Position numbers and translations under genes: made by a program
In this document: positions 1 through 54,824 of the stretch, in pieces
How the letters are laid out: each line of letters begins with the position of its first letter
Numbering within the stretch: position 1 is the stretch's first letter
The notes under the pieces: model-generated
Databases searched by the model: none
What the model saw: the letters and a program-made list of their open reading frames with translations, nothing else
What the model was told of the DNA's origin: nothing
Virus record (IMG/VR): IMGVR_UViG_3300025671_000082
Coordinates: 1-54,824 of that record
Direction: 5' to 3' (one strand)
DNA: 54,824 nt
From: a virus
Taxonomy: Duplodnaviria; Caudoviricetes

Positions 1-260
1 TTTCATAGTCCCAAAGTTTAGTACATCCTAAGCTTAAAGTCAGGTTCTATAGGATTTAGCCTGTAATGTATAATTAAAGATATATCTAAAGATATAGTTA
101 GTTTTTATGTAGTATAAAAAAAAAAAACAAAAAGAACAAACATAATAATACAAAAACAAAAGAAATAAGTTTTAAATTATACATCTTAAATTTATTCTTT
201 ATTACCCACCCCCCACAGGTACCCTCCCCAAAGATTCCTATCGGGAGTAGCCCCGTTCTA

Positions 261-278
261 TCATAAGGGTCAAGTATT
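261..278 (-). promoter_or_regulatory. Class A repeated motif (AATACTTGACCCTTATGA), candidate phage RNAP promoter
   Basis: Identical 18-mer at five intergenic sites, all in gene orientation; promoter function is inferred. Confidence 0.7.
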
Positions 279-344
279 TTTTTATTCTATAAAAACAAGG
301 TAGTTTTGGTACCTAGTTTTGGGGTAATTAGCCCCGCTTTTTGC

Positions 345-425
345 AAAAAAAAAATAAAGATACACCCCCACCACCCCCCGAGAAACCCCGTTAAGGGTCT
401 CCCAGAGAGCAGCAGAGGCGTATCT
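345..425 (-). terminator. Long GC-rich hairpin followed by U-tract, probable terminator of the replication/metabolism block
   Basis: Plus-strand arms agatacacc...ggcgtatct enclose an inner gagaaaccc/gggtctc stem; the A-run near 346-355 is a U-tail on the minus strand. Confidence 0.55.
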
Positions 426-431
426 AAGGTA

Positions 432-611
432 TTAAACCAAGAACCCTATTTGTCCAGCTACAGTACCTTCGTAGTAGCTATAATAGGTGTTCCAGTTTAA
501 GGTGTATTCTTGTGTGTTGTATTCAACGATCATTACATCGTTAATGTAGTCAGTATACAAACACTTGACGATAAGCTCACCGCCCCTTTTCATGTAAAAT
601 ACTTCAGACAT
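432..611 (-). CDS. Small hypothetical protein (59 aa, below the ORF-track cutoff)
   Basis: ATG at 611 abuts the upstream stop; open to TAA at 432. Confidence 0.5.
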   Translation of the reverse strand: MSEVFYMKRGGELIVKCLYTDYINDVMIVEYNTQEYTLNWNTYYSYYEGTVAGQIGFLV

Positions 612-1049
612 TTACTTCTTCCAATGTGAGAGACAAACAAGCTCTACTTCTTCAGGGTTAGGGAGTTTGATTACATCCTCCCAATACTCTTCTGCTACTA
701 CTACAACAGGGTAATAGCCTTCTTCAATAAACCCTACGTGGTGTACTTGTTCATACCGGTGTAGAGAGTAAGGAAGAGAGCCAATACTCCGAGTAAGGTT
801 AGCAGACTTCTGTTCAACTGGGTCTGTTACAACAAACTCTTTAGTCATGTCTTTCCAGAGGTAACGGATAAGTTCTTCTGTAAAGTCATCTACCCCATAG
901 ATAGCTACGATAGAAAGATCTTTGTAGTCTCGCTTGAACTGTTCTTTAGCTGTGTCTGGGCGAGGTTTCAACCGGATCTTCTTTGGTTTACTGTCAGTAG
1001 AACCCTTTGGACGCCCCGGTTTACGTTTAGTTTCGTTCTGTTCAGTCAT
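612..1049 (-). CDS. Hypothetical protein with basic AT-hook-like N-terminus (RKPGRPKG)
   Basis: ORF coupled to its neighbours; GRP motif seen. Confidence 0.6.
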   Translation of the reverse strand: MTEQNETKRKPGRPKGSTDSKPKKIRLKPRPDTAKEQFKRDYKDLSIVAIYGVDDFTEELIRYLWKDMTKEFVVTDPVEQKSANLTRSIGSLPYSLHRYEQVHHVGFIEEGYYPVVVVAEEYWEDVIKLPNPEEVELVCLSHWKK

Positions 1050-1272
1050 CCAGCTCTTCCTTCAGTCCTGTATAACCACCGGGGATAAGTTTAAGAACTT
1101 GAGGTACGGTTTTAACTTTCATGTCATCTACCAAAAAGTGTTTCCATACAGAGTCTAAGATACAATCCCCAGAGGTGATGTCTACATAAACATACTCTAG
1201 TTCTTTTGAGTCCAACAGTTCTTTTGCCTTATCACAATAAGGACAGTTCTGCCGACCAATAACGAGATACAT
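1042..1272 (-). CDS. Glutaredoxin
   Basis: CPYC active site, TVPQV and GGY motifs; near nrdJ. Confidence 0.9.
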   Translation of the reverse strand: MYLVIGRQNCPYCDKAKELLDSKELEYVYVDITSGDCILDSVWKHFLVDDMKVKTVPQVLKLIPGGYTGLKEELDD

Positions 1273-1442
1273 TATTCTTCTTCCTCTTCAGCTATTGTGA
1301 GAGCAGTTTCAACCCCTGCGCAAAACACCTCGAACAGCATGTCGTTAATAGAGCCTTCAGGGTCAAGCTCATAGTCTTTAAGGAACTCTTCGAATTGCTC
1401 TTCCAGAAATTCCAGTCCTACTTCGATACTTTCTTCTTTCAT
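1272..1442 (-). CDS. Small acidic hypothetical protein (56 aa)
   Basis: ATGA overlap with the upstream gene and TAATG overlap with glutaredoxin. Confidence 0.55.
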   Translation of the reverse strand: MKEESIEVGLEFLEEQFEEFLKDYELDPEGSINDMLFEVFCAGVETALTIAEEEEE

Positions 1443-1642
1443 TTCTTATCTCCCTTCAGTTCTGCGAGGGTGGTACGAGCGATTTCCTCATACCGTAGAT
1501 ACCAACCTGCCCTCCACTTGTAGATTTCTGGTTTTGTCCAATCAACGTCAGGTCCAGTTTTAGATCGCGCTATTTCTTTCAGCGCAGTCAGAGCCTTCGT
1601 CAGTTTGGCTTCCAGTTCTTCTATGTGGTCAGCTGCACTCAT
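1439..1642 (-). CDS. Hypothetical protein sharing ELEAKL and RTTLAELKGDK segments with the adjacent gene
   Basis: ORF track; shared DNA repeat. Confidence 0.65.
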   Translation of the reverse strand: MSAADHIEELEAKLTKALTALKEIARSKTGPDVDWTKPEIYKWRAGWYLRYEEIARTTLAELKGDKK

Positions 1643-1914
1643 TCTTTGTCCCCCTTCAGTTCTGCGAGGGTGGTGCGGGTCATTTGCATGGTGCAGGATG
1701 AAACGGGTGGGTTAGCCTCTGAGCAGTCTCCGTGACAATATGGACAGCCCGATGATTGCCAATCTTCAATACACGCCACCGCGTTAGCCAGCTTGGCTTC
1801 CAGTTCTTTGTAAAGGTCTTCGCGGACGTATCCTATGTCGCAGCTGTATTGTTTTTCGCATTCAGAAAACCGAATATCGGGGTCCATCCAAATCCGTTCA
1901 GGTGCGTCATTCAT
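1639..1914 (-). CDS. Hypothetical protein (APERIW N-terminus, CxxC-type cysteines)
   Basis: ORF track; ATGA-coupled on both sides. Confidence 0.65.
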   Translation of the reverse strand: MNDAPERIWMDPDIRFSECEKQYSCDIGYVREDLYKELEAKLANAVACIEDWQSSGCPYCHGDCSEANPPVSSCTMQMTRTTLAELKGDKE

Positions 1915-2609
1915 TCCTTATCTCCTTCCAGATAGGTCATTCTTTCAAGTACACCGATAGGGTCCACGGCGTTCCAAAACGTGTCAGCATCAGCAGCAGC
2001 ATCAGCAGCAGCATAAGCAGTAGCATAAGCAGCATAAGCAGCAGCATAAGCAGCATTAGCAGCATCAGCATTAGCATTAGCAGCATAAGCAGCATCAGCA
2101 GCATTAGCATTAGCATCAGCATTAGCAGCATCAGCAGCAGCAGTAGCAGCATAAGCAGCAGCAGGAGCACTAGCAGCACGAACAGCGCAACGGGTCGCCT
2201 CGCTTGTCTTTAGGCGACACATATTACTCCACTCTACGCCGAATCCTCTTTCATCAGCCAGCGGCTGTATTTGCGGAAGCACAGTAGACCACATCCAGTC
2301 CATTAGGACCGCCAGACGCTCTTTCTCTTTGGCTCGGCCTGTCCCTGCCATTTCTGGTAAAAGGCGTTTATAGCGGGCGCTGTTGCGCATCTCGCCGGGC
2401 ATGGCATCCTGCAAGGTGATTGTTGCCTTACCGAGAACTTTGCTCATGCAATCTGGGATTTCGTCGGTTAGTTCGCCGCTGATTGCTAGGTTGATCGCAG
2501 CAATGGAGCAGGCGCTTTCTTCCGTTCCAAGACCTAATGGCAAGGTGTGGTTGGCAAGATAGTCTTCCAGTTTCACACGCTGTTCTGTGGTGAATGTAGT
2601 CATTAACAT
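1911..2609 (-). CDS. Hypothetical protein with Ala-rich low-complexity C-terminal repeat
   Basis: GCT-based repeat at about 1985-2180 reads as AADAANA/AAYAA in this frame. Confidence 0.7.
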   Translation of the reverse strand: MLMTTFTTEQRVKLEDYLANHTLPLGLGTEESACSIAAINLAISGELTDEIPDCMSKVLGKATITLQDAMPGEMRNSARYKRLLPEMAGTGRAKEKERLAVLMDWMWSTVLPQIQPLADERGFGVEWSNMCRLKTSEATRCAVRAASAPAAAYAATAAADAANADANANAADAAYAANANADAANAAYAAAYAAYATAYAAADAAADADTFWNAVDPIGVLERMTYLEGDKE

Positions 2610-2999
2610 AACTCCTCATAGATAGTTATTCCGATGTGACAGTAGCCTGTCTCCTGCTTTACCTCAATGTGTTCTTCAGGCAGAAGGCCTTCCAGAACCC
2701 TAGCAAGACGCTGAAGAGAGTCCTTTGCGTCCTCTGGAAAGGTTATGGTGTACATAGTGTCTTTCGAGTCTACGTCACGTCTACTCATTAGTCAACTCCT
2801 TCCAAAAGACTTTCCACCTAGGTATGTCATGCCAATCGTAGCAGAGGGGGTGGTGCCTAGGGCCTCCACGCCACATATCCTTCGGTCCGCAGAGTTGGAC
2901 TCTACCTTCGTCGTCCATCAGTGCGGTCTTGTTACCATACGGAAAGTCTATTTCTGGTCCGGTAAAAACGACAGTTTTCATGCTGTAAGTGCCTCCCAT
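2603..2999 (-). other. Two small hypothetical ORFs (2603-2788, 2781-2999)
   Basis: Overlapping start/stop arrangement typical of phage operons. Confidence 0.55.
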
Positions 3000-3748
3000 G
3001 ATACAGGGTATAACGGTTGGATAATCTCAACGATCTGTTTAGCCAAGTCTTGTGTCTCCTTCTGTGCATGACTGTCACTACGTTGGATATACATATTAGC
3101 CCAAGCATACAAGTTGCCCGTAGCGATCACCTCAGTGTACATGGACTGTGGTAGTACCATACGTGCTTGTTCTGGTGCTACTCCTCCGTCAATCATACGA
3201 TTGTACAAGGTGATAGACCTTTTCATTTCAATGCCGTACAAATACTCTGGGGATTTCCTGTTTGTAAAGTCTCCGAGGTTGGTTACAGCCTCATCAGACT
3301 TCTTACGCCATAACTCAGGCACATAGAACTCAGGCTCACTATCAAACTCCATCTCGCTAAAATCAATGTCCTTTGTTTGTAACATAATCTGACGAGCTAC
3401 AAAGATAGGCATCTTGAGGTGCAACGTGATAGCTGTATGAGCGAAGGGCGACCAATGGCTAGGTATCTTACGGATGTGGGTTAGTAGTCCCTCTAAGTCT
3501 TCCTCAGTATCAAGGCCAGTGACATAACCCAACCCGGCGTTGCCAACCTTATGACGCACATTAGCCCAATCACCAGACGTACAACCACGAGCAAGGAACT
3601 GGATTAGGATTTGGTCTTTCTTGGATAGTACCTTTTCCTCCCCTGTGTGTATACGGGGTAGCCACTCACTACGTTTATCGAAGCTAACCTTGGCTGCATT
3701 GACTACAGACAGGTCAGTTCCCATATGGTCGATGTATGTTGCTTTCAT
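2978..3748 (-). CDS. thyX: ThyX-like flavin-dependent thymidylate synthase homolog with degenerate catalytic motif
   Basis: MGTDLSVVNAAKVSF, HWSPF, PIFVARQ, EQARMVLPQSMYTE and HAQKE motifs present; the RH...SxRY motif is missing. Confidence 0.8.
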   Translation of the reverse strand: MKATYIDHMGTDLSVVNAAKVSFDKRSEWLPRIHTGEEKVLSKKDQILIQFLARGCTSGDWANVRHKVGNAGLGYVTGLDTEEDLEGLLTHIRKIPSHWSPFAHTAITLHLKMPIFVARQIMLQTKDIDFSEMEFDSEPEFYVPELWRKKSDEAVTNLGDFTNRKSPEYLYGIEMKRSITLYNRMIDGGVAPEQARMVLPQSMYTEVIATGNLYAWANMYIQRSDSHAQKETQDLAKQIVEIIQPLYPVSWEALTA

Positions 3749-3831
3749 TCTACAGTTTTCCTAGTTTAGTTTGGGTTAACGAGCAGTTTCATCACTTGCT
3801 CAGGTGGGTTCCTTCTACGGTGATTCGTAGG

Positions 3832-3903
3832 CTATGTCAAGTCAACAATCTCACAACTATCCCCAGAGCAGGTCATAGTCTGGATACCAGAAGTATTGTC
3901 CTC
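3832..3903 (-). repeat. Diverged duplicate of the nrdJ 3' end (EDNTSGIQTMTCSGDSCEIVDLT*)
   Basis: 64/72 identical to 4603-4674 by manual alignment. Confidence 0.9.
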
Positions 3904-3947
3904 AAGTTTAACCCAACACTCTTTTACTTTAGGGTGTGGAACTGTAT

Positions 3948-4592
3948 TTAATAAGCACCTATGATTTGCTCCTGTGTTGGACATTGGTCTACGAAGATAC
4001 CTGAGAAGTGGTGTTTCTCACGCAGGTTCCTGAAGTCTTTTGTGTTCTTGACTGCGAAGAAACGACAGGCTGAAGTACGGAAGACCATCCAACGATAGAA
4101 CTCCTTACCGTAACCCCAGTCTTGGAACAGGAAAGCCATGCGAATGTTAAGCTCTGACATAGCTCGACCGTAGGTCTCAGGAGAGGCAACGACAGGGAAG
4201 GAACCTGTGTGCGGTCCATGAAACCATGCCTCACCTTCTACGATAACCTTGTTATGGTTGGACGCTGCGATAAAGGCGCAGGCTGAGATACAGAGGCGTT
4301 GCTCTGGGATAATCATAGGTAGGTTAGCCTCCCGTACTAGCCGAGCAATAGCCAAGGCAGGTTGTACGTAGCCTCCCGGTCCCCAGATGGAGATGGAGAG
4401 CACATCCTCTGTCTTAAGAGCTTCATTAATCTCCCTCCATTGGTCCCATGTTGTAGGGCCGTTGATCTGTAGCTGATTAGACTCCTTCTCGTATACCACT
4501 CTGGCATATGCAGTATCAGCAAAGATTGCTGCAAGCATCAAGGCGATAACCAGTATATAGAACATCCAATATTTTTGCCAAAGGTCTTTCAT
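3948..4592 (-). CDS. Exported ClpP/crotonase-like fold protein
   Basis: Hydrophobic signal-like N-terminus; GPGG and CISACAF motifs; downstream FH. Confidence 0.6.
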   Translation of the reverse strand: MKDLWQKYWMFYILVIALMLAAIFADTAYARVVYEKESNQLQINGPTTWDQWREINEALKTEDVLSISIWGPGGYVQPALAIARLVREANLPMIIPEQRLCISACAFIAASNHNKVIVEGEAWFHGPHTGSFPVVASPETYGRAMSELNIRMAFLFQDWGYGKEFYRWMVFRTSACRFFAVKNTKDFRNLREKHHFSGIFVDQCPTQEQIIGAY

Positions 4593-4602
4593 TATTTTCT
4601 CC

Positions 4603-6576
4603 TTATGTCAAGTCTACAATTTCACAACTATCCCCAGAGCAGGCCATAGTCTGCATACCAGAGGTGTTGTCTTCCTGTTCATACTCCGAAAGTTTAGACC
4701 AGTCAATAGACTTAGGCATAACCTCAAGCAAGTCCTTGTAGGCGGGGGTTACAAGTTTTTCTGTGTAATCATCATACACCCCTTCTGTCTCCCCTGTCTC
4801 CTGATAAGGTGCCTGCTGGTATGTACCACCGTCATACGGCAGAAACGATACACCAGACATCTCATCAAAGTGCTCATAGACGAAAGCACCTACTTCCATC
4901 CACTCGTCATCTTTTACGGACACAGTGATAGAAGGCTTGTGCTCACACCAGTGACGCTGATAGATCAACCAAGTCTTCAGTTGCTCCATAGCAGACACAT
5001 CATTACGAACCACTGCATTATCAGGTGACTTCACAGGGAAGCTGAACACTGTGGTAGTATCTGGCTTCATAACACAAGGCTCATTAGGGATACCTTGGTC
5101 CTTCATGAACTGTGTCAAAGGGTCTTTATTGTCTCCTCTTACTGTCCGAATATAATAGGGAGAATGACGGGTATGAATACCGCTGGCACTGTCCACAAGC
5201 TGGCTAACAGTACCAGAAGGCTTAACGCAAGTGATAGCCGCAGAAACAGGGATATCAAGACGATCAGACCACTCAGCATTAGTAGCGACAGCAATACCTC
5301 GAAGATGCTCAAGGGTCTTCTCCAATCCTTCGTTTGCTGAAGTCATCAGCGGGTTGTCCATAATACCTGTCAGGCTGACACCCAACAAGCGTTCTTCCTC
5401 AGTATTACGTTGCCATACCTTACGCAGATACGGGAAGTGTGTGTATGTACTTTGGATAGTACCAAGGATGGTAGCAAGGCGAACCTTACGCTCCAAGTCC
5501 TCAATGGTATCTGTTGCTCGTACAACAACCTCGGTCAAGTTGCAGAACTGATATGGCCGCAGGATAATCTCTGAGCAAGGGTTTGTTCCAAACTCAAAGT
5601 TAGGGTCACGACGTCCATTCTTCTCTGCCTGCTTCTTGCTGGCCTGACGGTTGAACACACCACGTTCACCTGACTTACTCTCTACAAGGGCAAGCCACTC
5701 ACGCATGAAGGTCTCCATGTCAGGCTTCTCCGTGTAGCTTACAGAGTTGTTAGCCAAGGCACGTTGTCCTTGGTTTTCCCACCACTGTCCTGACTTAGCA
5801 TGACGCATACGATCATCAGACAAGTTACTAAGGCTAATCATAGCAGAGCGGCGTACACCACCTACAACTACAACTTCACCAATCTTACACATGATGTCGT
5901 GGCACTCAATTGAGGACAACTTACGACCAGTAGCACCTTTGAACTTCTCTACAGTAAACTGGAACAGATCAACCAGAGGAGCAGGGCCAGACGCACGACC
6001 CCCGAAGGTTTTGAGTTTAGCGCCAGCAGGGCGAATCTTGGACACGTCCCACTTAGGGATTTCACCAGCCCACAGAAGAGACAGCAGTTGCCGGTAAGCC
6101 TTAGTCCAACCTTCCTTGCTGTCCTTAACAACAATAGTCGTGTCGCTCATAAACAGCAGGTCAGGAATTTCAGGCAACTTGCTGATGAACTGACGCTCAA
6201 CAGAGAACCCTACACCAGTACCACACAACAAGATGAACATAGCCTCATCAAAGGACTTGGGGTCATCTACTGGCAAGTACGAACAGTTGTACATACAGGT
6301 GTTGTCACGGTCTGCTGCCTTGCCCGCTGTCATCAAGGACCGCATAGAGGGCATAACCTCAAGGTCAAGGATGGCAGTTTTGAGTTCGTATGATACTCCT
6401 TGCATATCACTGTCTCTGCCATTCAGAGGCTTTAGCTTGTTATTTACTACATTGTCGATATACCGATCAACAGTCTCAGCGAAGGTCTCACGTCGCCCCT
6501 TGTCTTCAAGCCACTTGGCATAACGACTAAGCGCAATGAAAGATTGATAGTCAGTTGGTAGAATGTTGTTTGTCAT
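4603..6576 (-). CDS. nrdJ: Class II (B12-dependent) ribonucleotide reductase
   Basis: YNCS, GGVRRSA, TNPCSE and VKPSGTVS motifs; C-terminal CxxxxC; no small-subunit gene nearby. Confidence 0.9.
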   Translation of the reverse strand: MTNNILPTDYQSFIALSRYAKWLEDKGRRETFAETVDRYIDNVVNNKLKPLNGRDSDMQGVSYELKTAILDLEVMPSMRSLMTAGKAADRDNTCMYNCSYLPVDDPKSFDEAMFILLCGTGVGFSVERQFISKLPEIPDLLFMSDTTIVVKDSKEGWTKAYRQLLSLLWAGEIPKWDVSKIRPAGAKLKTFGGRASGPAPLVDLFQFTVEKFKGATGRKLSSIECHDIMCKIGEVVVVGGVRRSAMISLSNLSDDRMRHAKSGQWWENQGQRALANNSVSYTEKPDMETFMREWLALVESKSGERGVFNRQASKKQAEKNGRRDPNFEFGTNPCSEIILRPYQFCNLTEVVVRATDTIEDLERKVRLATILGTIQSTYTHFPYLRKVWQRNTEEERLLGVSLTGIMDNPLMTSANEGLEKTLEHLRGIAVATNAEWSDRLDIPVSAAITCVKPSGTVSQLVDSASGIHTRHSPYYIRTVRGDNKDPLTQFMKDQGIPNEPCVMKPDTTTVFSFPVKSPDNAVVRNDVSAMEQLKTWLIYQRHWCEHKPSITVSVKDDEWMEVGAFVYEHFDEMSGVSFLPYDGGTYQQAPYQETGETEGVYDDYTEKLVTPAYKDLLEVMPKSIDWSKLSEYEQEDNTSGMQTMACSGDSCEIVDLT

Positions 6577-6650
6577 TTGGTTTCCAGTCCTCGCTCATCT
6601 TTGTCTTCTTTAAGCCATACCATACGGTCAATGTCTGAACGGCTAATGCT
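6573..6650 (-). pseudogene. 5'-truncated gene remnant (SISRSDIDRMVWLKEDKDERGLETK*), DUF1127-like tail
   Basis: Stop overlaps the nrdJ ATG; in-frame TAG at 6678-6680 just upstream; resemblance to the DIG[IL]xRxDI motif is from recall. Confidence 0.5.
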
Positions 6651-6665
6651 ACAAAGCCCGTACAA
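6651..6665 (+). repeat. Motif C (ACAAAGCCCGTACAA), copy 1
   Basis: Also at 26746-26758, 28372-28386 and inverted at 29324-29338. Confidence 0.75.
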
Positions 6666-6703
6666 ACCACTAAAATTCTAAGTATTTTACCTGTCGCTTC
6701 CAC

Positions 6704-7195
6704 TTAATTATCCGCCTCTACAGGCGTTTCGGGTGTTTCAAGTTCTTCTTTATCTTCCAAAGGCGAACCGATGTTTTGGCCGGTCTTAATCAATACCCAA
6801 GCCCAAAGCATAAAGTCTTTTTCTTCTTGATTAAACTTATTCAAGTCTTCAAGAAATTTGACACAGTGTTCTGGCGTTTTGATTGCCCCATGCATGAAAA
6901 AATTTGCGTAATGCCAAGCCTTCTGGAACTTTGCAGGGATGTCGTTAATAGAATACATCTTATTCTCCTAGTTTAGTTTTAAGTTTGTGATTGATTTAGA
7001 AAGCACGCTGTTAGCATACTCGTAAATTTGTTTTGCTCCTTCTTCTTCTTCTGGTTCGTCTAACGCGTCCATATATTCAGTTATAGACTCTCGCACAAAT
7101 GCTGCGATAGCAGGAGATACATTATTTAGATTAGGTCTTCCATCTAACGCTAAGTTTAGAGCTATACTAAGTAGAAGGTAGTCTTTTTCGTCCAT
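6704..7195 (-). other. Two hypothetical ORFs (6704-6958, 6968-7195)
   Basis: ORF track; tightly packed after the primase-helicase. Confidence 0.6.
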
Positions 7196-7196
7196 T

Positions 7197-8861
7197 TTAT
7201 ACCCTTTGAAATTGACCTGAGCCTTGGTGTTCTGCTACTTCTTCGAAGTCTGCTCCTTGTGTGAGTCTTCCAGTAGAAAAGTTATATAGCAATGCTCCGG
7301 ATGGACCTGTAAGACCAGTATAACGGCATTTGAGGACTTTTGTTTTAATCGTGTTTCTTTCAAGTTCATCGGCGCTACCTACGTTACGAGCAAAGGCAAT
7401 GATGTCCATGCTAATCTGTTTAATAGAACCAGAACCACGAATATCGTCCATAGAAGGAAGTTTACCTTCTTCGAAGGATTTACCTTTGTTATCAGTCTTG
7501 CGAAGATGGCTGATAAGGCCAATCCATACGTTATGCTTCTTAACTAACCGAAGCAGGTCGTTCATAATTTTATCAATTGCTTCGTTTCCTGTAAGCCCTT
7601 CTGTTCCTTCCGAGGCTAGAATTGTGATGTGGTCCACAAAAAGATACTTAGCACCGCTGAGACACATGTACTCAAGGAAGTCCATAATAGAACCATCAGA
7701 GATTGAGCCTTGGTGGTCCAATACGAGAACGCGATCGTCTCCAAATACTTTTTCATAACCTTCCTTAAGCTCATTAAGTGGTATTTCCTCTGCTGCTGGA
7801 TTTCTGTTTAAAGCCATACCACTCATTTTACGAGCAGTCTCGGCAGGAGATTCTTCAAGAGATACGATACCGATTTTGTCTTCAGTAGCCTCTAGCAAGT
7901 GAACAGCAATCTCACGTAGTAGTGTAGATTTACCTGAGCCTGTGCCAGAGGTCCAAAGCGTAATTTCACCGAATCGCATACCCTTAAGCTTGTCATTTAG
8001 CCCTCCCATGAAGTCAGGGTAAGGGATAGACTCTAGCTCGTTGTAAGACTCAAGTTGAGACCACAAGTCTTCTTTAGTAAGAATACCGGCAGGAGTGTAC
8101 TCGACCGAGTCATAAATGGTACTAAGAAGCTTGTCAGGCTCTTTAATCCAAAGGTCGGATGCGTCTTTCTCTGCCGACTTGGCCACCTTAACTTTGTCAT
8201 AGCCAATAATACGAGCTGCTTCTTTTGTAGCTTTACGGCCAGCATCGTCATTATCAAACCAAAGGATAACCTCATCAAAGTTTCGAACCCAGTCTCGCTC
8301 TTCAACTAAGTCTTTAACTGAAGAAGCAGAACGAAGAGATACGACAGGATAGAAGGTTTTATAGCGTTTGAACCATGCGGATTGTACCGCCATAGCATCT
8401 AGTTCACCTTCTGTAATAACCAGCCGCTTACCGCCGTTGAAGAGGTTTTGACCGAACAAACCACCTCGGACTTTGCCAACAGAGGTAAAGTCTTTAGGTA
8501 GCTTTCTAATCTTATACCCTACCAGATTATCTTCTTTGTAGTAAGGGTAGTAATGACTATCGATGTTTCCATCCATGTCGTAAGACACCCTAACACCGTA
8601 GTGTTGAGATACTTGTTTAAAAATATTTCTTTCTTTAAACCCTCGACTAGCGAAGTCTTCTTGTATTTCTTGTAGGCTTGGGCCATAAGAAACAGGTTCA
8701 AAGTCTGTGTTGTTATTGTTTGCCAAAGAAATTCTTTCTTTTGGAGCTTGAGTTGACTTGCGACAGCTAAAGCAGAAAGATGAACCGTCTTCATAAATCT
8801 GACGAGCGTCTGAACTACCACAACTATCGCAAGGTTGATTCTTCGTAACAATGCGGCCCAA
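7197..8861 (-). CDS. T7 gp4-like DNA primase-helicase
   Basis: N-terminal CxxC...CxxC zinc finger, TOPRIM motifs (EGELD, FDND), Walker A GTGSGKST, VDH, RGSGSIKQ. Confidence 0.95.
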   Translation of the reverse strand: MGRIVTKNQPCDSCGSSDARQIYEDGSSFCFSCRKSTQAPKERISLANNNNTDFEPVSYGPSLQEIQEDFASRGFKERNIFKQVSQHYGVRVSYDMDGNIDSHYYPYYKEDNLVGYKIRKLPKDFTSVGKVRGGLFGQNLFNGGKRLVITEGELDAMAVQSAWFKRYKTFYPVVSLRSASSVKDLVEERDWVRNFDEVILWFDNDDAGRKATKEAARIIGYDKVKVAKSAEKDASDLWIKEPDKLLSTIYDSVEYTPAGILTKEDLWSQLESYNELESIPYPDFMGGLNDKLKGMRFGEITLWTSGTGSGKSTLLREIAVHLLEATEDKIGIVSLEESPAETARKMSGMALNRNPAAEEIPLNELKEGYEKVFGDDRVLVLDHQGSISDGSIMDFLEYMCLSGAKYLFVDHITILASEGTEGLTGNEAIDKIMNDLLRLVKKHNVWIGLISHLRKTDNKGKSFEEGKLPSMDDIRGSGSIKQISMDIIAFARNVGSADELERNTIKTKVLKCRYTGLTGPSGALLYNFSTGRLTQGADFEEVAEHQGSGQFQRV

Positions 8862-8864
8862 AGG

Positions 8865-9050
8865 TTACTCCTTTTGAGATTTTATCGAAAAAACAATATC
8901 CGCTAGTTCTCGAAATAGCAGGAACAGCGTAATACCAACCAACATGTTAAAATTAACAATTTCTAGAAAACCAAGCAAACCCATAACTAGGGCGCTTAGC
9001 CCAGCTAAATAAATTACTATCGCCGACATAAGCTTTGTAGTCATTTTCAT
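8865..9050 (-). CDS. Small membrane protein with two hydrophobic segments
   Basis: Hydrophobic composition. Confidence 0.55.
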   Translation of the reverse strand: MKMTTKLMSAIVIYLAGLSALVMGLLGFLEIVNFNMLVGITLFLLFRELADIVFSIKSQKE

Positions 9051-9052
9051 AG

Positions 9053-9499
9053 CTAATACCTCTTTTTAATTGCTTTGATATATTTCTTAGTAGTTTCTGT
9101 AATAGCTTCTTTAGGTATAAACCTAACCTGACCGATAACTCGATTATAAAACCTAGGCGTTTTTCCGTCAGGTAGTCGTTCAGTTAAACACTCTGAAACC
9201 ATTTGGGAGTAAGCTTCTGAGTAGTAAAGCCCTCCTTTTGTTTTATAAACATCCACGATTTCAAAGTTAAAAGAATCGTAGCCTAGGGTTTTAATATCGC
9301 TTTGAAGGTGAGTAGATGATCCTATATAAGTTCGCCAAAGGCTTTCTTTTCCATGACCTTTGGCACTTGCTTTTTTACCTACACGCCAGAACTGCTTTTT
9401 ACCCCAGTAAAACTGATTGCTAGATTTATTTTGAATACAATACAAGAAACCAAATGCTTCAGAAGGATTGACTTTGACTTTAGAAGTCCAATGCCCCAT
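9053..9499 (-). CDS. GIY-YIG-like endonuclease (start reassigned to ATG 9499)
   Basis: GFLY...YWGKK motif and C-terminal FYN; this start avoids overlap with the exonuclease. Confidence 0.6.
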   Translation of the reverse strand: MGHWTSKVKVNPSEAFGFLYCIQNKSSNQFYWGKKQFWRVGKKASAKGHGKESLWRTYIGSSTHLQSDIKTLGYDSFNFEIVDVYKTKGGLYYSEAYSQMVSECLTERLPDGKTPRFYNRVIGQVRFIPKEAITETTKKYIKAIKKRY

Positions 9500-9500
9500 T

Positions 9501-10223
9501 TCATTCTTTAATAGCGGCTTCGTATACTTCCCTTTTGATTCGGAAGTGATCATTAAATTTTCTCCAAATATGGATAAGACGCCCGTTAGCAAGAAGGTAA
9601 GAATAACCTTCATCCCCGTGAGCGTTGTGATACGCTTTACATACAGCGTTGCGCAGCTCTTCGTGAGTGCCAGCGTCAGCTAAAAGTTTTTCAGCCTTTT
9701 TCGGACCTACTCTCCTTAGCCCCGGTATGTTATCAACACTATCACCTGTTAAAATTTGTTGCCAGTAGAAACGATTAGCGTATTTTTCGGTGATTTGATA
9801 GATTTGTTTAGTCCGAGGATTATAGTGAGTTCCTGGAATACAATCCAAATCTTTATCTACAGACACAACAACACGGTTGATACCTGCATTATCACACTCT
9901 AAAGACCATATACGGACAAGATCGTCAGCTTCACAGTTGTTAGTTTCCTCACAACCTTCAAGTTGAGCAGCCCAAGTTTTTAGATTACCAAACCAATCAG
10001 GTCTGTTGTCTTTGGCTTTCTTCCTGTTTGCTTTATAGTCAGGAAACAAGTCTACTCGAAAGTTATCAGGACCGCCAATAGCCATAACATAGTTAGTAGT
10101 AAACAAGCTATTTAAAACACCATCAAGAAGATCTTTAAACTTAGATTTTCCTTCTTCTAGTGTTTCGCTATTCCATATAGACATGTATAATAATACATCA
10201 CCATCAATGATAGCTATAGTCAT
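9501..10223 (-). CDS. 5'-3' exonuclease (T7 gp6/RNase H-like)
   Basis: IDGD, YKANR, EADD, DKD and GDSVDNIPG helix-hairpin-helix motifs. Confidence 0.92.
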   Translation of the reverse strand: MTIAIIDGDVLLYMSIWNSETLEEGKSKFKDLLDGVLNSLFTTNYVMAIGGPDNFRVDLFPDYKANRKKAKDNRPDWFGNLKTWAAQLEGCEETNNCEADDLVRIWSLECDNAGINRVVVSVDKDLDCIPGTHYNPRTKQIYQITEKYANRFYWQQILTGDSVDNIPGLRRVGPKKAEKLLADAGTHEELRNAVCKAYHNAHGDEGYSYLLANGRLIHIWRKFNDHFRIKREVYEAAIKE

Positions 10224-10263
10224 AGTAATACTCCTTTAGTTAACCCTCCGATGGGGCCTCTGG

Positions 10264-10281
10264 TCATAAGGGTCAAGTATT
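10264..10281 (-). promoter_or_regulatory. Class A motif upstream of the exonuclease/primase operon
   Basis: Exact 18-mer repeat, intergenic. Confidence 0.7.
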
Positions 10282-10289
10282 TTTTTCCT

Positions 10290-10694
10290 TTAAATTTGAT
10301 CTACTTGTACCTCTAATTGCTCTAAAAGTTTTAGACCTTTTACGTTTTTATACTCTTTATCGTAGACCACGCGAGAGAACCCAGACTGTACAAGAAGACG
10401 ACTACACTTAATACAAGGCGCAGTAGTGCAGTACAAAGTAGCTCCGTCGCTACTATTACCCTGTCTTGAAAGTTTAGAGATGAGATTTTCTTCTGCGTGG
10501 AGGACACAATCCTTAGTTCTTCCTGTAGCCGCGTCGATGTCTTCATTTGTATACCACCCTGTTGGTGTTCCATTGATTCCAATTCCGATTACATTACTAT
10601 TTTTAACAGCGATAGCCCCAACCTTCAGCTTGTTTGCTTTAGATTGTTTAGCAGCAGCATGAGCTATCTCCATAAACATTTGATCCCAAACCAT
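10290..10694 (-). CDS. dCMP deaminase
   Basis: HAEEN and PCxxC zinc motifs; NGTP. Confidence 0.9.
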   Translation of the reverse strand: MVWDQMFMEIAHAAAKQSKANKLKVGAIAVKNSNVIGIGINGTPTGWYTNEDIDAATGRTKDCVLHAEENLISKLSRQGNSSDGATLYCTTAPCIKCSRLLVQSGFSRVVYDKEYKNVKGLKLLEQLEVQVDQI

Positions 10695-10695
10695 A

Positions 10696-10965
10696 TTATC
10701 CTTTCCCGTTTAAAGCCCGATGCTCTAACTTGGCTATGTTTCGTTTCATAAGTTTCTCCAAGGAACAACCTTCTCCCAAAGCCATACTAGTTATATACCA
10801 CAGGCAATCGGCAAGTTCATCTAACATTGCTTCAGTGTCTCCTGCTTCTTCTGATGCTTTTACTTCCTTAGCTTCCTCCATTAGACCATTTGCAAGATTA
10901 TTACTATGCCGATGGCTAGTTTCATGGAAGTCTGAAACGAGAAACTCATAGTTTTCTTTACGCAT
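10696..10965 (-). CDS. MazG-like nucleotide pyrophosphohydrolase
   Basis: EExxEV...DELAD motif; N..KL..R tail. Confidence 0.75.
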   Translation of the reverse strand: MRKENYEFLVSDFHETSHRHSNNLANGLMEEAKEVKASEEAGDTEAMLDELADCLWYITSMALGEGCSLEKLMKRNIAKLEHRALNGKG

Positions 10966-11708
10966 AGTAAACCCCTTCTGGTTTGTTCATTGCATCAAGG
11001 ATGTTTTTGAATTGTTGAGCCGACATTATGATTAAGTCGTAACTGTTCCGAGTTTCGCTAAACTGACGAATAACCACAGAAGCATCGTCTATCATGACCT
11101 CTACATCACCTAACGAACCGCTTTGGTCTAACGTTGTGATAACGGTATCCTCGTCAAAGTGCTCTATTGTGTACATTACCACTTCCTTACTTTCCAATAA
11201 GCCCAGCAACGCATACAATGGTTTGCTCCAAAGATCACATCGATAACTTTGCTTAGGTTGAGTTTTCCTTGGCGTTTAGATTCATGCTGACGGGCCGAGA
11301 AAGTTTGACCAATCTCGCCCCCCAACAAAACATTAAACAACATTGAGCTGGCTATTCCGACTTTAAATAAATACTGTTTCATTGGTTTAATTCGTCTTGA
11401 ATTCCTTCTTCGTAGCCTGCCTCGTATCCGTCATTGTAGCCTTGCTCATACTCTGTTTCATTAGCGTTGTCATAACCTTGCTCATAACCCTCGTCATAAG
11501 CAGCTTCATACTCCGAAGTGTACTTTGACTCTGCTGCTTCAATTACATCAGCTTCGAGGTTTTCAATAAGGTCTACCAAGTCGTTTGTAACATAGATACC
11601 TTTAAATTTAAGTTCGTCGAAGAATTTGTCAAAGCGTCCACCGATTATTTCACATACAGGTGTCGTAATCATAGTAGTATTTCCCTTTTTTGTTGAAGTA
11701 TCTTTCAT
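10958..11708 (-). other. Three small hypothetical ORFs (about 10958-11176, 11176-11382, 11379-11708); the last has YxxGY repeats
   Basis: ORF track; starts uncertain. Confidence 0.55.
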
Positions 11709-11958
11709 AGATGTTCACAAGCCCCGCTTTATCAGGGTGTTTTCGAACCCACATACCTGTTGCGGGTTCAAAGTTCTTTTTAAAGAAGTTGTCAAGCTTC
11801 TTGTTACCAGTGCTTATACTGGTGTCAACTAGCTCTGACAGACTGTCAAACTCCGCATCAGACATTATGCTATCGTTTCTATACTCATAGGCATAAGCAG
11901 CAACAGCTAGTCTAATACGGAGCCTTATTTGCTCGTTAACGAACACAGGTGTAGACAC
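11650..11958 (-). CDS. Stand-alone protein resembling the N-terminal Ia subdomain of NAD-dependent DNA ligase
   Basis: AYAYEY..SIMSDAEFDSL matches the YY...xSDxEYD pattern; no KxDG adenylation motif. Confidence 0.6.
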   Translation of the reverse strand: MSTPVFVNEQIRLRIRLAVAAYAYEYRNDSIMSDAEFDSLSELVDTSISTGNKKLDNFFKKNFEPATGMWVRKHPDKAGLVNIYERYFNKKGKYYYDYDTCM

Positions 11959-12355
11959 GGTTGTCTAAGACTGTATAACTGTCTAACCCCAGCCAACTGA
12001 TACAACTAGTTACATCAGTCCAAGTACCTAGATACTCAGCAGTACCATCCAAGTATTTTAGAGTGCCTTGGTAAGCACTAGAACGGGGGGTACGTGGATT
12101 GAGAATAAGAACACAGCCTTGATCGTCTACGTAACCGCTTTCTGCAACAAACTCGTAGTAATCATTGTAACACATCATGTAACATTGTTCAAGTACTCCT
12201 TCAAAACTACCAATCCCAATTTTTGGGGTATAGCGAAGCTTTCCAAGAGCACGCTGTGTATCGAGGAACCTAGTGAACTTTGCAACAGTGTGAAGGTCTT
12301 TGTCGTTATCAATTGCAAAGATAACGTGGTTGTTGATAAGCTTAGTGAACGGCAT
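11936..12355 (-). CDS. Hypothetical protein
   Basis: ORF track. Confidence 0.6.
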   Translation of the reverse strand: MPFTKLINNHVIFAIDNDKDLHTVAKFTRFLDTQRALGKLRYTPKIGIGSFEGVLEQCYMMCYNDYYEFVAESGYVDDQGCVLILNPRTPRSSAYQGTLKYLDGTAEYLGTWTDVTSCISWLGLDSYTVLDNRVYTCVR

Positions 12356-14138
12356 AGTAGTCTTCTCCTATTTTACAATCACCGCAGGTCATGATATTTA
12401 CACCTAGTTGTTTAGGTGCTTCTTCAAAACAGCGCATGATGATTTCTTTTGTTTGTTCAGCTTGTTCTTCTTTTACTTCATAGGTTACTTCGTCGTGGTA
12501 GAACAAGAGGATAGAAGCGTCTAGTCCTGCTTTCTTGAGTTCTTCTTCGATCATAATGATAGTATACTTCATAACCACGGCTTCAGCACCTTGGATAAGG
12601 TAGTTGAGAGCCTTATGCGCAGATTCAGTATAAATTGGTCTATCATCTAAACCAAGAATATAACCTTGATTATCAACAATGGTCTGTACCTTGCTGATCA
12701 ATGCCTTCAACTGAGGCATAGCATCTAGGAACTGTTTCTTCTTTTTGTTACCTTCTTTCTCGTTTACTCCAAGAATTTGACCAAGCTTTTTACCACCAGC
12801 TCCATACAAGAAAGCAAAGATAAACGGTTTAGCAGTGGCACGAGAACAACCTAGAATATCTGCGTTCTTTTGGTGAATATCCCCTTCCAAGATAGTGTGA
12901 GTAAACTCTGGGTCTTTAAGATAGTGAGCCAACAGACGTAGCTGACAAGCAGCAGAGTCAGCCGAAACTAGTTTGTAACCATTTCTAGAAATAAACAGTT
13001 TACGGATTTCTGGACCTAATACAGCTTTACCACTAGGTAGGTTAGCGATAATCTTATGAGTCTGTCGGTAGGTAGGTGTGCCGATGTTAAATACATCACC
13101 GTGCAGTCGTGAGTCTTTATCTACGTGTTCGAACCAACCTTTGATGATAGAGCCTCTAGACCGTAGAGTATAGTACTCCATAAGAGCCTGACCTGTCTTT
13201 CCAAGTTTTTCCAGAGAGCTATCTGAAAGCTTTGGGGATACCTTAACAAACTGGCCGTTGATTTTCTTCCAGTTCCACTCGTCAGGTTTCCAGTCAAGCT
13301 TATACAAGTGCCGCTTAACAGTATCAGTGTTACCCACATCACCTTGTATAAACTCAACTCGGCTAAACGGACCCCAGACGGGGCAATCCTCAACTGTACA
13401 CTTATCGTCAAGCTCAAACCACTTACTCATCCAAGCAACAGGCTTCCCTGCTTTTGTAAACTTAGGTGACTTCGGTTCACTGTCTACTGCCTTTACTCTT
13501 GCAGAAAGATTCGGATTGATAAAGCCTTCGATAGCCTTCATTTTGTTTTCAACTGTTTTAAGAAGTTCTTCTGCTTCTTTAACGTTGAACAACCAGCCAT
13601 TACGGTTTTGCTTTACCATGATATGATCCATTTGCATCTCAGACCGCAAAGCCCGTAGAATATTTTTTGAACCACTCATTTCAACGAAGTTCTTTACTTC
13701 TTGCATAAGATGATTGTAAACACGAGTACCCAGCCGGACGTCTTGCTTCATGTATTCAAACATCTCTTCGTTGAACTCATCCCAACCCCCGTTGTAGTCG
13801 CCTTTCTGATCTCCGAAAGCTTCACCCCACTGTTTTAGAGAGTGACCAAAGCCAAATCGCCGATAGTTAAGCATTTGGGACATAACTTTAGTACACTGTA
13901 CTGTTGCTTTAGGTTTCCACGTACCCCCAGAGAGGATACGCAGTGCTTCAATATCGTAACCAAAAGCATTATGAGCAATGATTACTTTAGCGGAGTCAAG
14001 AAGGTCCAAGAACTCTTGTAACTGATTTGGCCTGAACCAATACTCTTCTCCGGTGTCTACATCCTTAGCGCCACCACAGTGGAACTTAGATACAGTCGTT
14101 AAGAGGCCATTTGCCTCAATGTCGAATACTAACTTCAT
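12342..14138 (-). CDS. Family A DNA polymerase with 3'-5' exonuclease (T7 gp5-like)
   Basis: FDIEANGL and HN exonuclease motifs; motif A ADSAACQLR, motif B RATAKPFIFAFLYG, motif C YHDE. Confidence 0.95.
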   Translation of the reverse strand: MKLVFDIEANGLLTTVSKFHCGGAKDVDTGEEYWFRPNQLQEFLDLLDSAKVIIAHNAFGYDIEALRILSGGTWKPKATVQCTKVMSQMLNYRRFGFGHSLKQWGEAFGDQKGDYNGGWDEFNEEMFEYMKQDVRLGTRVYNHLMQEVKNFVEMSGSKNILRALRSEMQMDHIMVKQNRNGWLFNVKEAEELLKTVENKMKAIEGFINPNLSARVKAVDSEPKSPKFTKAGKPVAWMSKWFELDDKCTVEDCPVWGPFSRVEFIQGDVGNTDTVKRHLYKLDWKPDEWNWKKINGQFVKVSPKLSDSSLEKLGKTGQALMEYYTLRSRGSIIKGWFEHVDKDSRLHGDVFNIGTPTYRQTHKIIANLPSGKAVLGPEIRKLFISRNGYKLVSADSAACQLRLLAHYLKDPEFTHTILEGDIHQKNADILGCSRATAKPFIFAFLYGAGGKKLGQILGVNEKEGNKKKKQFLDAMPQLKALISKVQTIVDNQGYILGLDDRPIYTESAHKALNYLIQGAEAVVMKYTIIMIEEELKKAGLDASILLFYHDEVTYEVKEEQAEQTKEIIMRCFEEAPKQLGVNIMTCGDCKIGEDYYAVH

Positions 14139-14486
14139 AAGGTCTCCTAGCTTGTTAGTGATTATTGTTTAGTCGCCGTACATATCCGACAACATTACAC
14201 GAGCTTCCGCATCTTTATAAAGCTCATAGGCTTCATTAGCCTTATACACGCAAGTATGGATAGTCCATCCGTCGTGTAAAGTCTGATACAGTTTTGCCAT
14301 AGCTCGGATTTGGCGTAGTCTAGTGTCGATTTTCATAGTCTTTAATTACCCACTCCAGAAGGGCTTTGGCCTCTACAAGATGATCAAATGCAGCATCAAG
14401 GTCATTAGACTCAAGCTTATGAGTTTCATGTAAGTAATGCTGCGCAGCTTCGACCATGCTTAACGATGTCTTTATGTCTTTTAGCA

Positions 14487-14993
14487 TTAAGAACGCCCTT
14501 TAATTGTGTTTACGAGATACTTGGCATACCACTCAATCTTTTTGGCATCTTGCAAGTCTGCATCTTTCTTACCCAGTCGGCAAGCATACCTGAAGATTTG
14601 ACCAAGCGCATGTGCTTCGACCCCTGTGTGATGGGCCAAAATGTATTCCATCAGATCCATGTATTCAAGACCTTCTGGGAACTTTTCATAGGCTTCTGGT
14701 GGGATCATTTTGTAGTGAGCAGGATTAATGATAGCATCTTGTTGTTCATCGTTCATGTCGCCAAAGTCACCATGAAAGTCTACTTCTGATGCTTTTACTT
14801 TCTTAACTTCTTGATCCCCGATCCAGGTTATACCGTTAACAACGCCAGTGGCATCAGTACGAAACTCAAGTGGTGTTTCTACCGGCTCCACAATTTCCAT
14901 ACCGTCATGTTCTTGTTCGATCATTTCCACTTTCTTCTCCTGTTCGTCAAAACAACGCTCTTCTTCCTTTTTTTTGTAACCCTGCCCTCCCAA
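14487..14993 (-). CDS. DUF3310-like protein (start uncertain)
   Basis: INPAHY...RY..R.GKK....QD..K..WY pattern. Confidence 0.65.
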   Translation of the reverse strand: MGGQGYKKKEEERCFDEQEKKVEMIEQEHDGMEIVEPVETPLEFRTDATGVVNGITWIGDQEVKKVKASEVDFHGDFGDMNDEQQDAIINPAHYKMIPPEAYEKFPEGLEYMDLMEYILAHHTGVEAHALGQIFRYACRLGKKDADLQDAKKIEWYAKYLVNTIKGRS

Positions 14994-16119
14994 CTGTCAA
15001 GGCTGAGGTCACACCTGAGTTCGGCTAGAGGTATTTCTCCGTCCTTACAGTAGGCCAGAATGTAGCCATCGGTTGCTACGTTTTGAAAATCTCCTTCATC
15101 ATACTCCCAATTTAGAGAGTCGATAGCAAATTGAAAGGTGTAGGGACCGCGCATTCTCACCTCATCATCATTGTAGACCACGTAGTAATGATAGTTGCGG
15201 TCTTCAGTGGGTAGTTTATCCTTGTGCTTTTCTTCTTCTTCTGCTTTCAGGCGTTTAATCACTCGATTTTCCTCTTTTTTGTTGAAGTAGCCAGTGTCTT
15301 TAAAGAAATCTTTAACTTCTTCTCGTGTGTAGAGCCATACCGTATCTCTGTTAGGTCTCTCTATCTCCATAAACGGTTCTATACGGGTCTTTGTGTGAGG
15401 GTGAGTCAGGTGGTTATTCCAGCAAAAAAGAGCTGCTTTGTAATCTGTGGTGATGAGTTCGGGCTGGGAAAAATACACCCAAACCTTATAGATTGTTTCC
15501 ATAGTTCTCTTCTGCTTTCAGCTTTTGAATGTGTCGTTTCAGGTCAGCTTTGTTGTCAAAGCCATACATTTGTGCGGCAAGTTGTTCTGCTTCATAGCGG
15601 GAATAACATGCCTCGTACTCAAGGATAGCACAACGTTCTTCGTACATATCCTCCAGTAGTTCCCACTCAGCAATCCGGTAGTTCACGTTTGTTTACCTCT
15701 CCGTTTATCGTGTAAGCTTTGATTTCGGGCGTTCCTTTAAGACTCATTTTAAGTACTGTGTAGAGAGCCTCAGAGGCAGGCGCTTTGGTAGCCTTGACGT
15801 AGAAACTACCCCCAAGGTATGGGTTGTAGGAAACGTCCAGAGAGGGGCCACTCTCTGCCCCTACGCTGTCTACCGTTTCACCCACTACAAACGCATGTAC
15901 ATTCTTACACTGCTCTTTCAGAACTTTTTGACGACCAGCCTCACGAACAACAAACTTCGAATTCTTCAAGATGACGTGATCAGTGTGCTTGATTACTTTA
16001 CCGTAGTCCTCTTTGTTTCGAGATTGCAAAGAAAACGTCTTTTTGTGAAGATTATAGTAGACAGCAACTTTCATTTTAACCTCCTTTTGCAATATTCCAG
16101 TTATACTTATCCAGACCAC
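14921..16119 (-). other. Three hypothetical ORFs (14921-15502, 15486-15686, 15667-about 16074)
   Basis: ORF track; coupled arrangement. Confidence 0.6.
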
Positions 16120-16462
16120 CGGGATTAGCTTCTTCTCGTAGCCTTCCCTCCCAATAGTAAGCTTGTTCTTTAGTAAGACCTGTCATTACCTCTTTAACAT
16201 CCCAACCATATTTAGCCATTTGATTATGGACGTGTCGAGTTTTACGTACATAACGATCATCTAAACCTTCAATAATCTCATACTCATAACGTTTACGAAC
16301 CCCTTCAATATTTAGCTTAGAAACGCCAATATAGCCTTGGTGTATCCCACGATGTTTTCCCGGACAGAAAATATGATAAACCATATAACTACCGGGGTCG
16401 CGCCCTTTACGAACTCCAGGATTTTCCTTATATACTTTAGTCATATTACCAGTCATTTTCAT
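16076..16462 (-). CDS. GIY-YIG-like nuclease
   Basis: VYHI...GYIGVS, conserved R and E, C-terminal WN...GG. Confidence 0.55.
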   Translation of the reverse strand: MKMTGNMTKVYKENPGVRKGRDPGSYMVYHIFCPGKHRGIHQGYIGVSKLNIEGVRKRYEYEIIEGLDDRYVRKTRHVHNQMAKYGWDVKEVMTGLTKEQAYYWEGRLREEANPGGLDKYNWNIAKGG

Positions 16463-16899
16463 CAGTAATATTCCTTTACTGCTTCAACTGCGTCTTCAAG
16501 TGTGTAGTGTTTTTCAGTAGCCATTGACTCTAAGAAAGGATGAACAAGGTCACCTTCATTTGCCCACAGGATAATGATCTTATTCTTCATGTGAGCAAAC
16601 ATTAGTTCCATTGCTGTTCCTGTACCTCGACCAGAGTCTCGCCTAACATCCGCAAGTACTACACGGGATTGGGCAATATCGTGCAAGTCTTGTTTAAAGA
16701 TGCGTTTACAGACGTTCATAGTCTTAGTAACATCTTGCAGGTTTTCACTTAGCTGGTCGTGGAAGCTTACACGGCGGGTAGGGTCGAGGACATTAATACC
16801 TGCATAAGCAAGATCAATTCCCGCTGATTCTCGCCAACTTGTCATGTGTTCTCGGGAACAGTCTTCCATTGGACCGGCAAGATATACATGGTCTTTCAT
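16462..16899 (-). CDS. Nucleoside 2-deoxyribosyltransferase-like protein
   Basis: VYLAGPM, D...I and GTAMEL motifs. Confidence 0.8.
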   Translation of the reverse strand: MKDHVYLAGPMEDCSREHMTSWRESAGIDLAYAGINVLDPTRRVSFHDQLSENLQDVTKTMNVCKRIFKQDLHDIAQSRVVLADVRRDSGRGTGTAMELMFAHMKNKIIILWANEGDLVHPFLESMATEKHYTLEDAVEAVKEYY

Positions 16900-17178
16900 T
16901 TACTTCTCCTGATGTAGTTTATTTATGTGGTCGATGAAGCAGCCAATAATCACGAGATCCCTTTCACGACTGTCTCCTTTTTTAACAAAGTTAAACAGGA
17001 TATCTATAGGAAAACTTGAGTAGTCTCCCATTTCACCGTATCTTAGGCAGTACTCGTAACCTTTATAGTTGTCATGGAAGAAGTACAAGTCATACTTTTT
17101 CCCGTCGATTTCGACAGTACCATAGAATTCTTCTTCTGTATGCCTACAGTCGTTTGGGAATGCGCGATTAGTACACAT
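16900..17178 (-). CDS. Hypothetical protein
   Basis: ORF track. Confidence 0.55.
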   Translation of the reverse strand: MCTNRAFPNDCRHTEEEFYGTVEIDGKKYDLYFFHDNYKGYEYCLRYGEMGDYSSFPIDILFNFVKKGDSRERDLVIIGCFIDHINKLHQEK

Positions 17179-17357
17179 TAAGATTTTTCCTCGTTTGTGA
17201 TTTTAGCAGCCAAGTTCCAAGCCATGATTGCAGCAGTTGTTGCCATAGCTTTTTCAGACCCATTAAGGTTGTCAAGCCAAGTTTGGAGTTCTTCCCAAGA
17301 CTCAGGTGTATGGAAAAACCCCACTTCTTGTATTTTCATTTTAGTCTCCTAACTGAT

Positions 17358-17385
17358 AAAAAAGGCCACCCCCGCAGGGATGACC
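17358..17385 (-). terminator. Rho-independent terminator after SSB
   Basis: GGUCAUCCC-UGCG-GGGGUGGCC followed by U6. Confidence 0.85.
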
Positions 17386-17406
17386 GATTGTTTCGATTCT
17401 TATTGT

Positions 17407-17943
17407 TTAGAAGTCAAGATCGTCCAAGTTGTCTTCGAACATGTCTTCATCAACTTCTTGGTTGTCTGCGACTTTGTTTACCTTGTATTCAGTAGGGGTA
17501 AATCCACCTTGTTTTGGTGCAGGCTTGTACTCATTAAGGGTGGTGATTTGGACACCCATCAGCATAGAAGCAACACCATCACTTCCGTTAACACTGTAAG
17601 AATACTGGAACACAGAAAGGTTAGCAATAGAACCATTGCCGATAGTAGAAGGGTCAACAGGCGACAGATCACCAGCAACAACATTTACAGGTGCCATGTC
17701 AGAGCCATCACGCTTCTTGGACTTCTTCTTCAAGTTAGCGCGATAGAATACACCTTCATCATTTTCATCTGGTGTTACTTTGAGGTTGTTTTCTTTCCAG
17801 TACTTGGCTACTGCTTTATCCTTTGTACGGATTTGAACTTCCCAAGTAGGGTTCTCTTTGTTGAAACGAGCATTAGGATACTGAGGATCCAGTTTAGCAA
17901 AGTACAGTTCAACGTCGTTCAGGATGATTGTGTTATTAGCCAT
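17407..17943 (-). CDS. Single-stranded DNA-binding protein (T7 gp2.5-like)
   Basis: IGNGS and GVQI motifs; acidic tail ending in Phe. Confidence 0.8.
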   Translation of the reverse strand: MANNTIILNDVELYFAKLDPQYPNARFNKENPTWEVQIRTKDKAVAKYWKENNLKVTPDENDEGVFYRANLKKKSKKRDGSDMAPVNVVAGDLSPVDPSTIGNGSIANLSVFQYSYSVNGSDGVASMLMGVQITTLNEYKPAPKQGGFTPTEYKVNKVADNQEVDEDMFEDNLDDLDF

Positions 17944-18005
17944 GATATTTCTTCCTTATGGGATATAAATTGAGATTTGTATTGTGTAGTTTTAGACCTC
18001 TGTGG

Positions 18006-18023
18006 TCATAAGGGTCAAGTATT
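18006..18023 (-). promoter_or_regulatory. Class A motif upstream of SSB and DNA polymerase operon
   Basis: Exact 18-mer repeat; first copy downstream of the stand-alone RNAP gene. Confidence 0.7.
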
Positions 18024-18037
18024 TTTTGCCCTTATTT

Positions 18038-18226
18038 TTATACGATAAACCAACTACGGTTTAGGTCTTCAGTGTAGAGTTCTGCGTAGAACTCAAATTC
18101 AGAGTCGCCGGGATTAACCAGCACCTCAAGATACTCTTCCTCTGGACCAATAGCTTGGACATAGCAGGGTGCTCTTTCTCCTTCAAACTCTACCATGATT
18201 GTGCTTCCGATCTTAGGCAAAAGCAT
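18038..18226 (-). CDS. Small hypothetical protein
   Basis: ORF track. Confidence 0.55.
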   Translation of the reverse strand: MLLPKIGSTIMVEFEGERAPCYVQAIGPEEEYLEVLVNPGDSEFEFYAELYTEDLNRSWFIV

Positions 18227-20402
18227 AGTCAGACTCCTTTACAGCGTTTAAGTCTAGATTACCCTTTTCAGGGATTAGGTGGATAGCATCCATCTGCACC
18301 AAGATATGATACAAAGGATCCATCTCGTACAACTCTACAAACTTTTGACGGACGTGATTAAACATGTGTCCCATGTTACCAGCATGGCAACCAAAGGAGT
18401 CATGTACAACAGTCACTTCGTAGTCTGCATCATGTACAACCATAGTCAAATGCACAGCATCTAAACTATGAACAATATTTGGGGAAGCGCCTGTCTTTTG
18501 TTTAGTCTTTTTAAGTGTCGCTTCTTTCCATACTTGTATGTTAAGCTTAAGTATGTCATCCCCATAATAAAGCTGAACACGCTTCTTTTCAGGGTCTCTG
18601 TAAGAGTGTACAAAAGGAAACCCTGTTACAATTTGCTTATAGGTAATAGGCTTGTCTTTTTCATTCTCTTGTACAGCAAGCTGCTCAAACATACTAAGCA
18701 TTTTAGCGGGGCCGGGAAGCTTTTCATAGCACAAGGAATGGACAACACGACCTAACTTGTAGCCCCAAGAGTCATGCATGTCCCGGTGGTATTCCGATAG
18801 GTCACGAGTATCGTCAATGATTTGTTGACCCATACCTCGCTCAGTACCTCCGTAAGCTAGTGTCATAACATTTCGTTTGAGTGTTTTACGCCAGACCTTA
18901 CGGTCAGTAATCTTAGACCAATAGATAGGCATTGAGTCTTGAATATACTGATAGTTGTGGTTTTTAAACTTCCCAAACTTTTGCCAAGCAAGCCTGTTCT
19001 TTTCTGTCTTAGGTTGATACTTCTGCAAGTCTTCTAAGGTGCTTTGCCACTCTTCAAAGAACTTATCAAACTTGTCTTTGTCTGATTTCTTTACTGTTCC
19101 AAGCAACTCCTTTATTTTTGCTATTGTGTGGTCTGCAATAAACATATAAACATCACCGGGTAGGTCTTGAGGAACAAGATTAACCAAGGGAGCAATCTCT
19201 TCGTCTTTAGACATTGCTACTAGGTGTTGTACTCCGTTGTTTGACCCATCAATGTAAATAGGTAAGCATGAGGGGAAATCTTCTGTTGGCAAGCCATCAC
19301 CATGCCAGTTTGATAGCATAGAGAACTCGTAACAAGCCGCAAGAAAACATAACGGTTTATCAGCATCCATCCAAGCGTTATTACCAACAGGATCATCAAC
19401 ATAAAGCAAGATGTCGTCCATGTTGTCTTGAACCCACTGGACACGATCATCAAGAGAGACCTTATCGTTACCCCACATATTAGCCGTATGAACAGAAAGC
19501 CAGTATAACCCCTCTTCCCCTAGGGGTACTGGTGTGTCTAACAGCAGCAAACCTTTTGCGTTATCTGAAGACTGCTCATGAAGAAATGCTGTATTAGGGT
19601 AGATACGACCTCGGAAATCAACGTTGTAAAGGTGGTAGAAAGTGTTGTCTAAGTTTCTTTCTGCCAGAGCTTCAATGGCGTTGAGTTCAATTAGCAAAGA
19701 AGCTTTCTTTTCTTTGTCAATTTCTTTTGAATACTTGAAGGGTGTTTTTTTTAGGTTGCGTGTTTTCTTGAACACATCAAATACGAAAGAGTTAATACGC
19801 CAGCCGGTTTGTCCCAGCTTGTTTAACGTATCGATAAGATAAGACATGTCATTATTCTTTACCTGTTTAATCGCATTCTCGTGAGCGTGTTTGATTAGAC
19901 TAACCCCAGTTTGCTTGTGTAGAAACTTATTGTACTCCCAAGGTTCAGGAGCAGAGATAAGAGGAAACAAATCAACGTTCCCTTTGTCTACTAGATGCAT
20001 CATTTCTTGAATAGCATCCATGTTGCGGACTTGAATGTAGTAAGTAGGGTGTTTGTCGCGTTTCCCCTTTGAATTCTTCCTGTGTTCTCCTTTGTAAGAT
20101 AATATGTTCGTTTCGAAGTAAGAGATCAATATAAACCAACCGATGTGGCAAGCAGTAACAGCGTCTTCTGTCAGTTTTTCCCGACGCATAACTGCTGAAC
20201 CCATGCCTTTAACAAGGTTCGATAGGGTTGATTGTCTCTCAATTGCTTGCAGAACATGACCGTAAGTCATTTCTATTAAGTAAGTCGGATCTAGTTCTGC
20301 AACTTGATAAGCTTTGTTTCTTTTGTCAACAGAGCCAGTTTTACTTATCATTGATTGTTGTCTGAAGTTTAAGTCTTCAGCAAGTAGCTCTATAACATTC
20401 AT
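18213..20402 (-). CDS. Stand-alone single-subunit (T7-like) RNA polymerase, about 729 aa (ATG 20402 preferred over GTG 20444)
   Basis: DFRGRIY, motif A DGSNNGVQH, motif B RKTLKRNVMTLAYG, PNIVHSLDA, motif C HDSF; AAGGA SD before 20402. Confidence 0.95.
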   Translation of the reverse strand: MNVIELLAEDLNFRQQSMISKTGSVDKRNKAYQVAELDPTYLIEMTYGHVLQAIERQSTLSNLVKGMGSAVMRREKLTEDAVTACHIGWFILISYFETNILSYKGEHRKNSKGKRDKHPTYYIQVRNMDAIQEMMHLVDKGNVDLFPLISAPEPWEYNKFLHKQTGVSLIKHAHENAIKQVKNNDMSYLIDTLNKLGQTGWRINSFVFDVFKKTRNLKKTPFKYSKEIDKEKKASLLIELNAIEALAERNLDNTFYHLYNVDFRGRIYPNTAFLHEQSSDNAKGLLLLDTPVPLGEEGLYWLSVHTANMWGNDKVSLDDRVQWVQDNMDDILLYVDDPVGNNAWMDADKPLCFLAACYEFSMLSNWHGDGLPTEDFPSCLPIYIDGSNNGVQHLVAMSKDEEIAPLVNLVPQDLPGDVYMFIADHTIAKIKELLGTVKKSDKDKFDKFFEEWQSTLEDLQKYQPKTEKNRLAWQKFGKFKNHNYQYIQDSMPIYWSKITDRKVWRKTLKRNVMTLAYGGTERGMGQQIIDDTRDLSEYHRDMHDSWGYKLGRVVHSLCYEKLPGPAKMLSMFEQLAVQENEKDKPITYKQIVTGFPFVHSYRDPEKKRVQLYYGDDILKLNIQVWKEATLKKTKQKTGASPNIVHSLDAVHLTMVVHDADYEVTVVHDSFGCHAGNMGHMFNHVRQKFVELYEMDPLYHILVQMDAIHLIPEKGNLDLNAVKESDYAFA

Positions 20403-20581
20403 GCAATGGTTATTCCTTTTGTTGTGGACTAGGTGAGTTTTCACTCCACTTTGTTTAGGACTGTATAACCGTATTTTAGTCGTCTAGTTTGCCTGAAACA
20501 CCAAGACACACTACAATTACGAAAAATGCGGTTATCATACTTTAAATTGCTTTCTTAAAAAAAAATTAGTTGATTAAAGGT

Positions 20582-20612
20582 GCCCCGCCACCCCCGAAGG
20601 GGCAGCAGGGCT
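20582..20612 (-). terminator. GC-rich UUCG hairpin upstream of the RNAP gene
   Basis: GCCCUGCUGCCCC-UUCG-GGGGUGGCGGGGC; the U-rich tract is offset from the stem. Confidence 0.55.
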
Positions 20613-20618
20613 TTTGGT

Positions 20619-21014
20619 TTATTTTACACGGTTGAAGTAGGCGCTAGTCATGTCGTAGACTTTTACCCAGTTGTAAATTGAACCAACTGAACAACCAAAG
20701 ATGTCTGCTGCCATACGTGGGTTGAACTTAACTGCGACCTTACACGCAGCCATACGTTCAGCATCGGTAAAACCGCCGTAGTAACCGATTTTGTTTGCAC
20801 AAGCAGCTTCTACTTTTTGGATAGAACGCCACACAGTAGACCCCGATACCCCGTAGAGAGCACCCAACTGTTTATAAGGCATGAGGTTTATTTTGCGGAT
20901 TGCAATTGCCTCTTTAATTTGAGCGTCGGTCAGAGCGTTCAACTTGTTACCCCAGCCGGTCAAGTTAGGTGTCTTGCGGGTGTTTTTCATAGCTTTAGTC
21001 ATATTAATCTCCAT
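20619..21014 (-). CDS. Putative DNA-binding protein with two helix-turn-helix-like motifs
   Basis: YKQLGALYGVSGSTVWR and AADIFGCSVGSIYNW. Confidence 0.65.
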   Translation of the reverse strand: MEINMTKAMKNTRKTPNLTGWGNKLNALTDAQIKEAIAIRKINLMPYKQLGALYGVSGSTVWRSIQKVEAACANKIGYYGGFTDAERMAACKVAVKFNPRMAADIFGCSVGSIYNWVKVYDMTSAYFNRVK

Positions 21015-21018
21015 TCTT

Positions 21019-21840
21019 TTATAGGGTTAGTTGTCCGTAGTAGTTAGGGGCGATACCAGATTCTTCCCCGTAGTCAACGACTACAAAGAGTTCACCGTCA
21101 TAACAGATATCAGCCCAGATAACGGGTAGAGGTTGTTCAGGGTGACACCAGTAGTAGGTACCGTTTTCTTGCCCGTTATAGACAAAGCCGTCAAGGTCTA
21201 CTGGTTCAGGTAGCTTGTCCTCATGTTTTGCAAGGATCTGACCTGCTATGTTGAAGATGTTAAACATTACGTAGTCGCTCACGCAACTTCACCGAGACAG
21301 TTCTCAAGAACAGTGTTGTAAACTTGTTCAGGAGTTGCTTCGGGATTTTGATAAATAACAGAAGCAAGCTGAATAAACAGATCTACAAAGCGCGACTCTG
21401 ATGATTCATAGATAGCTTGGAAGACCGCCATAGGGTGTGTTCCATTATCACGAGCTTCTGCAGTAGACTCAGAAACATCACCGATGTAGTAGCATTCTTC
21501 AACTGTACGTACTTCTTGGGCAGAAGTTTTTTCACCGATAGTAGTCCACATTGAGATTGTCAGAGAAGCGATCAGAGCAAAGGCGGTGATAGATTTAAAG
21601 ATAGTTGTCATGCCGTGTTCCTTTCTATTACAGGCAGTTTTCTTTGAAAGCTTTAAAGTCAGCTTTCTCTTTTCGTTTTTCCTCAGTATCTCCAATTACA
21701 AGGAGAATTACCCATACAAGCAAAGGAGAAACAATAAGCCCAAACACAGCCCAACCAAAACCGTTCCGACCACGATTCTTTGCCATTTTGTAGGAAATGA
21801 TAGTAAAGATGATAATGAAGATTACGAGGTAGATATCCAT
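21019..21840 (-). other. Three small early ORFs (21019-21282, about 21279-21611 exported, 21628-21840 membrane protein)
   Basis: ORF track; hydrophobic N-termini. Confidence 0.55.
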
Positions 21841-21872
21841 CGTTGGTTTTCCTTTTTCGGTTTAAGTTTTCT

Positions 21873-21895
21873 ATTATAGAGGGGAATACTGCCCC
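21873..21895 (-). promoter_or_regulatory. Class B motif (TGGGG-N7/8-CCTCTATAAT), candidate early promoter upstream of the RNAP operon
   Basis: Four intergenic copies, all confined to the early region. Confidence 0.65.
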
Positions 21896-24708
21896 AGTTT
21901 TATGGAGTTTTAGTTTTTCTCCATTGGGTCGTGTGTAGGTAGATCAAAGTCGAGTGTATTAAACACTGCATCATCATCTTCAGGAATTAGCCCTAGATCA
22001 ACCGCACCTGATGTTACTGCTAGGAGCGGAGAGTGGTCCCCATAGATTGGATGCTCATAAAATACAAACCCGTATTCCCGGTGTATCTCTGTAGCATTCT
22101 GATCAATTAACCAACGACGATTATGAGAGGTTTTTACCCAGTGATCGAAGTCACAGTCTTTTCCATAAGGGTTCATTTTTCAGTCCCAGAGGTTTGTGAG
22201 GTTTTCAGCAACAAAGTACAAAGCTTCTTTTGCAAGTGCTACTTTGTGGTCTTCAAGTTTGTCTGATATAGTGTATTCAAGAAGGTTACTACCGTGAATA
22301 AGTAGTTCTTCCTGCCATACATGTACATTTGGGTATTCATACGGATAAGAGTTTATGTTCTTTGACCACTCTACCATACGCTCACCAAGCCATTGACAAA
22401 GAGATATGTCGAGATTAACGCAGTCTTTACCAAGTTCTGTTTTGTAGAAGTCCTTCATTATTCAATCCATCCTTTGTTTTTCAAGAGAGTGGGTTGTTCG
22501 CTTATAAGTTCACAAAACGATTCCCAAATTTTTCGTCGATTTCCTTCTGCTAAAGGTAGACCGTAAGGTGCCCCAATTATAGTCAACTTAACTTCTTGCC
22601 GAGGAAAACCGTGCTCTTCTGCGAGGTAGTCGTAGATGTTTTTTACAGGTTCATTCATCTTTGTATTTCTCCTCAATCTTCGCCATTTCCTCGTAGTAAG
22701 CAGTCTTGGCAGTTGCCACAGCCTCTTCATAAACAGGCCAATCAGACTTTATAGTCTCTTTATAAGCAGCCCAAGCAGATGCTTCGATCTCTTTGTAAGC
22801 AGCCAAGGCAGCATCAAGTTCTTCTTCCTTACTGATCATTTTTGTGTTTCCTCTTCCTGTAAAGCTTCTGCTTTGTTTTCTTAGAAGTCACCACCCTAGG
22901 TCTGAACTCAGGTGACTGCCAAAGTTCTTTCGCAAGGTGGTTTCTTGGTTTGATCTTTTTCGCCTTTCCCATGTTTAAACCTCGTAAGTAGGTGGTTAAG
23001 TTTAGCTCTGTATCAATCCACTACTTGTATAACTTCTGCGTTTTCCCACACGCTAAGTTCTTCCTTCAGTTCCTCAACACGGTATGAATAGGGTGGTCCT
23101 ATCTCCAATGCTCTCTCCAAGTAATGACTGCTATACCGTATTCTTTCACGTATTTTCTTCTCCGCCGCCTCTCTAGACCGGAAGATACTGTAGTGGCGAG
23201 GGTTCTCCACAAACGTATCAGAACGGACGTAGCCAAGACCCCCGGACATAATCACCCATACGCTAAGTTGTTCGATCATTGTTTAGCTCCTTCTTGATTA
23301 CTTTTACTGACCCAATCATATCTCCCAGATCGCCAAAGTCGCCTAGTTGCAGGTCGTCACCAAACAGCATCCTATTGAACCAATCGATGCTTTCCTCATC
23401 GTTACCGTGAATAAGATCAGCATCATAAGTCAGATCGATTACTAACCGGATTGTCTTGTCACTCATTTCCTACCTCTTAACTCCAAAGAAGGTGTTTTCT
23501 TCAATCTTCTGCATCAGTCGTCGTCCTTCGTGCCATCAAGGTAGAACCAGTAGTTGCGTTCCAGAAAAGTAGTGTGAAAGCGATAGTTAATTTCCTCTGG
23601 GTCTATATCCCCAAGAACTTCAAACGTCCAACCCTCGCCCAGAGAGAAGTGCCAATCACAGGAACCGTCTGAATAGGGGATGCGCTCACACTCCAGCTTG
23701 AGCAACCCCTCTAACGTAGTTGGTACAGTGACAGGTAGTTCGTTTATCCACATGTCCTCTAGCTTTTGTAGCTTTTCCAAGAAGAGGGGGAGGAGTTCTG
23801 CTTCATCAGCATAGCCAGCCAGCTTCTCCTCCAAGGTTTCTTCTTTCCCTTCTTCTTTAGCAGGGAACGTGAAGATATACACTTCCGTAAGTTCGTTGTT
23901 TGGTCCTTGAGGCCGCTTTGCGAATTGTACCTCCGAAACTCCTGCGTAAGACCCTTCAACCCCCATTCCGTAGGTGGCTTGCAATCCTGCAAAAAGGACT
24001 TCTTTGAGACGCTCTGGAGTAAAGGTGAGATAGAACGGTGGCAGAATTGAGTTGTTCTGTGTCATTTCTGTTAGTTTCCCGATACAAGAGTTATAGCAAC
24101 CATAGTCGCAGTTACAGCTAAAAGGAACAGGAGCCATTCAGCTTTGTTCATAGGTCGTTTAGTCCTTGATGTTCGTTTTTGTAAACCTCGTGGTCGAGTT
24201 CTTCGTAGGCTTTTTCGATTGCCAGCTTGAGTTGCAAAAGCTGATTACGACGTAACACCGTAGTACTATAATTATCGTATTCAGTAACACAAATCTGGAA
24301 AAAGGGTTCACCAGAGGATCGAAACACAGCGATTTTACAACCTTTAGTTTCTATTATTTCTTCGTGGAACACGGGTTCTTTCATTCCTTACTCCTTTGTT
24401 GTTTTAGTAACCACAGGCTTCTATGATTGACTTAGACGCTGAGTCCGCAGCAAAGACAGCCGTATTAGCTTCCTCTTCAGATAGGGTCAATCGGAACAAA
24501 CCTTTATCTGTGAACCACATTACAGCTTCTACTGTGATTGTGTAGTTGATTTGACTCGCCCAGACACGGTACAAGTTATGTTCACCGTCATCGTATAGCG
24601 CTGTGCCATCAGGGAAGCAGAAGATAACGTCAGAGGCGCTAGTAGCGTTGTGCGGTACTGCCGCGAAAAGGTAAGGGTTTTCGTAGCGTTCAGGTACTCG
24701 ATTAATGT

Positions 24709-24984
24709 TCATTTGTATCTCCATAAGTAGGTGTTTTGCCCGAGCAGGCCCCAGACCTTGCCCCAGATATTACCCCCGACATTGCCGTAGACATCGCCCT
24801 CGACATTACCCACGACATCGCCGTAGACATCGCCGCCGACATCACCCCAGACACTGCCATCGACACTACCTAAGACATCTCTGATGTGCAGATTGCCATC
24901 ATCATCCTCAATGAACGTGATTAGTTTTGCGAGTTGATCCAGTTGGGATTGGCTCAGGTTGGTTTCGAGTTTTTGTTCAGTCAT
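24709..24984 (-). CDS. G-[DSN]-V-x tetrapeptide repeat protein, paralog 1 (start reassigned to ATG 24984)
   Basis: 12-bp tandem repeats; N-terminus paralogous to 25028-25357; AAGGAG SD. Confidence 0.75.
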   Translation of the reverse strand: MTEQKLETNLSQSQLDQLAKLITFIEDDDGNLHIRDVLGSVDGSVWGDVGGDVYGDVVGNVEGDVYGNVGGNIWGKVWGLLGQNTYLWRYK

Positions 24985-25027
24985 TTTGTTTCTCCTTGAT
25001 TTCTTTCTTACATTCCTCAAGGTCGTC

Positions 25028-25357
25028 CTATTCGGACTCTTTGGCATTGCTTAAGACACTGCCCTCGACGCTGCCCCGGACACTGCCTAAGACACTGCCC
25101 CAGACACTGCCCCAGACACTGCCTTTGACATTGCCTCTGACATTGCCTCTGACATTGCCTCTGACATCGCCCACGACATCACCTAAGACACTGCCATCGA
25201 CACTGCCCTCGACATTGCCTCTGACATCGCCAAAGACATCACCTTGGACATCATCGATATACAGCTTGCCATCCTCGTCTTCGACAAAGGTGATGAGTTC
25301 CGCAATTTGATCCAGTTGGTCTTGCGTCATATTTGTTTTTAGTTTTTGTTCAGTCAT
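25028..25357 (-). CDS. G-[DSN]-V-x tetrapeptide repeat protein, paralog 2
   Basis: About 16 imperfect 12-bp tandem units. Confidence 0.75.
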   Translation of the reverse strand: MTEQKLKTNMTQDQLDQIAELITFVEDEDGKLYIDDVQGDVFGDVRGNVEGSVDGSVLGDVVGDVRGNVRGNVRGNVKGSVWGSVWGSVLGSVRGSVEGSVLSNAKESE

Positions 25358-26759
25358 TTTGGTTCCTTTCGTTTTTGTCTAAACCAGTGACTTACGTCGT
25401 CACAAGGATCGTCGGTTAGTCCCATTCTTCTACTTCACCCGCATAATACAACAACTCTTTCTCTAGTTGCTTATTACGCTTTATGCAATTTACATCTATT
25501 TTGTGGCCAAAGATTTCTAATTCAATTATTTCGATTTCTTTTGGCTCAAACCAACGAGGACTACCGGGAACCCCATAACTACAGAGTTCCAAGTAGCACT
25601 CGTAAGTTACAGTGAGGTCTTCAAAGTACTTACGACCAACTGCCATTACTCTTCTCCTTCTTTTACGTCCTCGTAGGTGTGACCCCACTTAGCATCTATT
25701 TCTTTTACTAGTTCCTTGAAAGAAACTTTCTTTAGGTATTCAGGGGATTTACGCTGTTTTGCTTTACTTTCGATTTTCATTTAACATCTCCATCTATACT
25801 CGCGAAGCTTGTTGTCATCTGGTTATTCCTCGTTGGGGTGGTTGTTTTAAATCGAGTAACACGCCACCAAGACGGCTGACCTTTATCGTTATGCACCAGT
25901 ACCATAGGAGCGCCAAAACAGCCTTTCGGCCACTCTGTACCGTTGTTAGGGTCAAACTCTAAAACAGTGTAGGTTTTCCCTATTGTTATATTTATGAAGA
26001 AGTCGCGGCTTGAAAATATCAACTTGTCCCCTTGTTTCATTCCTTGTCTCCTTTGTATTTTTTAAACTTTGAAACCGTTGAGCGGATATCATCGAAAAAA
26101 CCGTCAGAGGCTTTTACAAACTCAGAGAAAGGTTTGGCAGGGTTTGTATACACAGTGTACTTTTCACCAACCTTGTACCAGCTTGTTCCGGCGTGGACGC
26201 AAGTCACTTTCTTAGATGTTTCGGTGTAGTTGTTCATTTGGTTTCCAACCCATGCTCATCTTTGTCTTCTTTTAGCTTACCAAGCATCATTTCTGATACC
26301 GCAAGTTCGAAGTCCAAGACTTGTTCATATAGCTCTGGGTTATGTACTTCTAACGCAATCAAGACAGAAGAAAGAGTTCCTCTCAACTGTCCAACTTCTT
26401 TACAGTAGTCCCCTTCGGCGATTTCTTTGATACCTTCAAGAAGTTCGTTTCGTTTGATCTGAGTCATGCGTTTTCCTTTCTTTTATTTGGCTTTTTCTTT
26501 GAATTTGTTTTTGACAAGAAGCCAATAACATCATAAGAGAAAAACCCAATTATAGTCAATACGTGCATTTCATGAAGTGGCGATTGAAAGAACAGTGAGT
26601 AAAACATCGCTAGAGTTCCAAGAATAGGAAACTGTTTAACGAACCATTCTTTCTTGGTTACTGCATAAAACACAACAGTTAAAAACAGCCGGTAGCTAAC
26701 ACCAATTAGAAACAAATCCATTGGATTTTCCTTTTATGATGGGAGAAAGCCCGTACAAA

Positions 26760-27053
26760 TCAAGCGAAATGTACGGTAGCTTCCTCAACAAAGCAGGATG
26801 CTCTGTTTTCAAAGTATTCACGGGGAAGTACCCATTCAGCAAACGTGCCGTGGATAGCGTCTCCTTCACATACACCACGGTATGCGTTAAAGTGAGGGGG
26901 TAATTCGTCCATCACAATCTCTATGACAGCGCCTTTAGAGTATTTGGCGGCGTTGTCGTAAGAGTCAGTCCAGTGAGAGAAGTCACGGGTCTGAATGTCG
27001 TTTGCCAGCTCGTTTGCTTCACGAGGGCAGGTGCCACGGAAAAACTTGTACAT
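26760..27053 (-). CDS. Hypothetical protein with possible ADP-ribosyltransferase-like motif order
   Basis: FFRG...SHWTDS...A..Y...EWV. Confidence 0.4.
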   Translation of the reverse strand: MYKFFRGTCPREANELANDIQTRDFSHWTDSYDNAAKYSKGAVIEIVMDELPPHFNAYRGVCEGDAIHGTFAEWVLPREYFENRASCFVEEATVHFA

Positions 27054-28336
27054 GGTAGTCTCCTTTCTTTGCGTTATATTTCTACTGTGCGGATAAAACC
27101 GCTGCCGTTATCGGCTATACACTCGATAGCGTCTTCGTACGCTCTGTATGTATCGACGACGTAGACTTCACCGTCTTCCTCGTCGTGATCAAATACGAGG
27201 TAAAATTTAACGGCCTTTACTTCTTCCATATTAGGCATGGTAGTACTCTCGCTTAGTATAGTTGAGGTTCAGTGTGAGCAGTTTTACACCATGCTCAGGG
27301 TGTGAGTATTAGATGCAGCCTTTTTCGACTAACACCTCATACTCGTTGGGTCTTTTAACCTGTAACCCTACAGGCCATAACGATGGATGCATCGTGCCAA
27401 GGTGGTACTCACTACCACTCTTAGTACGAACTTTACGATCGTTATGAACAGCTACGATGCGAGTGGTTATCCACTCTACACCATTGAGTTTCCCTCTCAG
27501 GACAACTCCCCCACCGCTGAGTGGAGAGAATTTATAGTCTTCGATGACTCGCATGACAGCTTCCTTTCGCATGACAGCTTCCTTTCTTATTCGACTAGTT
27601 TTCTTGCGAGGAACTTAGCGTAGTCTCGCATTGCTTCTTCAGCGACTTCGATGGGTACGCAAGCGGCTATACCGTGTCCATCACAATATCCCAGCAAAAA
27701 ACCCTCAAGAAAAGGGTGATCTCCTGTATAGATTTCTACCTGTCCTTCACCGCAACAGTGTTCCTTACTGTTCTGGATAGAGACCTTTACACCTAAACCT
27801 ACAGGGTATGCGTGAAGGAGAGATAGGCTCCCGTTGGATTGATAGGGTGGTGTTTTGAGGTGTTCTTTAACTGTCAGCATTTGCTTTTGTTCCCATTCTG
27901 TGCAGAAAAAAAAAGTAGAAAGGTTAAGAGGGGCCAGCCAAAGCCAGCCCCTTTTGTTAGTCCTCCGCAGGGCCGAAGAGATCGGCTGCATATGCTGCCG
28001 CCTCCTGCCAAGCCTCATCCGACTCCTCCCCGAAAAAAGGATCGCATAAACGCTCACCGACCTCAAGAGCAAACTCCCGCTCGTGTGCGCACGGGACCGC
28101 TTCGAGCAGAGCCAGCCACAGGACTTCCTTGTCGTGCCGAGCATCCCAAGCCCCTGCGCGGGCCATGGCAAGCTCATGCTTCAGAGATAGCACCTCTTCC
28201 TCGGTGTAGGTAGAGTTGACAACCTCCAGCGCTTCGGAACGCCAAGTGGAACCTGTGAGGCAGTTCCAAACCTTTGCAAAGATTGACATGATGTCCTCCT
28301 TTTCTCTGCGTTAATACGTTCTAATTTGATTCTATC

Positions 28337-28359
28337 ATTATAGAGGGTAGAAAAACCCC
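28337..28359 (-). promoter_or_regulatory. Class B motif
   Basis: GGGGTTTTTCTACCCTCTATAAT upstream of ORF 27957-28289. Confidence 0.65.
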
Positions 28360-28433
28360 AGTTTTTATTGTACAAAGCCCGTACAATAATTTTTCCGAGA
28401 GGCCACTGGTATAGCAGCCCCTCGGATTTTATT

Positions 28434-28820
28434 TTAGTCCATGAATACGCCGACCGCACAGCCGCCGTAATACCCAACAGTCGCCAGCATGGGTCCAGTT
28501 ATTACAGTAGACCACCCAACTGAGCTTGCAGTGGCCCCCGTAATAAATGGCGCAGACAGCGCACCAGACCAGCCGACAGTAGAACCTGCGGCAACGCCGG
28601 GGCCTACGATCGGAGAAGCGGCAACTACGCCAATACCGATCAAAATTGATCCGGCGATACCGGCACCAATACCAATTGCGGCGTCTGTATTAGAGCATTC
28701 CGCAGTCTGTTCGAGACTATTTGTCTCCAAGTAATACTGGTTATTTTCCAGTCGATTGTCTGCGATTGCAGGTGTTGCCATTGCGATTACCAGTGCGGTA
28801 GCTGCGATTGAGGCTTTCAT
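28434..28820 (-). CDS. Exported glycine-zipper-like membrane protein (start reassigned to ATG 28820)
   Basis: AAGGAG SD, signal peptide, GxxxG-rich hydrophobic segments. Confidence 0.65.
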   Translation of the reverse strand: MKASIAATALVIAMATPAIADNRLENNQYYLETNSLEQTAECSNTDAAIGIGAGIAGSILIGIGVVAASPIVGPGVAAGSTVGWSGALSAPFITGATASSVGWSTVITGPMLATVGYYGGCAVGVFMD

Positions 28821-28845
28821 GAAGATTCTCCTTCTTGGTTTCTTC

Positions 28846-28868
28846 ATTATAGAGGGCCAAATTTCCCC
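28846..28868 (-). promoter_or_regulatory. Class B motif
   Basis: GGGGAAATTTGGCCCTCTATAAT. Confidence 0.65.
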
Positions 28869-28955
28869 ACTTTTTTTGGTCAAATTTATCAATTTTTAGT
28901 ATAAAATACTCCCAAATTTGGTAAAAAAGCCACCTCAAATAGAGATGGCTGTAGT

Positions 28956-29264
28956 TTATTTTTTACGCTTCCACGTAGATCTGTTTTTATTATTTTTTGA
29001 TCGATTAGAGGGTTTCAAATTGGATGGACGATTATCAGACCGTTTCTTGTTTTTATGGTCTATTTCTCGTTTACCCATAGGTTTTCCGGTAGACATTTCT
29101 TTAATTATACGGTGGACATACACCGCTTTTCCGTCAATACGAACAGTTTTGTAACCATCACCGTGGTTAGTTCCTGCCTCAGATCCAGCGGCTTTTCGGC
29201 CACGAGATTCTTTCCAGAAAAGTTTGCCTCCTTTTCGAGTAAACAATTTATTCCATTTTTGCAT
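28956..29264 (-). CDS. Free-standing HNH endonuclease (start reassigned to ATG 29264)
   Basis: HRII...IDHKN...DNRPSNL...N motif. Confidence 0.8.
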   Translation of the reverse strand: MQKWNKLFTRKGGKLFWKESRGRKAAGSEAGTNHGDGYKTVRIDGKAVYVHRIIKEMSTGKPMGKREIDHKNKKRSDNRPSNLKPSNRSKNNKNRSTWKRKK

Positions 29265-29289
29265 TATGGAATCCTTTCGTACTTTCTTC

Positions 29290-29311
29290 ATTATAGAGGC
29301 CAAATTTCCCC
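29290..29311 (-). promoter_or_regulatory. Class B motif, first element of the early region
   Basis: GGGGAAATTTGGCCTCTATAAT, near-identical to 28846-28868. Confidence 0.65.
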
Positions 29312-29338
29312 AATTTTTATGTATTATACGGGCTTTGT

Positions 29339-29360
29339 GGCCACCCCCGAAGGGATGACC
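29339..29360 (-). terminator. UUCG hairpin after tape measure, lacking a U-tract
   Basis: 21/22 identical to the hairpin at 17364-17385. Confidence 0.6.
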
Positions 29361-29368
29361 TGTGTTTG

Positions 29369-32300
29369 TTAACGAGATTTAAAGTTCTGTTCTCGATTTT
29401 GATTGTTTACACCAGCAGTAATTTGTGGCATCATCTTGACAATCTCTTGACGAGTTTGCCGCGTTACATCACCAGACACATTGATATTGAACACTTGTTG
29501 TTGTTGTTGTTGGTTCATAGCCTGACGAGCAACATCGTTCTTAGACAGCACTACTTCCCCCGGCATAAGCATAGCAGGGACAGAGTCTTTACCTGCTTGG
29601 GAGTAGGGTGTGCTTGGCACAATACCGCCTTGGGAGAACGCGAAAATCTTACCAAGGAAACCAATAGCAGTGGAAAGGAAGCCACCGCCACCTCCACCAC
29701 CACCAGCAAAGAGCTGAGTGATGTTGCTGAACAAGTCGCCAAAGAAACCAGAGAGTGTTTCCCCAAAGCCTTTGAGACTGGAGAAAATACCTTCAAAGAT
29801 ACCTCCTTCACCGTCAGTGCCTTGAAGCAAGCCAGCAAGATCAGCACCAAGTCCCTCTTGGTCTTGGAAGATCTTAGACAGGAAACCACCTTCAGCTGTT
29901 GCCTTTTCAAACAGGCTGTTAGTGAAACCGTCCACGAACTGGTCTATAATGGAACTGGTAAACTCATCAGCCAGAGCCGGGAGGATTTTACTAAAATCAC
30001 CTGTCTTCAGTGCGTCTTTGAAGCTGGAAGCAAAGACATTAGCGAAATTTTCCGCTGCTTGCTTACCAGAGCGTGTAGCACCGTCCGAGCCGTCTTCTGA
30101 GCCTGAATTACGCTTGCGTGCAGCTTCTTCTATACCTTCTGGATCTTTAGTACCACTTTCAACTGCAAGTTCAGCGGCTCTTAAGTTATAACGCTCTCGG
30201 GCTTTTCTAAGCTCAAGAAGAACATCTCCGGCCAAATGCCAGTTGTCAGCTTTAGTTTGTGCTTCGTATTCGGCTTCTAAAGCTTCAACATTTCGTTTTA
30301 AGGTTGCCAGACCACCGTCACCAAACTTTTGAGGCATAATACCGGCGTTGATTCTAGCCATAAAGCCAGCGCCGAACTTCCGTACAGCAGAGGCTTTCAT
30401 TACAAACTCACCATCAGAGAGCATCGCAGGGATACTGTCTGAAGTGGCTGTACCGGGGCCACTTACATAGCCTCCTGTTGCGAAGCCTTTACGGCTTTTT
30501 ACCCGATTGGCCGAACTGCCTTGATCAGTGTTGACCACAGACTTAACCGCTTCCGCAACCCCAGACAAGAAGTCTTTCACCTGGTTGAACTTTTCTTCAA
30601 GGTAATCAAAGAAAACGATAAAAGGGGCCTTGATAGCGTCAACAACAAGCTGGGCAGCTTCTCCAACTTCACTCTTCATATCCGTTATAGCATCAGCAAT
30701 TGTGTAGCTATCTGAGCCTGCTGCCTTAAGAAGCTTACCAAGAGTCTTTAAAGGTGCAAGAGCGATACGAATAAGCCCATCAAAAGCACCTGCCATGTCT
30801 TTAGCGAGTTGACTGTCAATACCAAAGTATTCAAGAACTTTTTGTGCAATTCCTGAAACCCAACCGCCAACAAGTTCGTCTAAATCCCAATTCTCAATAG
30901 CCAATACTGCAGCAAGAGCTGCGATAATAGCCGCACCAACAGGGTTTAAGATCACAGGAGCGAGGGTAGTAATAGCAAATTTAGCCACATTACCAAACAA
31001 TCCAGATAAAAGCTTTTTAACAAATTTAAGAACAATTGCGGGATTAATTATAAAAGCACCAATAGCGAGACCAACAGCGGTGGCTAAATTTGAAGAAAAA
31101 CCTTCTTCAAACTCGGTACCAAACAAACCTTCAAGAAGACCTGTGCCTATAGCATTTGCTATGTTGCCTAGGCCGCTAAGTATATCACCTATTATATCTC
31201 CTTCGCCTTCGGAAAGAAATTTACCTAAGGCTTCACCAAAACCACTTGCGGTGTCTCTGACTGCTGCAAGGAAGGCTTCATCGTCCCCAAGGTTAGCGGC
31301 AGCAAGCAAGAATGCTCCGATAATACCACCTCTAATTGCTATTCCTCGGAGAGGCTTGTTAAGAGCTAAAGCAAGGGCAGTAGTAATCGAAGCCGAAATA
31401 ATATTTGCGTTACCTTCAAAGAAGCCTGTAATAGTATCTTTAATTTCAGTTAGGCTTTCTGTAATATCCCCGATTAGCAACTTTACACCAACAAAGATCG
31501 GAGTGCTTTTGGTTGCTTCTGTAACGTTATTGATTGTTTCTCTAAGTTTCTCAATCAAAACAGATTGAGTATCATCAGGCGTAGCAGTATCAGGAGCCTC
31601 AAGAGGTGTAAGTGCCTCAGTACCTTGCCCAAAAGACATTACCTTTTGGAAGAAACCGTTAAAAGCCACCTCCATACGTCGCAAAACAACACCAAACTGG
31701 GTCTCTACTGTTTTAATACCTGCGGGTGTGTCTATCTCTTTAGTTGTTAGAAAGCCATAAAACTCACCCCACCGGGTTTCCATTTCAACTACAACTTTAT
31801 CCCAAGTTTCACCAACTGTACGAAGCGCCCTACCGAAGTTAGTTTCAACTTCTTCAGGCCCACCGGGGGTTTGAACAGTTTTAGTTGTTAAGTAAGAAGT
31901 AAAATTAGACCAAGCCTCTCGCATACGTGAAAGAGCATCATTAAAGTTTTGTGGAAGGCTATCGAAAGTAACTTCGTCAAAGCTCAAGTTATTTACATAA
32001 TTGACAAGATCAGACCATTTCTTTGTAGCACCATTATAAAGGTTCTGGAATAGAGCTATAAGGGCTTCTTTCCAATTATTTATAACTTCTGCAACACTAT
32101 TAAGAAACCCTTTCCACACTTCAGTATTACCGATAGCTGGTTTTCCGTCTTTTTCGCGGCTGGGGTCAAAGATTGCTGGCCAAAAACTGTTCCCACTGAC
32201 AGCTCGCCATAACTCATAAAAATAAGATATGATAGTCCCAACAAAAGTACTAACAGTTTGGATAGCAGCACCAAGATTAGTAAACAAACCTTTAGACAGG

Positions 32301-33382
32301 TCTATAGCCTCTGGTATAATAGTTTCAAGAGAGAAATCCGAAAAGACTTCGCTTATAGTTCCCTTAACTTCTTCTACTTTCGTTTTTATTTTTTCTTTTA
32401 GCCCTTCTAGCGAAGCTATAAAAGTTTCTGCTAACTGGGTTCCATCAATGCTTCCTGAAAACAAATTTCCCAAAGCGTCTTTAACGTCTTCGGTAAAGGC
32501 AATAACTCTAACTTTTCCAATTAACAGTCGAGAACCAAGCACAAATGCCCAATCACCAATGTTCTCACCAAAGAATCTAACTGCATTTGTAGCAGCGATA
32601 ATTACTGATTTGATCTTTTCCGAGACACCGACTACCTTGTCTAACTCAGCTACAGCACGAGTAAATTCGTTGCCAAAGACAGTACCAAGCCCTGCCACGG
32701 TCGCATTAAGCGTCCCAAATTCGGTTTCAATTTCTGCTGCACCTGAAAGAATAGCGTCAAAGACTGCTTCTGCTTCAAGCTTACCTTCTTTCGCTTTTTC
32801 ACGGAGTTTTCCAAAAGGAATCCCCATACCATCAGCGATAGCCTGAGCAAGCCTTGGCATTTGTTCAAGCACAGAGTTTAGTTCTTCGCCCCTAAGTTGT
32901 CCTGAAGCCAGACCCTGACCAAGCTGAATAATAGCATTCTTTGCAGACTCAGCCGACGCACCAGAAATAGTAGCTGCCTTCTGAACAGCCTCTGTAACAA
33001 CTAGAAGCTCTTGAACAGACCTGCCTGATCCTTGCAAAGATAGACCAAAGCGGTTAAATGTTTCGGCTGCTGTTCCAACATCACCCCTTGAACGAGCAGC
33101 AACATCAAACAACTTCTTTAGTACGACTTGGGTTTGTTTTGCATCTTTAGTAACAAGATTTACCCTGTTACTCAAGTTAGTCATAGAGTCAGCTGCGCGA
33201 GTAATCCCTTTTACAAGAGTTGCACTACCAATAGCTGCAGTAATCCCGATAGCAAGCTTTTGAAAAGTTCGTGTTACATTTTTAGCCTGTTTATCAAGGC
33301 TATCCATAGATAAATTAAGTTTACGTAGCTCGTTTTGAGCTTGCCGAGCATCTGCGCGGACTTTGATATTGACACCTGTCAT
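29369..33382 (-). CDS. Tail tape measure protein
   Basis: QLGQGLASGQLRGEELNSVLEQ tape-measure domain; FATGGYVSGPGT..SDSIPAMLSDGEFV; 1337 aa, Ala/Gly-rich. Confidence 0.93.
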   Translation of the reverse strand: MTGVNIKVRADARQAQNELRKLNLSMDSLDKQAKNVTRTFQKLAIGITAAIGSATLVKGITRAADSMTNLSNRVNLVTKDAKQTQVVLKKLFDVAARSRGDVGTAAETFNRFGLSLQGSGRSVQELLVVTEAVQKAATISGASAESAKNAIIQLGQGLASGQLRGEELNSVLEQMPRLAQAIADGMGIPFGKLREKAKEGKLEAEAVFDAILSGAAEIETEFGTLNATVAGLGTVFGNEFTRAVAELDKVVGVSEKIKSVIIAATNAVRFFGENIGDWAFVLGSRLLIGKVRVIAFTEDVKDALGNLFSGSIDGTQLAETFIASLEGLKEKIKTKVEEVKGTISEVFSDFSLETIIPEAIDLSKGLFTNLGAAIQTVSTFVGTIISYFYELWRAVSGNSFWPAIFDPSREKDGKPAIGNTEVWKGFLNSVAEVINNWKEALIALFQNLYNGATKKWSDLVNYVNNLSFDEVTFDSLPQNFNDALSRMREAWSNFTSYLTTKTVQTPGGPEEVETNFGRALRTVGETWDKVVVEMETRWGEFYGFLTTKEIDTPAGIKTVETQFGVVLRRMEVAFNGFFQKVMSFGQGTEALTPLEAPDTATPDDTQSVLIEKLRETINNVTEATKSTPIFVGVKLLIGDITESLTEIKDTITGFFEGNANIISASITTALALALNKPLRGIAIRGGIIGAFLLAAANLGDDEAFLAAVRDTASGFGEALGKFLSEGEGDIIGDILSGLGNIANAIGTGLLEGLFGTEFEEGFSSNLATAVGLAIGAFIINPAIVLKFVKKLLSGLFGNVAKFAITTLAPVILNPVGAAIIAALAAVLAIENWDLDELVGGWVSGIAQKVLEYFGIDSQLAKDMAGAFDGLIRIALAPLKTLGKLLKAAGSDSYTIADAITDMKSEVGEAAQLVVDAIKAPFIVFFDYLEEKFNQVKDFLSGVAEAVKSVVNTDQGSSANRVKSRKGFATGGYVSGPGTATSDSIPAMLSDGEFVMKASAVRKFGAGFMARINAGIMPQKFGDGGLATLKRNVEALEAEYEAQTKADNWHLAGDVLLELRKARERYNLRAAELAVESGTKDPEGIEEAARKRNSGSEDGSDGATRSGKQAAENFANVFASSFKDALKTGDFSKILPALADEFTSSIIDQFVDGFTNSLFEKATAEGGFLSKIFQDQEGLGADLAGLLQGTDGEGGIFEGIFSSLKGFGETLSGFFGDLFSNITQLFAGGGGGGGGFLSTAIGFLGKIFAFSQGGIVPSTPYSQAGKDSVPAMLMPGEVVLSKNDVARQAMNQQQQQQVFNINVSGDVTRQTRQEIVKMMPQITAGVNNQNREQNFKSR

Positions 33383-33398
33383 TTGTTTTCCTCTAAAT

Positions 33399-33449
33399 AA
33401 AAAAGCCCCTAATGATAGAACCCGTATATCGGGAACACCATCAGGGGCT
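33399..33449 (-). terminator. Extended hairpin plus U-tract just upstream of tape measure
   Basis: AGCCCCU...AGGGGCU stem followed by UUUUUAUUU. Confidence 0.65.
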
Positions 33450-33458
33450 AATATCGTA

Positions 33459-33806
33459 TTAGATAGGGGTCACTAGACCAATTGTTGATAGTACTTGTTC
33501 GATAAAGTACTGCGGGGCTTGTTTCGAATGCCCATTGTTTAGATGTGAGATATGATCTACAGGGTTTAAGATTGAACCGCTAAGATACTGACCTCGTCTA
33601 GTTTTAATAACTAGGCTTCGCCATCCACTACGTGCTTCACCTGTATCAACAGGAGTCACTATCTTAAGTTGTGTTACGGCGTAATTAATACGCTCTTCAA
33701 TTTCAGCGTTAGCAAGGTCGAGTACTTCTTCCTCTATACGCCGCATTTCTTCTTCAAAGTTTACTATTTCTAAAGAGACAATTCCGCTCATTTGTTTTCT
33801 ACCCAA
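33459..33806 (-). CDS. HK97 gp10-like tail completion protein
   Basis: TPVDTG..R..W and GHSKQAP motifs. Confidence 0.75.
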   Translation of the reverse strand: MGRKQMSGIVSLEIVNFEEEMRRIEEEVLDLANAEIEERINYAVTQLKIVTPVDTGEARSGWRSLVIKTRRGQYLSGSILNPVDHISHLNNGHSKQAPQYFIEQVLSTIGLVTPI

Positions 33807-34425
33807 AATGGAGTCCAGTCAGACCCCTCTCTTTTGGCAGAGGCCATCATCATGTCTAAGAACTTACCTTTAGGTAGGCTCTTAGTGTCGGCTGGAATAT
33901 TTTCTTTAAGTTGCTTAAGTGAGGCAAACACATCTTCAGGTCTGCCTTTGTAGCCTTGTGCTTGGAGTAGCAGGAAGGTTCTTTGGTCTTCCCGCCACCC
34001 TACAGGTCTTTTACGAAAGTAGTCGCCCCACTTCATAAGCTCTTCCTGTGGCATTTCGGTTAACAACTTGTACACCGGGATACCCAAACAAAAAGCTATT
34101 TCATAAAGCGTCTCTTCAGAACCGCTTAGTTTCCCTCAGAGGCCCCCAAACCAGACACGCGCATAACGTGGCTCGAAAGTTCGGTAAGTTCACTCAGAGG
34201 GAACGAGTCGAAGTCTTCTTCGGTCAGGTCTTCTGCACCTATGACTGCGACCTTAATGATATCACAAAGGAGTTTCAACTGAGCTTTGTCGCTTTTAGAC
34301 TTTTCAGACGCCTTAATGACTTTCTGAAGTTCCATGATTTTACCAACGGTCAGTTTACGTACTTCTACTTCGTCGCCCATGAAAGGGACTTTTTCTGTCA
34401 ATTCTTTGTTAATGAGATGTTTCAT
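33788..34425 (-). CDS. Tail assembly chaperones gpG (34126-34425) and gpGT (-1 frameshift into 33788-34087)
   Basis: Slippery G GGA AAC at 34129-34135 directly before the stop; the -1 frame is open into the downstream ORF. Confidence 0.85.
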
Positions 34426-34441
34426 TTCTTTTTCTTTCTTA

Positions 34442-34678
34442 TTAATCTAGTTTATCTTTTTCTGAAAAGAGATTAGGGTTGTTTGATTGAAAGTCATCCA
34501 GCATTTTTCGCACCATATGTAGCACGGAAAGGGTCTCCATAATTTCACGACCCATTTCAGACTCATTATCAAAGTCTTGGAATCTCTCAAATGATTTTCG
34601 AATACTAATATCTACGCTTCTGCGCATATGACGGAAAGTCGTGCGCATAACATAGGATTTGCTAAAGGGTTTATCCAT
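34442..34678 (-). CDS. Hypothetical protein in tail module
   Basis: ORF track. Confidence 0.6.
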   Translation of the reverse strand: MDKPFSKSYVMRTTFRHMRRSVDISIRKSFERFQDFDNESEMGREIMETLSVLHMVRKMLDDFQSNNPNLFSEKDKLD

Positions 34679-34734
34679 GTCATATATCTCTGGTCAAGCA
34701 AGAAGGGGCCATTAAGCCCCTCCTTTAAAAAAAC

Positions 34735-35274
34735 TTACGATGCTGCGATAGTTGCAGGACCGAAGAAGTCAGACTGAGTAGACAGGGTAACGGTTGCTGT
34801 CGTAGCGTCTGTCAAAGCAGCGTTGACAAGGATAGCTTCGATTTTACCTGTGAAATAGAACTCTGTGTTATCAACAGCCAGAGTTGTGTCAGCACCTTCG
34901 TTTTCTGTGACTGCGCTTGCGCACATCATAAAGCGGAAAACACACTGTTGACCGATCAGGTTGTGGAAGGTTTCCATGTCGCCAGCATTGTAGTTAACAG
35001 TAACTTCAAGGCTAGGAGCATCAGCTTGACCTTGAACCTGCGAGGAGGTCTTTTGACCATAGACAGGAACGTTAACGATGTTTGCCGGTGTACCAACAGC
35101 GGGGAATTCCCGCACAGAAGGCATACGCTTAACGTCTGCGTCTACAGTACCGGGAGTGCTGCCAACAAACAGAGCCGCGCATTCAGCAGCTGTGTCTGTT
35201 CCGGCAGGGATCGTGCCTGTAAAGATGTCAAGGTATGTAAAGATACCTGCACCCAAAGATGAAATGTGAGCCAT
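34735..35274 (-). CDS. Major tail tube protein
   Basis: Position before the chaperones; size; GQADAPSLEVTVNY; followed by a hairpin. Confidence 0.75.
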   Translation of the reverse strand: MAHISSLGAGIFTYLDIFTGTIPAGTDTAAECAALFVGSTPGTVDADVKRMPSVREFPAVGTPANIVNVPVYGQKTSSQVQGQADAPSLEVTVNYNAGDMETFHNLIGQQCVFRFMMCASAVTENEGADTTLAVDNTEFYFTGKIEAILVNAALTDATTATVTLSTQSDFFGPATIAAS

Positions 35275-35279
35275 TTTAT

Positions 35280-35681
35280 TTATTCTCCGAATTTAGTAAA
35301 TGGAATTATATAGGATGCACTGTAGAGTGCTTTGTTTTGGGGGTCTAGCCCTTCTACGTTTAAATAGGATGTCTTAAGCCTTGTACCGTTAGGTAATGTT
35401 TTATTCTCAAGCAAGGTGTCAAGTATGTCGGAAATAACCATTACGCGACTTTGACCTTCACCTGCTTTAACAAAAATTTTAACTGCTACTAAGCCATTTG
35501 TTTGTTTCTCTACACCATAAGCAAGGTAAAAGCCATCAGACGGCATAACCTTTACTAGAACATACTCATCGTTACTACCAATAGTACCTAAGTAGTTATC
35601 AGGTACAGTTTTGATGTTATGAGTAGTCCAGCTAGAAGAACCAAAGACTGTTTCAATATCTCTAAGTATCGTGTCATACAT
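35280..35681 (-). CDS. Probable tail terminator protein
   Basis: Synteny and size. Confidence 0.6.
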   Translation of the reverse strand: MYDTILRDIETVFGSSSWTTHNIKTVPDNYLGTIGSNDEYVLVKVMPSDGFYLAYGVEKQTNGLVAVKIFVKAGEGQSRVMVISDILDTLLENKTLPNGTRLKTSYLNVEGLDPQNKALYSASYIIPFTKFGE

Positions 35682-36019
35682 TATACTTGCTCCCGTGTTA
35701 ACGACAGGGTAATAACAAACCCATCGTCTACGTGATCAGTAATTTTGTATACAGTGCTACCAACAGTTAAAGTATCATATCCATCAACAGACGTATTAGA
35801 CTTCATAAGAGCAGTACTTTGAAAAGCACCATCAGAAGGTTTGTTTGTTGTTTCTATAAAAACTTTAACAGTTTTGGAAGAAGTTCCTCCTACGGTTTTA
35901 CCTGTAGCAAAATCGTAGGAAGATACTGTCTTATTAGAGATAGTTGCTGAAACAGCCAAATCACCGATTGCTGCAAAAGCTTTATCCACAGCAGCGTTAA
36001 TTTTAGCTTTAAGGGACAT
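35681..36019 (-). CDS. Probable head closure/head-tail joining protein
   Basis: Synteny; YD..TG motif. Confidence 0.6.
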   Translation of the reverse strand: MSLKAKINAAVDKAFAAIGDLAVSATISNKTVSSYDFATGKTVGGTSSKTVKVFIETTNKPSDGAFQSTALMKSNTSVDGYDTLTVGSTVYKITDHVDDGFVITLSLTREQV

Positions 36020-36525
36020 TAATTAGCCCTCCACCACATACCGCCAACACCTGTTGCACCCTTGCGAACAAGCGGTCGGATAGGTTTAAGAGCAGTAGAT
36101 GGTTTCATAGGAACTCGTGTTGTGTCACCATTGCTATCTGAGAGACTGATAGACCCTACAGAGATAGACTCAAAGGTCTGAGTCTGCCCCATAAGGACGT
36201 CTTCATTGTCTACCAGATGCAAAGCTTGTTCGTATATAGCAGTCTTAACACGACTCGGTACTTCGGTTTCAGCTATAGTCACTTGAAGACCCAAACGGTC
36301 ATCATAGTAAATAGCGTTCTTCCGAGGCCAAGCCAAGGCTTGAGAGGAACTAACAGCAGAACCAATCCAAGCATTATCATCAATCAGCGAAGTAGCTGTG
36401 ACAAGAGCTTGTTCTTTGAGTTCGTCTTCAGCGGCAACCCAGTTGGCACTATCGATACGAGTCTCAAAGTATGTATCAGCGTCTGCTATCGAAACGTAGC
36501 TGTTTGTATTGAGTACAAGTGCCAT
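36019..36525 (-). CDS. Head-tail adaptor (DnaT-like family)
   Basis: NSYVS...AD.YF and QALAWPR motifs; follows capsid. Confidence 0.75.
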   Translation of the reverse strand: MALVLNTNSYVSIADADTYFETRIDSANWVAAEDELKEQALVTATSLIDDNAWIGSAVSSSQALAWPRKNAIYYDDRLGLQVTIAETEVPSRVKTAIYEQALHLVDNEDVLMGQTQTFESISVGSISLSDSNGDTTRVPMKPSTALKPIRPLVRKGATGVGGMWWRAN

Positions 36526-36545
36526 TAGTTCACTCTCCTAGTCTA

Positions 36546-37646
36546 TTAAGCGTGGAAGATCGGCAGGATGCCCAAGTTCAGTGCGTCCATTTTACGAGCA
36601 TACGAAGCGGCAGCACCAAAGGCAGCGTCTGTAGCGAAGGCAGTAGTTGCGCCAGCCCAGTCGTAACCCATCGGGTGCATCGCATAACCCCAGCGATACC
36701 AAACGTTGGTTGAGCCACCACCAGCGTAGGAAGCAGCGTTACGGTCAACTTCAACCGGCGTCGGAACAGGCATAGCTGCGGAAGCAACGGAACCCGGCTT
36801 GATGATGAAGGTCGTCTTGGTGGACTGAGCGTTAACTTCAGCTTCAGCCGACAGGTTGCCTTGGTTAGCACGAGTCATAATCAGACGGAACTTACCACCG
36901 AAGATGGTCGTGAATTCGATGTTGCCTTCAGTGACGGTTGTTTCGTCAACGAGGTTGGCAGCACGCATTTCAGCCATAACTTCAGGCGAAGTCACCATGT
37001 ACATGAAGTCCGGTTCATAGTCCTTGAAAGCTGCTCCGATGGAACGGAACAGGCGCTCACCACGAGCAGCACCAATAGCGGAGCTATCGAACAGTTTACG
37101 AGCATCGCCAGCGCCAGTAGCGGCTGCGCCGTGCAGGCCAGCAGCGTTAACGTCAACGAATGCGCCAACACCTGCTGTATCTGCGTTGGTGTCGAAGTCG
37201 ATCATACCGGAAGTCGTGCCGAGGCTAACTTCGTGAGCAGCAACACCTTTGAGAACTGCCAGCAGAGCGTCATGTTCGTCCTGTGCGCGAACTTCAGCGA
37301 AGTCACGGGCGATCTTTGCCAGACCGTCCTGCTTGGAGACAACTTCCTGCATGTTAACTTGTTCTGCACCGAAAGTACGAACAGTCTTAACAAAGTCAGC
37401 AACGTCTGTGCTGATGCCGGTGTAGGTTCCGTCTGTAGCGGACGACAGCGAAGCAACGTTCACAGTGGCCGACAGAGGCTTGTACCAGCGGAACTGACCG
37501 ATGAAGGATTCTCCCGACAGGTCAATGCGCTGATCAGCAGCAACAATACCTGTGCCGTTCAGCTTCTTAGCTGTGGTGTAGGCTTCGTCCGAGTAAGCGG
37601 AGATGGCCAGAGCAATGTTCTGGAAATCAGTGTTAGAAATAGGCAT
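36546..37646 (-). CDS. Major capsid protein
   Basis: 366 aa after the scaffold; strong codon bias; VEVDR...GGG...HPMGY C-terminus. Confidence 0.85.
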   Translation of the reverse strand: MPISNTDFQNIALAISAYSDEAYTTAKKLNGTGIVAADQRIDLSGESFIGQFRWYKPLSATVNVASLSSATDGTYTGISTDVADFVKTVRTFGAEQVNMQEVVSKQDGLAKIARDFAEVRAQDEHDALLAVLKGVAAHEVSLGTTSGMIDFDTNADTAGVGAFVDVNAAGLHGAAATGAGDARKLFDSSAIGAARGERLFRSIGAAFKDYEPDFMYMVTSPEVMAEMRAANLVDETTVTEGNIEFTTIFGGKFRLIMTRANQGNLSAEAEVNAQSTKTTFIIKPGSVASAAMPVPTPVEVDRNAASYAGGGSTNVWYRWGYAMHPMGYDWAGATTAFATDAAFGAAASYARKMDALNLGILPIFHA

Positions 37647-37673
37647 TTTATTAGTCCTTTAGAATGCTATAAA

Positions 37674-38363
37674 TTATAGGTTAAAGTTACCTAGTTTACC
37701 TTTCGCGGCAAGAGCTAGAATTTCTTGAGTTGTTAGTTCACCAATAGGTTTGGTGACATCAGTGGAAGGCGCTCCAGCCGGATTGCCTGTTCCTGCACCA
37801 GTGTTAGACTTAACACGGAACAGGAATGAGTTGTCTTCGGATTTAGCATAAGCTTCTACATAATCACGAATATTTGAACCTGTAGAGTGAACCCATTGAC
37901 CTTCTTCGTTTTGAACCAGTTGTTCAACAATTTCACGACGAGCCATGTCGCGTGATTTATCGTTGCGGAAATCCATACCAGCGAGTGCATCATTCAATAC
38001 ACTGTCTCGCTTAAGCTGCGTGGTTTCTTTTGCGTAAACTTCTAGTTTAGCTTTAGCTTCGGCAAGTTCCAGTTCAAGAGCTTCTTGAATTTTACCTTCT
38101 TCTTTCATACGGGCAATGGCTTCTTCTTTTTGTTTTGATTCCATTTCCGCTTTAAGCTTCAGGGCTTCATCCCGCTCTTTAGACATGCGGTCCATGTTTG
38201 CTTTCATCTTAGCCAGTCGTTCTTGAACGATAGCTTCAATGTCGTTTTCAGGGGTTTCTGGAGTTTCCTGAACTTCAGGAGTTTCTACAGTTTCTTCTAC
38301 AACAGTTTCTTCTGTTGTGTTTACTTCGTTCTGATTATCTTCAGTCATGTTATTTCCTTTCAA
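37674..38363 (-). CDS. Capsid scaffolding protein
   Basis: Acidic coiled-coil with G-rich tail directly before capsid; start may be ATG 38348. Confidence 0.75.
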   Translation of the reverse strand: MKGNNMTEDNQNEVNTTEETVVEETVETPEVQETPETPENDIEAIVQERLAKMKANMDRMSKERDEALKLKAEMESKQKEEAIARMKEEGKIQEALELELAEAKAKLEVYAKETTQLKRDSVLNDALAGMDFRNDKSRDMARREIVEQLVQNEEGQWVHSTGSNIRDYVEAYAKSEDNSFLFRVKSNTGAGTGNPAGAPSTDVTKPIGELTTQEILALAAKGKLGNFNL

Positions 38364-38438
38364 GCACAGCTTGGGTTATATGTGTAAGTTTGAGTCACAG
38401 ACTCTATTAATTAGTTGAAGGCGTAAATATTACAAATA

Positions 38439-41400
38439 TTATGGCCCAATTCCATAGAAATCAAATCCCGGTTTTATCGGTTCAATGATTTCTTGATAAG
38501 TAAGTGCGTCAGGTCCAGACTGTAGCAGCCCATCTCGTTTAGCACGTTCTAAGTATTTTCGGTAAGTCTTTCTAGACAAACCCTGACGTCTCATTTCTTT
38601 GAGAGTTTTGTCAATAGTGCCTGACTTCAGTGCATCTGCATACAACTGGCGTAAAGCAAATTTCGCAGGAACTGCGTCACCTAAGTTTGTAAAGAACGCG
38701 TCGTGGATAGTACCCGTATCGATATTGTTCTCTCTTCCCCAAAGGTGAAATCTTCGGACAAGCACAGCGTCATTACTGTGGTTACCGTTAACACCAAGAC
38801 CAATAGCAGCGTCCTGTATTGATTGCTCAGACAGAAGTTTACCGTCTTTTGCAGGTGCTTCATATATATTGAACACTTTCTGCCCAGTGACAGGATCAGT
38901 GAAATCAATCCTTACTTGTTCCTTTGTACGATAGCGTTGCATCATTGTTTTACCATCGAAAGTTACCCAAGGAATATCTGTTGTCTGTGCTTCACGAGCA
39001 AAATCTTTTGCAATGTCTTTCCAGAACTTGATAAACTTACCAGTAACAGGAACCTCTGTTTCAAGATGACCAGACATAATTGATGAAATCTTATCGAATA
39101 GCCGAGTACCTACAAGGTCTCCGGTTTCATCTCTAAGCTTAAACAAAAATGTATGCATCTCTTCAGAGTTTTTAATTCCATCTCTGAACTCACCTTTAGC
39201 GGTTTCATACAGAGACTCTGTGATAGGTTTGCCTGACTTAGAGGCTAGTACCACATCTTTCTTAATGTCGCGTAATTCGTCAATACGTGTCCAATTTTTT
39301 CTGTCCATTTCAAAGCTAATCTTAGCATCAATAGCCTTCTTAAACTTTTCAACTTCTTTAGATGAGATAGAGACTTTACCTTTTTTAGCAAGCACCTTTG
39401 CAAAAGCGTCCGCAATATTTTTAGCTTTGGTAGCCGATCCGGCCCCATAGAATGTTACCCAAATTATTCAGCAAGGTAGTCACTCCTTGCCCGTGTAAAA
39501 GGCTCTACCGGAAGAAAACCAACGTTTAATTGTTCTATGAGAAACGTTATGAGCCTTAGCAGCATTGCGTAAAGAATGATATGTTTTGCCATCTACCGAT
39601 ACTTTTTTTGCGCGATGATGAGATTTGGACATTCTTTTCGACTGTGCCTTTTTAGCTTCTTCGGACCAAACGCCCTTAGCAGGTTGTTTACCTTTTGATC
39701 CAATTCTACGGTAGTAAGAACGTACCGCTTCTGTTTGTTTTCTCATTTGGTCTTCTGTGTTTTTCCGTCCTGACAAATGTTCTTTTGAAAATTTAGAATA
39801 TTCTTCTCTCAACCTTTTGAATTGAGTCGAACCTATTAGCTTATCTTTACCACAGTTCATAAATCTGAACGCATAGGTCATTTCAAAGTTATTATGTATT
39901 TTCCAAAGCAAAAAGTGAGCAAGGTAATGTTCTCTTGCTGTCAGGTAAGTGATGTTATCACTCTCATCAGAGCCGCCCATAGATTTAGGAATAATGTGAT
40001 GACCTTCTGTGTAAATATCAGAGGGTTTCACATTACGTCCGTATTTTCGTATGAGTTCATCGTAATGGTATTGGTAGTTCATTTATTTTCCTTTTTTTTC
40101 ACTGCTATATGTTTCCATATAGTTTAGACTATATCATCACTTGACTTGTTTCAGCTTACCCATAAATACTGCCCAAGCAGGATTAGAGTAATACCTCTTC
40201 CATTGTGTTAAAGTTTTAACAATGAATGGCCTTTCAGCCCATAGTACAAGTGCTCTGCGCTTCCATCTGACATTTAGATGTACTCCCTTCGGATAGTCGT
40301 TGAACGTTCCCCTTGTGGGGCTTCGCTGCTGATTGCCTACGTCATTACACGTTTAGGTTTTCCAGCAATTCACAGAGTTTAAAGAACACAGATTTAAGTT
40401 TATGTTCTGGTTTTTAGCAGCTTTCATTAAGTCAGACCAATCAAGGTCTAATTCAGCAAGTTCAGGTATTGCCAAGAACTCAGGGTCGTTGACAGTGCGT
40501 TTAGCAATTTCGTCGTACAGACGCTGTTTCTTATCGGTTTGAACAACGTTAGAGAGGTTAGCAGCCGCTCTATCTTTTGTGGAAAGAGCAATAATCTGCG
40601 CACCAGAAGAACTAGCGTCGTTTTCAATCATCATCTTGGTCTTGTACTTAGCAAGCTTTCTGATATCTGCTGAATTAAACTGCCGTTTATCTGTTGGCAT
40701 CTTACCATCCATGTGACGGTATATACGAGTGTATTCTAGAGCCAAACGAGATACTTTGCCGATGTGTTCATCATCAAGACCCATTTGATGGGTTTTCTCA
40801 ATGAACTTACGAACCTGACCTGCTCTTTGGGAAGGCTTGTCTAGCATATAGCTACCAAGCTCTAGTAAGTCATCTTCTACAGCTTTAAATGCTTTTAACC
40901 TACCTTGCACTGTAAGAACATCTAGTGGGTTCCCGACAGCGGCACCTATTTGAGTCATAAGCTCTTCTACTGCGTCTGGTGTCATAGAAACACCTTTTGC
41001 CGTATTTAAGAACGGACGCACGGTTTCACCCTTAGTTGGAGTTAAAAGACCACGGTGATAAACACGACCTCGGAAGTCAATAGAGGCGTCTACCGAGAAG
41101 GCTTGATTACGCTGTCTATGGAATTTAGCTGTTGCAAGAACACCTCTTCCATCATTACCACGAGCATCGATAAACAGTTTCTTCCACTCGTTCTTTTCAA
41201 GCAACGCAGCATCACCTGATCGTTTAGCTTTAAAGTAGATTACTTCTTCGGCAAAGTCAAAGAAATCAGGGTCTACTTGGTACTTCACTGAGTTAGCGTG
41301 ATTAAGCATTTTAGCTATATCACGATCAATCTGCTTTGGATCATAGTCAGCAAAGACGTTTTCAGATACGACAGGTTGAGAGGTTTTACGATTACGAGCA

Positions 41401-43952
41401 TCAAAGTAAACTTTTTCTCCCGCCTTAGCGTAAAGCTGATCACGTCTATGGTATACCCCAAACCGCCTTGCAGCACGAGTCTTAGCATTAGCAATTTGTA
41501 GTTGTCTTAAATCACCATCAACAATTTGAATTTGTTTAAACACAGAAACACCGCGTAAAGACTTATCGCGAGAAGCTAAACCTGTAGCCAAGTCAATAGG
41601 AGAGCTTGTGCCACTATCACGAAAAACATCAGTACGGATTATCCCTTGGCGCTCAAGATTTGCAAGTATTCTGGACCCATCCTTATGAAACTCTTTTAGT
41701 GTTTTAGATCTAAAAGGATTTAAACTACCAAGCTCATCATCAAACAGCTGACCAATCTTAATAGCAAGCTGATCGTAGTCTGCACCGTCTGCAGCGGCAA
41801 TCATTTCCATAGACTTAGACAAGGCTTTAATGGTTTTGTCGTTTATGGTTTTAATAGCCTTTTCTCGGTAAAAATTAGTAACCCTTTCTCGGTAAAAATT
41901 AAATAAAAAATCTAGAGCAATCGCGTCAAAATCTGCGATGCTGGGTACGTCAGAAGCAGAAAGTTTTTCTGAAAGTGTTTCTATAATAGATTCAAGGGTT
42001 GTTTCATCCAAAAACTCACCGTCTAAAATTTTACGGGTATTACCTCGGAGTTTAGAAATTTGTTGAGTGATCCAAGAGTCGCTTGGAAGTTTTTCTTTGT
42101 TTAGCTTTTTCCATAGTTTATAACCGGGAAGTTTTTCAAGAAGAAACTTCTTAGCATTAAACTTCGGATAACGCCTAATGATAGGCTGTGTGTAAGCAGC
42201 GATAGGGGCCTTGCGATTGTAGAAGGCTCTACGAGCTAAGTTAGCACCTTGTTTTTCAGGCCAACGAGCAATGTAGCGGTTATCTTTGATTTGAGAGTCA
42301 ACTAACTTAGAGATTGTAAACTTTTTACCGAGAATGTCAACCTCTGGATCGTCTTTTAAACGACTGTTAAGCGTACCAAACATCCTACCTCGCTCAACAG
42401 CGCGGTTAAACAGTGTAGTACCTTGGTCCTGAACAGCATTCAAAGTAAACTTACGGAATACAGAAACAGGGGTCCCCCAGACTTCTCCGGTTTTGTTAGC
42501 CCGAGAAAAAGTTTGACGAAGAACATCAACAACAACTGATCGTTGGTTTACAGAAAGAGACCTGTCTAAACTATTTACAAAATCTCGTATATAGTCTTGT
42601 TGTTTAGTTGTTAGAGCATACTGTTCAAAAGAAAGCTTCTCAAGCCTCTCCGCTAGAAACTCTGGATCAGGAGGTTGTAAATGCTTGTAAGGCCCATCCC
42701 CATAGTCTGTCCCATCGGCGCTAAAGGCAGCACCCTTGCGATCGTTTTTGAAATAGCGCCTTGAACCTTGTTTTTGAGACAAAGAGTTTCCCTTGTAATC
42801 GACAAGGGACAAAGCTTGTGCGTTTTCACCAGCATCATTTTTAAAGAAATCCTTTAGTGCTTCGGTATTAGCCTTAGAACTCATAAGTTCATCTGGGGTG
42901 TTAAACCTAAGCGTACCTGTGTATTCATTGGTTGTAGTAGGGCGTCTAACTGTTCTATTAGCACGACGCATTAGTCCTCGAATACTCAAAGCCTTACCTT
43001 CAGGAGAAACAAACTCTTCAGCCTTCAGTCGTCCTTTTTGAAACAACGAGGCTTGACGCTCACCACCTAGTAGTTTAGTTTGAACTTCAGTTGTTTGACG
43101 CCTTAGCCATTCTCCATAGGTCTTAATCTTTGAAGGTTGACCATCCAGGTCTGCGGAATGAACTTTGTTTAGTTTCCTTGGTTTAATTTTATCTGAGGTC
43201 ACGCCTTCCAGAGCTTCTTTAGACTTTACTACCGGAACAAGAGTTGATCGACAGTTAAAGTGAAGCGGCGGTTGGAAACGGTTATCATCAACATCATAAA
43301 CCTTACCATTGTGATGAGTACAGATAGGGCTGGTACGGCTATCAAGAATAGCAGTAAACATGTAGCCTTCAAACAATTCTTTGTTTTGTTGTACAACATC
43401 ATTCAAAGCTTGAGTTTGAGCCGCTGTAATAGAAGTTCTTGTTAGTGTCTTGGCTTGATGCTCTGTAATCTTAGTTGTTTTCAGAACATCATTAATAATT
43501 TCGTTGTTAGCTTTCCCCGCAGCAAGTCCAGCTTTAACTTTAGATTGTATGCGGACTAGTTCTCCAGAAGAGATATTGCTAACGTTTCTAGTAATAGATT
43601 TAGCACCCTTAATGTTTGGGCCAGTAATCTCTTTCACAAGATCAGCAGTCTTAGGTTTTTGTGTACGATAAAACCCTTTCACTTCCGCGTGAAGGTTATT
43701 ATAGTGAAAACTCTTATTTGCCTTTGTAAATTGAGTAACAGAGCCTACAATAGACTTGTTAATTTCTTTAGCAAAACGGTTAACTTCAGGTTTCACATCG
43801 CTCCGAATGTTCTTCTTTAAAACTTCTGCTAAGTTTTTACGATGTGTTCTTAGTATTTCACGTTGTGCTTTTTGTTGACCATTCTCGTAGAGTCGAACAT
43901 CAGTGCTGTGATCTACGATCCTGTCAAAAATCTTTTCGTTAATTGTAGACAT
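38439..43952 (-). CDS. MuF (SPP1 gp7-like) domain fused to single-subunit RNA polymerase; exons 40402-43952 and 38439-39459; 1523 aa spliced; candidate virion RNAP
   Basis: MuF motifs LDSRTSPIC and PPLHFNCRS; RNAP motifs DFRGRVY, motif A DASSSGAQ, motif B KAAKNQNMVTFYG (restored by splicing), NGNHSNDA, motif C IHDAF. Confidence 0.9.
39460..40401 (-). mobile_element. Group I self-splicing intron, 942 nt
   Basis: 5' exon GAACAU pairs with IGS GUGUUC (U.G at the splice site); P AAUUGCUGGAAA, Q AAUCAGCAG, R GUUCAACGACUA, S GAUGAUAUAGUCUA; P9 GAAA hairpin; terminal G; removal restores frame and motif B. Confidence 0.93.
39480..40082 (-). CDS. Intron-encoded HNH homing endonuclease with NUMOD-like C-terminus
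   Basis: HHIIPKSMGG..DN...LTAREH..AH motif; located after P9. Confidence 0.9.
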   Translation of the reverse strand: MNYQYHYDELIRKYGRNVKPSDIYTEGHHIIPKSMGGSDESDNITYLTAREHYLAHFLLWKIHNNFEMTYAFRFMNCGKDKLIGSTQFKRLREEYSKFSKEHLSGRKNTEDQMRKQTEAVRSYYRRIGSKGKQPAKGVWSEEAKKAQSKRMSKSHHRAKKVSVDGKTYHSLRNAAKAHNVSHRTIKRWFSSGRAFYTGKE

Positions 43953-44012
43953 AATTACTCCAGTACTACTACTTCGTGGATAGGCAGTTTTTAGACTTAC
44001 CTAGGTCTCTAT

Positions 44013-44087
44013 TGGTGCTGAAACTCAGATTTGAACTGAGAACCTACGCTTTACAAGAGCGTTGCTCTGCCGTTGAGCTATTTCAGC
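44013..44087 (-). tRNA. tRNA-Thr(UGU) with encoded CCA
   Basis: Acceptor GCTGAAA/TTTCAGC, D-arm GCTC/GAGC, anticodon stem ACGCT/AGCGT with loop CTTGTAA, T-arm CTCAG-TTCAAAT-CTGAG. Confidence 0.93.
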
Positions 44088-45659
44088 TTATTCTTCCTCT
44101 AATTGAATCTCTTCATCCGGTGTTTTATTTGTTAACGGATCAGTTTGAATCTCTTCAACCGCTTCTTCGTCGTTGTAATCAGCCGGAAGGAAGTCATTGT
44201 ACTTGGCAATATTAATCCAAGTGCTACGAGAGATAATACCACTCTGATACCATTCACTGACAAGGCGCATTGCACCTTCACCGCCAACAATAGGAGAGAA
44301 GTCAGAGGATAGTTGGAAGTTAATGTCATTACCTGTATATTCGGTGCCATACTTCCAATTCAGCATGAAGGCAATAACTTCTTGCATTGTGCTTGAGATT
44401 TTAGCGTTCATGGTCCCAAGTTGAGCAGTTTGAGAAGCATTACGGATTTCAAGAGCAACACCAGAAGCTGCTTGTTCGGGAGAGAGCATACGAATTCCCA
44501 TCTTTGCCATTTCAGAAACAGTAGCTTCAATAGCTCGATCCATGTCACTCAAAGCACTTGTAGGTGTTTCAAGGACAGTAATAGACTCATCTTTACGGAC
44601 ACGTAGCCAAGTACCAAGACCTGCATTCACGAGTTCTTCAAACTCTTCGTCAGTCATGTCAGACTGCACCACAGGGGTATAGGTCGCAGCACCGTATAAC
44701 AGGTGGTTACGGCGAGATACTTTGTTGTACAGAGCTACCTCTCTGTCAATCAGAGGCATAAGTACTGGTTCAATTGGCTCTAGTTGTCCGTTAAGCGGAA
44801 ACGCCGGGATACGATCCAAACGCTGACCAAACTTCATAGGATAAACAGTGTCGTATTTTTGGAAACCACCATCAGCAGAATCTATGTATTCTTGAGTGAT
44901 TACACCATTCAAAGCTTCTACTTCGTGAGAACCATGAGCTTTCTTATAGTAATCAAGTACCAAAAAACCCTGCTCATCAAGATAGTGATCACAAACAGTA
45001 TCAACATAGTCTGGATGCCAAGGGTTGTTTGAATCATACTCTTCCATAATGTAACGAGTAACCATACGGGTAAGAGTCTTAGCGCGAGTAATCGGATGAG
45101 TCTTTACTTGAACATTAATAACGTTTTCAGCCTTAATCAAAACAGGGTAAGGTGAAATTTTCATACGCTCTTCCGGCATCATTGATTCTAGTTCAGCATC
45201 AGGCACAACAGGGTGATCAATGTAAACCCAAGCACGAGAAGTTTGAAGTTCTTCCCAGATAGCAGCATCTAAGAAATTAAACAAGGATGCACCATCAAGG
45301 GTAAAGTCTTTTGTGATCCAATCATAAGCTTGTACTTGCTCAAGCTCTTCAGGTAACTTAAGTTGTGAAGGCTTACGAAGCAAAGCACTAATTAGCACAC
45401 GAGCATACTGTGTTGTAAGCCCCGGTAGCTCTGCTTCTGACTTGTAGAAGTCATACTGGTTTTGAGTCATGCTAGGTGAAAAAGGCAGTAGCAAGTTATT
45501 GTAATCAACCTCTATGAATTCATCATGTGCTTTAGCATGAGCTTCACCTTGAAGCACAGCACGGGCTTTTTTCCACAAAGGCTTAAGAGACATATAAGAA
45601 GCACTAGGTGTTTCTGGTCCTCTTTTAATAGTATTAGCAGCTGTCTTAACGAGCGCCAT
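44088..45659 (-). CDS. Portal protein (DUF4055-like)
   Basis: 523 aa directly upstream of the MuF gene; overall motif pattern and synteny. Confidence 0.8.
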   Translation of the reverse strand: MALVKTAANTIKRGPETPSASYMSLKPLWKKARAVLQGEAHAKAHDEFIEVDYNNLLLPFSPSMTQNQYDFYKSEAELPGLTTQYARVLISALLRKPSQLKLPEELEQVQAYDWITKDFTLDGASLFNFLDAAIWEELQTSRAWVYIDHPVVPDAELESMMPEERMKISPYPVLIKAENVINVQVKTHPITRAKTLTRMVTRYIMEEYDSNNPWHPDYVDTVCDHYLDEQGFLVLDYYKKAHGSHEVEALNGVITQEYIDSADGGFQKYDTVYPMKFGQRLDRIPAFPLNGQLEPIEPVLMPLIDREVALYNKVSRRNHLLYGAATYTPVVQSDMTDEEFEELVNAGLGTWLRVRKDESITVLETPTSALSDMDRAIEATVSEMAKMGIRMLSPEQAASGVALEIRNASQTAQLGTMNAKISSTMQEVIAFMLNWKYGTEYTGNDINFQLSSDFSPIVGGEGAMRLVSEWYQSGIISRSTWINIAKYNDFLPADYNDEEAVEEIQTDPLTNKTPDEEIQLEEE

Positions 45660-45793
45660 ATTGATACCTCATTATTTTGTAATCAGGCATAATGCCTTTA
45701 TGTTGTAGTTGTTAATAGATTATATTAAAAGATACATAAGAACTAATAGTATCTTTAGTTATATCTTTAAATATAATCTTAAGGGGGCCTCCC

Positions 45794-45811
45794 TCATAAG
45801 GGTCAAGTATT
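45794..45811 (-). promoter_or_regulatory. Class A motif upstream of the portal/head operon
   Basis: Exact 18-mer repeat. Confidence 0.7.
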
Positions 45812-45822
45812 TTTTACTCTTT

Positions 45823-45867
45823 AAAAACAAAGGAGACCTACCGGGTAATTCCCAGCAGGTCGTCCTT
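45823..45867 (-). terminator. Terminator-like hairpin between tandem class A motifs
   Basis: AAGGA-C-GACCUGCUGGG/CCCGGUAGGUC-UCCUU followed by UGUUUUU. Confidence 0.7.
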
Positions 45868-45905
45868 CTGGAGGACTGTCAGATCTATAAATCTGTCCTC
45901 TTGTA

Positions 45906-45923
45906 TCATAAGGGTCAAGTATT
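45906..45923 (-). promoter_or_regulatory. Class A motif immediately after the endolysin stop
   Basis: Exact 18-mer repeat. Confidence 0.7.
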
Positions 45924-45925
45924 TA

Positions 45926-46432
45926 TTATTTCGGAATTTCGAAGTGAGGTCCGTCAATAAAAGGACGCCGCCCTTGTGATTTTCTTAATGAAACGTAGGC
46001 TTCGTGTGCAGCCTTAGCGTCGTTGTCATTCAAGTAGTGAGTCCAAGCACCGCCCCAACGAATTGTAACATTTAGTTCTCGAGCAGCTTCTGCAAAGGCT
46101 TGAGCAATAGTAATGTACTTATCTAAGTCCCAAGTAATACGAGAACCTTCGTAAGCAACAACATCTACTGCCATACCGTCTTGGTGACGAGAGTGTTTAA
46201 TCTGTGACTTACCTTGAACCCGTAGCTGGTTTTGTTCATGCTGAGTCCGAAGACCGCATGTAACACCAAAGTCTACAGGAGAAAGCTGAAGTGCCCGACG
46301 AGTAACTTTTTCGAGTTCAAGATTAATACCTTCAATCTTAGACTCAGAACGTTTTCCAAAGCGCCAGTTGTAGGTTTTCTTTTCAACTGGTTTTTCAAAC
46401 ATACTAGTCATTTTCATTCTAGTAAATTCCAT
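45926..46432 (-). CDS. Endolysin, M15-family peptidase
   Basis: GLRT...Q, SRH..G.AVD, RWGG.W and DGPHFE motifs. Confidence 0.88.
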   Translation of the reverse strand: MEFTRMKMTSMFEKPVEKKTYNWRFGKRSESKIEGINLELEKVTRRALQLSPVDFGVTCGLRTQHEQNQLRVQGKSQIKHSRHQDGMAVDVVAYEGSRITWDLDKYITIAQAFAEAARELNVTIRWGGAWTHYLNDNDAKAAHEAYVSLRKSQGRRPFIDGPHFEIPK

Positions 46433-46836
46433 TACTTTTTACCCCCATTGCTACTCCATTTATCAACCATCTTTTCACCTGAACGACCAACAACGTAACC
46501 ACCAACACCAATAGTTAGCAACTGCCACAGTTCTTGCGGGAGGTCTAGAGTAATGACTTCAGGGTAAAAGATACCGATAATTGGAAAGAGCAAATAGTTG
46601 CAAGCAATAATAAGAACAACGACCATCATAAGCAACGGTCGCCAAGCAGAAACAATCCAGTTTTCAGACTTGGCTTCAGCCATAACAATCTGACCTCGGA
46701 TTTTTTCCAAAGAGTCAGTGTGTTCCAATAGTGCCATTTTTACTTCTGCATCAAGTTCAGCGGGGTTTTTATCAGGCACCAACTTAGAAATAAGCTGAGT
46801 CAAAATTGGTGCAAGAACCGGCAATAGGTTCAACAT
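46432..46836 (-). CDS. Holin-like protein (GTA 3TM holin type)
   Basis: WRP motif, transmembrane segments, GGY..GRS.EK. Confidence 0.75.
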   Translation of the reverse strand: MLNLLPVLAPILTQLISKLVPDKNPAELDAEVKMALLEHTDSLEKIRGQIVMAEAKSENWIVSAWRPLLMMVVVLIIACNYLLFPIIGIFYPEVITLDLPQELWQLLTIGVGGYVVGRSGEKMVDKWSSNGGKK

Positions 46837-46852
46837 AAATATTTCCTTTCGA

Positions 46853-47227
46853 TTATTCTGGTTTTTGTGGCCAAATAACAGGTTGTGTAATATCTTCTAT
46901 TGTAGAAGGTAGGTTTCTTAACAACTCCCTATACTCTGCCCAAAGTTCTGTATTATAAGGGCTGTCGGGGAATTGAGTAAAGTCGCAAGCAGAAAGTCGT
47001 CTGTTGCGCTCTATTCGTAGCTTGTTCCAAAGCTCTTCCTCATCAACAGGAGGTGTGTAGGGGTGAATTTCTCCACCCACTACTTTTGTTAACCCTACCA
47101 TCTTAGGAGAAAAAGACTCAGGGGCTTCAATGTAACCGTAACCTTCTCTTTTTCTGCCTTCAATATTATTCGTTGTAATTAGCTCACATGTTATACCTGT
47201 GTCAACTTCATATCCGATATAATTCAT
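46853..47227 (-). CDS. Tail fibre assembly chaperone-like protein
   Basis: LR.ERN..L...D.TQ.PD...W..YR..LR.LP...WP motif. Confidence 0.75.
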   Translation of the reverse strand: MNYIGYEVDTGITCELITTNNIEGRKREGYGYIEAPESFSPKMVGLTKVVGGEIHPYTPPVDEEELWNKLRIERNRRLSACDFTQFPDSPYNTELWAEYRELLRNLPSTIEDITQPVIWPQKPE

Positions 47228-50200
47228 TTACTTAAACCTTATAAATAGGATTAGATCATTTTTTACAGTAGTACCTGATCCAGTTTTATTCGAGTAAAAG
47301 GTTCTACTCACCCCGTTGTTAACCGTAGTGTTCGCAACAAGCGTACCTTTTATCCCTGCACTACTGGAGTCAGGAGACAAGTCGGGCCGAGTAACATCTA
47401 CTGAATCAAGACTAGTAGTATTCTTTAAAAGTTCAATACCAACCGTCGCAGAACCCGGACCTGTAGTAGAAATATTGTATGAACAGAAAACAAGAATTTC
47501 AGCTTGCACCCCACTGTTGTTAGTAAAAGCAATAGATTTGTCAGCAGTACCTCCAACAGAGCTTTCAACAACAGAAACCGCAAACCCTGCAATCTGAGCA
47601 GTATCTACCGCTAAGTTACCGATTTTAGCATTAGTGATTGCAGCGTCAGCAATATTAGCTGTATCAACTTCAATCGTACCAAGGTCAGCAGAAATTGCAG
47701 AAAGATCAGTTACGCTAATTTTGTCTGCTGTAACTGCATTCGCTTGAATTTTGTCTGATCTAACGGCATCTGTATCAATCTTACCTGCAGTAATTGCGCC
47801 TGCTAAAATTTTGTTTGACACAATAGCATTTGAAGCAATAGAGTTTGTAGTAACCGCTCCAGCGTCGATCTTATCTGTTGTAATAGCATTTGCGGCAATT
47901 TTGTCAGCTTCAACTGCTCCGGCAGCCAGCTTACCTGCTGTAATTGCACCGGTGTCAATCTCAGTAGCAGTGACCGCCCCTGCTGCAATCTTGGCTGTTG
48001 TAATAGCCCCCGCAGTAATCTCAGCAGCAGTAACCGCTCCAGCGTCGATCTTATCTGTTGTAATAGCGTCTGCTGCAATTTTATTTGTTGTAATAGCGCC
48101 CGCTGCTAGCTTACCTGTTGTAATAGCCCCCGCTGCTAACTTTGCAGTTGTAATAGCACCCGATGCAATAGAACCCGCCTCAATAGCATTTGCAGCCACC
48201 TTATCTGCTGTAACAGCATCAGCATCAAGTTTGGCAGTTGTAACCGCTCCTGCTGCAATAGAACCTGCTTCAATAGCGTTAGCTGCTACTTTATCGGCTG
48301 TAACTGCGTCTGTATCGATTTTAGCTGCTGTAACTGCACCTGCTGCGATAGAACCTGCCTCAATTGCATTAGCTGCTACTTTATCCGCCGTAACAGCATC
48401 AGCATCAAGTTTGGCAGTTGTAACTGCGCCTGCTGCAATTTTTCCTGCTGTAATTGCATTTGCATTTACTTTATTAGCAGTAACAGCATTTGTTGCTATA
48501 GTACTTGCAGTAACCGCTCCTGCGGATATTTTAGCAGTTGTAATTGCGGAATCACTAATTTTAGTTTCTGTGATTGCATCTAGCCCTATAAGGTCTTCAG
48601 TTATTGCTTCATTTGCAATCTTAGCAGTTGTAACTGCACCTGCCCCTATTTTCCCAGAGTCTACCGCTCCCGTTGCAATTTTAGCGTTAGTAACCGCATT
48701 TGCCGCAATCTGACCTGCGTCTACTGCTCCAGTGGCGATCTTAGCATTAGTAACCGCATCCGCCGCAATCTGATCAGCATCCACTGCATCAACTGCAATT
48801 TTAGCATTGGTGACCGCCGATGCTCCGATCTCAGTAGCAGTAACCGCGCCCGCTGCAATCTTAGCAGACGTAACAGCGTCAACCCCAAGCTCTGTGCTTG
48901 TAATTGCTTCTACAGCAATCTTAGCAGTTGTAACTGCATTATTACCGATCTTAGCTGCTGTAACCGCTGATGCTGCAATAGCATCTGAGTCAATACTACC
49001 ATCTTCAATTCCAGTATAAAGCTCGTTTGTCCAAGCGGTTCCTGTCCAACGATACAACATATTGTCAGCAAGATTGAATACAATCTGATTGTCAAAGTCC
49101 CCGCTTGCGGGGAGCGAGTTAACAGAGTCCAATCCAGCTGTGTCTAATATGTCTTGAACGTTTTCATCGAAAGACCCTGAAGCAATCAAGGTAGTAGTAC
49201 CATTAACAGGTCCAACCCAACTTGAGGTGTTTCCAGAAAAGTCAACAGCCCTTGCCCAGAAATACAAAGTTTGCTCATTAGCAAGGTTAGGTCTAATAAA
49301 CTGACCTCGCTCACCGAACCCTGCTTGTGTAGAGTTAGCAAATACGTTTGTAGAACCTTCGTTGACTTCAATATAGGCTAAGTCTTTGTCTGCTGGGGCA
49401 GTGTAGGTTAGTTTTAGAAGCTGGTAGGCTTCTTCTACTGCCAACCCGGTGGGGGCATTTGGAGCAGTATCTTTACCAACGTTAGAATCAGTTGTTGAAA
49501 CAAAGTCACTAAGAATACCTGTAGCAGTACGAGAGCGAACTCGTATATCATAGGTGACGTTTGGAACAATGTTTACAATCTCAAAGTTTTCATTTTGAGT
49601 GACTGCGGAGAAGTAAGTTGAATCTGTTGACTGCTTCCACTGAACTTCATAGTCACGTACCTTAGAGTCGTCTGCGTTATCCCAATCAACTTGGAAAGAG
49701 TTAAATACACTCCCATCACCGCTGACAAAAGTACCAGAGGTTACTGACAAGTTTTCTGGAGGATCTAAGTCAAACTCAAAAGCAGGAGGGCTTACATAAG
49801 CAATGTCATCGTTAACCGACCAAGCTAGGGTATTAACATCGAAATAAATACCAGTAACTTCCACAGTAAAGTTTGACATAACTTTAATGCTAGTTACACG
49901 GAATATCTCGTTTGTCAAGTTTTGTTGAGGTAAAGTAACCTTAAAGAAGTCACCCGGCTCTAAAGACAAACCCTTTTTATTTACCGTAAGAGAAATATTA
50001 AAGGTAGAGCGAGATTCTCGAACAAGCTGCTCTGCACGAGCTTGGGCATGATAAGGGTCAGTGATACCATCTAAAGATACGTTAGCGACAAAAGGTCTAT
50101 TGTTGTCTTCTGTTAGATAAGCGGAATGCGCTGCGCTGTCTGTCACAGGCCAAGTTACCGAGTCTTCGGCAAAGTCTTCATGCTCATTAGCAAACCGTAT

Positions 50201-51397
50201 TGTTGCCTGATTCAAGCGTTCTTCAGCAGAAGGCCAAGACAAAGTCACTTCTTCTCGGATAATGCTATCTTCATCAAACTCGTGGTCAGAATGAACAAGA
50301 GCGTTTAGCGCGGCTTGGTCAGCAGGATACTCCAAGAGAAGCTTATAATGACCTTCACTGGTCCAAGTTAACTCTGCTAAACCCATTGTGTTGAGTATTA
50401 GCTGTATGTTGTCACGAATTTTTGCAGAAGTATCTAGGACAATATTACACTCATACAAAGGAATATTCCGAGTAGGTGCGGTAGTGTCCGAATAGCTACC
50501 TACCTCGTTTTCTTCGTCAGTCCAAATCCACTCTTTATATGTGCTTTCACCAATCTTATACAAGAAAGCATCATCACCGATAGTAGGTAAGTTACCAACG
50601 GTTGCGTACTCTTTAACAGGTTTTACACCATGAACTCTGCCGCCAACTAGCCGACCAGAAGAAACTACAGTATCGCAAATGTTTGCTGCGTGTTTAAAAC
50701 TAGCCAGATCAACTTCACCGGTAGTAATACCAAGCCCATAGTCTGCATCTAAAAGATAGTCCAATAAGCAGTAAGCAGGGTTATTACTATAAGTGTAAGA
50801 TGTAGACAAAACATTAGACGCGCTAATCGTTCTAACTTTACGACCTTTTACAAAAGAGGTTACAGCAGGAATGCCTGAGTATTGAGGCTTATCCCGTTTA
50901 AGTCTGAAGACAGAAGTTAAGTTTGTACAGTTAGAGAAAGTTGCAGTTGTAGGAATTCCGTTAGCAGTGCCTAAAGCATTTGCAGAATCTGGAGCACCTA
51001 CTAGAAAGTTGTGATTAAAATCTTTGTCTTGATAGTCTTTATTATTCACATTAACATAAAGAACTTCTTCAATCTCTTTTTGAGCCAAAACAGATTGAAC
51101 TAACAAAAACTCATTCTTTGTTCCTGTAGCACCAGCAGTTAAGTTCTTTGTAAAGGTACCTGTGCTATGAACGTAGTCTCTCATTGTCTTGTGTTTAACT
51201 TCAATACCACCTAAGGCAGCACGACCGTAAACTACTGGAACACTCTCTGCCTGCCCACGGATTGGGAAAACGGAGCCTCTACGCTTGTCTGCTTCAGCCT
51301 CTTGAGCACGTTTCATCTTGTTGTAAGACATGCTCTGGTAGACCGTAGAGATAAGCGTGAAAATAATTGTTTCAATACCCATTACAGTTTCCCCCAC
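47228..51397 (-). CDS. Tail tip/central fibre protein (gpJ-like) with FN3-like domains and long 10-residue repeat
   Basis: VPVVYG, NNPAYCLLDYL, LEPGD; AVTxxKIxAx repeats at about 47600-49000. Confidence 0.85.
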   Translation of the reverse strand: MGETVMGIETIIFTLISTVYQSMSYNKMKRAQEAEADKRRGSVFPIRGQAESVPVVYGRAALGGIEVKHKTMRDYVHSTGTFTKNLTAGATGTKNEFLLVQSVLAQKEIEEVLYVNVNNKDYQDKDFNHNFLVGAPDSANALGTANGIPTTATFSNCTNLTSVFRLKRDKPQYSGIPAVTSFVKGRKVRTISASNVLSTSYTYSNNPAYCLLDYLLDADYGLGITTGEVDLASFKHAANICDTVVSSGRLVGGRVHGVKPVKEYATVGNLPTIGDDAFLYKIGESTYKEWIWTDEENEVGSYSDTTAPTRNIPLYECNIVLDTSAKIRDNIQLILNTMGLAELTWTSEGHYKLLLEYPADQAALNALVHSDHEFDEDSIIREEVTLSWPSAEERLNQATIRFANEHEDFAEDSVTWPVTDSAAHSAYLTEDNNRPFVANVSLDGITDPYHAQARAEQLVRESRSTFNISLTVNKKGLSLEPGDFFKVTLPQQNLTNEIFRVTSIKVMSNFTVEVTGIYFDVNTLAWSVNDDIAYVSPPAFEFDLDPPENLSVTSGTFVSGDGSVFNSFQVDWDNADDSKVRDYEVQWKQSTDSTYFSAVTQNENFEIVNIVPNVTYDIRVRSRTATGILSDFVSTTDSNVGKDTAPNAPTGLAVEEAYQLLKLTYTAPADKDLAYIEVNEGSTNVFANSTQAGFGERGQFIRPNLANEQTLYFWARAVDFSGNTSSWVGPVNGTTTLIASGSFDENVQDILDTAGLDSVNSLPASGDFDNQIVFNLADNMLYRWTGTAWTNELYTGIEDGSIDSDAIAASAVTAAKIGNNAVTTAKIAVEAITSTELGVDAVTSAKIAAGAVTATEIGASAVTNAKIAVDAVDADQIAADAVTNAKIATGAVDAGQIAANAVTNAKIATGAVDSGKIGAGAVTTAKIANEAITEDLIGLDAITETKISDSAITTAKISAGAVTASTIATNAVTANKVNANAITAGKIAAGAVTTAKLDADAVTADKVAANAIEAGSIAAGAVTAAKIDTDAVTADKVAANAIEAGSIAAGAVTTAKLDADAVTADKVAANAIEAGSIASGAITTAKLAAGAITTGKLAAGAITTNKIAADAITTDKIDAGAVTAAEITAGAITTAKIAAGAVTATEIDTGAITAGKLAAGAVEADKIAANAITTDKIDAGAVTTNSIASNAIVSNKILAGAITAGKIDTDAVRSDKIQANAVTADKISVTDLSAISADLGTIEVDTANIADAAITNAKIGNLAVDTAQIAGFAVSVVESSVGGTADKSIAFTNNSGVQAEILVFCSYNISTTGPGSATVGIELLKNTTSLDSVDVTRPDLSPDSSSAGIKGTLVANTTVNNGVSRTFYSNKTGSGTTVKNDLILFIRFK

Positions 51398-51942
51398 CTA
51401 AGTTCAATTTCATTGTTGTCAAAGACTTCATCAAAGGATGTATCGGTCGAACTCACGTTATCCATACCTGCTTTTGAAGTCATAAATGAATTAACTGCAT
51501 CCAAATCAGATAGCGGGGAAGTACCCTCTATTACAACCCTCTTTTCACCAAAGTCATTGTTTATTGTCGGACGATCTACAGTTCCACGATAAATATAAAC
51601 CAAATCAGAGGTTGTAGTATTAGGTGTGCCATCTGCTTGAATGAATCCAGCACGAACCTCTACAGCTTTGCCGACAACATTAGAGCGAATTTCCGCTAAG
51701 AAGTTATTAGACAAATCCGAAATGACAATACGATACGCTTCTCGGTCTAGCACACTAGAAAAATCAGGGGAGTCTACTTCAAATAGACCTCCATCAGAAA
51801 TATAAGTATTACTAGCTACTGTTAAGTCTGTGCTGTAGGATGTAAACCTGTACGTGTTATTAAAATACAAATCAACAAGGAAAAAGAATTCCAAGTTATC
51901 TGAATTCAAAATTGTTTGAACATTACTACTAAAACTTCTCAT
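51382..51942 (-). CDS. Minor tail/baseplate hub-like protein
   Basis: Synteny; C-terminal D.SF......L.WG motif. Confidence 0.6.
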   Translation of the reverse strand: MRSFSSNVQTILNSDNLEFFFLVDLYFNNTYRFTSYSTDLTVASNTYISDGGLFEVDSPDFSSVLDREAYRIVISDLSNNFLAEIRSNVVGKAVEVRAGFIQADGTPNTTTSDLVYIYRGTVDRPTINNDFGEKRVVIEGTSPLSDLDAVNSFMTSKAGMDNVSSTDTSFDEVFDNNEIELRWGKL

Positions 51943-52547
51943 CAGATCGCCTCAATTAGTACAATAAGACCTTCGTTAGAAAGAATACCATCTGTGTATT
52001 GAATACCCCTAACACCATTCAGATCACGGTAGTAAGTCATAACACAGTCGTCTCCCGTTTCTAAATTAGTTCCTGCGGGAACGTCTTGTCGCAAAGAAGG
52101 GAAGATAGCTAAGTTAGCCACTGTACCGGCTGCAAGAGAAAACTCTTGAGTTGTGATATAAACCTTATCGTGGTTAGAAAATTTAATAAAGGCTCCTTTA
52201 GGTATAATACCTGAAGAAGTGCTCCTGTCAATAGGTATAGCAGAAGTCCCTTTGGTTGTTGTTGAATCAACATGGGGTGTTCCTGAAGCAGTAGTGTTTT
52301 CTGCTACATTTCGTAGTTGTGGCATAATCATTGTTGCCGTAGAAGTAATACCGCTAGTAAGGTTAGCGATAATAGCGTCTGTGCTATCTGTTGTACGGAG
52401 CGTATTAAACGATAGCTCCCATCGTTGTGCGTTTTGAGTTGCACGTTGTTTCTTCAACGACACTGTATCCGAGTCGTAAATAGGTTCATTGGATATAAAA
52501 TTCACTGGTGCAAGAATTTGAGCACCTTCAAAGTAATAAACTGCCAT
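51942..52547 (-). CDS. Probable distal tail protein
   Basis: AQRWE, IFP.LR and terminal LIEAI pattern; synteny. Confidence 0.55.
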   Translation of the reverse strand: MAVYYFEGAQILAPVNFISNEPIYDSDTVSLKKQRATQNAQRWELSFNTLRTTDSTDAIIANLTSGITSTATMIMPQLRNVAENTTASGTPHVDSTTTKGTSAIPIDRSTSSGIIPKGAFIKFSNHDKVYITTQEFSLAAGTVANLAIFPSLRQDVPAGTNLETGDDCVMTYYRDLNGVRGIQYTDGILSNEGLIVLIEAI

Positions 52548-52549
52548 AG

Positions 52550-52993
52550 TTAACTCCTAATTGGCCGAGCTAAAAGATCACATGTTTCTTTCACTTTTAG
52601 CCTGCGTTTTTGTTTGATTCCAGAGTTATCTTCTGCTGGAGAATACCAGTGAGTGAACTCTGCGACCATTGCTGTTCCTTGTTCAAAAGCAATATCACCA
52701 AGCGTAGGTCTCTCGCCTGTGATTACCTTATACCCACATGTTTGGGCCAATTTGGGGAGAGTCATTTTATTCTTATACAGTTTAACTAAAAACTGTTTTG
52801 AAGTCTTCCACTCAAAGTCTATAAACTTGTAAGCTTCAGAGTATTTAGCTCTTAGATGTGAGTCATAAACCATAAGAAAAGCTATGCAGTCGTTGAAACC
52901 TCTTTTATAGTCCCCTGCAAACTTTGCGCGTTCATTTATCTCTTCTTTAGCCTTTATAAAAGCGTATGTTCGCTCATCTTCTGTAAATTCCAT
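52550..52993 (-). CDS. NlpC/P60-like tail-associated protein
   Basis: G.NDC..F and GDI motifs; position in the tail-tip cluster. Confidence 0.45.
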   Translation of the reverse strand: MEFTEDERTYAFIKAKEEINERAKFAGDYKRGFNDCIAFLMVYDSHLRAKYSEAYKFIDFEWKTSKQFLVKLYKNKMTLPKLAQTCGYKVITGERPTLGDIAFEQGTAMVAEFTHWYSPAEDNSGIKQKRRLKVKETCDLLARPIRS

Positions 52994-53016
52994 AATACTG
53001 TCTCTCTGTGATAGGT

Positions 53017-53077
53017 AGGAGCAACGCTAAGCTTGTCAGATGGGGGTTACCATCCAATCACACCTAACGCTGCTCCT
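53017..53077 (-). other. Long intergenic RNA hairpin (possible RNase III site)
   Basis: 15-bp stem AGGAGCAGCGUUAGG/CUUAGCGUUGCUCCU that is fully paired only on the minus strand through G.U pairs. Confidence 0.55.
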
Positions 53078-53086
53078 GTGATATAC

Positions 53087-53776
53087 TCAGAGCCTCTCTT
53101 GTAGGAACATCTTTACGAGGTCCGCTACAATGTCGCTCCTTACAATATCATCAACTCCAAACTCTACAACCGGCATCTCAATACCGTTCTTACGAACCAA
53201 GTAGCAGAAGTCAGTAAGGTCTTTACCATTCTTGACATCTGACTGAGCAGGGTCTCCCATTAGGATGAGTTTTGTATTCTCACCAATACGGGTAGTAATT
53301 GCTTTTAGTTCATCTAATGAAAGGTTTTGCGCTTCATCAACTAGAACCAGCGCATCTTCGTAAGACCGGCCACGGATTGTTTCAATCGGTTGTATTTCAA
53401 TTTGCTCCTTATTAAGCATATACTCAAACTTACCTTTCCCGAAAGCCTTGCTTAGTACTTCAAGCATAGGCATTAGCCAAGGTGTCATTTTCTCTTTAAT
53501 GTCGCCGGGGAAATGACCAAGGGATTTCCCTGTTGGAACATTAGCTCTTGTCAAAACGATTTTCTTATATCCTCCTTTAAGAAATAGCTGTGCGGCAGTA
53601 CCGGCAGAACAGTAAGTTTTACCAGTACCGGCACAACCAATCGTTATCGTAATAGGATAAGCTTTAATAGCACGTATCAAGTTATCTTGCTTTTCATTTT
53701 TAGGGATGATGTTAAAAGAATAAATTATATGAATGTGCTCATCACGCTTTTGATTACGATATTTTCTTTTTGACAT
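53087..53776 (-). CDS. phoH: PhoH-family ATPase
   Basis: GCAGTGKT, LGHFPG, RGRS, DEAQN, GDPAQSD and DIVRS motifs. Confidence 0.93.
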   Translation of the reverse strand: MSKRKYRNQKRDEHIHIIYSFNIIPKNEKQDNLIRAIKAYPITITIGCAGTGKTYCSAGTAAQLFLKGGYKKIVLTRANVPTGKSLGHFPGDIKEKMTPWLMPMLEVLSKAFGKGKFEYMLNKEQIEIQPIETIRGRSYEDALVLVDEAQNLSLDELKAITTRIGENTKLILMGDPAQSDVKNGKDLTDFCYLVRKNGIEMPVVEFGVDDIVRSDIVADLVKMFLQERL

Positions 53777-53871
53777 AAAGATTCCTCTTTATTAGAGTTT
53801 AAAGGTTATTGTTTATAGTCTTAGAGGCTAAAGCCGAACATAAGTCACCGAACCAGCTATTGTTTCCGCCT

Positions 53872-54824
53872 TCATTCGGTATCTAAATCGTTTTCTTCAA
53901 CAGCAGGCTTTTCTGGTTCAGTAATGACGCGCCCCGTTGCATCAGTCCACGCGGTGTCAATCATATGTTGGTCATGACGCTCGCCAATGACCATCCATGA
54001 CACAGTGTCAGTGCAAGCTGCGTCCTGCGCTTCGATTGTCAGGAGGTTTCCCGACACGCTGCCGCGAACAGCAGTCCAGCCCTGCTCGTTGGTTGTGAAG
54101 CACTGCACACTGCCGTTCAAAGCAGTAAAAGTGCCTTCGGTCATGCGGCCTGCTGTATCCAGATTAACGGTCGCTGTGCCATCCACCAGCGCCACGCGGC
54201 CCCGGTAGATGTTGTCGGCCTGCGGCCCCTCAATAAAGCTGTGAACGAGGTGATGCGTGTCTGGTTTCAGCGGGTGGTCGATCTTGAACGAACCAGAGCC
54301 TTTGGATAGTGCGCCGGTAACATCCAAGTCGCCCGAACTATTAAGTGTTGCGATGGTGCTGTTTCCAGTCGTCTGGAAATATATGTCACCCTTGGACTGA
54401 AGGAACAGCCGGTCGAGGTTTTCGCTGTGGCGAATACTTGCAGCAGTAGTGTCTGTCTGCGAACCAAGGTAAAGCCGAACAACACCGGTGGCATCAGCGG
54501 CCAAAAGGCTCATGCCCACATTGTTGATGTCCTTAGAAACGACAAGCTCGTCGGCGTTACCATCCGCGTCTGCACCTCCGCCGATTTTTATCTTGTTACT
54601 GACCGCAGCGTTGCCCGTCACATCCAACGCCTCTGCTGGGCTAGACGTAGCAATGCCCAAGTTGCCGCTGCTGTCGATGCGCATACGCTCAACACCGCCA
54701 ATAACCCACGCCTGATCCTCGGAACTGTTGGATTGATGTAACCACGTAGGATTGGCAGTGGTTGCGTCGTCAGGATAAATTCGATAGTTTCCGCCGCCAC
54801 TAGATACTGCGTTGAAGTTGAAAT
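53872..54824 (-). CDS. Tail fibre protein, 5' end outside the window
   Basis: Frame open from the window edge; RMRIDSSGNLGI and GSFKIDHP motifs; visibly higher GC. Confidence 0.75.
   Translation of the reverse strand, partial: FNFNAVSSGGGNYRIYPDDATTANPTWLHQSNSSEDQAWVIGGVERMRIDSSGNLGIATSSPAEALDVTGNAAVSNKIKIGGGADADGNADELVVSKDINNVGMSLLAADATGVVRLYLGSQTDTTAASIRHSENLDRLFLQSKGDIYFQTTGNSTIATLNSSGDLDVTGALSKGSGSFKIDHPLKPDTHHLVHSFIEGPQADNIYRGRVALVDGTATVNLDTAGRMTEGTFTALNGSVQCFTTNEQGWTAVRGSVSGNLLTIEAQDAACTDTVSWMVIGERHDQHMIDTAWTDATGRVITEPEKPAVEENDLDTE

Follow-up and report, generated by a model that had tools for sequence, protein, structure and literature searches.

The placement and evolution of two promoter families, here called class A and class B, suggest that a freshwater phage may transcribe its genome without the host polymerase. 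We analysed the whole virus record IMGVR_UViG_3300025671_000082 (54,824 nt, hereafter the window), in which every gene lies on the minus strand. Its source is a freshwater, long-tailed phage (siphophage virion module) related to Naomiviridae. On balance, we favour a two-step, largely self-sufficient transcription programme that employs two T7-fold single-subunit RNA polymerases (RNAPs), in which a polymerase fused to a MuF domain (MuF-RNAP) would act first and a stand-alone RNAP would follow.

Two RNA polymerase genes and a group I intron

The initial annotation had proposed two single-subunit RNAP genes, and both were recovered: PF00940 was matched on 18213-20444, and the second gene carries MuF and polymerase parts. 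The main features of this part of the genome, all on the minus strand, are as follows.

44013..45659, minus strand: portal gene and tRNA-Thr, followed directly by the MuF-RNAP gene in the same class-A-driven late operon
40402..43952, minus strand: MuF-RNAP exon 1, with the MuF domain (aa 135-238), a helical linker and the N-terminal part of the polymerase through motif A and the first half of motif B (delimited by PF04233, homologs and the splice point)
39460..40401, minus strand: group I intron of 942 nt (Rfam RF00028) in polymerase motif B, between ..KNQN and MVTFYGAG..
39480..40082, minus strand: HNH homing endonuclease ORF of 200 aa within the intron (PHROG 655 homing endonuclease, E 2.9e-39)
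38439..39459, minus strand: MuF-RNAP exon 2, which extends from the second half of motif B across the specificity-loop region and motif C to the C-terminus (PHROG 414 RNA polymerase, E 3.9e-9)
29339..29360, minus strand: hairpin GGTCATCCC-TTCG-GGGGTGGCC immediately behind the tape-measure stop, a mark of the border between late and early regions
28928..28950, minus strand: terminator-like hairpin and T-run after the HNH gene
20619..28820, minus strand: early block of about 30 small ORFs, mostly without a known family, syntenic with gp096-gp081 of DSS3_VP1
18213..20444, minus strand: stand-alone T7-like single-subunit RNAP of 743 aa, last gene of the early block (PF00940, PHROG 414)

The stand-alone RNAP scored 268.3 bits against PF00940 (curated cut-off 22; E 1.6e-79) and matched PHROG 414 with an E value of 1.2e-133; the annotated RNA polymerase of the roseophage DSS3_VP1 is 47% identical to it. 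Its specificity-loop region shows 51-60% identity between lineages, as against 48-55% overall. The two polymerases of the window had been described as unrelated-looking, which overstates their distance. The best BLASTP comparison between them gave an E value of 0.036 at 21% identity, but DxRGRxY, motif A and motif C still align; they share the T7 fold and are therefore distant paralogs rather than unrelated proteins.

The MuF-RNAP gene had been modelled at 40353-43952, which captured exon 1 but missed the group I intron and exon 2 (39459-38439). The intron scored 103.1 bits against the RF00028 covariance model (gathering score 50; E 1.1e-25). The phage occurs in metatranscriptomes X1 and X7-X13. 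The joint of 39459 to 40402, which skips 942 nt, was observed in all three metatranscriptome runs compared (X1, X10 and X11) and was absent from the single DNA run (X2). Precise excision of the intron occurs in nature and restores the MuF-RNAP reading frame. The making of MuF-RNAP requires splicing of this intron, and the gene offers a natural case in which a group I intron interrupts catalytic motif B of an RNA polymerase and is spliced in the environment. A like split pattern (gp47 / HNH gene / gp49) was seen in EBPR siphovirus 1, where neither a stand-alone RNAP match (tblastn, E up to 1e-3) nor a repeated motif was found in 49.5 of 54.5 kb.

The spliced ORF of 1523 aa contains no stops and aligned end to end with the intron-less homolog P0002 (83%). 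Its architecture is MuF, linker and polymerase, the polymerase cargo spanning about 1100-1180 aa. The MuF domain was well above threshold (PF04233, 65.3 bits against a cut-off of 29.6, E 1e-17), and the portal gene adjoins. Each exon by itself fell under the PF00940 cut-off of 22 bits (17.2 and 18.0 bits), and the intron-less homologs P0002 (35.6 bits) and L021 (25.8 bits for the domain) exceeded it; PF04233 and PF00940 occurred together in 37 of the 51 homologs found, most of them of about 1480 aa. A profile search against the PDB matched T7 RNAP (E 6.6e-8); the alignment brings together DxRGRVY, motif A (NDASSSGAQ), K..YG of motif B and motif C (IHDAFF) of the two enzymes. The residues aligned to the T7 active-site motifs, D731, K799, Y807, G808, H1055 and D1056 (L021 numbering), are invariant in 23 sequences. 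An AlphaFold model (pLDDT 80.3) represents an intron-less homolog about 61% identical to the window protein, not the window protein itself. This model matched residues 39-882 of T7 RNAP with a Z score of 29.0 and an rmsd of 3.6 Å over 520 residues, including the N-terminal domain and the specificity-loop hairpin; the Z scores were 24-26 for mitochondrial RNAPs and 15.9 for the N4 virion RNAP (vRNAP). According to the model, the polymerase part of MuF-RNAP is a full T7-like fold.

The MuF-RNAP region that aligns to the T7 specificity loop shows 70-75% identity where the polymerase domain shows 42-45%. Relatives of the protein were found in at least 556 IMG/VR stretches, and conservation spans from the window to DSS3_VP1 (40% identity), whose counterpart, the intron-less gp108, bears no annotation beyond 'head morphogenesis'. 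MuF/SPP1 gp7 proteins are located inside the capsid, bind the portal and are ejected. In the portion of a published survey used here, MuF is described as carrying effector domains into host cells (PMC5512222). From the MuF domain, we infer that MuF-RNAP is packaged in the capsid and ejected; in a search of the main text of PMC8323127, the word 'virion' did not occur.

The gene order is common to the window, DSS3_VP1 and G010, a record estimated to be 100% complete. At the portal locus, the DSS3_VP1 order of portal, tRNA-Asn and a 1463-aa gene annotated as 'head morphogenesis' matches that of the window, and the tape-measure gene of DSS3_VP1 also has the GGTCATCCC-TTCG-GGGGTGGCC hairpin behind it. 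The replication module of the window is T7-like, with a gp2.5-like SSB (PHROG 112) and a family A DNA polymerase, a primase-helicase and a 5'-3' exonuclease, the last with Pfam matches. The window also encodes ThyX, so the dU-for-dT DNA of Naomiviridae may not be shared. The main texts of the searched accounts of DSS3_VP1 and DSS3_PM1 contain no mention of RNA polymerases (PMC8323127, PMC12669031), and neither a MuF-RNAP fusion, nor a pair of RNAPs in Naomiviridae, nor the transcription logic considered here was found described in the openly available papers searched.

Two promoter families with different evolutionary behaviour

Class A corresponds to the minus-strand sequence AAATACTTGACCCTTATGA. 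Allowing up to 3 mismatches, five matches were found in the window, all of them exact and on the coding strand, against 0.01 expected.

45906..45924, minus strand: class A copy 1, exact, between the endolysin and portal genes
45794..45812, minus strand: class A copy 2, exact, about 135 nt before the portal start
18006..18024, minus strand: class A copy 3, exact, between the RNAP gene (189 nt past its stop) and the gp2.5-like SSB gene
10264..10282, minus strand: class A copy 4, exact, before the 5'-3' exonuclease gene, inside the replication block
261..279, minus strand: class A copy 5, exact, at the left end of the record

A double site of class A type precedes the portal gene also in DSS3_VP1 and G010, and a class A site occupies the position of copy 3 in 11 of the 13 relatives' loci examined. 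Six distinct class A sequences pair with six types of specificity loop in the stand-alone RNAP. One loop type is common to six records, and the same six have one promoter in common (GGGCGGAATAATGA); record L006 has kept the window-type loop and the window-type promoter despite a flank from another lineage. As a contiguous coding-strand element some 20 bp long whose sequence varies together with the specificity loop of the RNAP, class A is of T7 type. Because class A and this loop change in step between lineages, we assign class A to the stand-alone RNAP, to which it very probably belongs; this assignment had already been proposed. The RNA contigs of two of the three RNA runs (X10 and X11) break at copy 1, whereas the DNA contig is continuous, which is a weak hint, as contigs cannot show starts.

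Class B is a two-block element with the consensus AAAAA(G/C)TG(A/G)G(A/G)-N11-TCTATAA(T/C)-GAAGAAA. Its 13-nt core alone is weak, with 4 matches against 1.11 expected and 4 reached in 5 of 100 shuffles. A 40-nt matrix, trained on 22 aligned sites that include three of the window sites and not the fourth, picked out exactly four window sites at 14 bits or more; they score 33.4-57.0 bits, and every one is on the coding strand.

29281..29320, minus strand: class B copy 1, 33.4 bits, with a spacer one base shorter, upstream of the small HNH gene
28837..28876, minus strand: class B copy 2, 57.0 bits
28328..28367, minus strand: class B copy 3, 42.4 bits
21864..21903, minus strand: class B copy 4, 36.4 bits, 1.4 kb upstream of the RNAP gene

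All four copies are located between the tape-measure stop and the RNAP gene, and a start codon with its ribosome-binding site follows each one at a distance of 25-50 nt. The placement described in the initial annotation was thus borne out, with five exact class A copies and four class B copies that are all in the early block, the last one upstream of the stand-alone RNAP gene. It also holds that the MuF-RNAP gene is in the late operon driven by class A and that the stand-alone RNAP closes the early block driven by class B.

Among MuF-RNAP records with at least 9.3 kb downstream, class B was present in 15 of 18, always behind the tape-measure gene, and across 83 loci it gave 13 matches on the coding strand and none on the other. 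It is nearly invariant across lineages, roseophage DSS3_VP1 included, whose polymerases are only 42-47% identical, these lineages being related to each other rather than independent. The conserved positions comprise the flanks C-A/C-TC before the hexamer and GAAGAAA after it (a purine-rich start), as well as the block 11 nt upstream. The hexamer reads TATAAT in all four window copies and in 18 of the 22 aligned sites; in the other four it reads TATAAC (three in G010, where this applies to all three class B sites, and one in L028). No class B site has a −35 hexamer or an extended −10, and the −35 position reads AAAACT or AAAAGT. In the early block, sigma-70-like two-hexamer matches were at chance level (16 against 18.8 +/- 5.2 expected), and no class B site was among them. 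A hairpin reading of class B in the style of N4, suggested by GGGG..CCCC in the window copies, was rejected because relatives read TGAGA..GCA without compensatory changes.

RNA contigs break between 28801 and 28966, near class B copy 2, in all three RNA runs while the DNA contig is continuous, again a weak hint. The only adapter-joined RNA end near copy 2, at 28825 (run X11), lies about 20 nt downstream of the motif and not at the expected +1. Contig breaks or adapter-joined RNA ends, at 28825, 28966, 44097 and 45922 altogether, are hints only, since contigs cannot show RNA starts, and stretches that no contig covers count neither way. A joint from 29360 to 45794 in one X11 contig, the 22-nt side of which falls within the repeated class A motif, was read as an assembly or strain effect.

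Co-occurrence in relatives, a check put forward in the initial annotation, was found for the two polymerases: the stand-alone RNAP is present in 11 of the 12 records chosen for MuF-RNAP, the twelfth being a fragment estimated to be 48% complete. The pairing of class B with MuF-RNAP was not discriminated by this comparison. The record G003 (estimated 76% complete) has one class-B-like site (27.7 bits) and no MuF-RNAP match, and its portal, capsid and tape-measure genes are also missing; as the whole head module is absent, it says nothing either way on this co-occurrence. A scan for the G003-type class A motif returned 15 IMG/VR and 24 JGI metagenome stretches, none with a portal or MuF match. 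Pelagibacter phage Kolga represents the only lineage that is complete and has neither the RNAP fusion nor class B. Its early region gave 19 sigma-70 matches against 19.6 expected and is too AT-rich for a meaningful scan.

The proposed cascade and its alternatives

In the proposed cascade, the 1523-aa MuF-RNAP would be made late, be put into the capsid by means of its MuF domain, and exit with the DNA at the next infection. The injected enzyme would start transcription at class B, right behind the terminator that closes the late operon, and this would give the small early genes and then, last in the block, the stand-alone RNAP. The stand-alone RNAP would in turn read the lineage-specific, T7-style class A (AAATACTTGACCCTTATGA in the window), a step that is well supported. 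Transcription from class A would cover the replication and nucleotide-metabolism genes and the operon of portal, MuF-RNAP, capsid and tail genes. As the MuF-RNAP gene belongs to this class-A-driven operon, the next generation of the virion polymerase would be produced.

The best reading of the circumstantial evidence, towards which we lean, is that the virion MuF-RNAP reads class B. Class B probably belongs to it: the promoter is kept family-wide while the specificity-loop region of MuF-RNAP is unusually conserved, a −35 element is missing, one lineage has TATAAC, the GAAGAAA start is conserved, and the MuF-RNAP gene adjoins the portal gene in the late operon driven by class A. Of the cascade originally drawn for this genome, the layout and the class A step hold; the step from MuF-RNAP to class B is circumstantial, drawing on conservation, the missing −35 and TATAAC. 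The chances are about even that widespread aquatic siphophages (Naomiviridae and relatives, at least 556 IMG/VR stretches) are, more generally, independent of the host RNAP, with a MuF-delivered T7-fold polymerase and a nearly invariant two-block early promoter followed by a second, fast-evolving RNAP with lineage-private promoters.

A serious rival, which we hold to be improbable without dismissing it, is that class B, with its A-rich upstream block, serves the host sigma-70 RNAP as a '−10 only' early promoter, leading to the stand-alone RNAP and from there to class A. MuF-RNAP would then have another job, such as DNA pull-in, replication priming, or transcription from sites not yet recognised. 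T7 itself uses this scheme, and TATAAT, the universal −10 hexamer of sigma-70, is found in 18 of the 22 aligned class B sites and in the fourth window copy. Recognition by sigma-70 is constant across bacteria, which could likewise explain a constant class B despite differing hosts, and the partial record of G003 offers a class-B-like site with no MuF-RNAP found. However, no class B site has a −35 hexamer or an extended −10, and in the three G010 sites the −10 hexamer ends in C, its last position being the one least tolerant of change for sigma-70. Conservation also reaches the flanks (C-A/C-TC and GAAGAAA) and the block 11 nt upstream, which sigma-70 is not known to read, and a conserved polymerase of about 1100 aa in a head protein would be left without an obvious use.

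We consider it unlikely that the stand-alone RNAP reads both class A and class B, with MuF-RNAP or the host RNAP providing a low-level kick-start or nothing. The two classes have similar ends (..TTATGA in class A and ..TATAATGA in class B), similarity also links block 2 of class B to CCTTATAAAGAAGAA, the G003-lineage form of class A, and there is a precedent in the KP34 RNAP, reported in the part of the source drawn on here to read two unrelated promoters (PMC6834552). Yet the specificity loop and class A change together while class B is constant, so that a single loop would need to alter its specificity for class A and retain that for class B. In addition, since class B precedes the RNAP gene itself, the first reading of class B must fall to a different enzyme. 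That MuF-RNAP is not a working virion polymerase, being a decaying fusion, a fold-only structural protein or a protein that is never packaged, appears very unlikely. The interruption of the gene in the window, which leaves each exon under the Pfam cut-off (17.2 and 18.0 against 22 bits), would fit such a loss, but the intron is spliced precisely in RNA and the 1523-aa ORF is restored, the residues aligned to the T7 active-site motifs are invariant in 23 sequences, and relatives occur in at least 556 IMG/VR stretches, with conservation as far as DSS3_VP1.

Comparison with known systems

Virion-borne RNAPs are known from N4-like podophages, crAss-like phages, jumbo phages and P23-45. If the cascade is true, siphophages of ordinary size would have one more, separate way to carry out early transcription without the host, by fusing a T7-fold polymerase to MuF. 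This would be an independent invention of the virion-RNAP strategy from T7-like parts, with a new orthogonal polymerase-promoter pair. The two defined promoter-polymerase pairs may be of use as orthogonal expression tools. Abundant in freshwater and in the sea, the group also contains the only dU-DNA roseophages in culture; the cultured relative DSS3_VP1, which grows on Ruegeria pomeroyi, makes the cascade open to cheap experiments.

The window resembles T7 (Autographiviridae) in that its early block ends with an RNAP gene, contiguous promoters some 20 bp long co-vary with the specificity loop, and the replication module is similar. The early genes of T7 are read by the host RNAP from −35/−10 promoters, and there is no polymerase in the T7 virion. 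The window differs by its siphophage virion module and its second, MuF-fused polymerase. With the Naomiviridae (roseophages DSS3_VP1 and DSS3_PM1) it shares gene-for-gene synteny, 47% identity of the RNAP, 40% identity of MuF-RNAP and a near-identical class B; in contrast to DSS3_VP1 gp108, the MuF-RNAP gene of the window has an intron. The arrangement of an N-terminal MuF and a C-terminal enzyme, with presumed co-delivery with the DNA, is also that of the MuF-fused effectors (polyvalent, polymorphic-toxin-type) in the survey cited above, the consulted part of which reports no N4-like virion RNAP modules outside N4-like phages and prophages and lists no MuF-RNAP fusion (PMC5512222). Unlike those effectors, the cargo in the window is a complete T7-like polymerase.

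The likeness to N4 (Schitoviridae) lies in a T7-superfamily RNAP in the virion that is thought to start early transcription, in early genes that encode a second T7-like RNAP, and in promoter classes that set the cascade. The early promoters of N4 are DNA hairpins with a short stem and a 3-nt loop; class B of the window has no conserved inverted repeat, and class A covers both middle and late genes. The polymerase of the window is fused to MuF, the homolog model is nearer T7 RNAP (Z 29.0) than the N4 vRNAP (Z 15.9), and the protein does not have the gp50-like architecture of N-terminal injection and C-terminal encapsidation domains. In the portions of the N4 literature used here, the order is the virion RNAP gp50, RNAPII and then the host RNAP, which reads the late genes, and the vRNAP is described as a 3500-aa protein with its own injection and encapsidation domains, acting at DNA hairpin promoters in a short-tailed phage (PMC4496689, PMC13434306, PMC5512222).

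The initial annotation saw N4-like logic in a long-tailed phage. The resemblance stands, but the case would not be the first, as Thermus phage P23-45 is a precedent. This phage is long-tailed, and a fusion of a virion structural protein with an RNAP is described, in the part of the report considered here, as reading its pre-early genes, including the gene of a second, non-virion RNAP (PMC10770324). A long tail, an RNAP fused to a structural protein and a second RNAP gene are thus common to both. As far as that part of the report goes, the P23-45 enzymes are relatives of the two-barrel RNAPs of cells, and the tape-measure protein serves as carrier, whereas the window has T7-like single-subunit enzymes and MuF as the carrier. 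By analogy, the logic proposed for the window resembles that of N4 and P23-45, built from different parts.

Genome organization and the two phage polymerases

The 54,824-bp IMG/VR virus record is linear, with an estimated completeness of about 80%, and its sequence is present in runs labelled freshwater metagenome. All real genes are carried on the minus strand. In transcription order, they encode a tail fibre, PhoH, distal tail proteins, a 1389-aa fibre, holin and endolysin; then portal, tRNA-Thr, MuF-RNAP (a MuF head protein fused to a polymerase), capsid, tail and tape-measure proteins; then a block of small ORFs followed by the stand-alone RNAP; and finally a T7-like replication and nucleotide block (gp2.5-like SSB, family A DNA polymerase, exonuclease, primase-helicase, ribonucleotide reductase, ThyX). 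This order matches, gene for gene, that of roseophage DSS3_VP1 (Naomiviridae); its RNAP shares 47% identity with that of the window, and its 1463-aa 'head morphogenesis' protein shares 40% with MuF-RNAP.

18213-20444, minus strand: stand-alone RNAP gene
40402-43952, minus strand: MuF-RNAP, exon 1
38439-39459, minus strand: MuF-RNAP, exon 2
45924, 45812, 18024, 10282 and 279, coding strand: class A copies 1-5 (two before the portal gene, one directly after the stand-alone RNAP gene, one before the exonuclease gene, one at the left end)
29320-29281, 28876-28837, 28367-28328 and 21903-21864, coding strand: class B copies 1-4

With its PF00940 match (E 1.6e-79), the stand-alone RNAP is an ordinary T7-family member; its likeness to MuF-RNAP is barely recognisable (BLASTP E 0.036). 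Profile, Pfam and structure-model evidence indicates that the MuF cargo is a polymerase. A PDB search with a profile of 23 members of the MuF-RNAP family found T7 RNAP (E 6.6e-8), with DxRGRVY, motif A and motif C aligned, and intron-less relatives pass the Pfam cut-off. The AlphaFold model of one such relative (about 61% identity to MuF-RNAP, pLDDT 80.3) superimposed on residues 39-882 of T7 RNAP with Z 29.0 and an rmsd of 3.6 A over 520 residues; mitochondrial RNAPs scored slightly lower (Z 24-26) and N4 vRNAP clearly lower (Z 15.9). Judging from database sequences, the fusion is common: relatives are encoded in at least 556 IMG/VR stretches, and 37 of 51 database homologs have both Pfam domains. 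The stand-alone RNAP accompanies it in 11 of 12 records chosen for carrying the fusion, the twelfth being a fragment.

The initial annotation had correctly recognised a fusion polymerase, but the reading frame continues past an intron into a second exon. ORF 40353-43952 ends (..AAKNQN) at a point past which intron-less homologs, about 1480 aa long, go on with MVTFYGAG.., and at this break, which falls in polymerase motif B, lies a group I intron (Rfam, 103 bits) carrying an HNH homing endonuclease gene. With the splice placed at 40402|39459, the intron measures 942 nt; three metatranscriptome runs, each of a different study, have contigs with exactly this joint, and the DNA run lacks it. Splicing yields an uninterrupted ORF of 1523 aa, which aligns over the full length with an intron-less relative (P0002) at 83%. 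The same arrangement (a head protein, an HNH gene, then a further ORF) occurs in EBPR siphovirus 1. The intron is also polymorphic at 39504-40051, where 546 nt of the HNH ORF give way to 474 other nucleotides in a minority variant of the DNA run (depth 11 versus about 121); metatranscriptome run X10 has loose ends at both boundaries.

RNA is truly present in the RNA runs: the splice joint is confined to them, and their contig depth is uneven, roughly 12-20 across the early block, 43 over portal and exon 1, and 70 over the stretch that runs from capsid to tape measure. Depth of the DNA-run contigs is flat (116-134).

Several further features were observed. The ThyX thymidylate synthase gene (2978-3748, PF02511, E 4.4e-33) occurs in a relative of the dU-DNA Naomiviridae, and the phage was also recovered from apparently ordinary DNA runs (run kind being a guessed label); its thymidine may thus be canonical or differently modified. 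A 76-nt direct repeat (3833-3908 and 4604-4679, 88% identical) flanks a 214-aa ORF of no known family (3948-4592). The first copy encodes ..TCSGDSCEIVDLT and then a stop, the second falls in the 3'-terminal part of the ribonucleotide reductase ORF, and the arrangement looks like an inserted gene cassette with a duplicated 3' end of that gene. A free-standing SegE-type GIY-YIG homing-endonuclease-like gene (9053-9613) lies between the exonuclease and primase-helicase genes. Repeats are found in two paralogous early ORFs (24709-25357; 109 and 112 aa, largely 12-nt tandem repeats encoding G-(D/N/S)-V-x tetrapeptides, with no match in a family search), in the 1389-aa fibre gene (47697-48995; a 30-nt, 10-aa unit present about 40 times, besides a fibronectin type III domain), and, as an extended array of 9- and 12-nt units (GCAGCA/GCATCA types, plus strand), at 1964-2212 within ORF 1911-2609 (232 aa, no family). 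Both the window (tRNA-Thr, 44013-44087) and DSS3_VP1 (tRNA-Asn, 21063-21138 of its record, L017) have a tRNA gene separating portal from MuF-RNAP; an adapter-joined RNA end at 44097 (metatranscriptome run X11), just upstream of the window tRNA gene, possibly stems from tRNA processing.

Class A promoters and the stand-alone RNAP

Class A is present as five exact 19-nt copies (0.01 expected). Related lineages have their own class A sequence at the same genomic positions.

Class A sequences in the window and related records
Window and L006: ..TACTTGACCCTTATGA
L007: ..TACTTCGCCCTAATGA
G014: ..TACTGCCGCCTAATGA
G006, G007, G009, G010, G011 and G017: ..TAGGGCGGAATAATGA
G013, G016 and DSS3_VP1: ..CG(C/T)TAAAGA types
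G003: TACCGCCTTATAAAGAAG

The sequence types found in the stand-alone RNAP region that aligns to the T7 specificity loop divide the records into these same groups. In L006, the flank is of the G009 type, yet loop and promoter are both of the window type. Together, the coincidence and this case are the signature expected of a T7-like enzyme with its own promoter. Class A is thus very probably read by the stand-alone RNAP, as the initial annotation had proposed, an assignment well supported by this covariation across lineages. Contigs break at class A copy 1 in two of three RNA runs, a weak hint, and contigs cannot show starts; DNA contigs are continuous there.

In the window, hairpin-like sequences rich in G+C (10230-10262, 45760-45793, 200-260; for example, GAGGCCCCATCGGAGGG and GGGAGGCCCCCTT) lie immediately downstream of several class A copies; the class A analogues in DSS3_VP1 are followed by such sequences too. 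These may be stem-loops at the 5' ends of transcripts.

Class B promoters and their reader

The four class B copies lie between the tape-measure stop and the stand-alone RNAP gene. Their anatomy, deduced with the help of relatives, is an A-run with TG(A/G)G(A/G), a spacer fixed at 11 nt except in one window copy, where it is 10, then TCTATAA(T/C), and a purine-rich GAAGAAA. Copy 1 precedes a 96-aa free-standing HNH homing-endonuclease-like gene (28956-29246) and then a terminator, and looks like a duplicated promoter that arrived with the mobile gene. Contigs break at 28801-28966 (terminator and copy 2) in all three RNA runs, which is again a weak hint; DNA contigs run through. At 28825 there is an adapter-joined RNA end, some 20 nt downstream of copy 2 and off the expected start.

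Unlike class A, class B is almost unchanged in all lineages compared, including DSS3_VP1, which has a marine alphaproteobacterial host and polymerases only 40-47% identical to those of the window. The hairpin closing the late operon is also kept in sequence between these two phages. Class B lies 8.8-9.8 kb behind the MuF-RNAP gene in 10 of the 18 loci with at least 9.3 kb downstream and further along the whole record in five more, the other three contigs being too short to tell; because the lineages are related, such counts do not represent independent events. Over 83 loci, there were 13 coding-strand matches and none on the opposite strand. A weakness of the case for MuF-RNAP as the reader is that Kolga, a Pelagibacter phage, is the only complete record without the fusion; class B is also absent there. 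A further weak point is record G003, with a class-B-like site and no head module; that module was sought in IMG/VR and metagenome contigs and not recovered. The two polymerases and two promoter classes of the initial annotation are confirmed; the intron, exon 2 and conservation across the family extend the picture.

That the injected MuF-RNAP reads class B is the best available reading, which we hold with modest confidence. The region of MuF-RNAP aligned to the specificity loop is 70-75% identical and free of indels, against 42-45% for the polymerase domain in the same lineages, and this conservation would favour it as the reader. The corresponding region of the stand-alone RNAP is conserved no better than the whole protein and varies between lineages; the constancy of class B argues against that enzyme. 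As a family, MuF proteins reside in the capsid and exit with the DNA. The MuF-RNAP gene lies beside the portal gene in a class-A-driven late operon, and this place, with the fusion to MuF, fits a virion enzyme.

Host sigma-70 RNAP could equally account for a constant class B, since sigma-70, a conserved factor, has TATAAT as its consensus. However, the sites have neither a -35 hexamer nor an extended -10, the early block holds no more sigma-70-like matches than chance would give, three class B sites in the complete genome G010 read TATAAC, and conservation extends past the hexamer to outside bases and the start region. We consider reading by the host enzyme less likely, though a serious alternative.

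Comparison with known systems

The main texts of two Naomiviridae papers (PMC8323127, PMC12669031) do not mention RNA polymerase, and the sections available of a polyvalent-protein survey report virion RNAP modules in N4-like phages only (PMC5512222). No account of a MuF-RNAP fusion was found in the literature searched.

The N4-like logic of the initial annotation holds for the order of the cascade: as in N4 and P23-45, a virion polymerase would transcribe early genes that yield a second polymerase, the first step being one we infer for the window phage. It does not extend to membership of the N4 system, as the window phage has no hairpin promoters, gp50 architecture or evident late role for host RNAP, and the modelled MuF-RNAP fold appears closer to T7. 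Compared with P23-45, both the enzyme family and the carrier protein are different. Compared with T7, the window phage has a second polymerase fused to a structural protein, as well as non-canonical early promoters.

Follow-up and report, generated by a model that had tools for sequence, protein, structure and literature searches.

A gene that joins a MuF head domain to a T7-type RNA polymerase (RNAP) very probably carries a functional, and probably mobile, group I intron, with a gene for an HNH endonuclease lying between the P9 helix and a 3' hairpin. The window (the whole stretch of viral DNA analysed here, 54,824 nucleotides) holds this intron at 39460..40401 on the minus strand, 942 nucleotides in all. 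The match to the Rfam family RF00028 (Intron_gpI) reaches 103.1 bits against a gathering threshold of 50 (E 1.1e-25); it spans 40459..40105 on the minus strand and covers the full model, positions 1-253. A sequence-only reading of the same DNA had placed a group I intron here, and both of its boundaries, 40401 and 39460, proved exact.

Architecture of the intron and its exons

The features are listed below; all lie on the minus strand.

40402..43952 (minus), exon 1 (MuF-RNAP gene), 1183 codons and the first two letters, AT, of a split Met codon (ORF list)
40383..40408 (minus), P1, exon AGAACAU 40408-40402 paired with the internal guide GUGUUCU 40389-40383 (MFE fold)
40105..40401 (minus), ribozyme core (RF00028, MFE fold and alignment with seven related introns)
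40377-40371/40259-40253 (minus), P3, CUCUGUG paired with CGCAGAG (MFE fold)
40367-40362/40332-40327 (minus), P4 (MFE fold, P4-P6 region)
40357-40336 (minus), P5 (MFE fold, P4-P6 region)
40353..40355 (minus), TAA closing the exon-1 frame, 16 codons into the intron, in the P4/P5 region
40320-40309 (minus), P6 (MFE fold, P4-P6 region)
40298-40294/40131-40127 (minus), P7, GACUA paired with UAGUC (complementary by direct sequence reading)
40293-40284 (minus), P7.1, hairpin between P7 and P3' (MFE fold)
40280-40264 (minus), P7.2, hairpin between P7 and P3' (MFE fold)
40252-40138 (minus), extended P8 (MFE fold)
40122-40105 (minus), P9 (MFE fold)
39480..40082 (minus), HNH homing-endonuclease ORF, 200 aa, 3' of P9 and preceded by AAGGAAA
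39470..39491 (minus), 3'-terminal hairpin GGCAAGG/CCUUGCU (fold, z -2.7)
39460..39460 (minus), terminal G (omega-G) at the 3' splice site 39460|39459 (sequence and RNA contig joint)
38439..39459 (minus), exon 2, starting with the G that completes the Met codon, then 339 codons and a stop, with polymerase motif C (IHDAF)

Here, P1 consists of seven contiguous base pairs with a U.G pair at the 5' splice site 40402|40401, as both a script check and the MFE fold indicate. P7 is absent from the MFE fold because it is a pseudoknot; its pairing is kept in all eight aligned introns. The segment that forms P7.1 and P7.2 is kept in seven of the eight aligned alleles, the exception being that of EBPR siphovirus 1. 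Subgroup IA, the phage type, is defined by just these extra helices between P7 and P3', and the intron in the window is of this type. The elements that had been read from the letters (P1, P3, P7, the extra helices, P9 and the terminal G) are all recovered by the fold, by direct reading or by the P1 script.

At the other end of the intron, the stop codon of the HNH ORF falls in the loop of the 3'-terminal hairpin, which is followed by GAAUAAUUU and then by the terminal G. When the 3' tails are folded separately, rather than read from a MAFFT alignment that is not structure-aware, a hairpin just upstream of a conserved U(G/U)AAC-type motif is found in nine of the ten alleles, with stem sequences that differ from allele to allele. 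The motif itself reads UGAAU in the window intron and UCGAAC in the allele designated L113. P10 amounts to only 2 bp in the window intron, versus 8 bp in allele L019. Elsewhere in the window, the sequence pattern of the intron's target occurs only at chance level.

Joining 40402 to 39459 restores the block KAAKNQN-M-VTFYGAG, whose Met codon the intron splits as AT|G, and gives a product of about 1523 amino acids. This position of the break, part of the original reading, is borne out by intronless relatives, which are continuous there, and by an exact joint in RNA contigs. Among related IMG/VR loci covering both exons, 58 of 59 have exactly one codon between their exon-1 and exon-2 matches. The continuous sequence AAYATGGTNNNNTTYTAYGG is found in 58 of 62 loci; the remaining four are three truncated loci and the intron-bearing L019. 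The closest relatives, with 81-83% identity in exon 2, are intronless. In the phage DSS3_VP1, exon 1 matches the gene for gp108 up to 24634 and exon 2 matches it from 24638, exon 2 being 48% identical to the C-terminus of that protein. When the whole gene was searched at near identity, as DNA, in 50,697 phage records, the only return was a chance-like match of 45 nucleotides.

The host gene itself deserves some attention. A MuF domain occupies residues 135-238 of the exon-1 product (Phage_Mu_F, PF04233, 65.3 bits versus a cut-off of 29.6, E 1e-17). Exon 1 matches both PHROG 241, head morphogenesis (2.2e-57), and PHROG 414, RNA polymerase (6.5e-13); exon 2 matches PHROG 414 (4.1e-9), and weak Pfam RNA_pol matches occur in both exons. 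An AF2 model of L005, an intronless homolog with 83% identity (pLDDT 68.8), was used as the Foldseek query; the top match is T7 RNAP (1s76_D, E 6e-15, probability 1.00), followed by human POLRMT and the yeast mitochondrial RNAP. Polymerase motif A lies near the C-terminal end of the exon-1 product. By HMMER profile and hhalign (Prob 88%, E 3.1e-6), its NDASSSG aligns to T7 FDGSCSG, and the IHDAF of motif C to IHDSF; both motifs are invariant in ten of ten homologs. The model and these alignments support a T7-type single-subunit RNAP fold for the C-terminal ~1000 amino acids, in keeping with the earlier proposal of a MuF-fused polymerase of the T7 family.

That proposal went further, and put the intron in motif B of the polymerase. 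Here, the picture is divided. No K..YG block other than KAAKNQNMVTFYGAG is invariant between the aligned motifs A and C, and in the AF2 model of L005 this one lies within a predicted helix (789-804). However, neither hhalign nor MAFFT (run on T7 RNAP together with a second RNAP encoded in the window) placed KAAKNQNMVTFYG opposite T7 motif B; both put T7 KRSVMTLAYG on other, non-conserved segments. A phmmer search of the PDB with a 110-residue segment around motif B gave chance-level matches only. From its signature and position, the block is presumed to be the O-helix, or motif B, with residue-level equivalence to the T7 motif being an inference because those alignments do not pair the two.

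The gene stands in a head-gene neighbourhood: portal (PHROG 145), tRNA-Thr, the MuF-RNAP gene, scaffold, major head, adaptor. Since a MuF capsid-targeting domain is joined to a T7-fold polymerase, the product probably serves early transcription as an injected enzyme of these siphophage-like genomes, and we infer its packaging into virions by analogy. The analogy is with the N4 virion RNAP, a T7-type module within a large protein of the virion, which is injected and transcribes early genes (PMC5512222). Unlike the polymerase considered here, it is not fused to MuF; the source states that such N4-like modules occur only in N4-like phages (PMC5512222).

Exon joining in environmental RNA libraries

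An intron that works should, of course, leave a trace in RNA. In all three of the metatranscriptomic runs compared (X3, X10 and X4), a contig joins 39459 directly to 40402, skipping exactly 942 nucleotides. The joining contigs have depths of 25.9, 31.7 and 38.1 respectively, and match the window over 30 letters on each side with zero differences. In the DNA run X1, one uninterrupted contig crosses the stretch at a depth of 62.9, and the joint is absent. The junction CAGAACAT|GGTAACATTC, which the sequence-only reading had expected from RT-PCR, is in effect what these contigs contain. Exact ligation of the exons in RNA is supported by contigs from environmental RNA libraries.

This evidence consists of assembled contigs rather than raw reads, and the contigs that bridge the joint are only 60 nucleotides long (30 per side). 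The DNA control is the single run X1, which may itself be the source of the window. Further, the three RNA runs, although filed under three study codes, may belong to one campaign, because they share year and habitat. Unspliced contigs also occur in the RNA libraries, at depths of 31-36, close to those of the spliced form; they may be pre-mRNA or DNA carried over into the library. Contig depth is unsuitable for deriving a ratio of spliced to unspliced message, the more so as DNA carry-over is possible.

These features leave room for another account of the joint. It might come from a co-occurring intronless strain with identical flanks, present as DNA or RNA, or from an artefact of assembly or template switching. 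Metatranscriptome libraries can contain DNA, the RNA runs with the joint also contain unspliced contigs, the contigs that bridge it are short, and intronless relatives are common among public viral contigs (the 58 of 59 mentioned above). This explanation is nevertheless very improbable. The joint is missing from a DNA run that covers the stretch in one deep contig, and is present in every RNA run at depths near those of the unspliced path. Its position agrees to the nucleotide with the prediction from P1 and the omega-G, and the window's exact flanking letters are found in none of the 58 intronless alleles examined.

A second account would have the gene truly split, with two polypeptides assembling as in heterodimeric phage RNAPs, and with the insert reduced to a dead intron remnant and a free-standing HNH gene. 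The public record of EBPR siphovirus 1, where a homologous layout is annotated as three genes, could be read this way, and the exon-1 frame does stop 16 codons into the insert. However, no start codon opens exon 2, and the earliest one in frame is a GTG 21 codons downstream; the insert interrupts a single codon, in an invariant block; the ribozyme core, at 103 bits, has stayed intact; and RNA contigs carry the exact junction of the ligated exons. A genuinely split gene is therefore so improbable that it hardly competes with splicing.

Self-splicing would proceed by the usual guanosine-initiated reaction in two steps. In this scheme, the pairing AGAACAU/GUGUUCU of P1 would define the 5' site, and the omega-G at 39460 would define the 3' site.

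Probable mobility and a cluster of insertion sites

The proposal of an HNH endonuclease inside the intron agrees with the match of the ORF to PHROG 655, "homing endonuclease" (E 2.9e-39), with the Pfam HNH model scoring 20.6 bits, just under its cut-off of 21.4. The ORF also gives weak Pfam matches to the NUMOD1/I-TevI DNA-binding domains, and an alignment pairs its HH..N..H stretch (EGHHIIPKSMGGSDESDNITYL..H) with the En domain of a group II maturase (E 0.0019). If the enzyme works as in homing, it would nick or cut the intronless alleles of co-infecting relatives near the conserved stretch, and repair of the cut allele would copy the intron in.

The window intron is probably still mobile. 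The alternative, that it splices but no longer moves, with an HNH protein that is inactive or only a maturase-like helper, draws on the sub-threshold HNH score and the weakness of the DNA-binding matches. It is unlikely, given that the ORF is intact at 200 amino acids, that it keeps both the HH..N..H stretch and the PHROG 655 match, and that homologs 66-68% identical to it are intact in three other alleles. The patchy distribution of the intron among close relatives, moreover, suggests a recent gain.

Related introns occur in ten distinct alleles of the MuF-RNAP gene. (A scan for the core motifs was far more productive in finding such relatives than a single-sequence search of viral contigs with the HNH protein, which gave only two loci.) Their insertion sites all lie within 17 nucleotides; four are well defined and the fifth is less certain. 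The positions are +0, +3, +8, +9 (or +10) and +16 nt, and the respective guides are GUGUUCU, GCCAUGU, GCGCAA, GAGG and GCCGUAG. The site in L123 is uncertain by 1 nt because its P1 has only 4 bp. Scores against RF00028 are 101.6 bits for L113, 95.8 for L123, 91.8 for L019 and 91.5 for each of L116, L076 and L082; lower scores are 88.2 for L094, 67.2 for L138, 58.3 for L066 and 52.7 for L106. The EBPR allele, at 40.5 bits, is under the cut-off, and is seen only at an E-value threshold, with nothing at the gathering threshold. Its longest contiguous P1 is 4 bp, and a seven-position pairing with one mismatch is possible by eye.

The two parts of the element differ in which relatives they resemble. 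The ribozyme core in the window shares 86% identity with that of L116, at the same site, and 70% with that of L138, at +16; its HNH protein is 33% identical to that of L116 and 66% identical to that of L138. On these comparisons, ribozyme and endonuclease similarities disagree; endonuclease ORFs appear to have been exchanged between ribozymes. Some of the related introns have no ORF at all. Differing positions together with ORF-less copies are, as read from sequence, the pattern of a selfish mobile element.

Because related introns sit at neighbouring sites, each with a matched guide, the lineage appears to have been re-targeted repeatedly within one hot spot. One may go further and picture the motif-B stretch of MuF-RNAPs as the battleground of a single intron lineage, which re-targets its guides, swaps HNH cassettes, and uses the endonuclease as a weapon against the many co-infecting intronless relatives, in the manner shown for PhiPA3 gp210. 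We hold this larger picture only tentatively, at somewhat less than even chances. If true, a system of this sort would be a first for single-subunit RNAP genes, and a rare case of site-hopping by introns of protein genes. A 414-nucleotide extra segment in exon 1 of L138 was considered as a second intron; being in frame and open, with no Rfam family (and no PHROG match), it is taken to be a protein insertion.

The cluster also bears on a regulatory role for the intron. The unspliced exon-1 frame is an ORF at 40353..43952 that encodes 1199 amino acids, as had been read, its TAA at 40355-40353 appearing in the ORF list. The frame crosses P1, P3 and P4 before it stops, and therefore its translation could hinder folding of the ribozyme. 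The sequence-only reading had suggested that unspliced message is deliberately translated into a 1199-residue MuF protein lacking motif C, so that splicing efficiency would tune the ratio of inactive to active polymerase in the virion. Such a product would retain the MuF domain and, by analogy, its packaging function, and spliced and unspliced forms do occur at similar contig depths. Regulation of this kind found no support, however, and is improbable. The intron is absent from all but one of the 59 relatives, the closest included, and related introns occupy five different positions. The unspliced tail is not conserved, because the exon-frame stop differs between alleles: the frame runs into the intron for 3-8 codons in L019, EBPR and L116, 6 in L123, 11 in L138 and ~17 in L094, the last as in the window. 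Contig depths, as noted, yield no ratio.

Known systems and what the case adds

A close parallel in published work is the PhiPA3 gp210 intron, where a group I intron with an HNH gene likewise interrupts a catalytic, highly conserved region in the RNAP gene of a phage (PMC11620839). There, cleavage and competition were both shown, the endonuclease nicking the allele of a related phage that lacks the intron (Birkholz et al. 2024, PMC11620839); the targeted homolog in PhiKZ is packaged in the virion (PMC11620839). The host gene differs: in PhiPA3 it encodes a beta-like subunit of a multisubunit RNAP in a jumbo phage (PMC11620839), whereas here the genome is siphophage-like and the enzyme a single-subunit T7-type RNAP that carries a MuF head domain, and cleavage is predicted rather than shown. 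Further self-splicing introns that carry a homing endonuclease gene lie in genes for the virion RNAPs of phages; those RNAPs are multisubunit as well, and the intron and endonuclease families differ from those here.

Classical phage IA2 introns with endonuclease ORFs include those of T4 td, nrdB and sunY, the SPO1 DNA polymerase intron with I-HmuI, and the DNA polymerase introns of the T7-like phages PhiI and W31. They have P7.1 and P7.2, interrupt essential genes after a U in a conserved catalytic motif, loop their ORF out of the core and are sporadically distributed, and the window intron is alike in all of this. It is unlike them in that its host is a T7-fold RNAP and its ORF lies 3' of P9, before the terminal hairpin.

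Two public genomes hold relatives of the gene. In EBPR siphovirus 1 (JF412302), gp47, gp48 and gp49 belong to the same gene family, with the same block split by a homologous intron; the insertion lies 3 nt downstream of the window's (ATGGT|), and the HNH ORF is homologous to that in the window, with 27% identity. The record annotates three genes (gp47 head protein, gp48 HNH endonuclease, gp49 hypothetical) and no intron. In DSS3_VP1 (Naomviridae; NC_055826), gp108, "head morphogenesis", is an intronless homolog of the whole gene, 1463 amino acids long and 44-48% identical. The gene order is the same as in the window: portal, tRNA, gp108, a hypothetical gene in a scaffold-like position, major head. 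That phage has an intron in terL instead, according to its description, where the terms "RNA polymerase" and "MuF" occur zero times in the main text (PMC8323127).

The searchable literature holds nothing relevant on a MuF-RNAP fusion or on an intron in a single-subunit RNAP gene. The intron is of an ordinary type; within that literature, the host gene and the site cluster are new. The phage RNAP-gene introns described there concern multisubunit enzymes only, and the present case adds the single-subunit family. For annotation, the point is practical. Members of the gene family are labelled "head morphogenesis" or "minor head protein-like protein" in DSS3 phage records, and recognising the intron restores a single protein of ~1523 amino acids. 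Introns at neighbouring sites, with matched guides and shuffled endonuclease ORFs, form a compact natural data set on how target sites change and homing modules are exchanged.

The intron and its ligated RNA

The window, the whole of a linear IMG/VR record of 54,824 bases (about 80% complete), carries an intron of 942 nt at 39460..40401 on the minus strand. The Rfam group I intron model matches 40459..40105 (minus strand) over its whole length, with 103.1 bits (E 1.1e-25) where the gathering score is 50. The helices named in an earlier, sequence-only reading are borne out: P1, P3, P4-P6, P8 and P9 all return in the minimum-energy fold computed on 40410..40095. On the minus strand, the elements are:

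P1, AGAACAU/GUGUUCU (minimum-energy fold)
P3, CUCUGUG/CGCAGAG (minimum-energy fold)
P4-P6, a long P8, and P9 (minimum-energy fold)
P7.1 and P7.2, two additional hairpins between P7 and P3' (minimum-energy fold)
P7, GACUA 40298-40294 / UAGUC 40131-40127 (complementarity in the sequence)
39491-39470, 3'-terminal hairpin (fold), its loop holding the stop codon of a 200-aa ORF

By script, P1 has 7 bp with U-G at the splice site, and P10 only 2 bp. The last base of the intron is the G at 39460, ten bases past the 3'-terminal hairpin. Joining 40402 to 39459 gives ..KAAKNQN-M-VTFYGAG.., the Met codon being split as AT/G.

Relatives of the host gene read through this point. Four records in a public phage collection hold homologs; in one, DSS3_VP1 (Naomviridae), exon 1 is matched up to 24634 and exon 2 from 24638 onward, within one 1463-aa gene. 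With exon 2 as query, IMG/VR yielded 62 loci, 59 of them spanning both sides of the junction. Exactly one codon separates the two matches in 58 of these 59; the sole exception, locus L019, has a gap of 873 nt. The continuous stretch AAYATGGTNNNNTTYTAYGG is present in 58 of the 62, the remaining four being three truncated loci and L019.

Public runs holding all or part of the stretch number twenty, eleven of them recorded as RNA. The region 38900..41000 was compared with contigs (no raw reads) from three metatranscriptomic runs, which have three study codes yet the same year and habitat, and from one DNA run, possibly the window's source. The joint between 40402 and 39459 that the sequence-only reading had predicted is there in all three RNA runs compared, as a 60-nt contig that skips exactly 942 nt (depths 25.9, 31.7 and 38.1; 30 matching letters per side, no differences). 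In the DNA run, one contig covers the stretch, and the joint was not found. An intronless strain might supply the same joint; the window's exact flanks, however, were found in none of 58 intronless alleles, which makes such a strain an unlikely source. The architecture of the ribozyme, the exon junction to the nucleotide and the ligated RNA have thus been demonstrated, and the intron is real, spliced, and of ordinary type.

The MuF-RNAP host gene

The interrupted gene joins a MuF head domain to a polymerase part. Exon 1 starts with the MuF domain (PF04233, E 1e-17; also PHROG 241). Portal and tRNA-Thr genes flank the gene on one side; scaffold, major head and adaptor genes flank it on the other.

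45659..44088, minus strand, portal gene (PHROG 145)
44013..44087, minus strand, tRNA-Thr (UGU), between the portal gene and the MuF-RNAP gene

In DSS3_VP1 the genes are similarly arranged (portal, tRNA, MuF-RNAP homolog, hypothetical gene, major head), with tRNA-Asn in the position of tRNA-Thr.

RNA polymerase matches of this gene in Pfam and PHROG are weak. A profile of ten intronless homologs matched only T7 RNAP in the PDB (E 7.6e-5), in three collinear stretches that include motif A (NDASSSG / FDGSCSG) and motif C (IHDAF / IHDSF); against T7 gene 1, hhalign gave Prob 88%, E 3.1e-6. An AlphaFold model of an 83%-identical intronless homolog (L005; pLDDT 68.8) returned T7 RNAP first in Foldseek (E 6e-15, prob 1.00), followed by the human and yeast mitochondrial RNAPs. 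Thus, as judged from profiles and a predicted model, a T7-type fold is well supported.

The sequence-only reading had placed the insertion in RNAP motif B. Between motifs A and C, the ten homologs have no other invariant K...YG segment than the split block. It lies within helix 789-804 of the L005 model, and its residues are spaced (K, +4 M, +8 Y, G) like K631/M635/Y639/G640 of T7. Neither hhalign, MAFFT nor phmmer aligned the block to T7 motif B. The motif B label is therefore probable rather than proven.

A second, ordinary T7-like single-subunit RNAP is encoded at 18213..20444 (minus strand; 743 aa, PF00940 E 4.9e-78). The phage thus encodes two T7-fold polymerases, this free-standing one and the MuF-fused one in the head module. 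The pair recalls N4, with its virion polymerase and a later one. A polyvalent-protein survey confines N4-like vRNAP modules to N4-like phages (PMC5512222).

HNH-encoding group I introns have been described in RNAP genes of phages, namely in PhiPA3 gp210 (PMC11620839) and in AR9/PBS1 (PMC12350094). Those hosts, as described there, are multisubunit RNAP genes, whereas the window's is a single-subunit one. Our literature search found no published intron in a single-subunit RNAP gene and no published MuF-RNAP fusion. Neither "RNA polymerase" nor "MuF" occurs in the main text of the paper on Naomviridae (PMC8323127); its supplements may annotate gp108. The intron thus lies in an unusual, poorly annotated gene, and its relatives are clustered at neighbouring sites.

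Related introns at neighbouring sites

MuF-RNAP exons are present in 10 of 82 further loci (L066-L147); L066 and L120 are one contig, and L076, L082 and L116 share an identical intron. EBPR siphovirus 1 (JF412302, 5610..6459) is annotated with gp47 (head protein), gp48 (HNH endonuclease) and gp49 (hypothetical), and with no intron. These are one MuF-RNAP gene, interrupted by a homologous intron whose insertion point is 3 nt downstream of that in the window. Rfam group I scores of the MuF-RNAP alleles run from 52.7 to 101.6 bits, except in EBPR siphovirus 1 (40.5 bits, below cut-off). Offsets were read from the sequences and then checked by script.

Insertion sites in the MuF-RNAP gene, as offsets (nt) from the window's site; a slash marks the insertion
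+0; AT/G; window, L116 group, ORF-less L113; guide GUGUUCU
+3; ATGGT/; L019, EBPR; guide GCCAUGU in L019 (perfect 7-bp P1, 8-bp P10)
+8; GCGT/TT; L094; guide GCGCAA
+9 or +10; ORF-less L123; P1 only 4 bp, site uncertain by 1 nt
+16; TACGGT/GC; L138, L066, L106; guide GCCGUAG

The predicted splice restores QNMV(T/A/S/H)(F/L)YGAG in 9 of 10 scripted alleles; L066, whose contig starts 16 nt before the site, gave no peptide, and L106, without a 5' end, was left out.

Ribozyme core identity to the window is 86% in L116 (same site), 84% in L019 and L094, and 70% in L138. For the HNH protein it is 66% in L138 and L066, 42% in L019 and L094, and 33% in L116. A P8 expansion of ~120 nt is common to the window (40138..40252, minus strand) and L019 (2771..2880), which differ in site (+0, +3), and is absent from the other six aligned introns. 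Because the two similarities disagree and the expansion spans two sites, the parts have different histories. As these comparisons indicate, guides were adapted to each new site and endonuclease ORFs were exchanged among ribozymes.

An unspliced contig also occurs in each of the three RNA runs (depth 31-36), which DNA carry-over could explain. The sequence-only reading had proposed that splicing efficiency could set the ratio of inactive to active packaged polymerase, unspliced message giving a truncated product. The exon-1 frame indeed reads 16 codons of the intron before it stops, as that product requires, and in L094 it continues about 17. However, 58 of 59 relatives lack the intron, the alleles do not conserve the read-through tail (3-11 codons to the stop in L116, L123, L019, EBPR and L138), and a spliced/unspliced ratio cannot be derived from contig depths. 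The regulatory role is very improbable.

As a separate observation, the polymerase part of L138 has a 138-aa in-frame insertion (719..1132) that the window's protein lacks. No PHROG or Rfam family matches this insertion, which may be an intein or an additional domain.

Mobility and the wider intron family

The 200-aa ORF (40082..39480, minus strand) lies downstream of P9, with AAGGAAA ahead of it. It matches PHROG 655 "homing endonuclease" (2.9e-39) and has an HH..N..H stretch; its Pfam HNH score is 0.8 bit under cut-off. The 3' hairpin directly precedes a conserved motif of the U(G/U)AAC type (UGAAU in the window, UCGAAC in L113). Its stem sequence varies between alleles, and the hairpin forms in the folds of nine out of ten; EBPR is different. 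Both ORF-less introns keep this hairpin, which locates the ORF between P9 and the hairpin.

L113, 1384..1660, 277 nt, site +0
L123, exon matches at about 1641 and 1334, minus strand, 294 nt, site +9/10

These two would depend on an endonuclease in trans, or be immobile.

The window's intron is probably mobile. By analogy with other group I introns, it would splice itself, initiated by guanosine and guided by P1 and omega-G. The HNH protein, if it acts as HNH homing endonucleases do, would nick intronless alleles near the conserved DNA stretch, and repair would then copy the intron into them. Changes of site may have come from reverse splicing into nearby U-ending sites, from imprecise repair, or from separate acquisitions of ORF-less introns close to a single cleavage site.

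In IMG/VR, at least 96 stretches contain a core motif of 22 letters (P7-P7.1), and 80 loci were retrieved. Eight had no usable upstream ORF; the other 72 candidates, minus 7 in the MuF-RNAP gene, left 65 ORFs for a Pfam scan. Of these 65, 38 have no Pfam family match and 5 are endonucleases; the helicase, tape-measure-like and RNR-like (a fragment) types occur once each. Major capsid proteins account for 19 (15 of SU10_MCP type), so that capsid genes are the commonest host of the family among the ORFs scanned. With so many stretches and such varied upstream ORFs, the intron family is widespread among phages.

Follow-up and report, generated by a model that had tools for sequence, protein, structure and literature searches.

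A MuF head protein fused to a T7-like RNA polymerase and interrupted by a group I intron in a freshwater tailed phage

A head-module gene split by a self-splicing intron

The window, which is the whole stretch of 54,824 nucleotides that was analysed, belongs to a freshwater tailed phage, has an on-record completeness of about 80%, and carries a tail module of the siphovirus type as claimed in the preliminary description. The same description had placed a MuF gene between the portal and scaffold genes with the capsid gene following, and this order was seen with a tRNA-Thr gene in addition: portal, tRNA-Thr, MuF-RNAP gene, scaffold, and major head protein (Table 1). The MuF-RNAP gene appears as two minus-strand ORFs, 43952..40353 (1199 aa) and 39395..38439 (318 aa), whose borders agree with those reported before, and an ORF of 200 aa is situated between them. 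It is practically certain that these are the halves of one gene, which encodes a 1523-aa fusion of a MuF domain and an RNA polymerase and from which a group I intron is spliced out. Joining position 40402 to 39459 unites the two exons into a single gene of exactly the length proposed earlier, with the terminal stop codon as the only one.

The Rfam model RF00028 matches the region 40459..40105 with 103.1 bits (E 1.3e-26). The 5' splice site lies directly after the U at 40402, where P1 is formed between the exon sequence AGAACAU and GUGUUCU, the guide of the intron, with a U-G pair at the splice site. The junction was predicted because of this pairing and the terminal G of the intron, and the predicted join, a skip of 942 nt from 39459 to 40402, was found exactly in all three metatranscriptome runs examined. 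The depths of the join (11, 38.1, and 25.9) come from assembled contigs and thus speak for the existence of the spliced form, not for its amount or timing. That the join comes from an intron-less DNA variant too rare to be assembled from DNA, instead of from splicing, is improbable; the join was not found in the single DNA run examined. The intron is self-splicing and is removed in the RNA exactly at 40402/39459. It interrupts the polymerase motif B after the second base of a Met codon, and intron-free homologs are contiguous across the insertion site. Homing introns typically target conserved, essential sequence. The ORF within the intron matches PHROG 655 'homing endonuclease' (E 2.9e-39) and the Pfam HNH model with 20.6 bits, slightly below the cut-off of 21.4, and in addition shows weak matches to NUMOD1 and the I-TevI DNA-binding domain.

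Table 1. Positions of the features discussed in the text, numbered along the window.
Feature	Position	Strand	Evidence or remark
Second, canonical T7-like RNA polymerase, 743 aa, unfused	18213..20444	-	Pfam, PHROG
Small-ORF block with four class I promoter-like motifs	21873..29313	-	TGGGG-N9-CCTCTATAAT
Major head protein	36546..37646	-	PHROG 247, E 2.3e-24
Head scaffolding protein, downstream neighbour	37674..38363	-	PHROG 206, E 2.4e-11
MuF-RNAP gene, exon 2	38439..39459	-	Last base of codon 1184 to stop codon
T7-like single-subunit RNA polymerase (~residues 546-1523)	38442..42317 (intron within span)	-	Structure, profiles
NHSNDA (38783..38766) and motif C IHDAF (38708..38694), second catalytic Asp	38694..38783	-	H, D, H, D invariant in 31 homologs
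Motif B (K-x3-M-x3-Y-G), split by intron	39438..40424	-	K, K, Y, G invariant in 31 homologs
Group I intron (942 nt, terminal G at 39460)	39460..40401	-	Rfam RF00028, RNA join
HNH homing endonuclease ORF, 200 aa	39480..40082	-	3' part of intron, after P9
MuF-RNAP gene, exon 1	40402..43952	-	Codons 1-1183 and two bases of codon 1184
Motif A (ENDASSSG), catalytic Asp	40602..40625	-	E, D, A, S, S invariant in 31 homologs; aligned to T7 527-579
DFRGR motif	41064..41078	-	D-x-R-G-R invariant in 31 homologs; aligned to T7 417-491
Helical domain between MuF and polymerase (~residues 336-545)	42318..42947	-	Folded alone
MuF/SPP1 gp7-like head-morphogenesis domain (~residues 1-335)	42948..43952	-	Pfam, PHROG
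tRNA-Thr (TGT), between portal and MuF-RNAP genes	44013..44087	-	tRNA in same slot in DSS3_VP1
Portal protein, upstream neighbour	44088..45659	-	PHROG 145, E 1.2e-51
Class II promoter-like motif ATACTTGACCCTTATGA, two copies upstream of portal	45922..45906 and 45810..45794	-	Exact copies

Domains of the fusion protein

The protein consists of three parts, a MuF/SPP1-gp7 head domain, a helical domain of about 200 aa, and a T7-like single-subunit RNA polymerase. The MuF domain, located before to about the first 330 aa, is matched by Pfam PF04233 at residues 135-238 with 65.3 bits (cut-off 29.6, E 1e-17) and by PHROG 241 'head morphogenesis' at residues 1-377 (E 2e-57). Of 1079 phage records matched in tblastn, the majority align only to residues ~1-340. 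Most of the long middle region that had been left unassigned belongs to the polymerase as its N-terminal domain; the model of a homolog aligns to T7 residues 41-883 (see below). Only about 200 aa (roughly residues 335-545) are left without an assignment. The helical domain was predicted separately with a pLDDT of 74.7; its top Z against 48,161 chains was 4.8, with none at Z 5, and no Pfam model matched any of 26 members at an E below 0.007.

For the polymerase, the Pfam RNA_pol model scores 17.2 and 18.1 bits on the separate pieces, both below the cut-off of 22, and 36.6 bits on the pieces joined in frame. The model also exceeds the cut-off in all five intron-free homologs (27-36 bits). PHROG 414 'RNA polymerase' is matched by exon 1 (E 6.5e-13) and exon 2 (E 4e-9), and exon 2 in addition aligns to T7 RNAP residues 723-840 (E 0.039). 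When the family profile was compared to the PDB, T7 RNAP was the sole match (E 9e-6), in three collinear segments. The structure was modelled for an intron-free homolog of 78% identity in place of the spliced protein of the window (pLDDT 75), and this model aligns to T7 RNAP with Z 27.3 over 630 residues (model 212..1149, T7 41..883), to yeast mitochondrial RNAP with Z 27.1, and to the N4 mini-vRNAP with Z 18.7. Foldseek gave an E of 3e-16 for the polymerase part. T7 RNAP (Autographiviridae) and mitochondrial RNAP are the best structural matches to the whole fused enzyme including its N-terminal domain.

The full set of T7-family catalytic motifs described before (DFRGR, A, B, NHSNDA, and C) was located, and all of them are shared with T7 RNAP including the Tyr of motif B, which in T7 selects rNTPs. 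DFRGR aligns with T7 residues 421-425, and NHSNDA and IHDAF were aligned to the VHSQDG and IHDSF stretches of T7. Exon 2 encodes the second half of motif B, fingers, palm, motif C, and the C-terminus. Invariance of the motif residues was judged in 31 homologs of 31-81% identity. The polymerase is whole, with N-terminal domain, thumb, palm, fingers, and every catalytic residue conserved.

Relatives, a second polymerase, and promoter-like motifs

The fusion is widespread, with 581 confirmed IMG/VR stretches, and is also present in the cultured roseophages DSS3_VP1 and DSS3_PM1 (Naomviridae, Noahvirus), which are among the intron-free homologs of the same architecture that the preliminary description had suggested to search for. 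Although abundant in databases, a MuF-RNAP fusion was not found described in the literature searched. DSS3_VP1 gp108 (YP_010105321.1) and its DSS3_PM1 homolog have the orthologous architecture but are encoded by one uninterrupted CDS, whose annotation goes no further than 'head morphogenesis' or 'minor head protein-like'. The DSS3_VP1 protein is 39.6% identical in the part matching exon 1 and 48% identical in the part matching exon 2; both matches lie in the same CDS, the first ending at 24634 and the second beginning at 24638. The gene order of DSS3_VP1 is the same as in the window (portal, tRNA, fusion, a hypothetical protein where the scaffold would be expected, major head protein, and then tape measure). 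The DNA of both roseophages is dU-substituted (PMC8323127). In the window, by contrast, genes for a dCMP deaminase-family protein and for ThyX point to ordinary dT.

Elsewhere in the window a second polymerase is encoded (Pfam PF00940, 268.3 bits, E 1.6e-79; PHROG 414, E 1.2e-133), whose counterpart is the annotated RNA polymerase of DSS3_VP1 (47% identity). The fused and the second polymerase are very distant from each other (hhalign E 0.089), and the pair recurs in four of five larger related records as well as in DSS3_VP1.

Two classes of promoter-like motifs are present. The class II motif has five exact copies in the window compared to 0.20 expected. Besides the two upstream of the portal gene, which enclose a terminator-like hairpin (45861..45835) and are also paired there in two relatives (L007, L008), copies are found at 261-277, 10264-10280, and 18006-18022. 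Allowing up to one mismatch, the class I motif has four matches compared to 0.00 expected (21896..21873, 28360..28337, 28869..28846, and 29313..29290). Of these, the motif at 21.9 kb lies closest to the second RNAP gene on its upstream side, and the motif is conserved at the syntenic place in four relatives (L006, L024, L027, L031). The class I motifs, which are candidate early promoters, carry TATAAT at their end, a perfect -10 hexamer, with an A-tract upstream. Consistent hairpins like those of N4 early promoters were not found at the class I sites (z -0.14 to -2.3, differing structures).

Proposed delivery with the virion and early transcription

In parts of two publications (PMC5576092, PMC5512222), MuF/gp7 proteins are described as capsid proteins bound to the portal, and fusions to MuF are held to be packaged effectors. 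We think it rather likely that the MuF-RNAP is delivered together with the DNA and transcribes the early genes. Like N4, though along another route, the phage would probably supply the infected cell with a transcription enzyme of its own. The fusion would be synthesised late together with the head proteins, and its MuF domain would bring a few copies into the procapsid at the portal. At infection, the protein would exit with the DNA via the long tail, and its polymerase would transcribe the first genes independently of the host RNAP. Among these would be the second RNAP, which would then read the class II promoters, five strictly conserved sites ahead of the replication and structural genes. 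Delivery and early transcription are made more plausible by the place in the head operon behind two class II motifs, by the second, canonical RNAP elsewhere in the phage, and by the recurrence of the pair in relatives; the large distance between the two polymerases and the existence of two motif classes support delivery indirectly as well. A polymerase made in the head-protein phase would be useful mainly to the next infection.

Two RNAPs with two conserved motif classes are an N4-like layout. In N4 and here, a single-subunit polymerase of the T7 superfamily is encoded among late virion genes and a second phage RNAP is available for the next stage (RNAP II in N4), and in N4, as proposed here, the injected enzyme transcribes the early genes without the host. 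If true, the logic of N4 would have been realised with another polymerase lineage and another packaging module. According to part of PMC5512222, the N4 vRNAP (Schitoviridae) has about 3,500 aa, is always fused to a zincin-like peptidase, and is reported only in N4-like podophages. In contrast, the fusion here has 1523 aa, is joined to MuF, is encoded in a siphovirus-type genome, and is closer in fold to the T7 and mitochondrial enzymes.

Alternatively, the polymerase is delivered but the early genes are read by the host sigma-70 RNAP at class I promoters, as in T7, which we regard as unlikely. The perfect TATAAT would allow this, and the fused enzyme, for which a third motif class was not found, would consequently have no assigned promoter. 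Tethered to MuF it could have another entry-linked job: pulling in the genome by transcription from the entering end, transcription of a short pre-early segment, or priming. Such a segment would be missing from the record, in which about 20% of the genome is absent, so that the record may lack both the end that really enters first and any pre-early region. The A-tract would fit host recognition as well. However, AAAACT, AAAAGT or AAAATT, the hexamers located 16-17 nt upstream of the TATAAT, agree with TTGACA at no more than two of six positions and the TG extension is absent. CCTC and TGGGG, which flank the sites, do not vary even among relatives with 62-78% protein identity, a pattern typical of phage-RNAP rather than host promoters, and generic sigma-70-like sites occur around the gene about as often as chance predicts (17 compared to 16.8).

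Even less probable is that the fusion, or a polymerase cut from MuF, stays behind as a late-phase RNAP of the producing cell, with MuF only coupling its synthesis or location to head assembly. The low-confidence stretch directly after MuF (model residues 52-94, pLDDT below 50) could be a cleavage or linker region, but no prohead protease was seen among the scanned part of all ORFs, and the fusion stays one reading frame in hundreds of relatives. In addition, the phage already has a canonical RNAP, whose own promoters ahead of the late genes are strictly conserved, and known MuF fusions are read as packaged cargo in excerpts of PMC5512222. That the polymerase is a catalytically dead structural or DNA-binding head module is hard to imagine despite its strong divergence from canonical enzymes (Pfam 27-36 bits; ~13-17% identity to T7 RNAP in structural alignments), given that both catalytic Asp, Lys/Tyr/Gly of motif B, D-x-R-G-R, and the His of NHSND are invariant down to 31% identity and that the homing intron sits in motif B.

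A delivered MuF-RNAP would resemble the MuF polymorphic toxins and MuF-effector fusions (Iyer et al. 2017; Jamet et al. 2017), in which an N-terminal MuF domain encoded directly after the portal gene is followed by a C-terminal enzymatic cargo thought to be packaged and ejected. The cargoes named in parts of PMC5512222 and PMC5576092 are toxins and host-modifying enzymes (ADP-ribosyltransferase, RelA/SpoT, RNases, 2H, PRTase, Nudix), and the word 'polymerase' is absent from the main text of PMC5576092. Here, in contrast, the cargo is a template-dependent polymerase of about 1,000 aa in a lytic-type genome. T7 RNAP differs in being a free early-gene product made after entry, without fusion to a head protein and encoded outside the head module. 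In crAss-like phages, AR9/PBS2, and phiKZ-like jumbo phages a packaged RNAP gives host-independent early transcription, the same strategy as proposed for the MuF-RNAP, but those virion RNAPs are two-barrel or multisubunit enzymes with a fold unrelated to the single-subunit enzyme here. AR9 and PBS2 have dU-DNA like the Naomviridae relatives of the window phage.

The interrupted gene and its splicing

In the ORF list of the window the gene behind the portal is cut into three ORFs by an intron, and the preliminary description had proposed that the gene encodes one spliced product of 1523 residues. The covariance model of group I introns in Rfam (RF00028, gathering score 50 bits) matches at 40459..40105 with 103.1 bits (E 1.3e-26). 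Read from the DNA, the 5' exon ends at 40402 with AGAACAU, which pairs with GUGUUCU a few bases inside the intron, and both the U-G pair at the 5' splice site, a mark of group I introns, and the terminal G of the intron at 39460 (...AAUUUG) are present. Joining 40402 to 39459 creates an AUG codon, restores the spacing K-x3-M-x3-Y-G of T7 motif B, and results in a frame of exactly the proposed length whose only stop codon is the terminal one. The same join, an exact skip of 942 nt, is found in contigs of all three freshwater metatranscriptome runs and is absent from the single DNA run. The depths at the spliced join were 11, 38.1, and 25.9 versus 14.8, 34.1, and 31 for the unspliced path, numbers that come from assembled contigs and speak for the existence of the spliced RNA, not for its amount or timing. 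A rare intron-less DNA variant is an improbable alternative source of the join. Intron-free homologs of the same architecture, which the preliminary description had suggested looking for, exist as well. In the cultured roseophages DSS3_VP1 and DSS3_PM1 (Naomviridae), which are the only full-length relatives among isolated phages, the gene is one uninterrupted CDS, and the match to exon 1 stops one codon ahead of the match to exon 2. Uninterrupted metagenomic homologs of about 1480 aa reach 83% identity. Because the isolate CDSs, the uninterrupted metagenomic homologs, and the RNA contigs agree, the splice junction is accepted: the locus is one gene spliced at 40402/39459, and its group I intron is predicted from its sequence to be self-splicing.

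The HNH ORF of the intron is a homing endonuclease (PHROG 655, E 2.9e-39) placed 3' of P9. In the DNA run (X3), a contig of low depth (5.1) replaces 546 nt inside this ORF (window 39504-40051) by 474 other letters, which points to variation of this ORF in the population. By our own count, 11 of the 120 homologs among the matches listed end at 1129-1199 aa and contain MuF only, as would be expected if those genes were also interrupted near motif B. This was verified in one such short homolog, in the related virus record L031, where 13419-14290 holds a related group I intron (91.8 bits) and an HNH gene within the same motif B. The L031 intron sits 3 nt downstream of the position used in the window, and its guide sequence matches L031's own exon end. 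In EBPR siphovirus 1 (JF412302.1, 7040-12413) the gene is split into gp47 ('head protein'), gp48 (HNH endonuclease), and gp49 ('hypothetical'), and at this locus Rfam finds no group I intron at the gathering score.

Coordinates of the MuF-RNAP locus, its neighbours, the second RNA polymerase, and the promoter-like motifs in the window
Feature	Position	Strand	Evidence or remark
MuF-RNAP, exon 1	43952..40402	-	
MuF-RNAP, intron	40401..39460	-	group I
MuF-RNAP, exon 2	39459..38439	-	
ORF, 1199 aa	43952..40353	-	ORF list; Pfam Phage_Mu_F and a weak RNA_pol match at residues 1097-1152
ORF, 200 aa	40082..39480	-	ORF list; HNH, NUMOD1 / I-TevI-type matches slightly below threshold
ORF, 318 aa	39395..38439	-	ORF list; weak RNA_pol match
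Helical domain between MuF and polymerase, ~200 residues (roughly 336-545)	42318-42947	-	no significant match
Portal	45659..44088	-	
tRNA-Thr	44087..44016	-	Rfam; tRNA-Thr by ARAGORN
Second RNAP, canonical T7-like, 743 aa	18213-20444	-	Pfam 268 bits, E 1.6e-79
dCMP-deaminase-family protein	10290-10694	-	
ThyX	2978-3748	-	
Class I motif, TGGGG-N9-CCTCTATAAT, four copies	21873-21896, 28337-28360, 28846-28869, 29290-29313	-	up to one mismatch; 0.00 expected
Class II motif, ATACTTGACCCTTATGA, five exact copies	261-277, 10264-10280, 18006-18022, 45794-45810, 45906-45922	-	0.2 expected

Domains of the fusion protein

The N-terminal part of the protein is a MuF head domain, as had been read from the sequence: PF04233 matches residues 135-238 with 65.3 bits (cut-off 29.6, E 1e-17), and PHROG 241 ('head morphogenesis') spans residues 1-377 (E 2e-57). 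The gene also occupies the slot that is typical of MuF genes, with the order portal, MuF-RNAP, scaffold, and capsid confirmed; it comes directly 3' of the portal gene, from which it is separated by a tRNA-Thr. In two papers (PMC5576092, PMC5512222), the MuF protein gp7 of SPP1 is described as a capsid protein that is bound to the portal and present in one copy or two, and fusions to MuF are regarded as packaged and ejected cargo. The predicted complex of the portal with the MuF domain scored 0.00 in both runs versus a mark of 0.32, which counts neither for nor against binding.

The C-terminal part belongs to the single-subunit RNA polymerases. The two pieces of PF00940 in the window score 17.2 and 18.1 bits singly and 36.6 bits when read together in frame (cut-off 22), and five of five intron-free homologs are above the cut-off as well (26.8-35.8 bits). 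PHROG 414 ('RNA polymerase') matches exon 1 with E 6.5e-13 and exon 2 with E 4e-9. The full set of T7-family catalytic motifs announced by the preliminary description is indeed encoded in the window, with D-x-R-G-R, the Asp of motif A, the Lys, Tyr, and Gly of motif B, and the His-Asp of motif C aligned to their T7 counterparts. In an alignment of 31 full-length homologs, which are 31-81% identical to its first member, D-x-R-G-R, the motif A Asp, the Lys/Lys/Tyr/Gly of motif B, a His-x2-Asp stretch, and the motif C His-Asp are invariant. The catalytic centre is intact, and promoter-specific, DNA-dependent RNA synthesis is predicted. Among PDB sequences, the family profile finds T7 RNAP only (E 9e-6, three collinear segments), and a phmmer search with exon 1 yields no match at E up to 1.

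For the structure prediction, an intron-free IMG/VR homolog that is 78% identical to exon 1 was folded from about residue 335 onwards, together with 24 relatives (pLDDT 75, pTM 0.67). The model contains the fold of the whole enzyme, that is, an N-terminal domain and the right-hand polymerase domain, and Foldseek ranks only single-subunit RNAPs at the top (the human mitochondrial enzyme and T7 RNAP, E about 3e-16). It aligns to T7 RNAP with Z 27.3 (rmsd 9.2, 630 aligned residues, model 212..1149 against T7 41..883), to another T7 RNAP chain with Z 27.0 (rmsd 3.8, 517 aligned), and to yeast mitochondrial RNAP with Z 27.1. The scores are lower for the N4 mini-vRNAP (Z 17.9-18.7), N4 RNAP II (Z 15.8), and Bst DNA polymerase I (Z 12.9). 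Since the structural alignments reach Z 27 versus at most Z 18.7, the fused enzyme is closer to T7 and mitochondrial RNAPs than to the N4 virion enzyme, and PHROG 2166 ('N4-like RNA polymerase') scores no better than E 1.7e-4. The two also differ in size. The N4 vRNAP is a giant of about 3,500 aa with a central polymerase module, whereas the window product has 1523 aa and its homologs have mostly 1450-1600 aa. The N4-like enzyme is fused to a zincin-like metallopeptidase domain, according to Iyer et al. 2017 (PMC5512222). In the fusion family, the general Pfam profiles, none of them dedicated to that domain, find MuF and RNA_pol only.

The preliminary description had left a long unassigned region between MuF and the polymerase motifs. 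Most of it is the polymerase's own N-terminal domain, as seen in the homolog model, and the label holds for about 200 residues (336-545), which match nothing. Folded alone, this helical domain has a pLDDT of 74.7, and compared with 48,161 chains its best Z is 4.8, so that none reaches Z 5. Many of its top rows are sigma-factor region 2 (Z 4-4.8), which is the noise level for helical bundles, and Pfam at E up to 10 gave nothing consistent and no sigma family on 26 members. An identity as sigma-factor region 2 is therefore not supported. It is very improbable that the helical domain helps to read the TATAAT-like element of the class I motifs.

A second polymerase and two classes of promoter-like motifs

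The window record is linear and about 80% complete. On the minus strand, tail fibre, holin, endolysin, portal, tRNA-Thr, MuF-RNAP, scaffold, and major head protein are followed by head-tail adaptor, tail terminator, major tail protein, tape measure, and then about 25 small ORFs. No sheath protein was found among the ORFs scanned, and the tail module is therefore of the siphovirus type, in agreement with the initial assignment. In the tail-fibre-like gene (1389 aa, 47228-51397), a 30-nt (10-residue) unit recurs periodically about 32 times at 47697-48995 (-). Within the block of small ORFs, 12-nt tandem repeats of the type GACAyyGCCnnn (18 copies counted) form two arrays at 24732-25263 that are separated by about 240 nt. 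They lie partly beneath a plus-strand ORF (24927-25310) in a genome that is otherwise minus-strand, and they could be iterons, an origin, or part of a repeat protein. In the phage collection, only a chance-like 45-nt match was found in the search for near-identical DNA.

Behind the small ORFs, the phage encodes a free-standing canonical T7-like RNAP, followed by a family A DNA polymerase, primase-helicase, 5'-3' exonuclease, ribonucleotide reductase, a dCMP-deaminase-family protein, and ThyX. DSS3_VP1 shows the same synteny, and its second RNAP is 47% identical to that of the window. Four of the five larger related virus records encode both the canonical (E 1e-74 to 1e-87) and the fused RNAP, and the fifth, which is 58% complete, the fused RNAP only. 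The fused enzyme might be thought to be a recent duplicate of the phage's own RNAP, but the similarity of the fused family to the canonical enzyme, although collinear, is only remote (hhalign E 0.089, 22% identity), and this origin is rejected. A direct repeat of 76 nt (88% identity, 3833-3908 and 4604-4679) flanks an ORF of 214 aa without Pfam match (3948-4592). One of its copies coincides with the 3' end of the gene for ribonucleotide reductase, and the pair resembles the trace that a mobile ORF leaves on insertion. According to the Naomviridae paper (PMC8323127), DSS3_VP1 and DSS3_PM1 replace dT by dU via a deaminase of the same family and an HD phosphatase. The window encodes the dCMP-deaminase-family protein together with ThyX, and no YfbR-type HD phosphatase is present among the scanned part of its 83 ORFs. 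The dU-DNA link is therefore not supported for the window, and normal thymidine in the DNA of this phage is suggested.

All four copies of the class I motif are located in the block of small ORFs between the tape-measure and second RNAP genes, each shortly ahead of a ribosome-binding site and start codon, and the motif is kept at the syntenic place in four relatives (L006, L024, L027, L031). Of the genes behind the class I copy that comes after the tape measure, the first encodes a free-standing HNH endonuclease (28956-29303 (-), PHROG 99, E 4.9e-28). Two of the class II sites closely precede the portal gene and enclose a strong terminator-like hairpin; this pair of sites is also present ahead of the portal gene in the relatives L007 and L008. 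The others are located directly after the second RNAP gene, ahead of the 5'-3' exonuclease gene, and near the end of the record. One of the phage RNAPs may use class II as its promoter. Concerning class I, the host sigma-70 may read it because it contains a perfect TATAAT, but a -35 match is missing and the flanking bases are invariant across the relatives, and therefore a phage enzyme is favoured as its reader. Hairpin promoters of the N4 type are rejected for class I: as single-stranded DNA the four sites form weak and mutually different folds, no better than shuffles (z -0.55, -2.29, -0.14, and -0.49). The layout of the motifs fits a cascade: early genes, among them the second RNAP, would be driven by class I, and class II would serve the replication and structural genes, MuF-RNAP among them.

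Proposed delivery and breadth of the family

The fused RNAP would be made together with head proteins, beside a separate RNAP with its own promoters, and has little other obvious use; from this we infer that it is delivered. The MuF part would package the polymerase in the virion, the polymerase would be ejected into the host and begin transcription before any phage protein is made, and the canonical second RNAP would take over afterwards. Given the MuF fusion and the position in the late operon, this succession of packaging, ejection, transcription start, and takeover is probably correct. More tentatively, a widespread lineage of aquatic siphoviruses, to which the freshwater phage of the window, the marine Naomviridae isolates, and IMG/VR contigs in the hundreds belong, may have evolved virion-delivered transcription on its own, independently of N4. 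A T7/mitochondrial-type RNAP hung on the portal-associated MuF protein would be threaded through the long non-contractile tail with the DNA, start at class I, and turn on the second RNAP, and the programme would be independent of the host RNAP. Members with dU-DNA would in this case also be freed from the need for the host enzyme to read uracil-containing promoters, and the dU-DNA phages AR9 and PBS2 offer a parallel to these members.

To our knowledge, single-subunit RNAPs carried in the virion are known from N4-like podophages only, and the remaining known virion RNAPs are unrelated multisubunit or two-barrel enzymes. If the proposed delivery is true, it represents a second, independent route to a virion RNAP, by means of the common MuF module and a T7/mitochondrial-type enzyme, in long-tailed phages. 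In that case MuF could transport an enzyme of about 130 kDa whose target is the phage's own DNA and not the host. An RNAP that is compact, may be promoter-specific, and belongs to a new lineage would have practical value too. According to Iyer et al. 2017 (PMC5512222), N4 starts early transcription with a virion RNAP that it injects, and N4-like virion RNAPs occur solely in N4-like (pro)phages. Neither the MuF-RNAP fusion nor a virion RNAP in these phages was found in the literature searched, which comprised main texts of freely readable papers. The words 'RNA polymerase', 'RNAP', and 'MuF' do not occur in the obtainable part of the Naomviridae paper (PMC8323127), nor does 'polymerase' in the main text of the MuF toxin paper (PMC5576092). 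A virion RNAP and a MuF cargo fusion are each known; their combination appears to be new, and the function proposed for it is well motivated.

The preliminary observation is confirmed in every detail and is extended by the splicing seen in RNA, the fold of the full enzyme, the second RNAP, the promoter classes, and the breadth of the family. A word-indexed search scored 8,000 candidates, of which 258 proteins had an E-value of at most 1e-3, and in 87 of 120 homologs among the matches listed we counted PF00940 and PF04233 together in the precomputed annotation. An exhaustive search of 1.84 billion representatives resulted in 7,538 matches, most of them MuF-only, with 72 at E up to 1e-30. In IMG/VR, at least 581 of 596 candidate stretches were confirmed. 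Freshwater and marine viromes contain the family in abundance, and it also has cultured members among the phages that infect the model bacterium Ruegeria pomeroyi DSS-3. The homologs are named 'SPP1 gp7 family putative phage head morphogenesis protein' or 'minor capsid protein' in their sources, public labels that are corrected here together with the division of the window gene into three ORFs.
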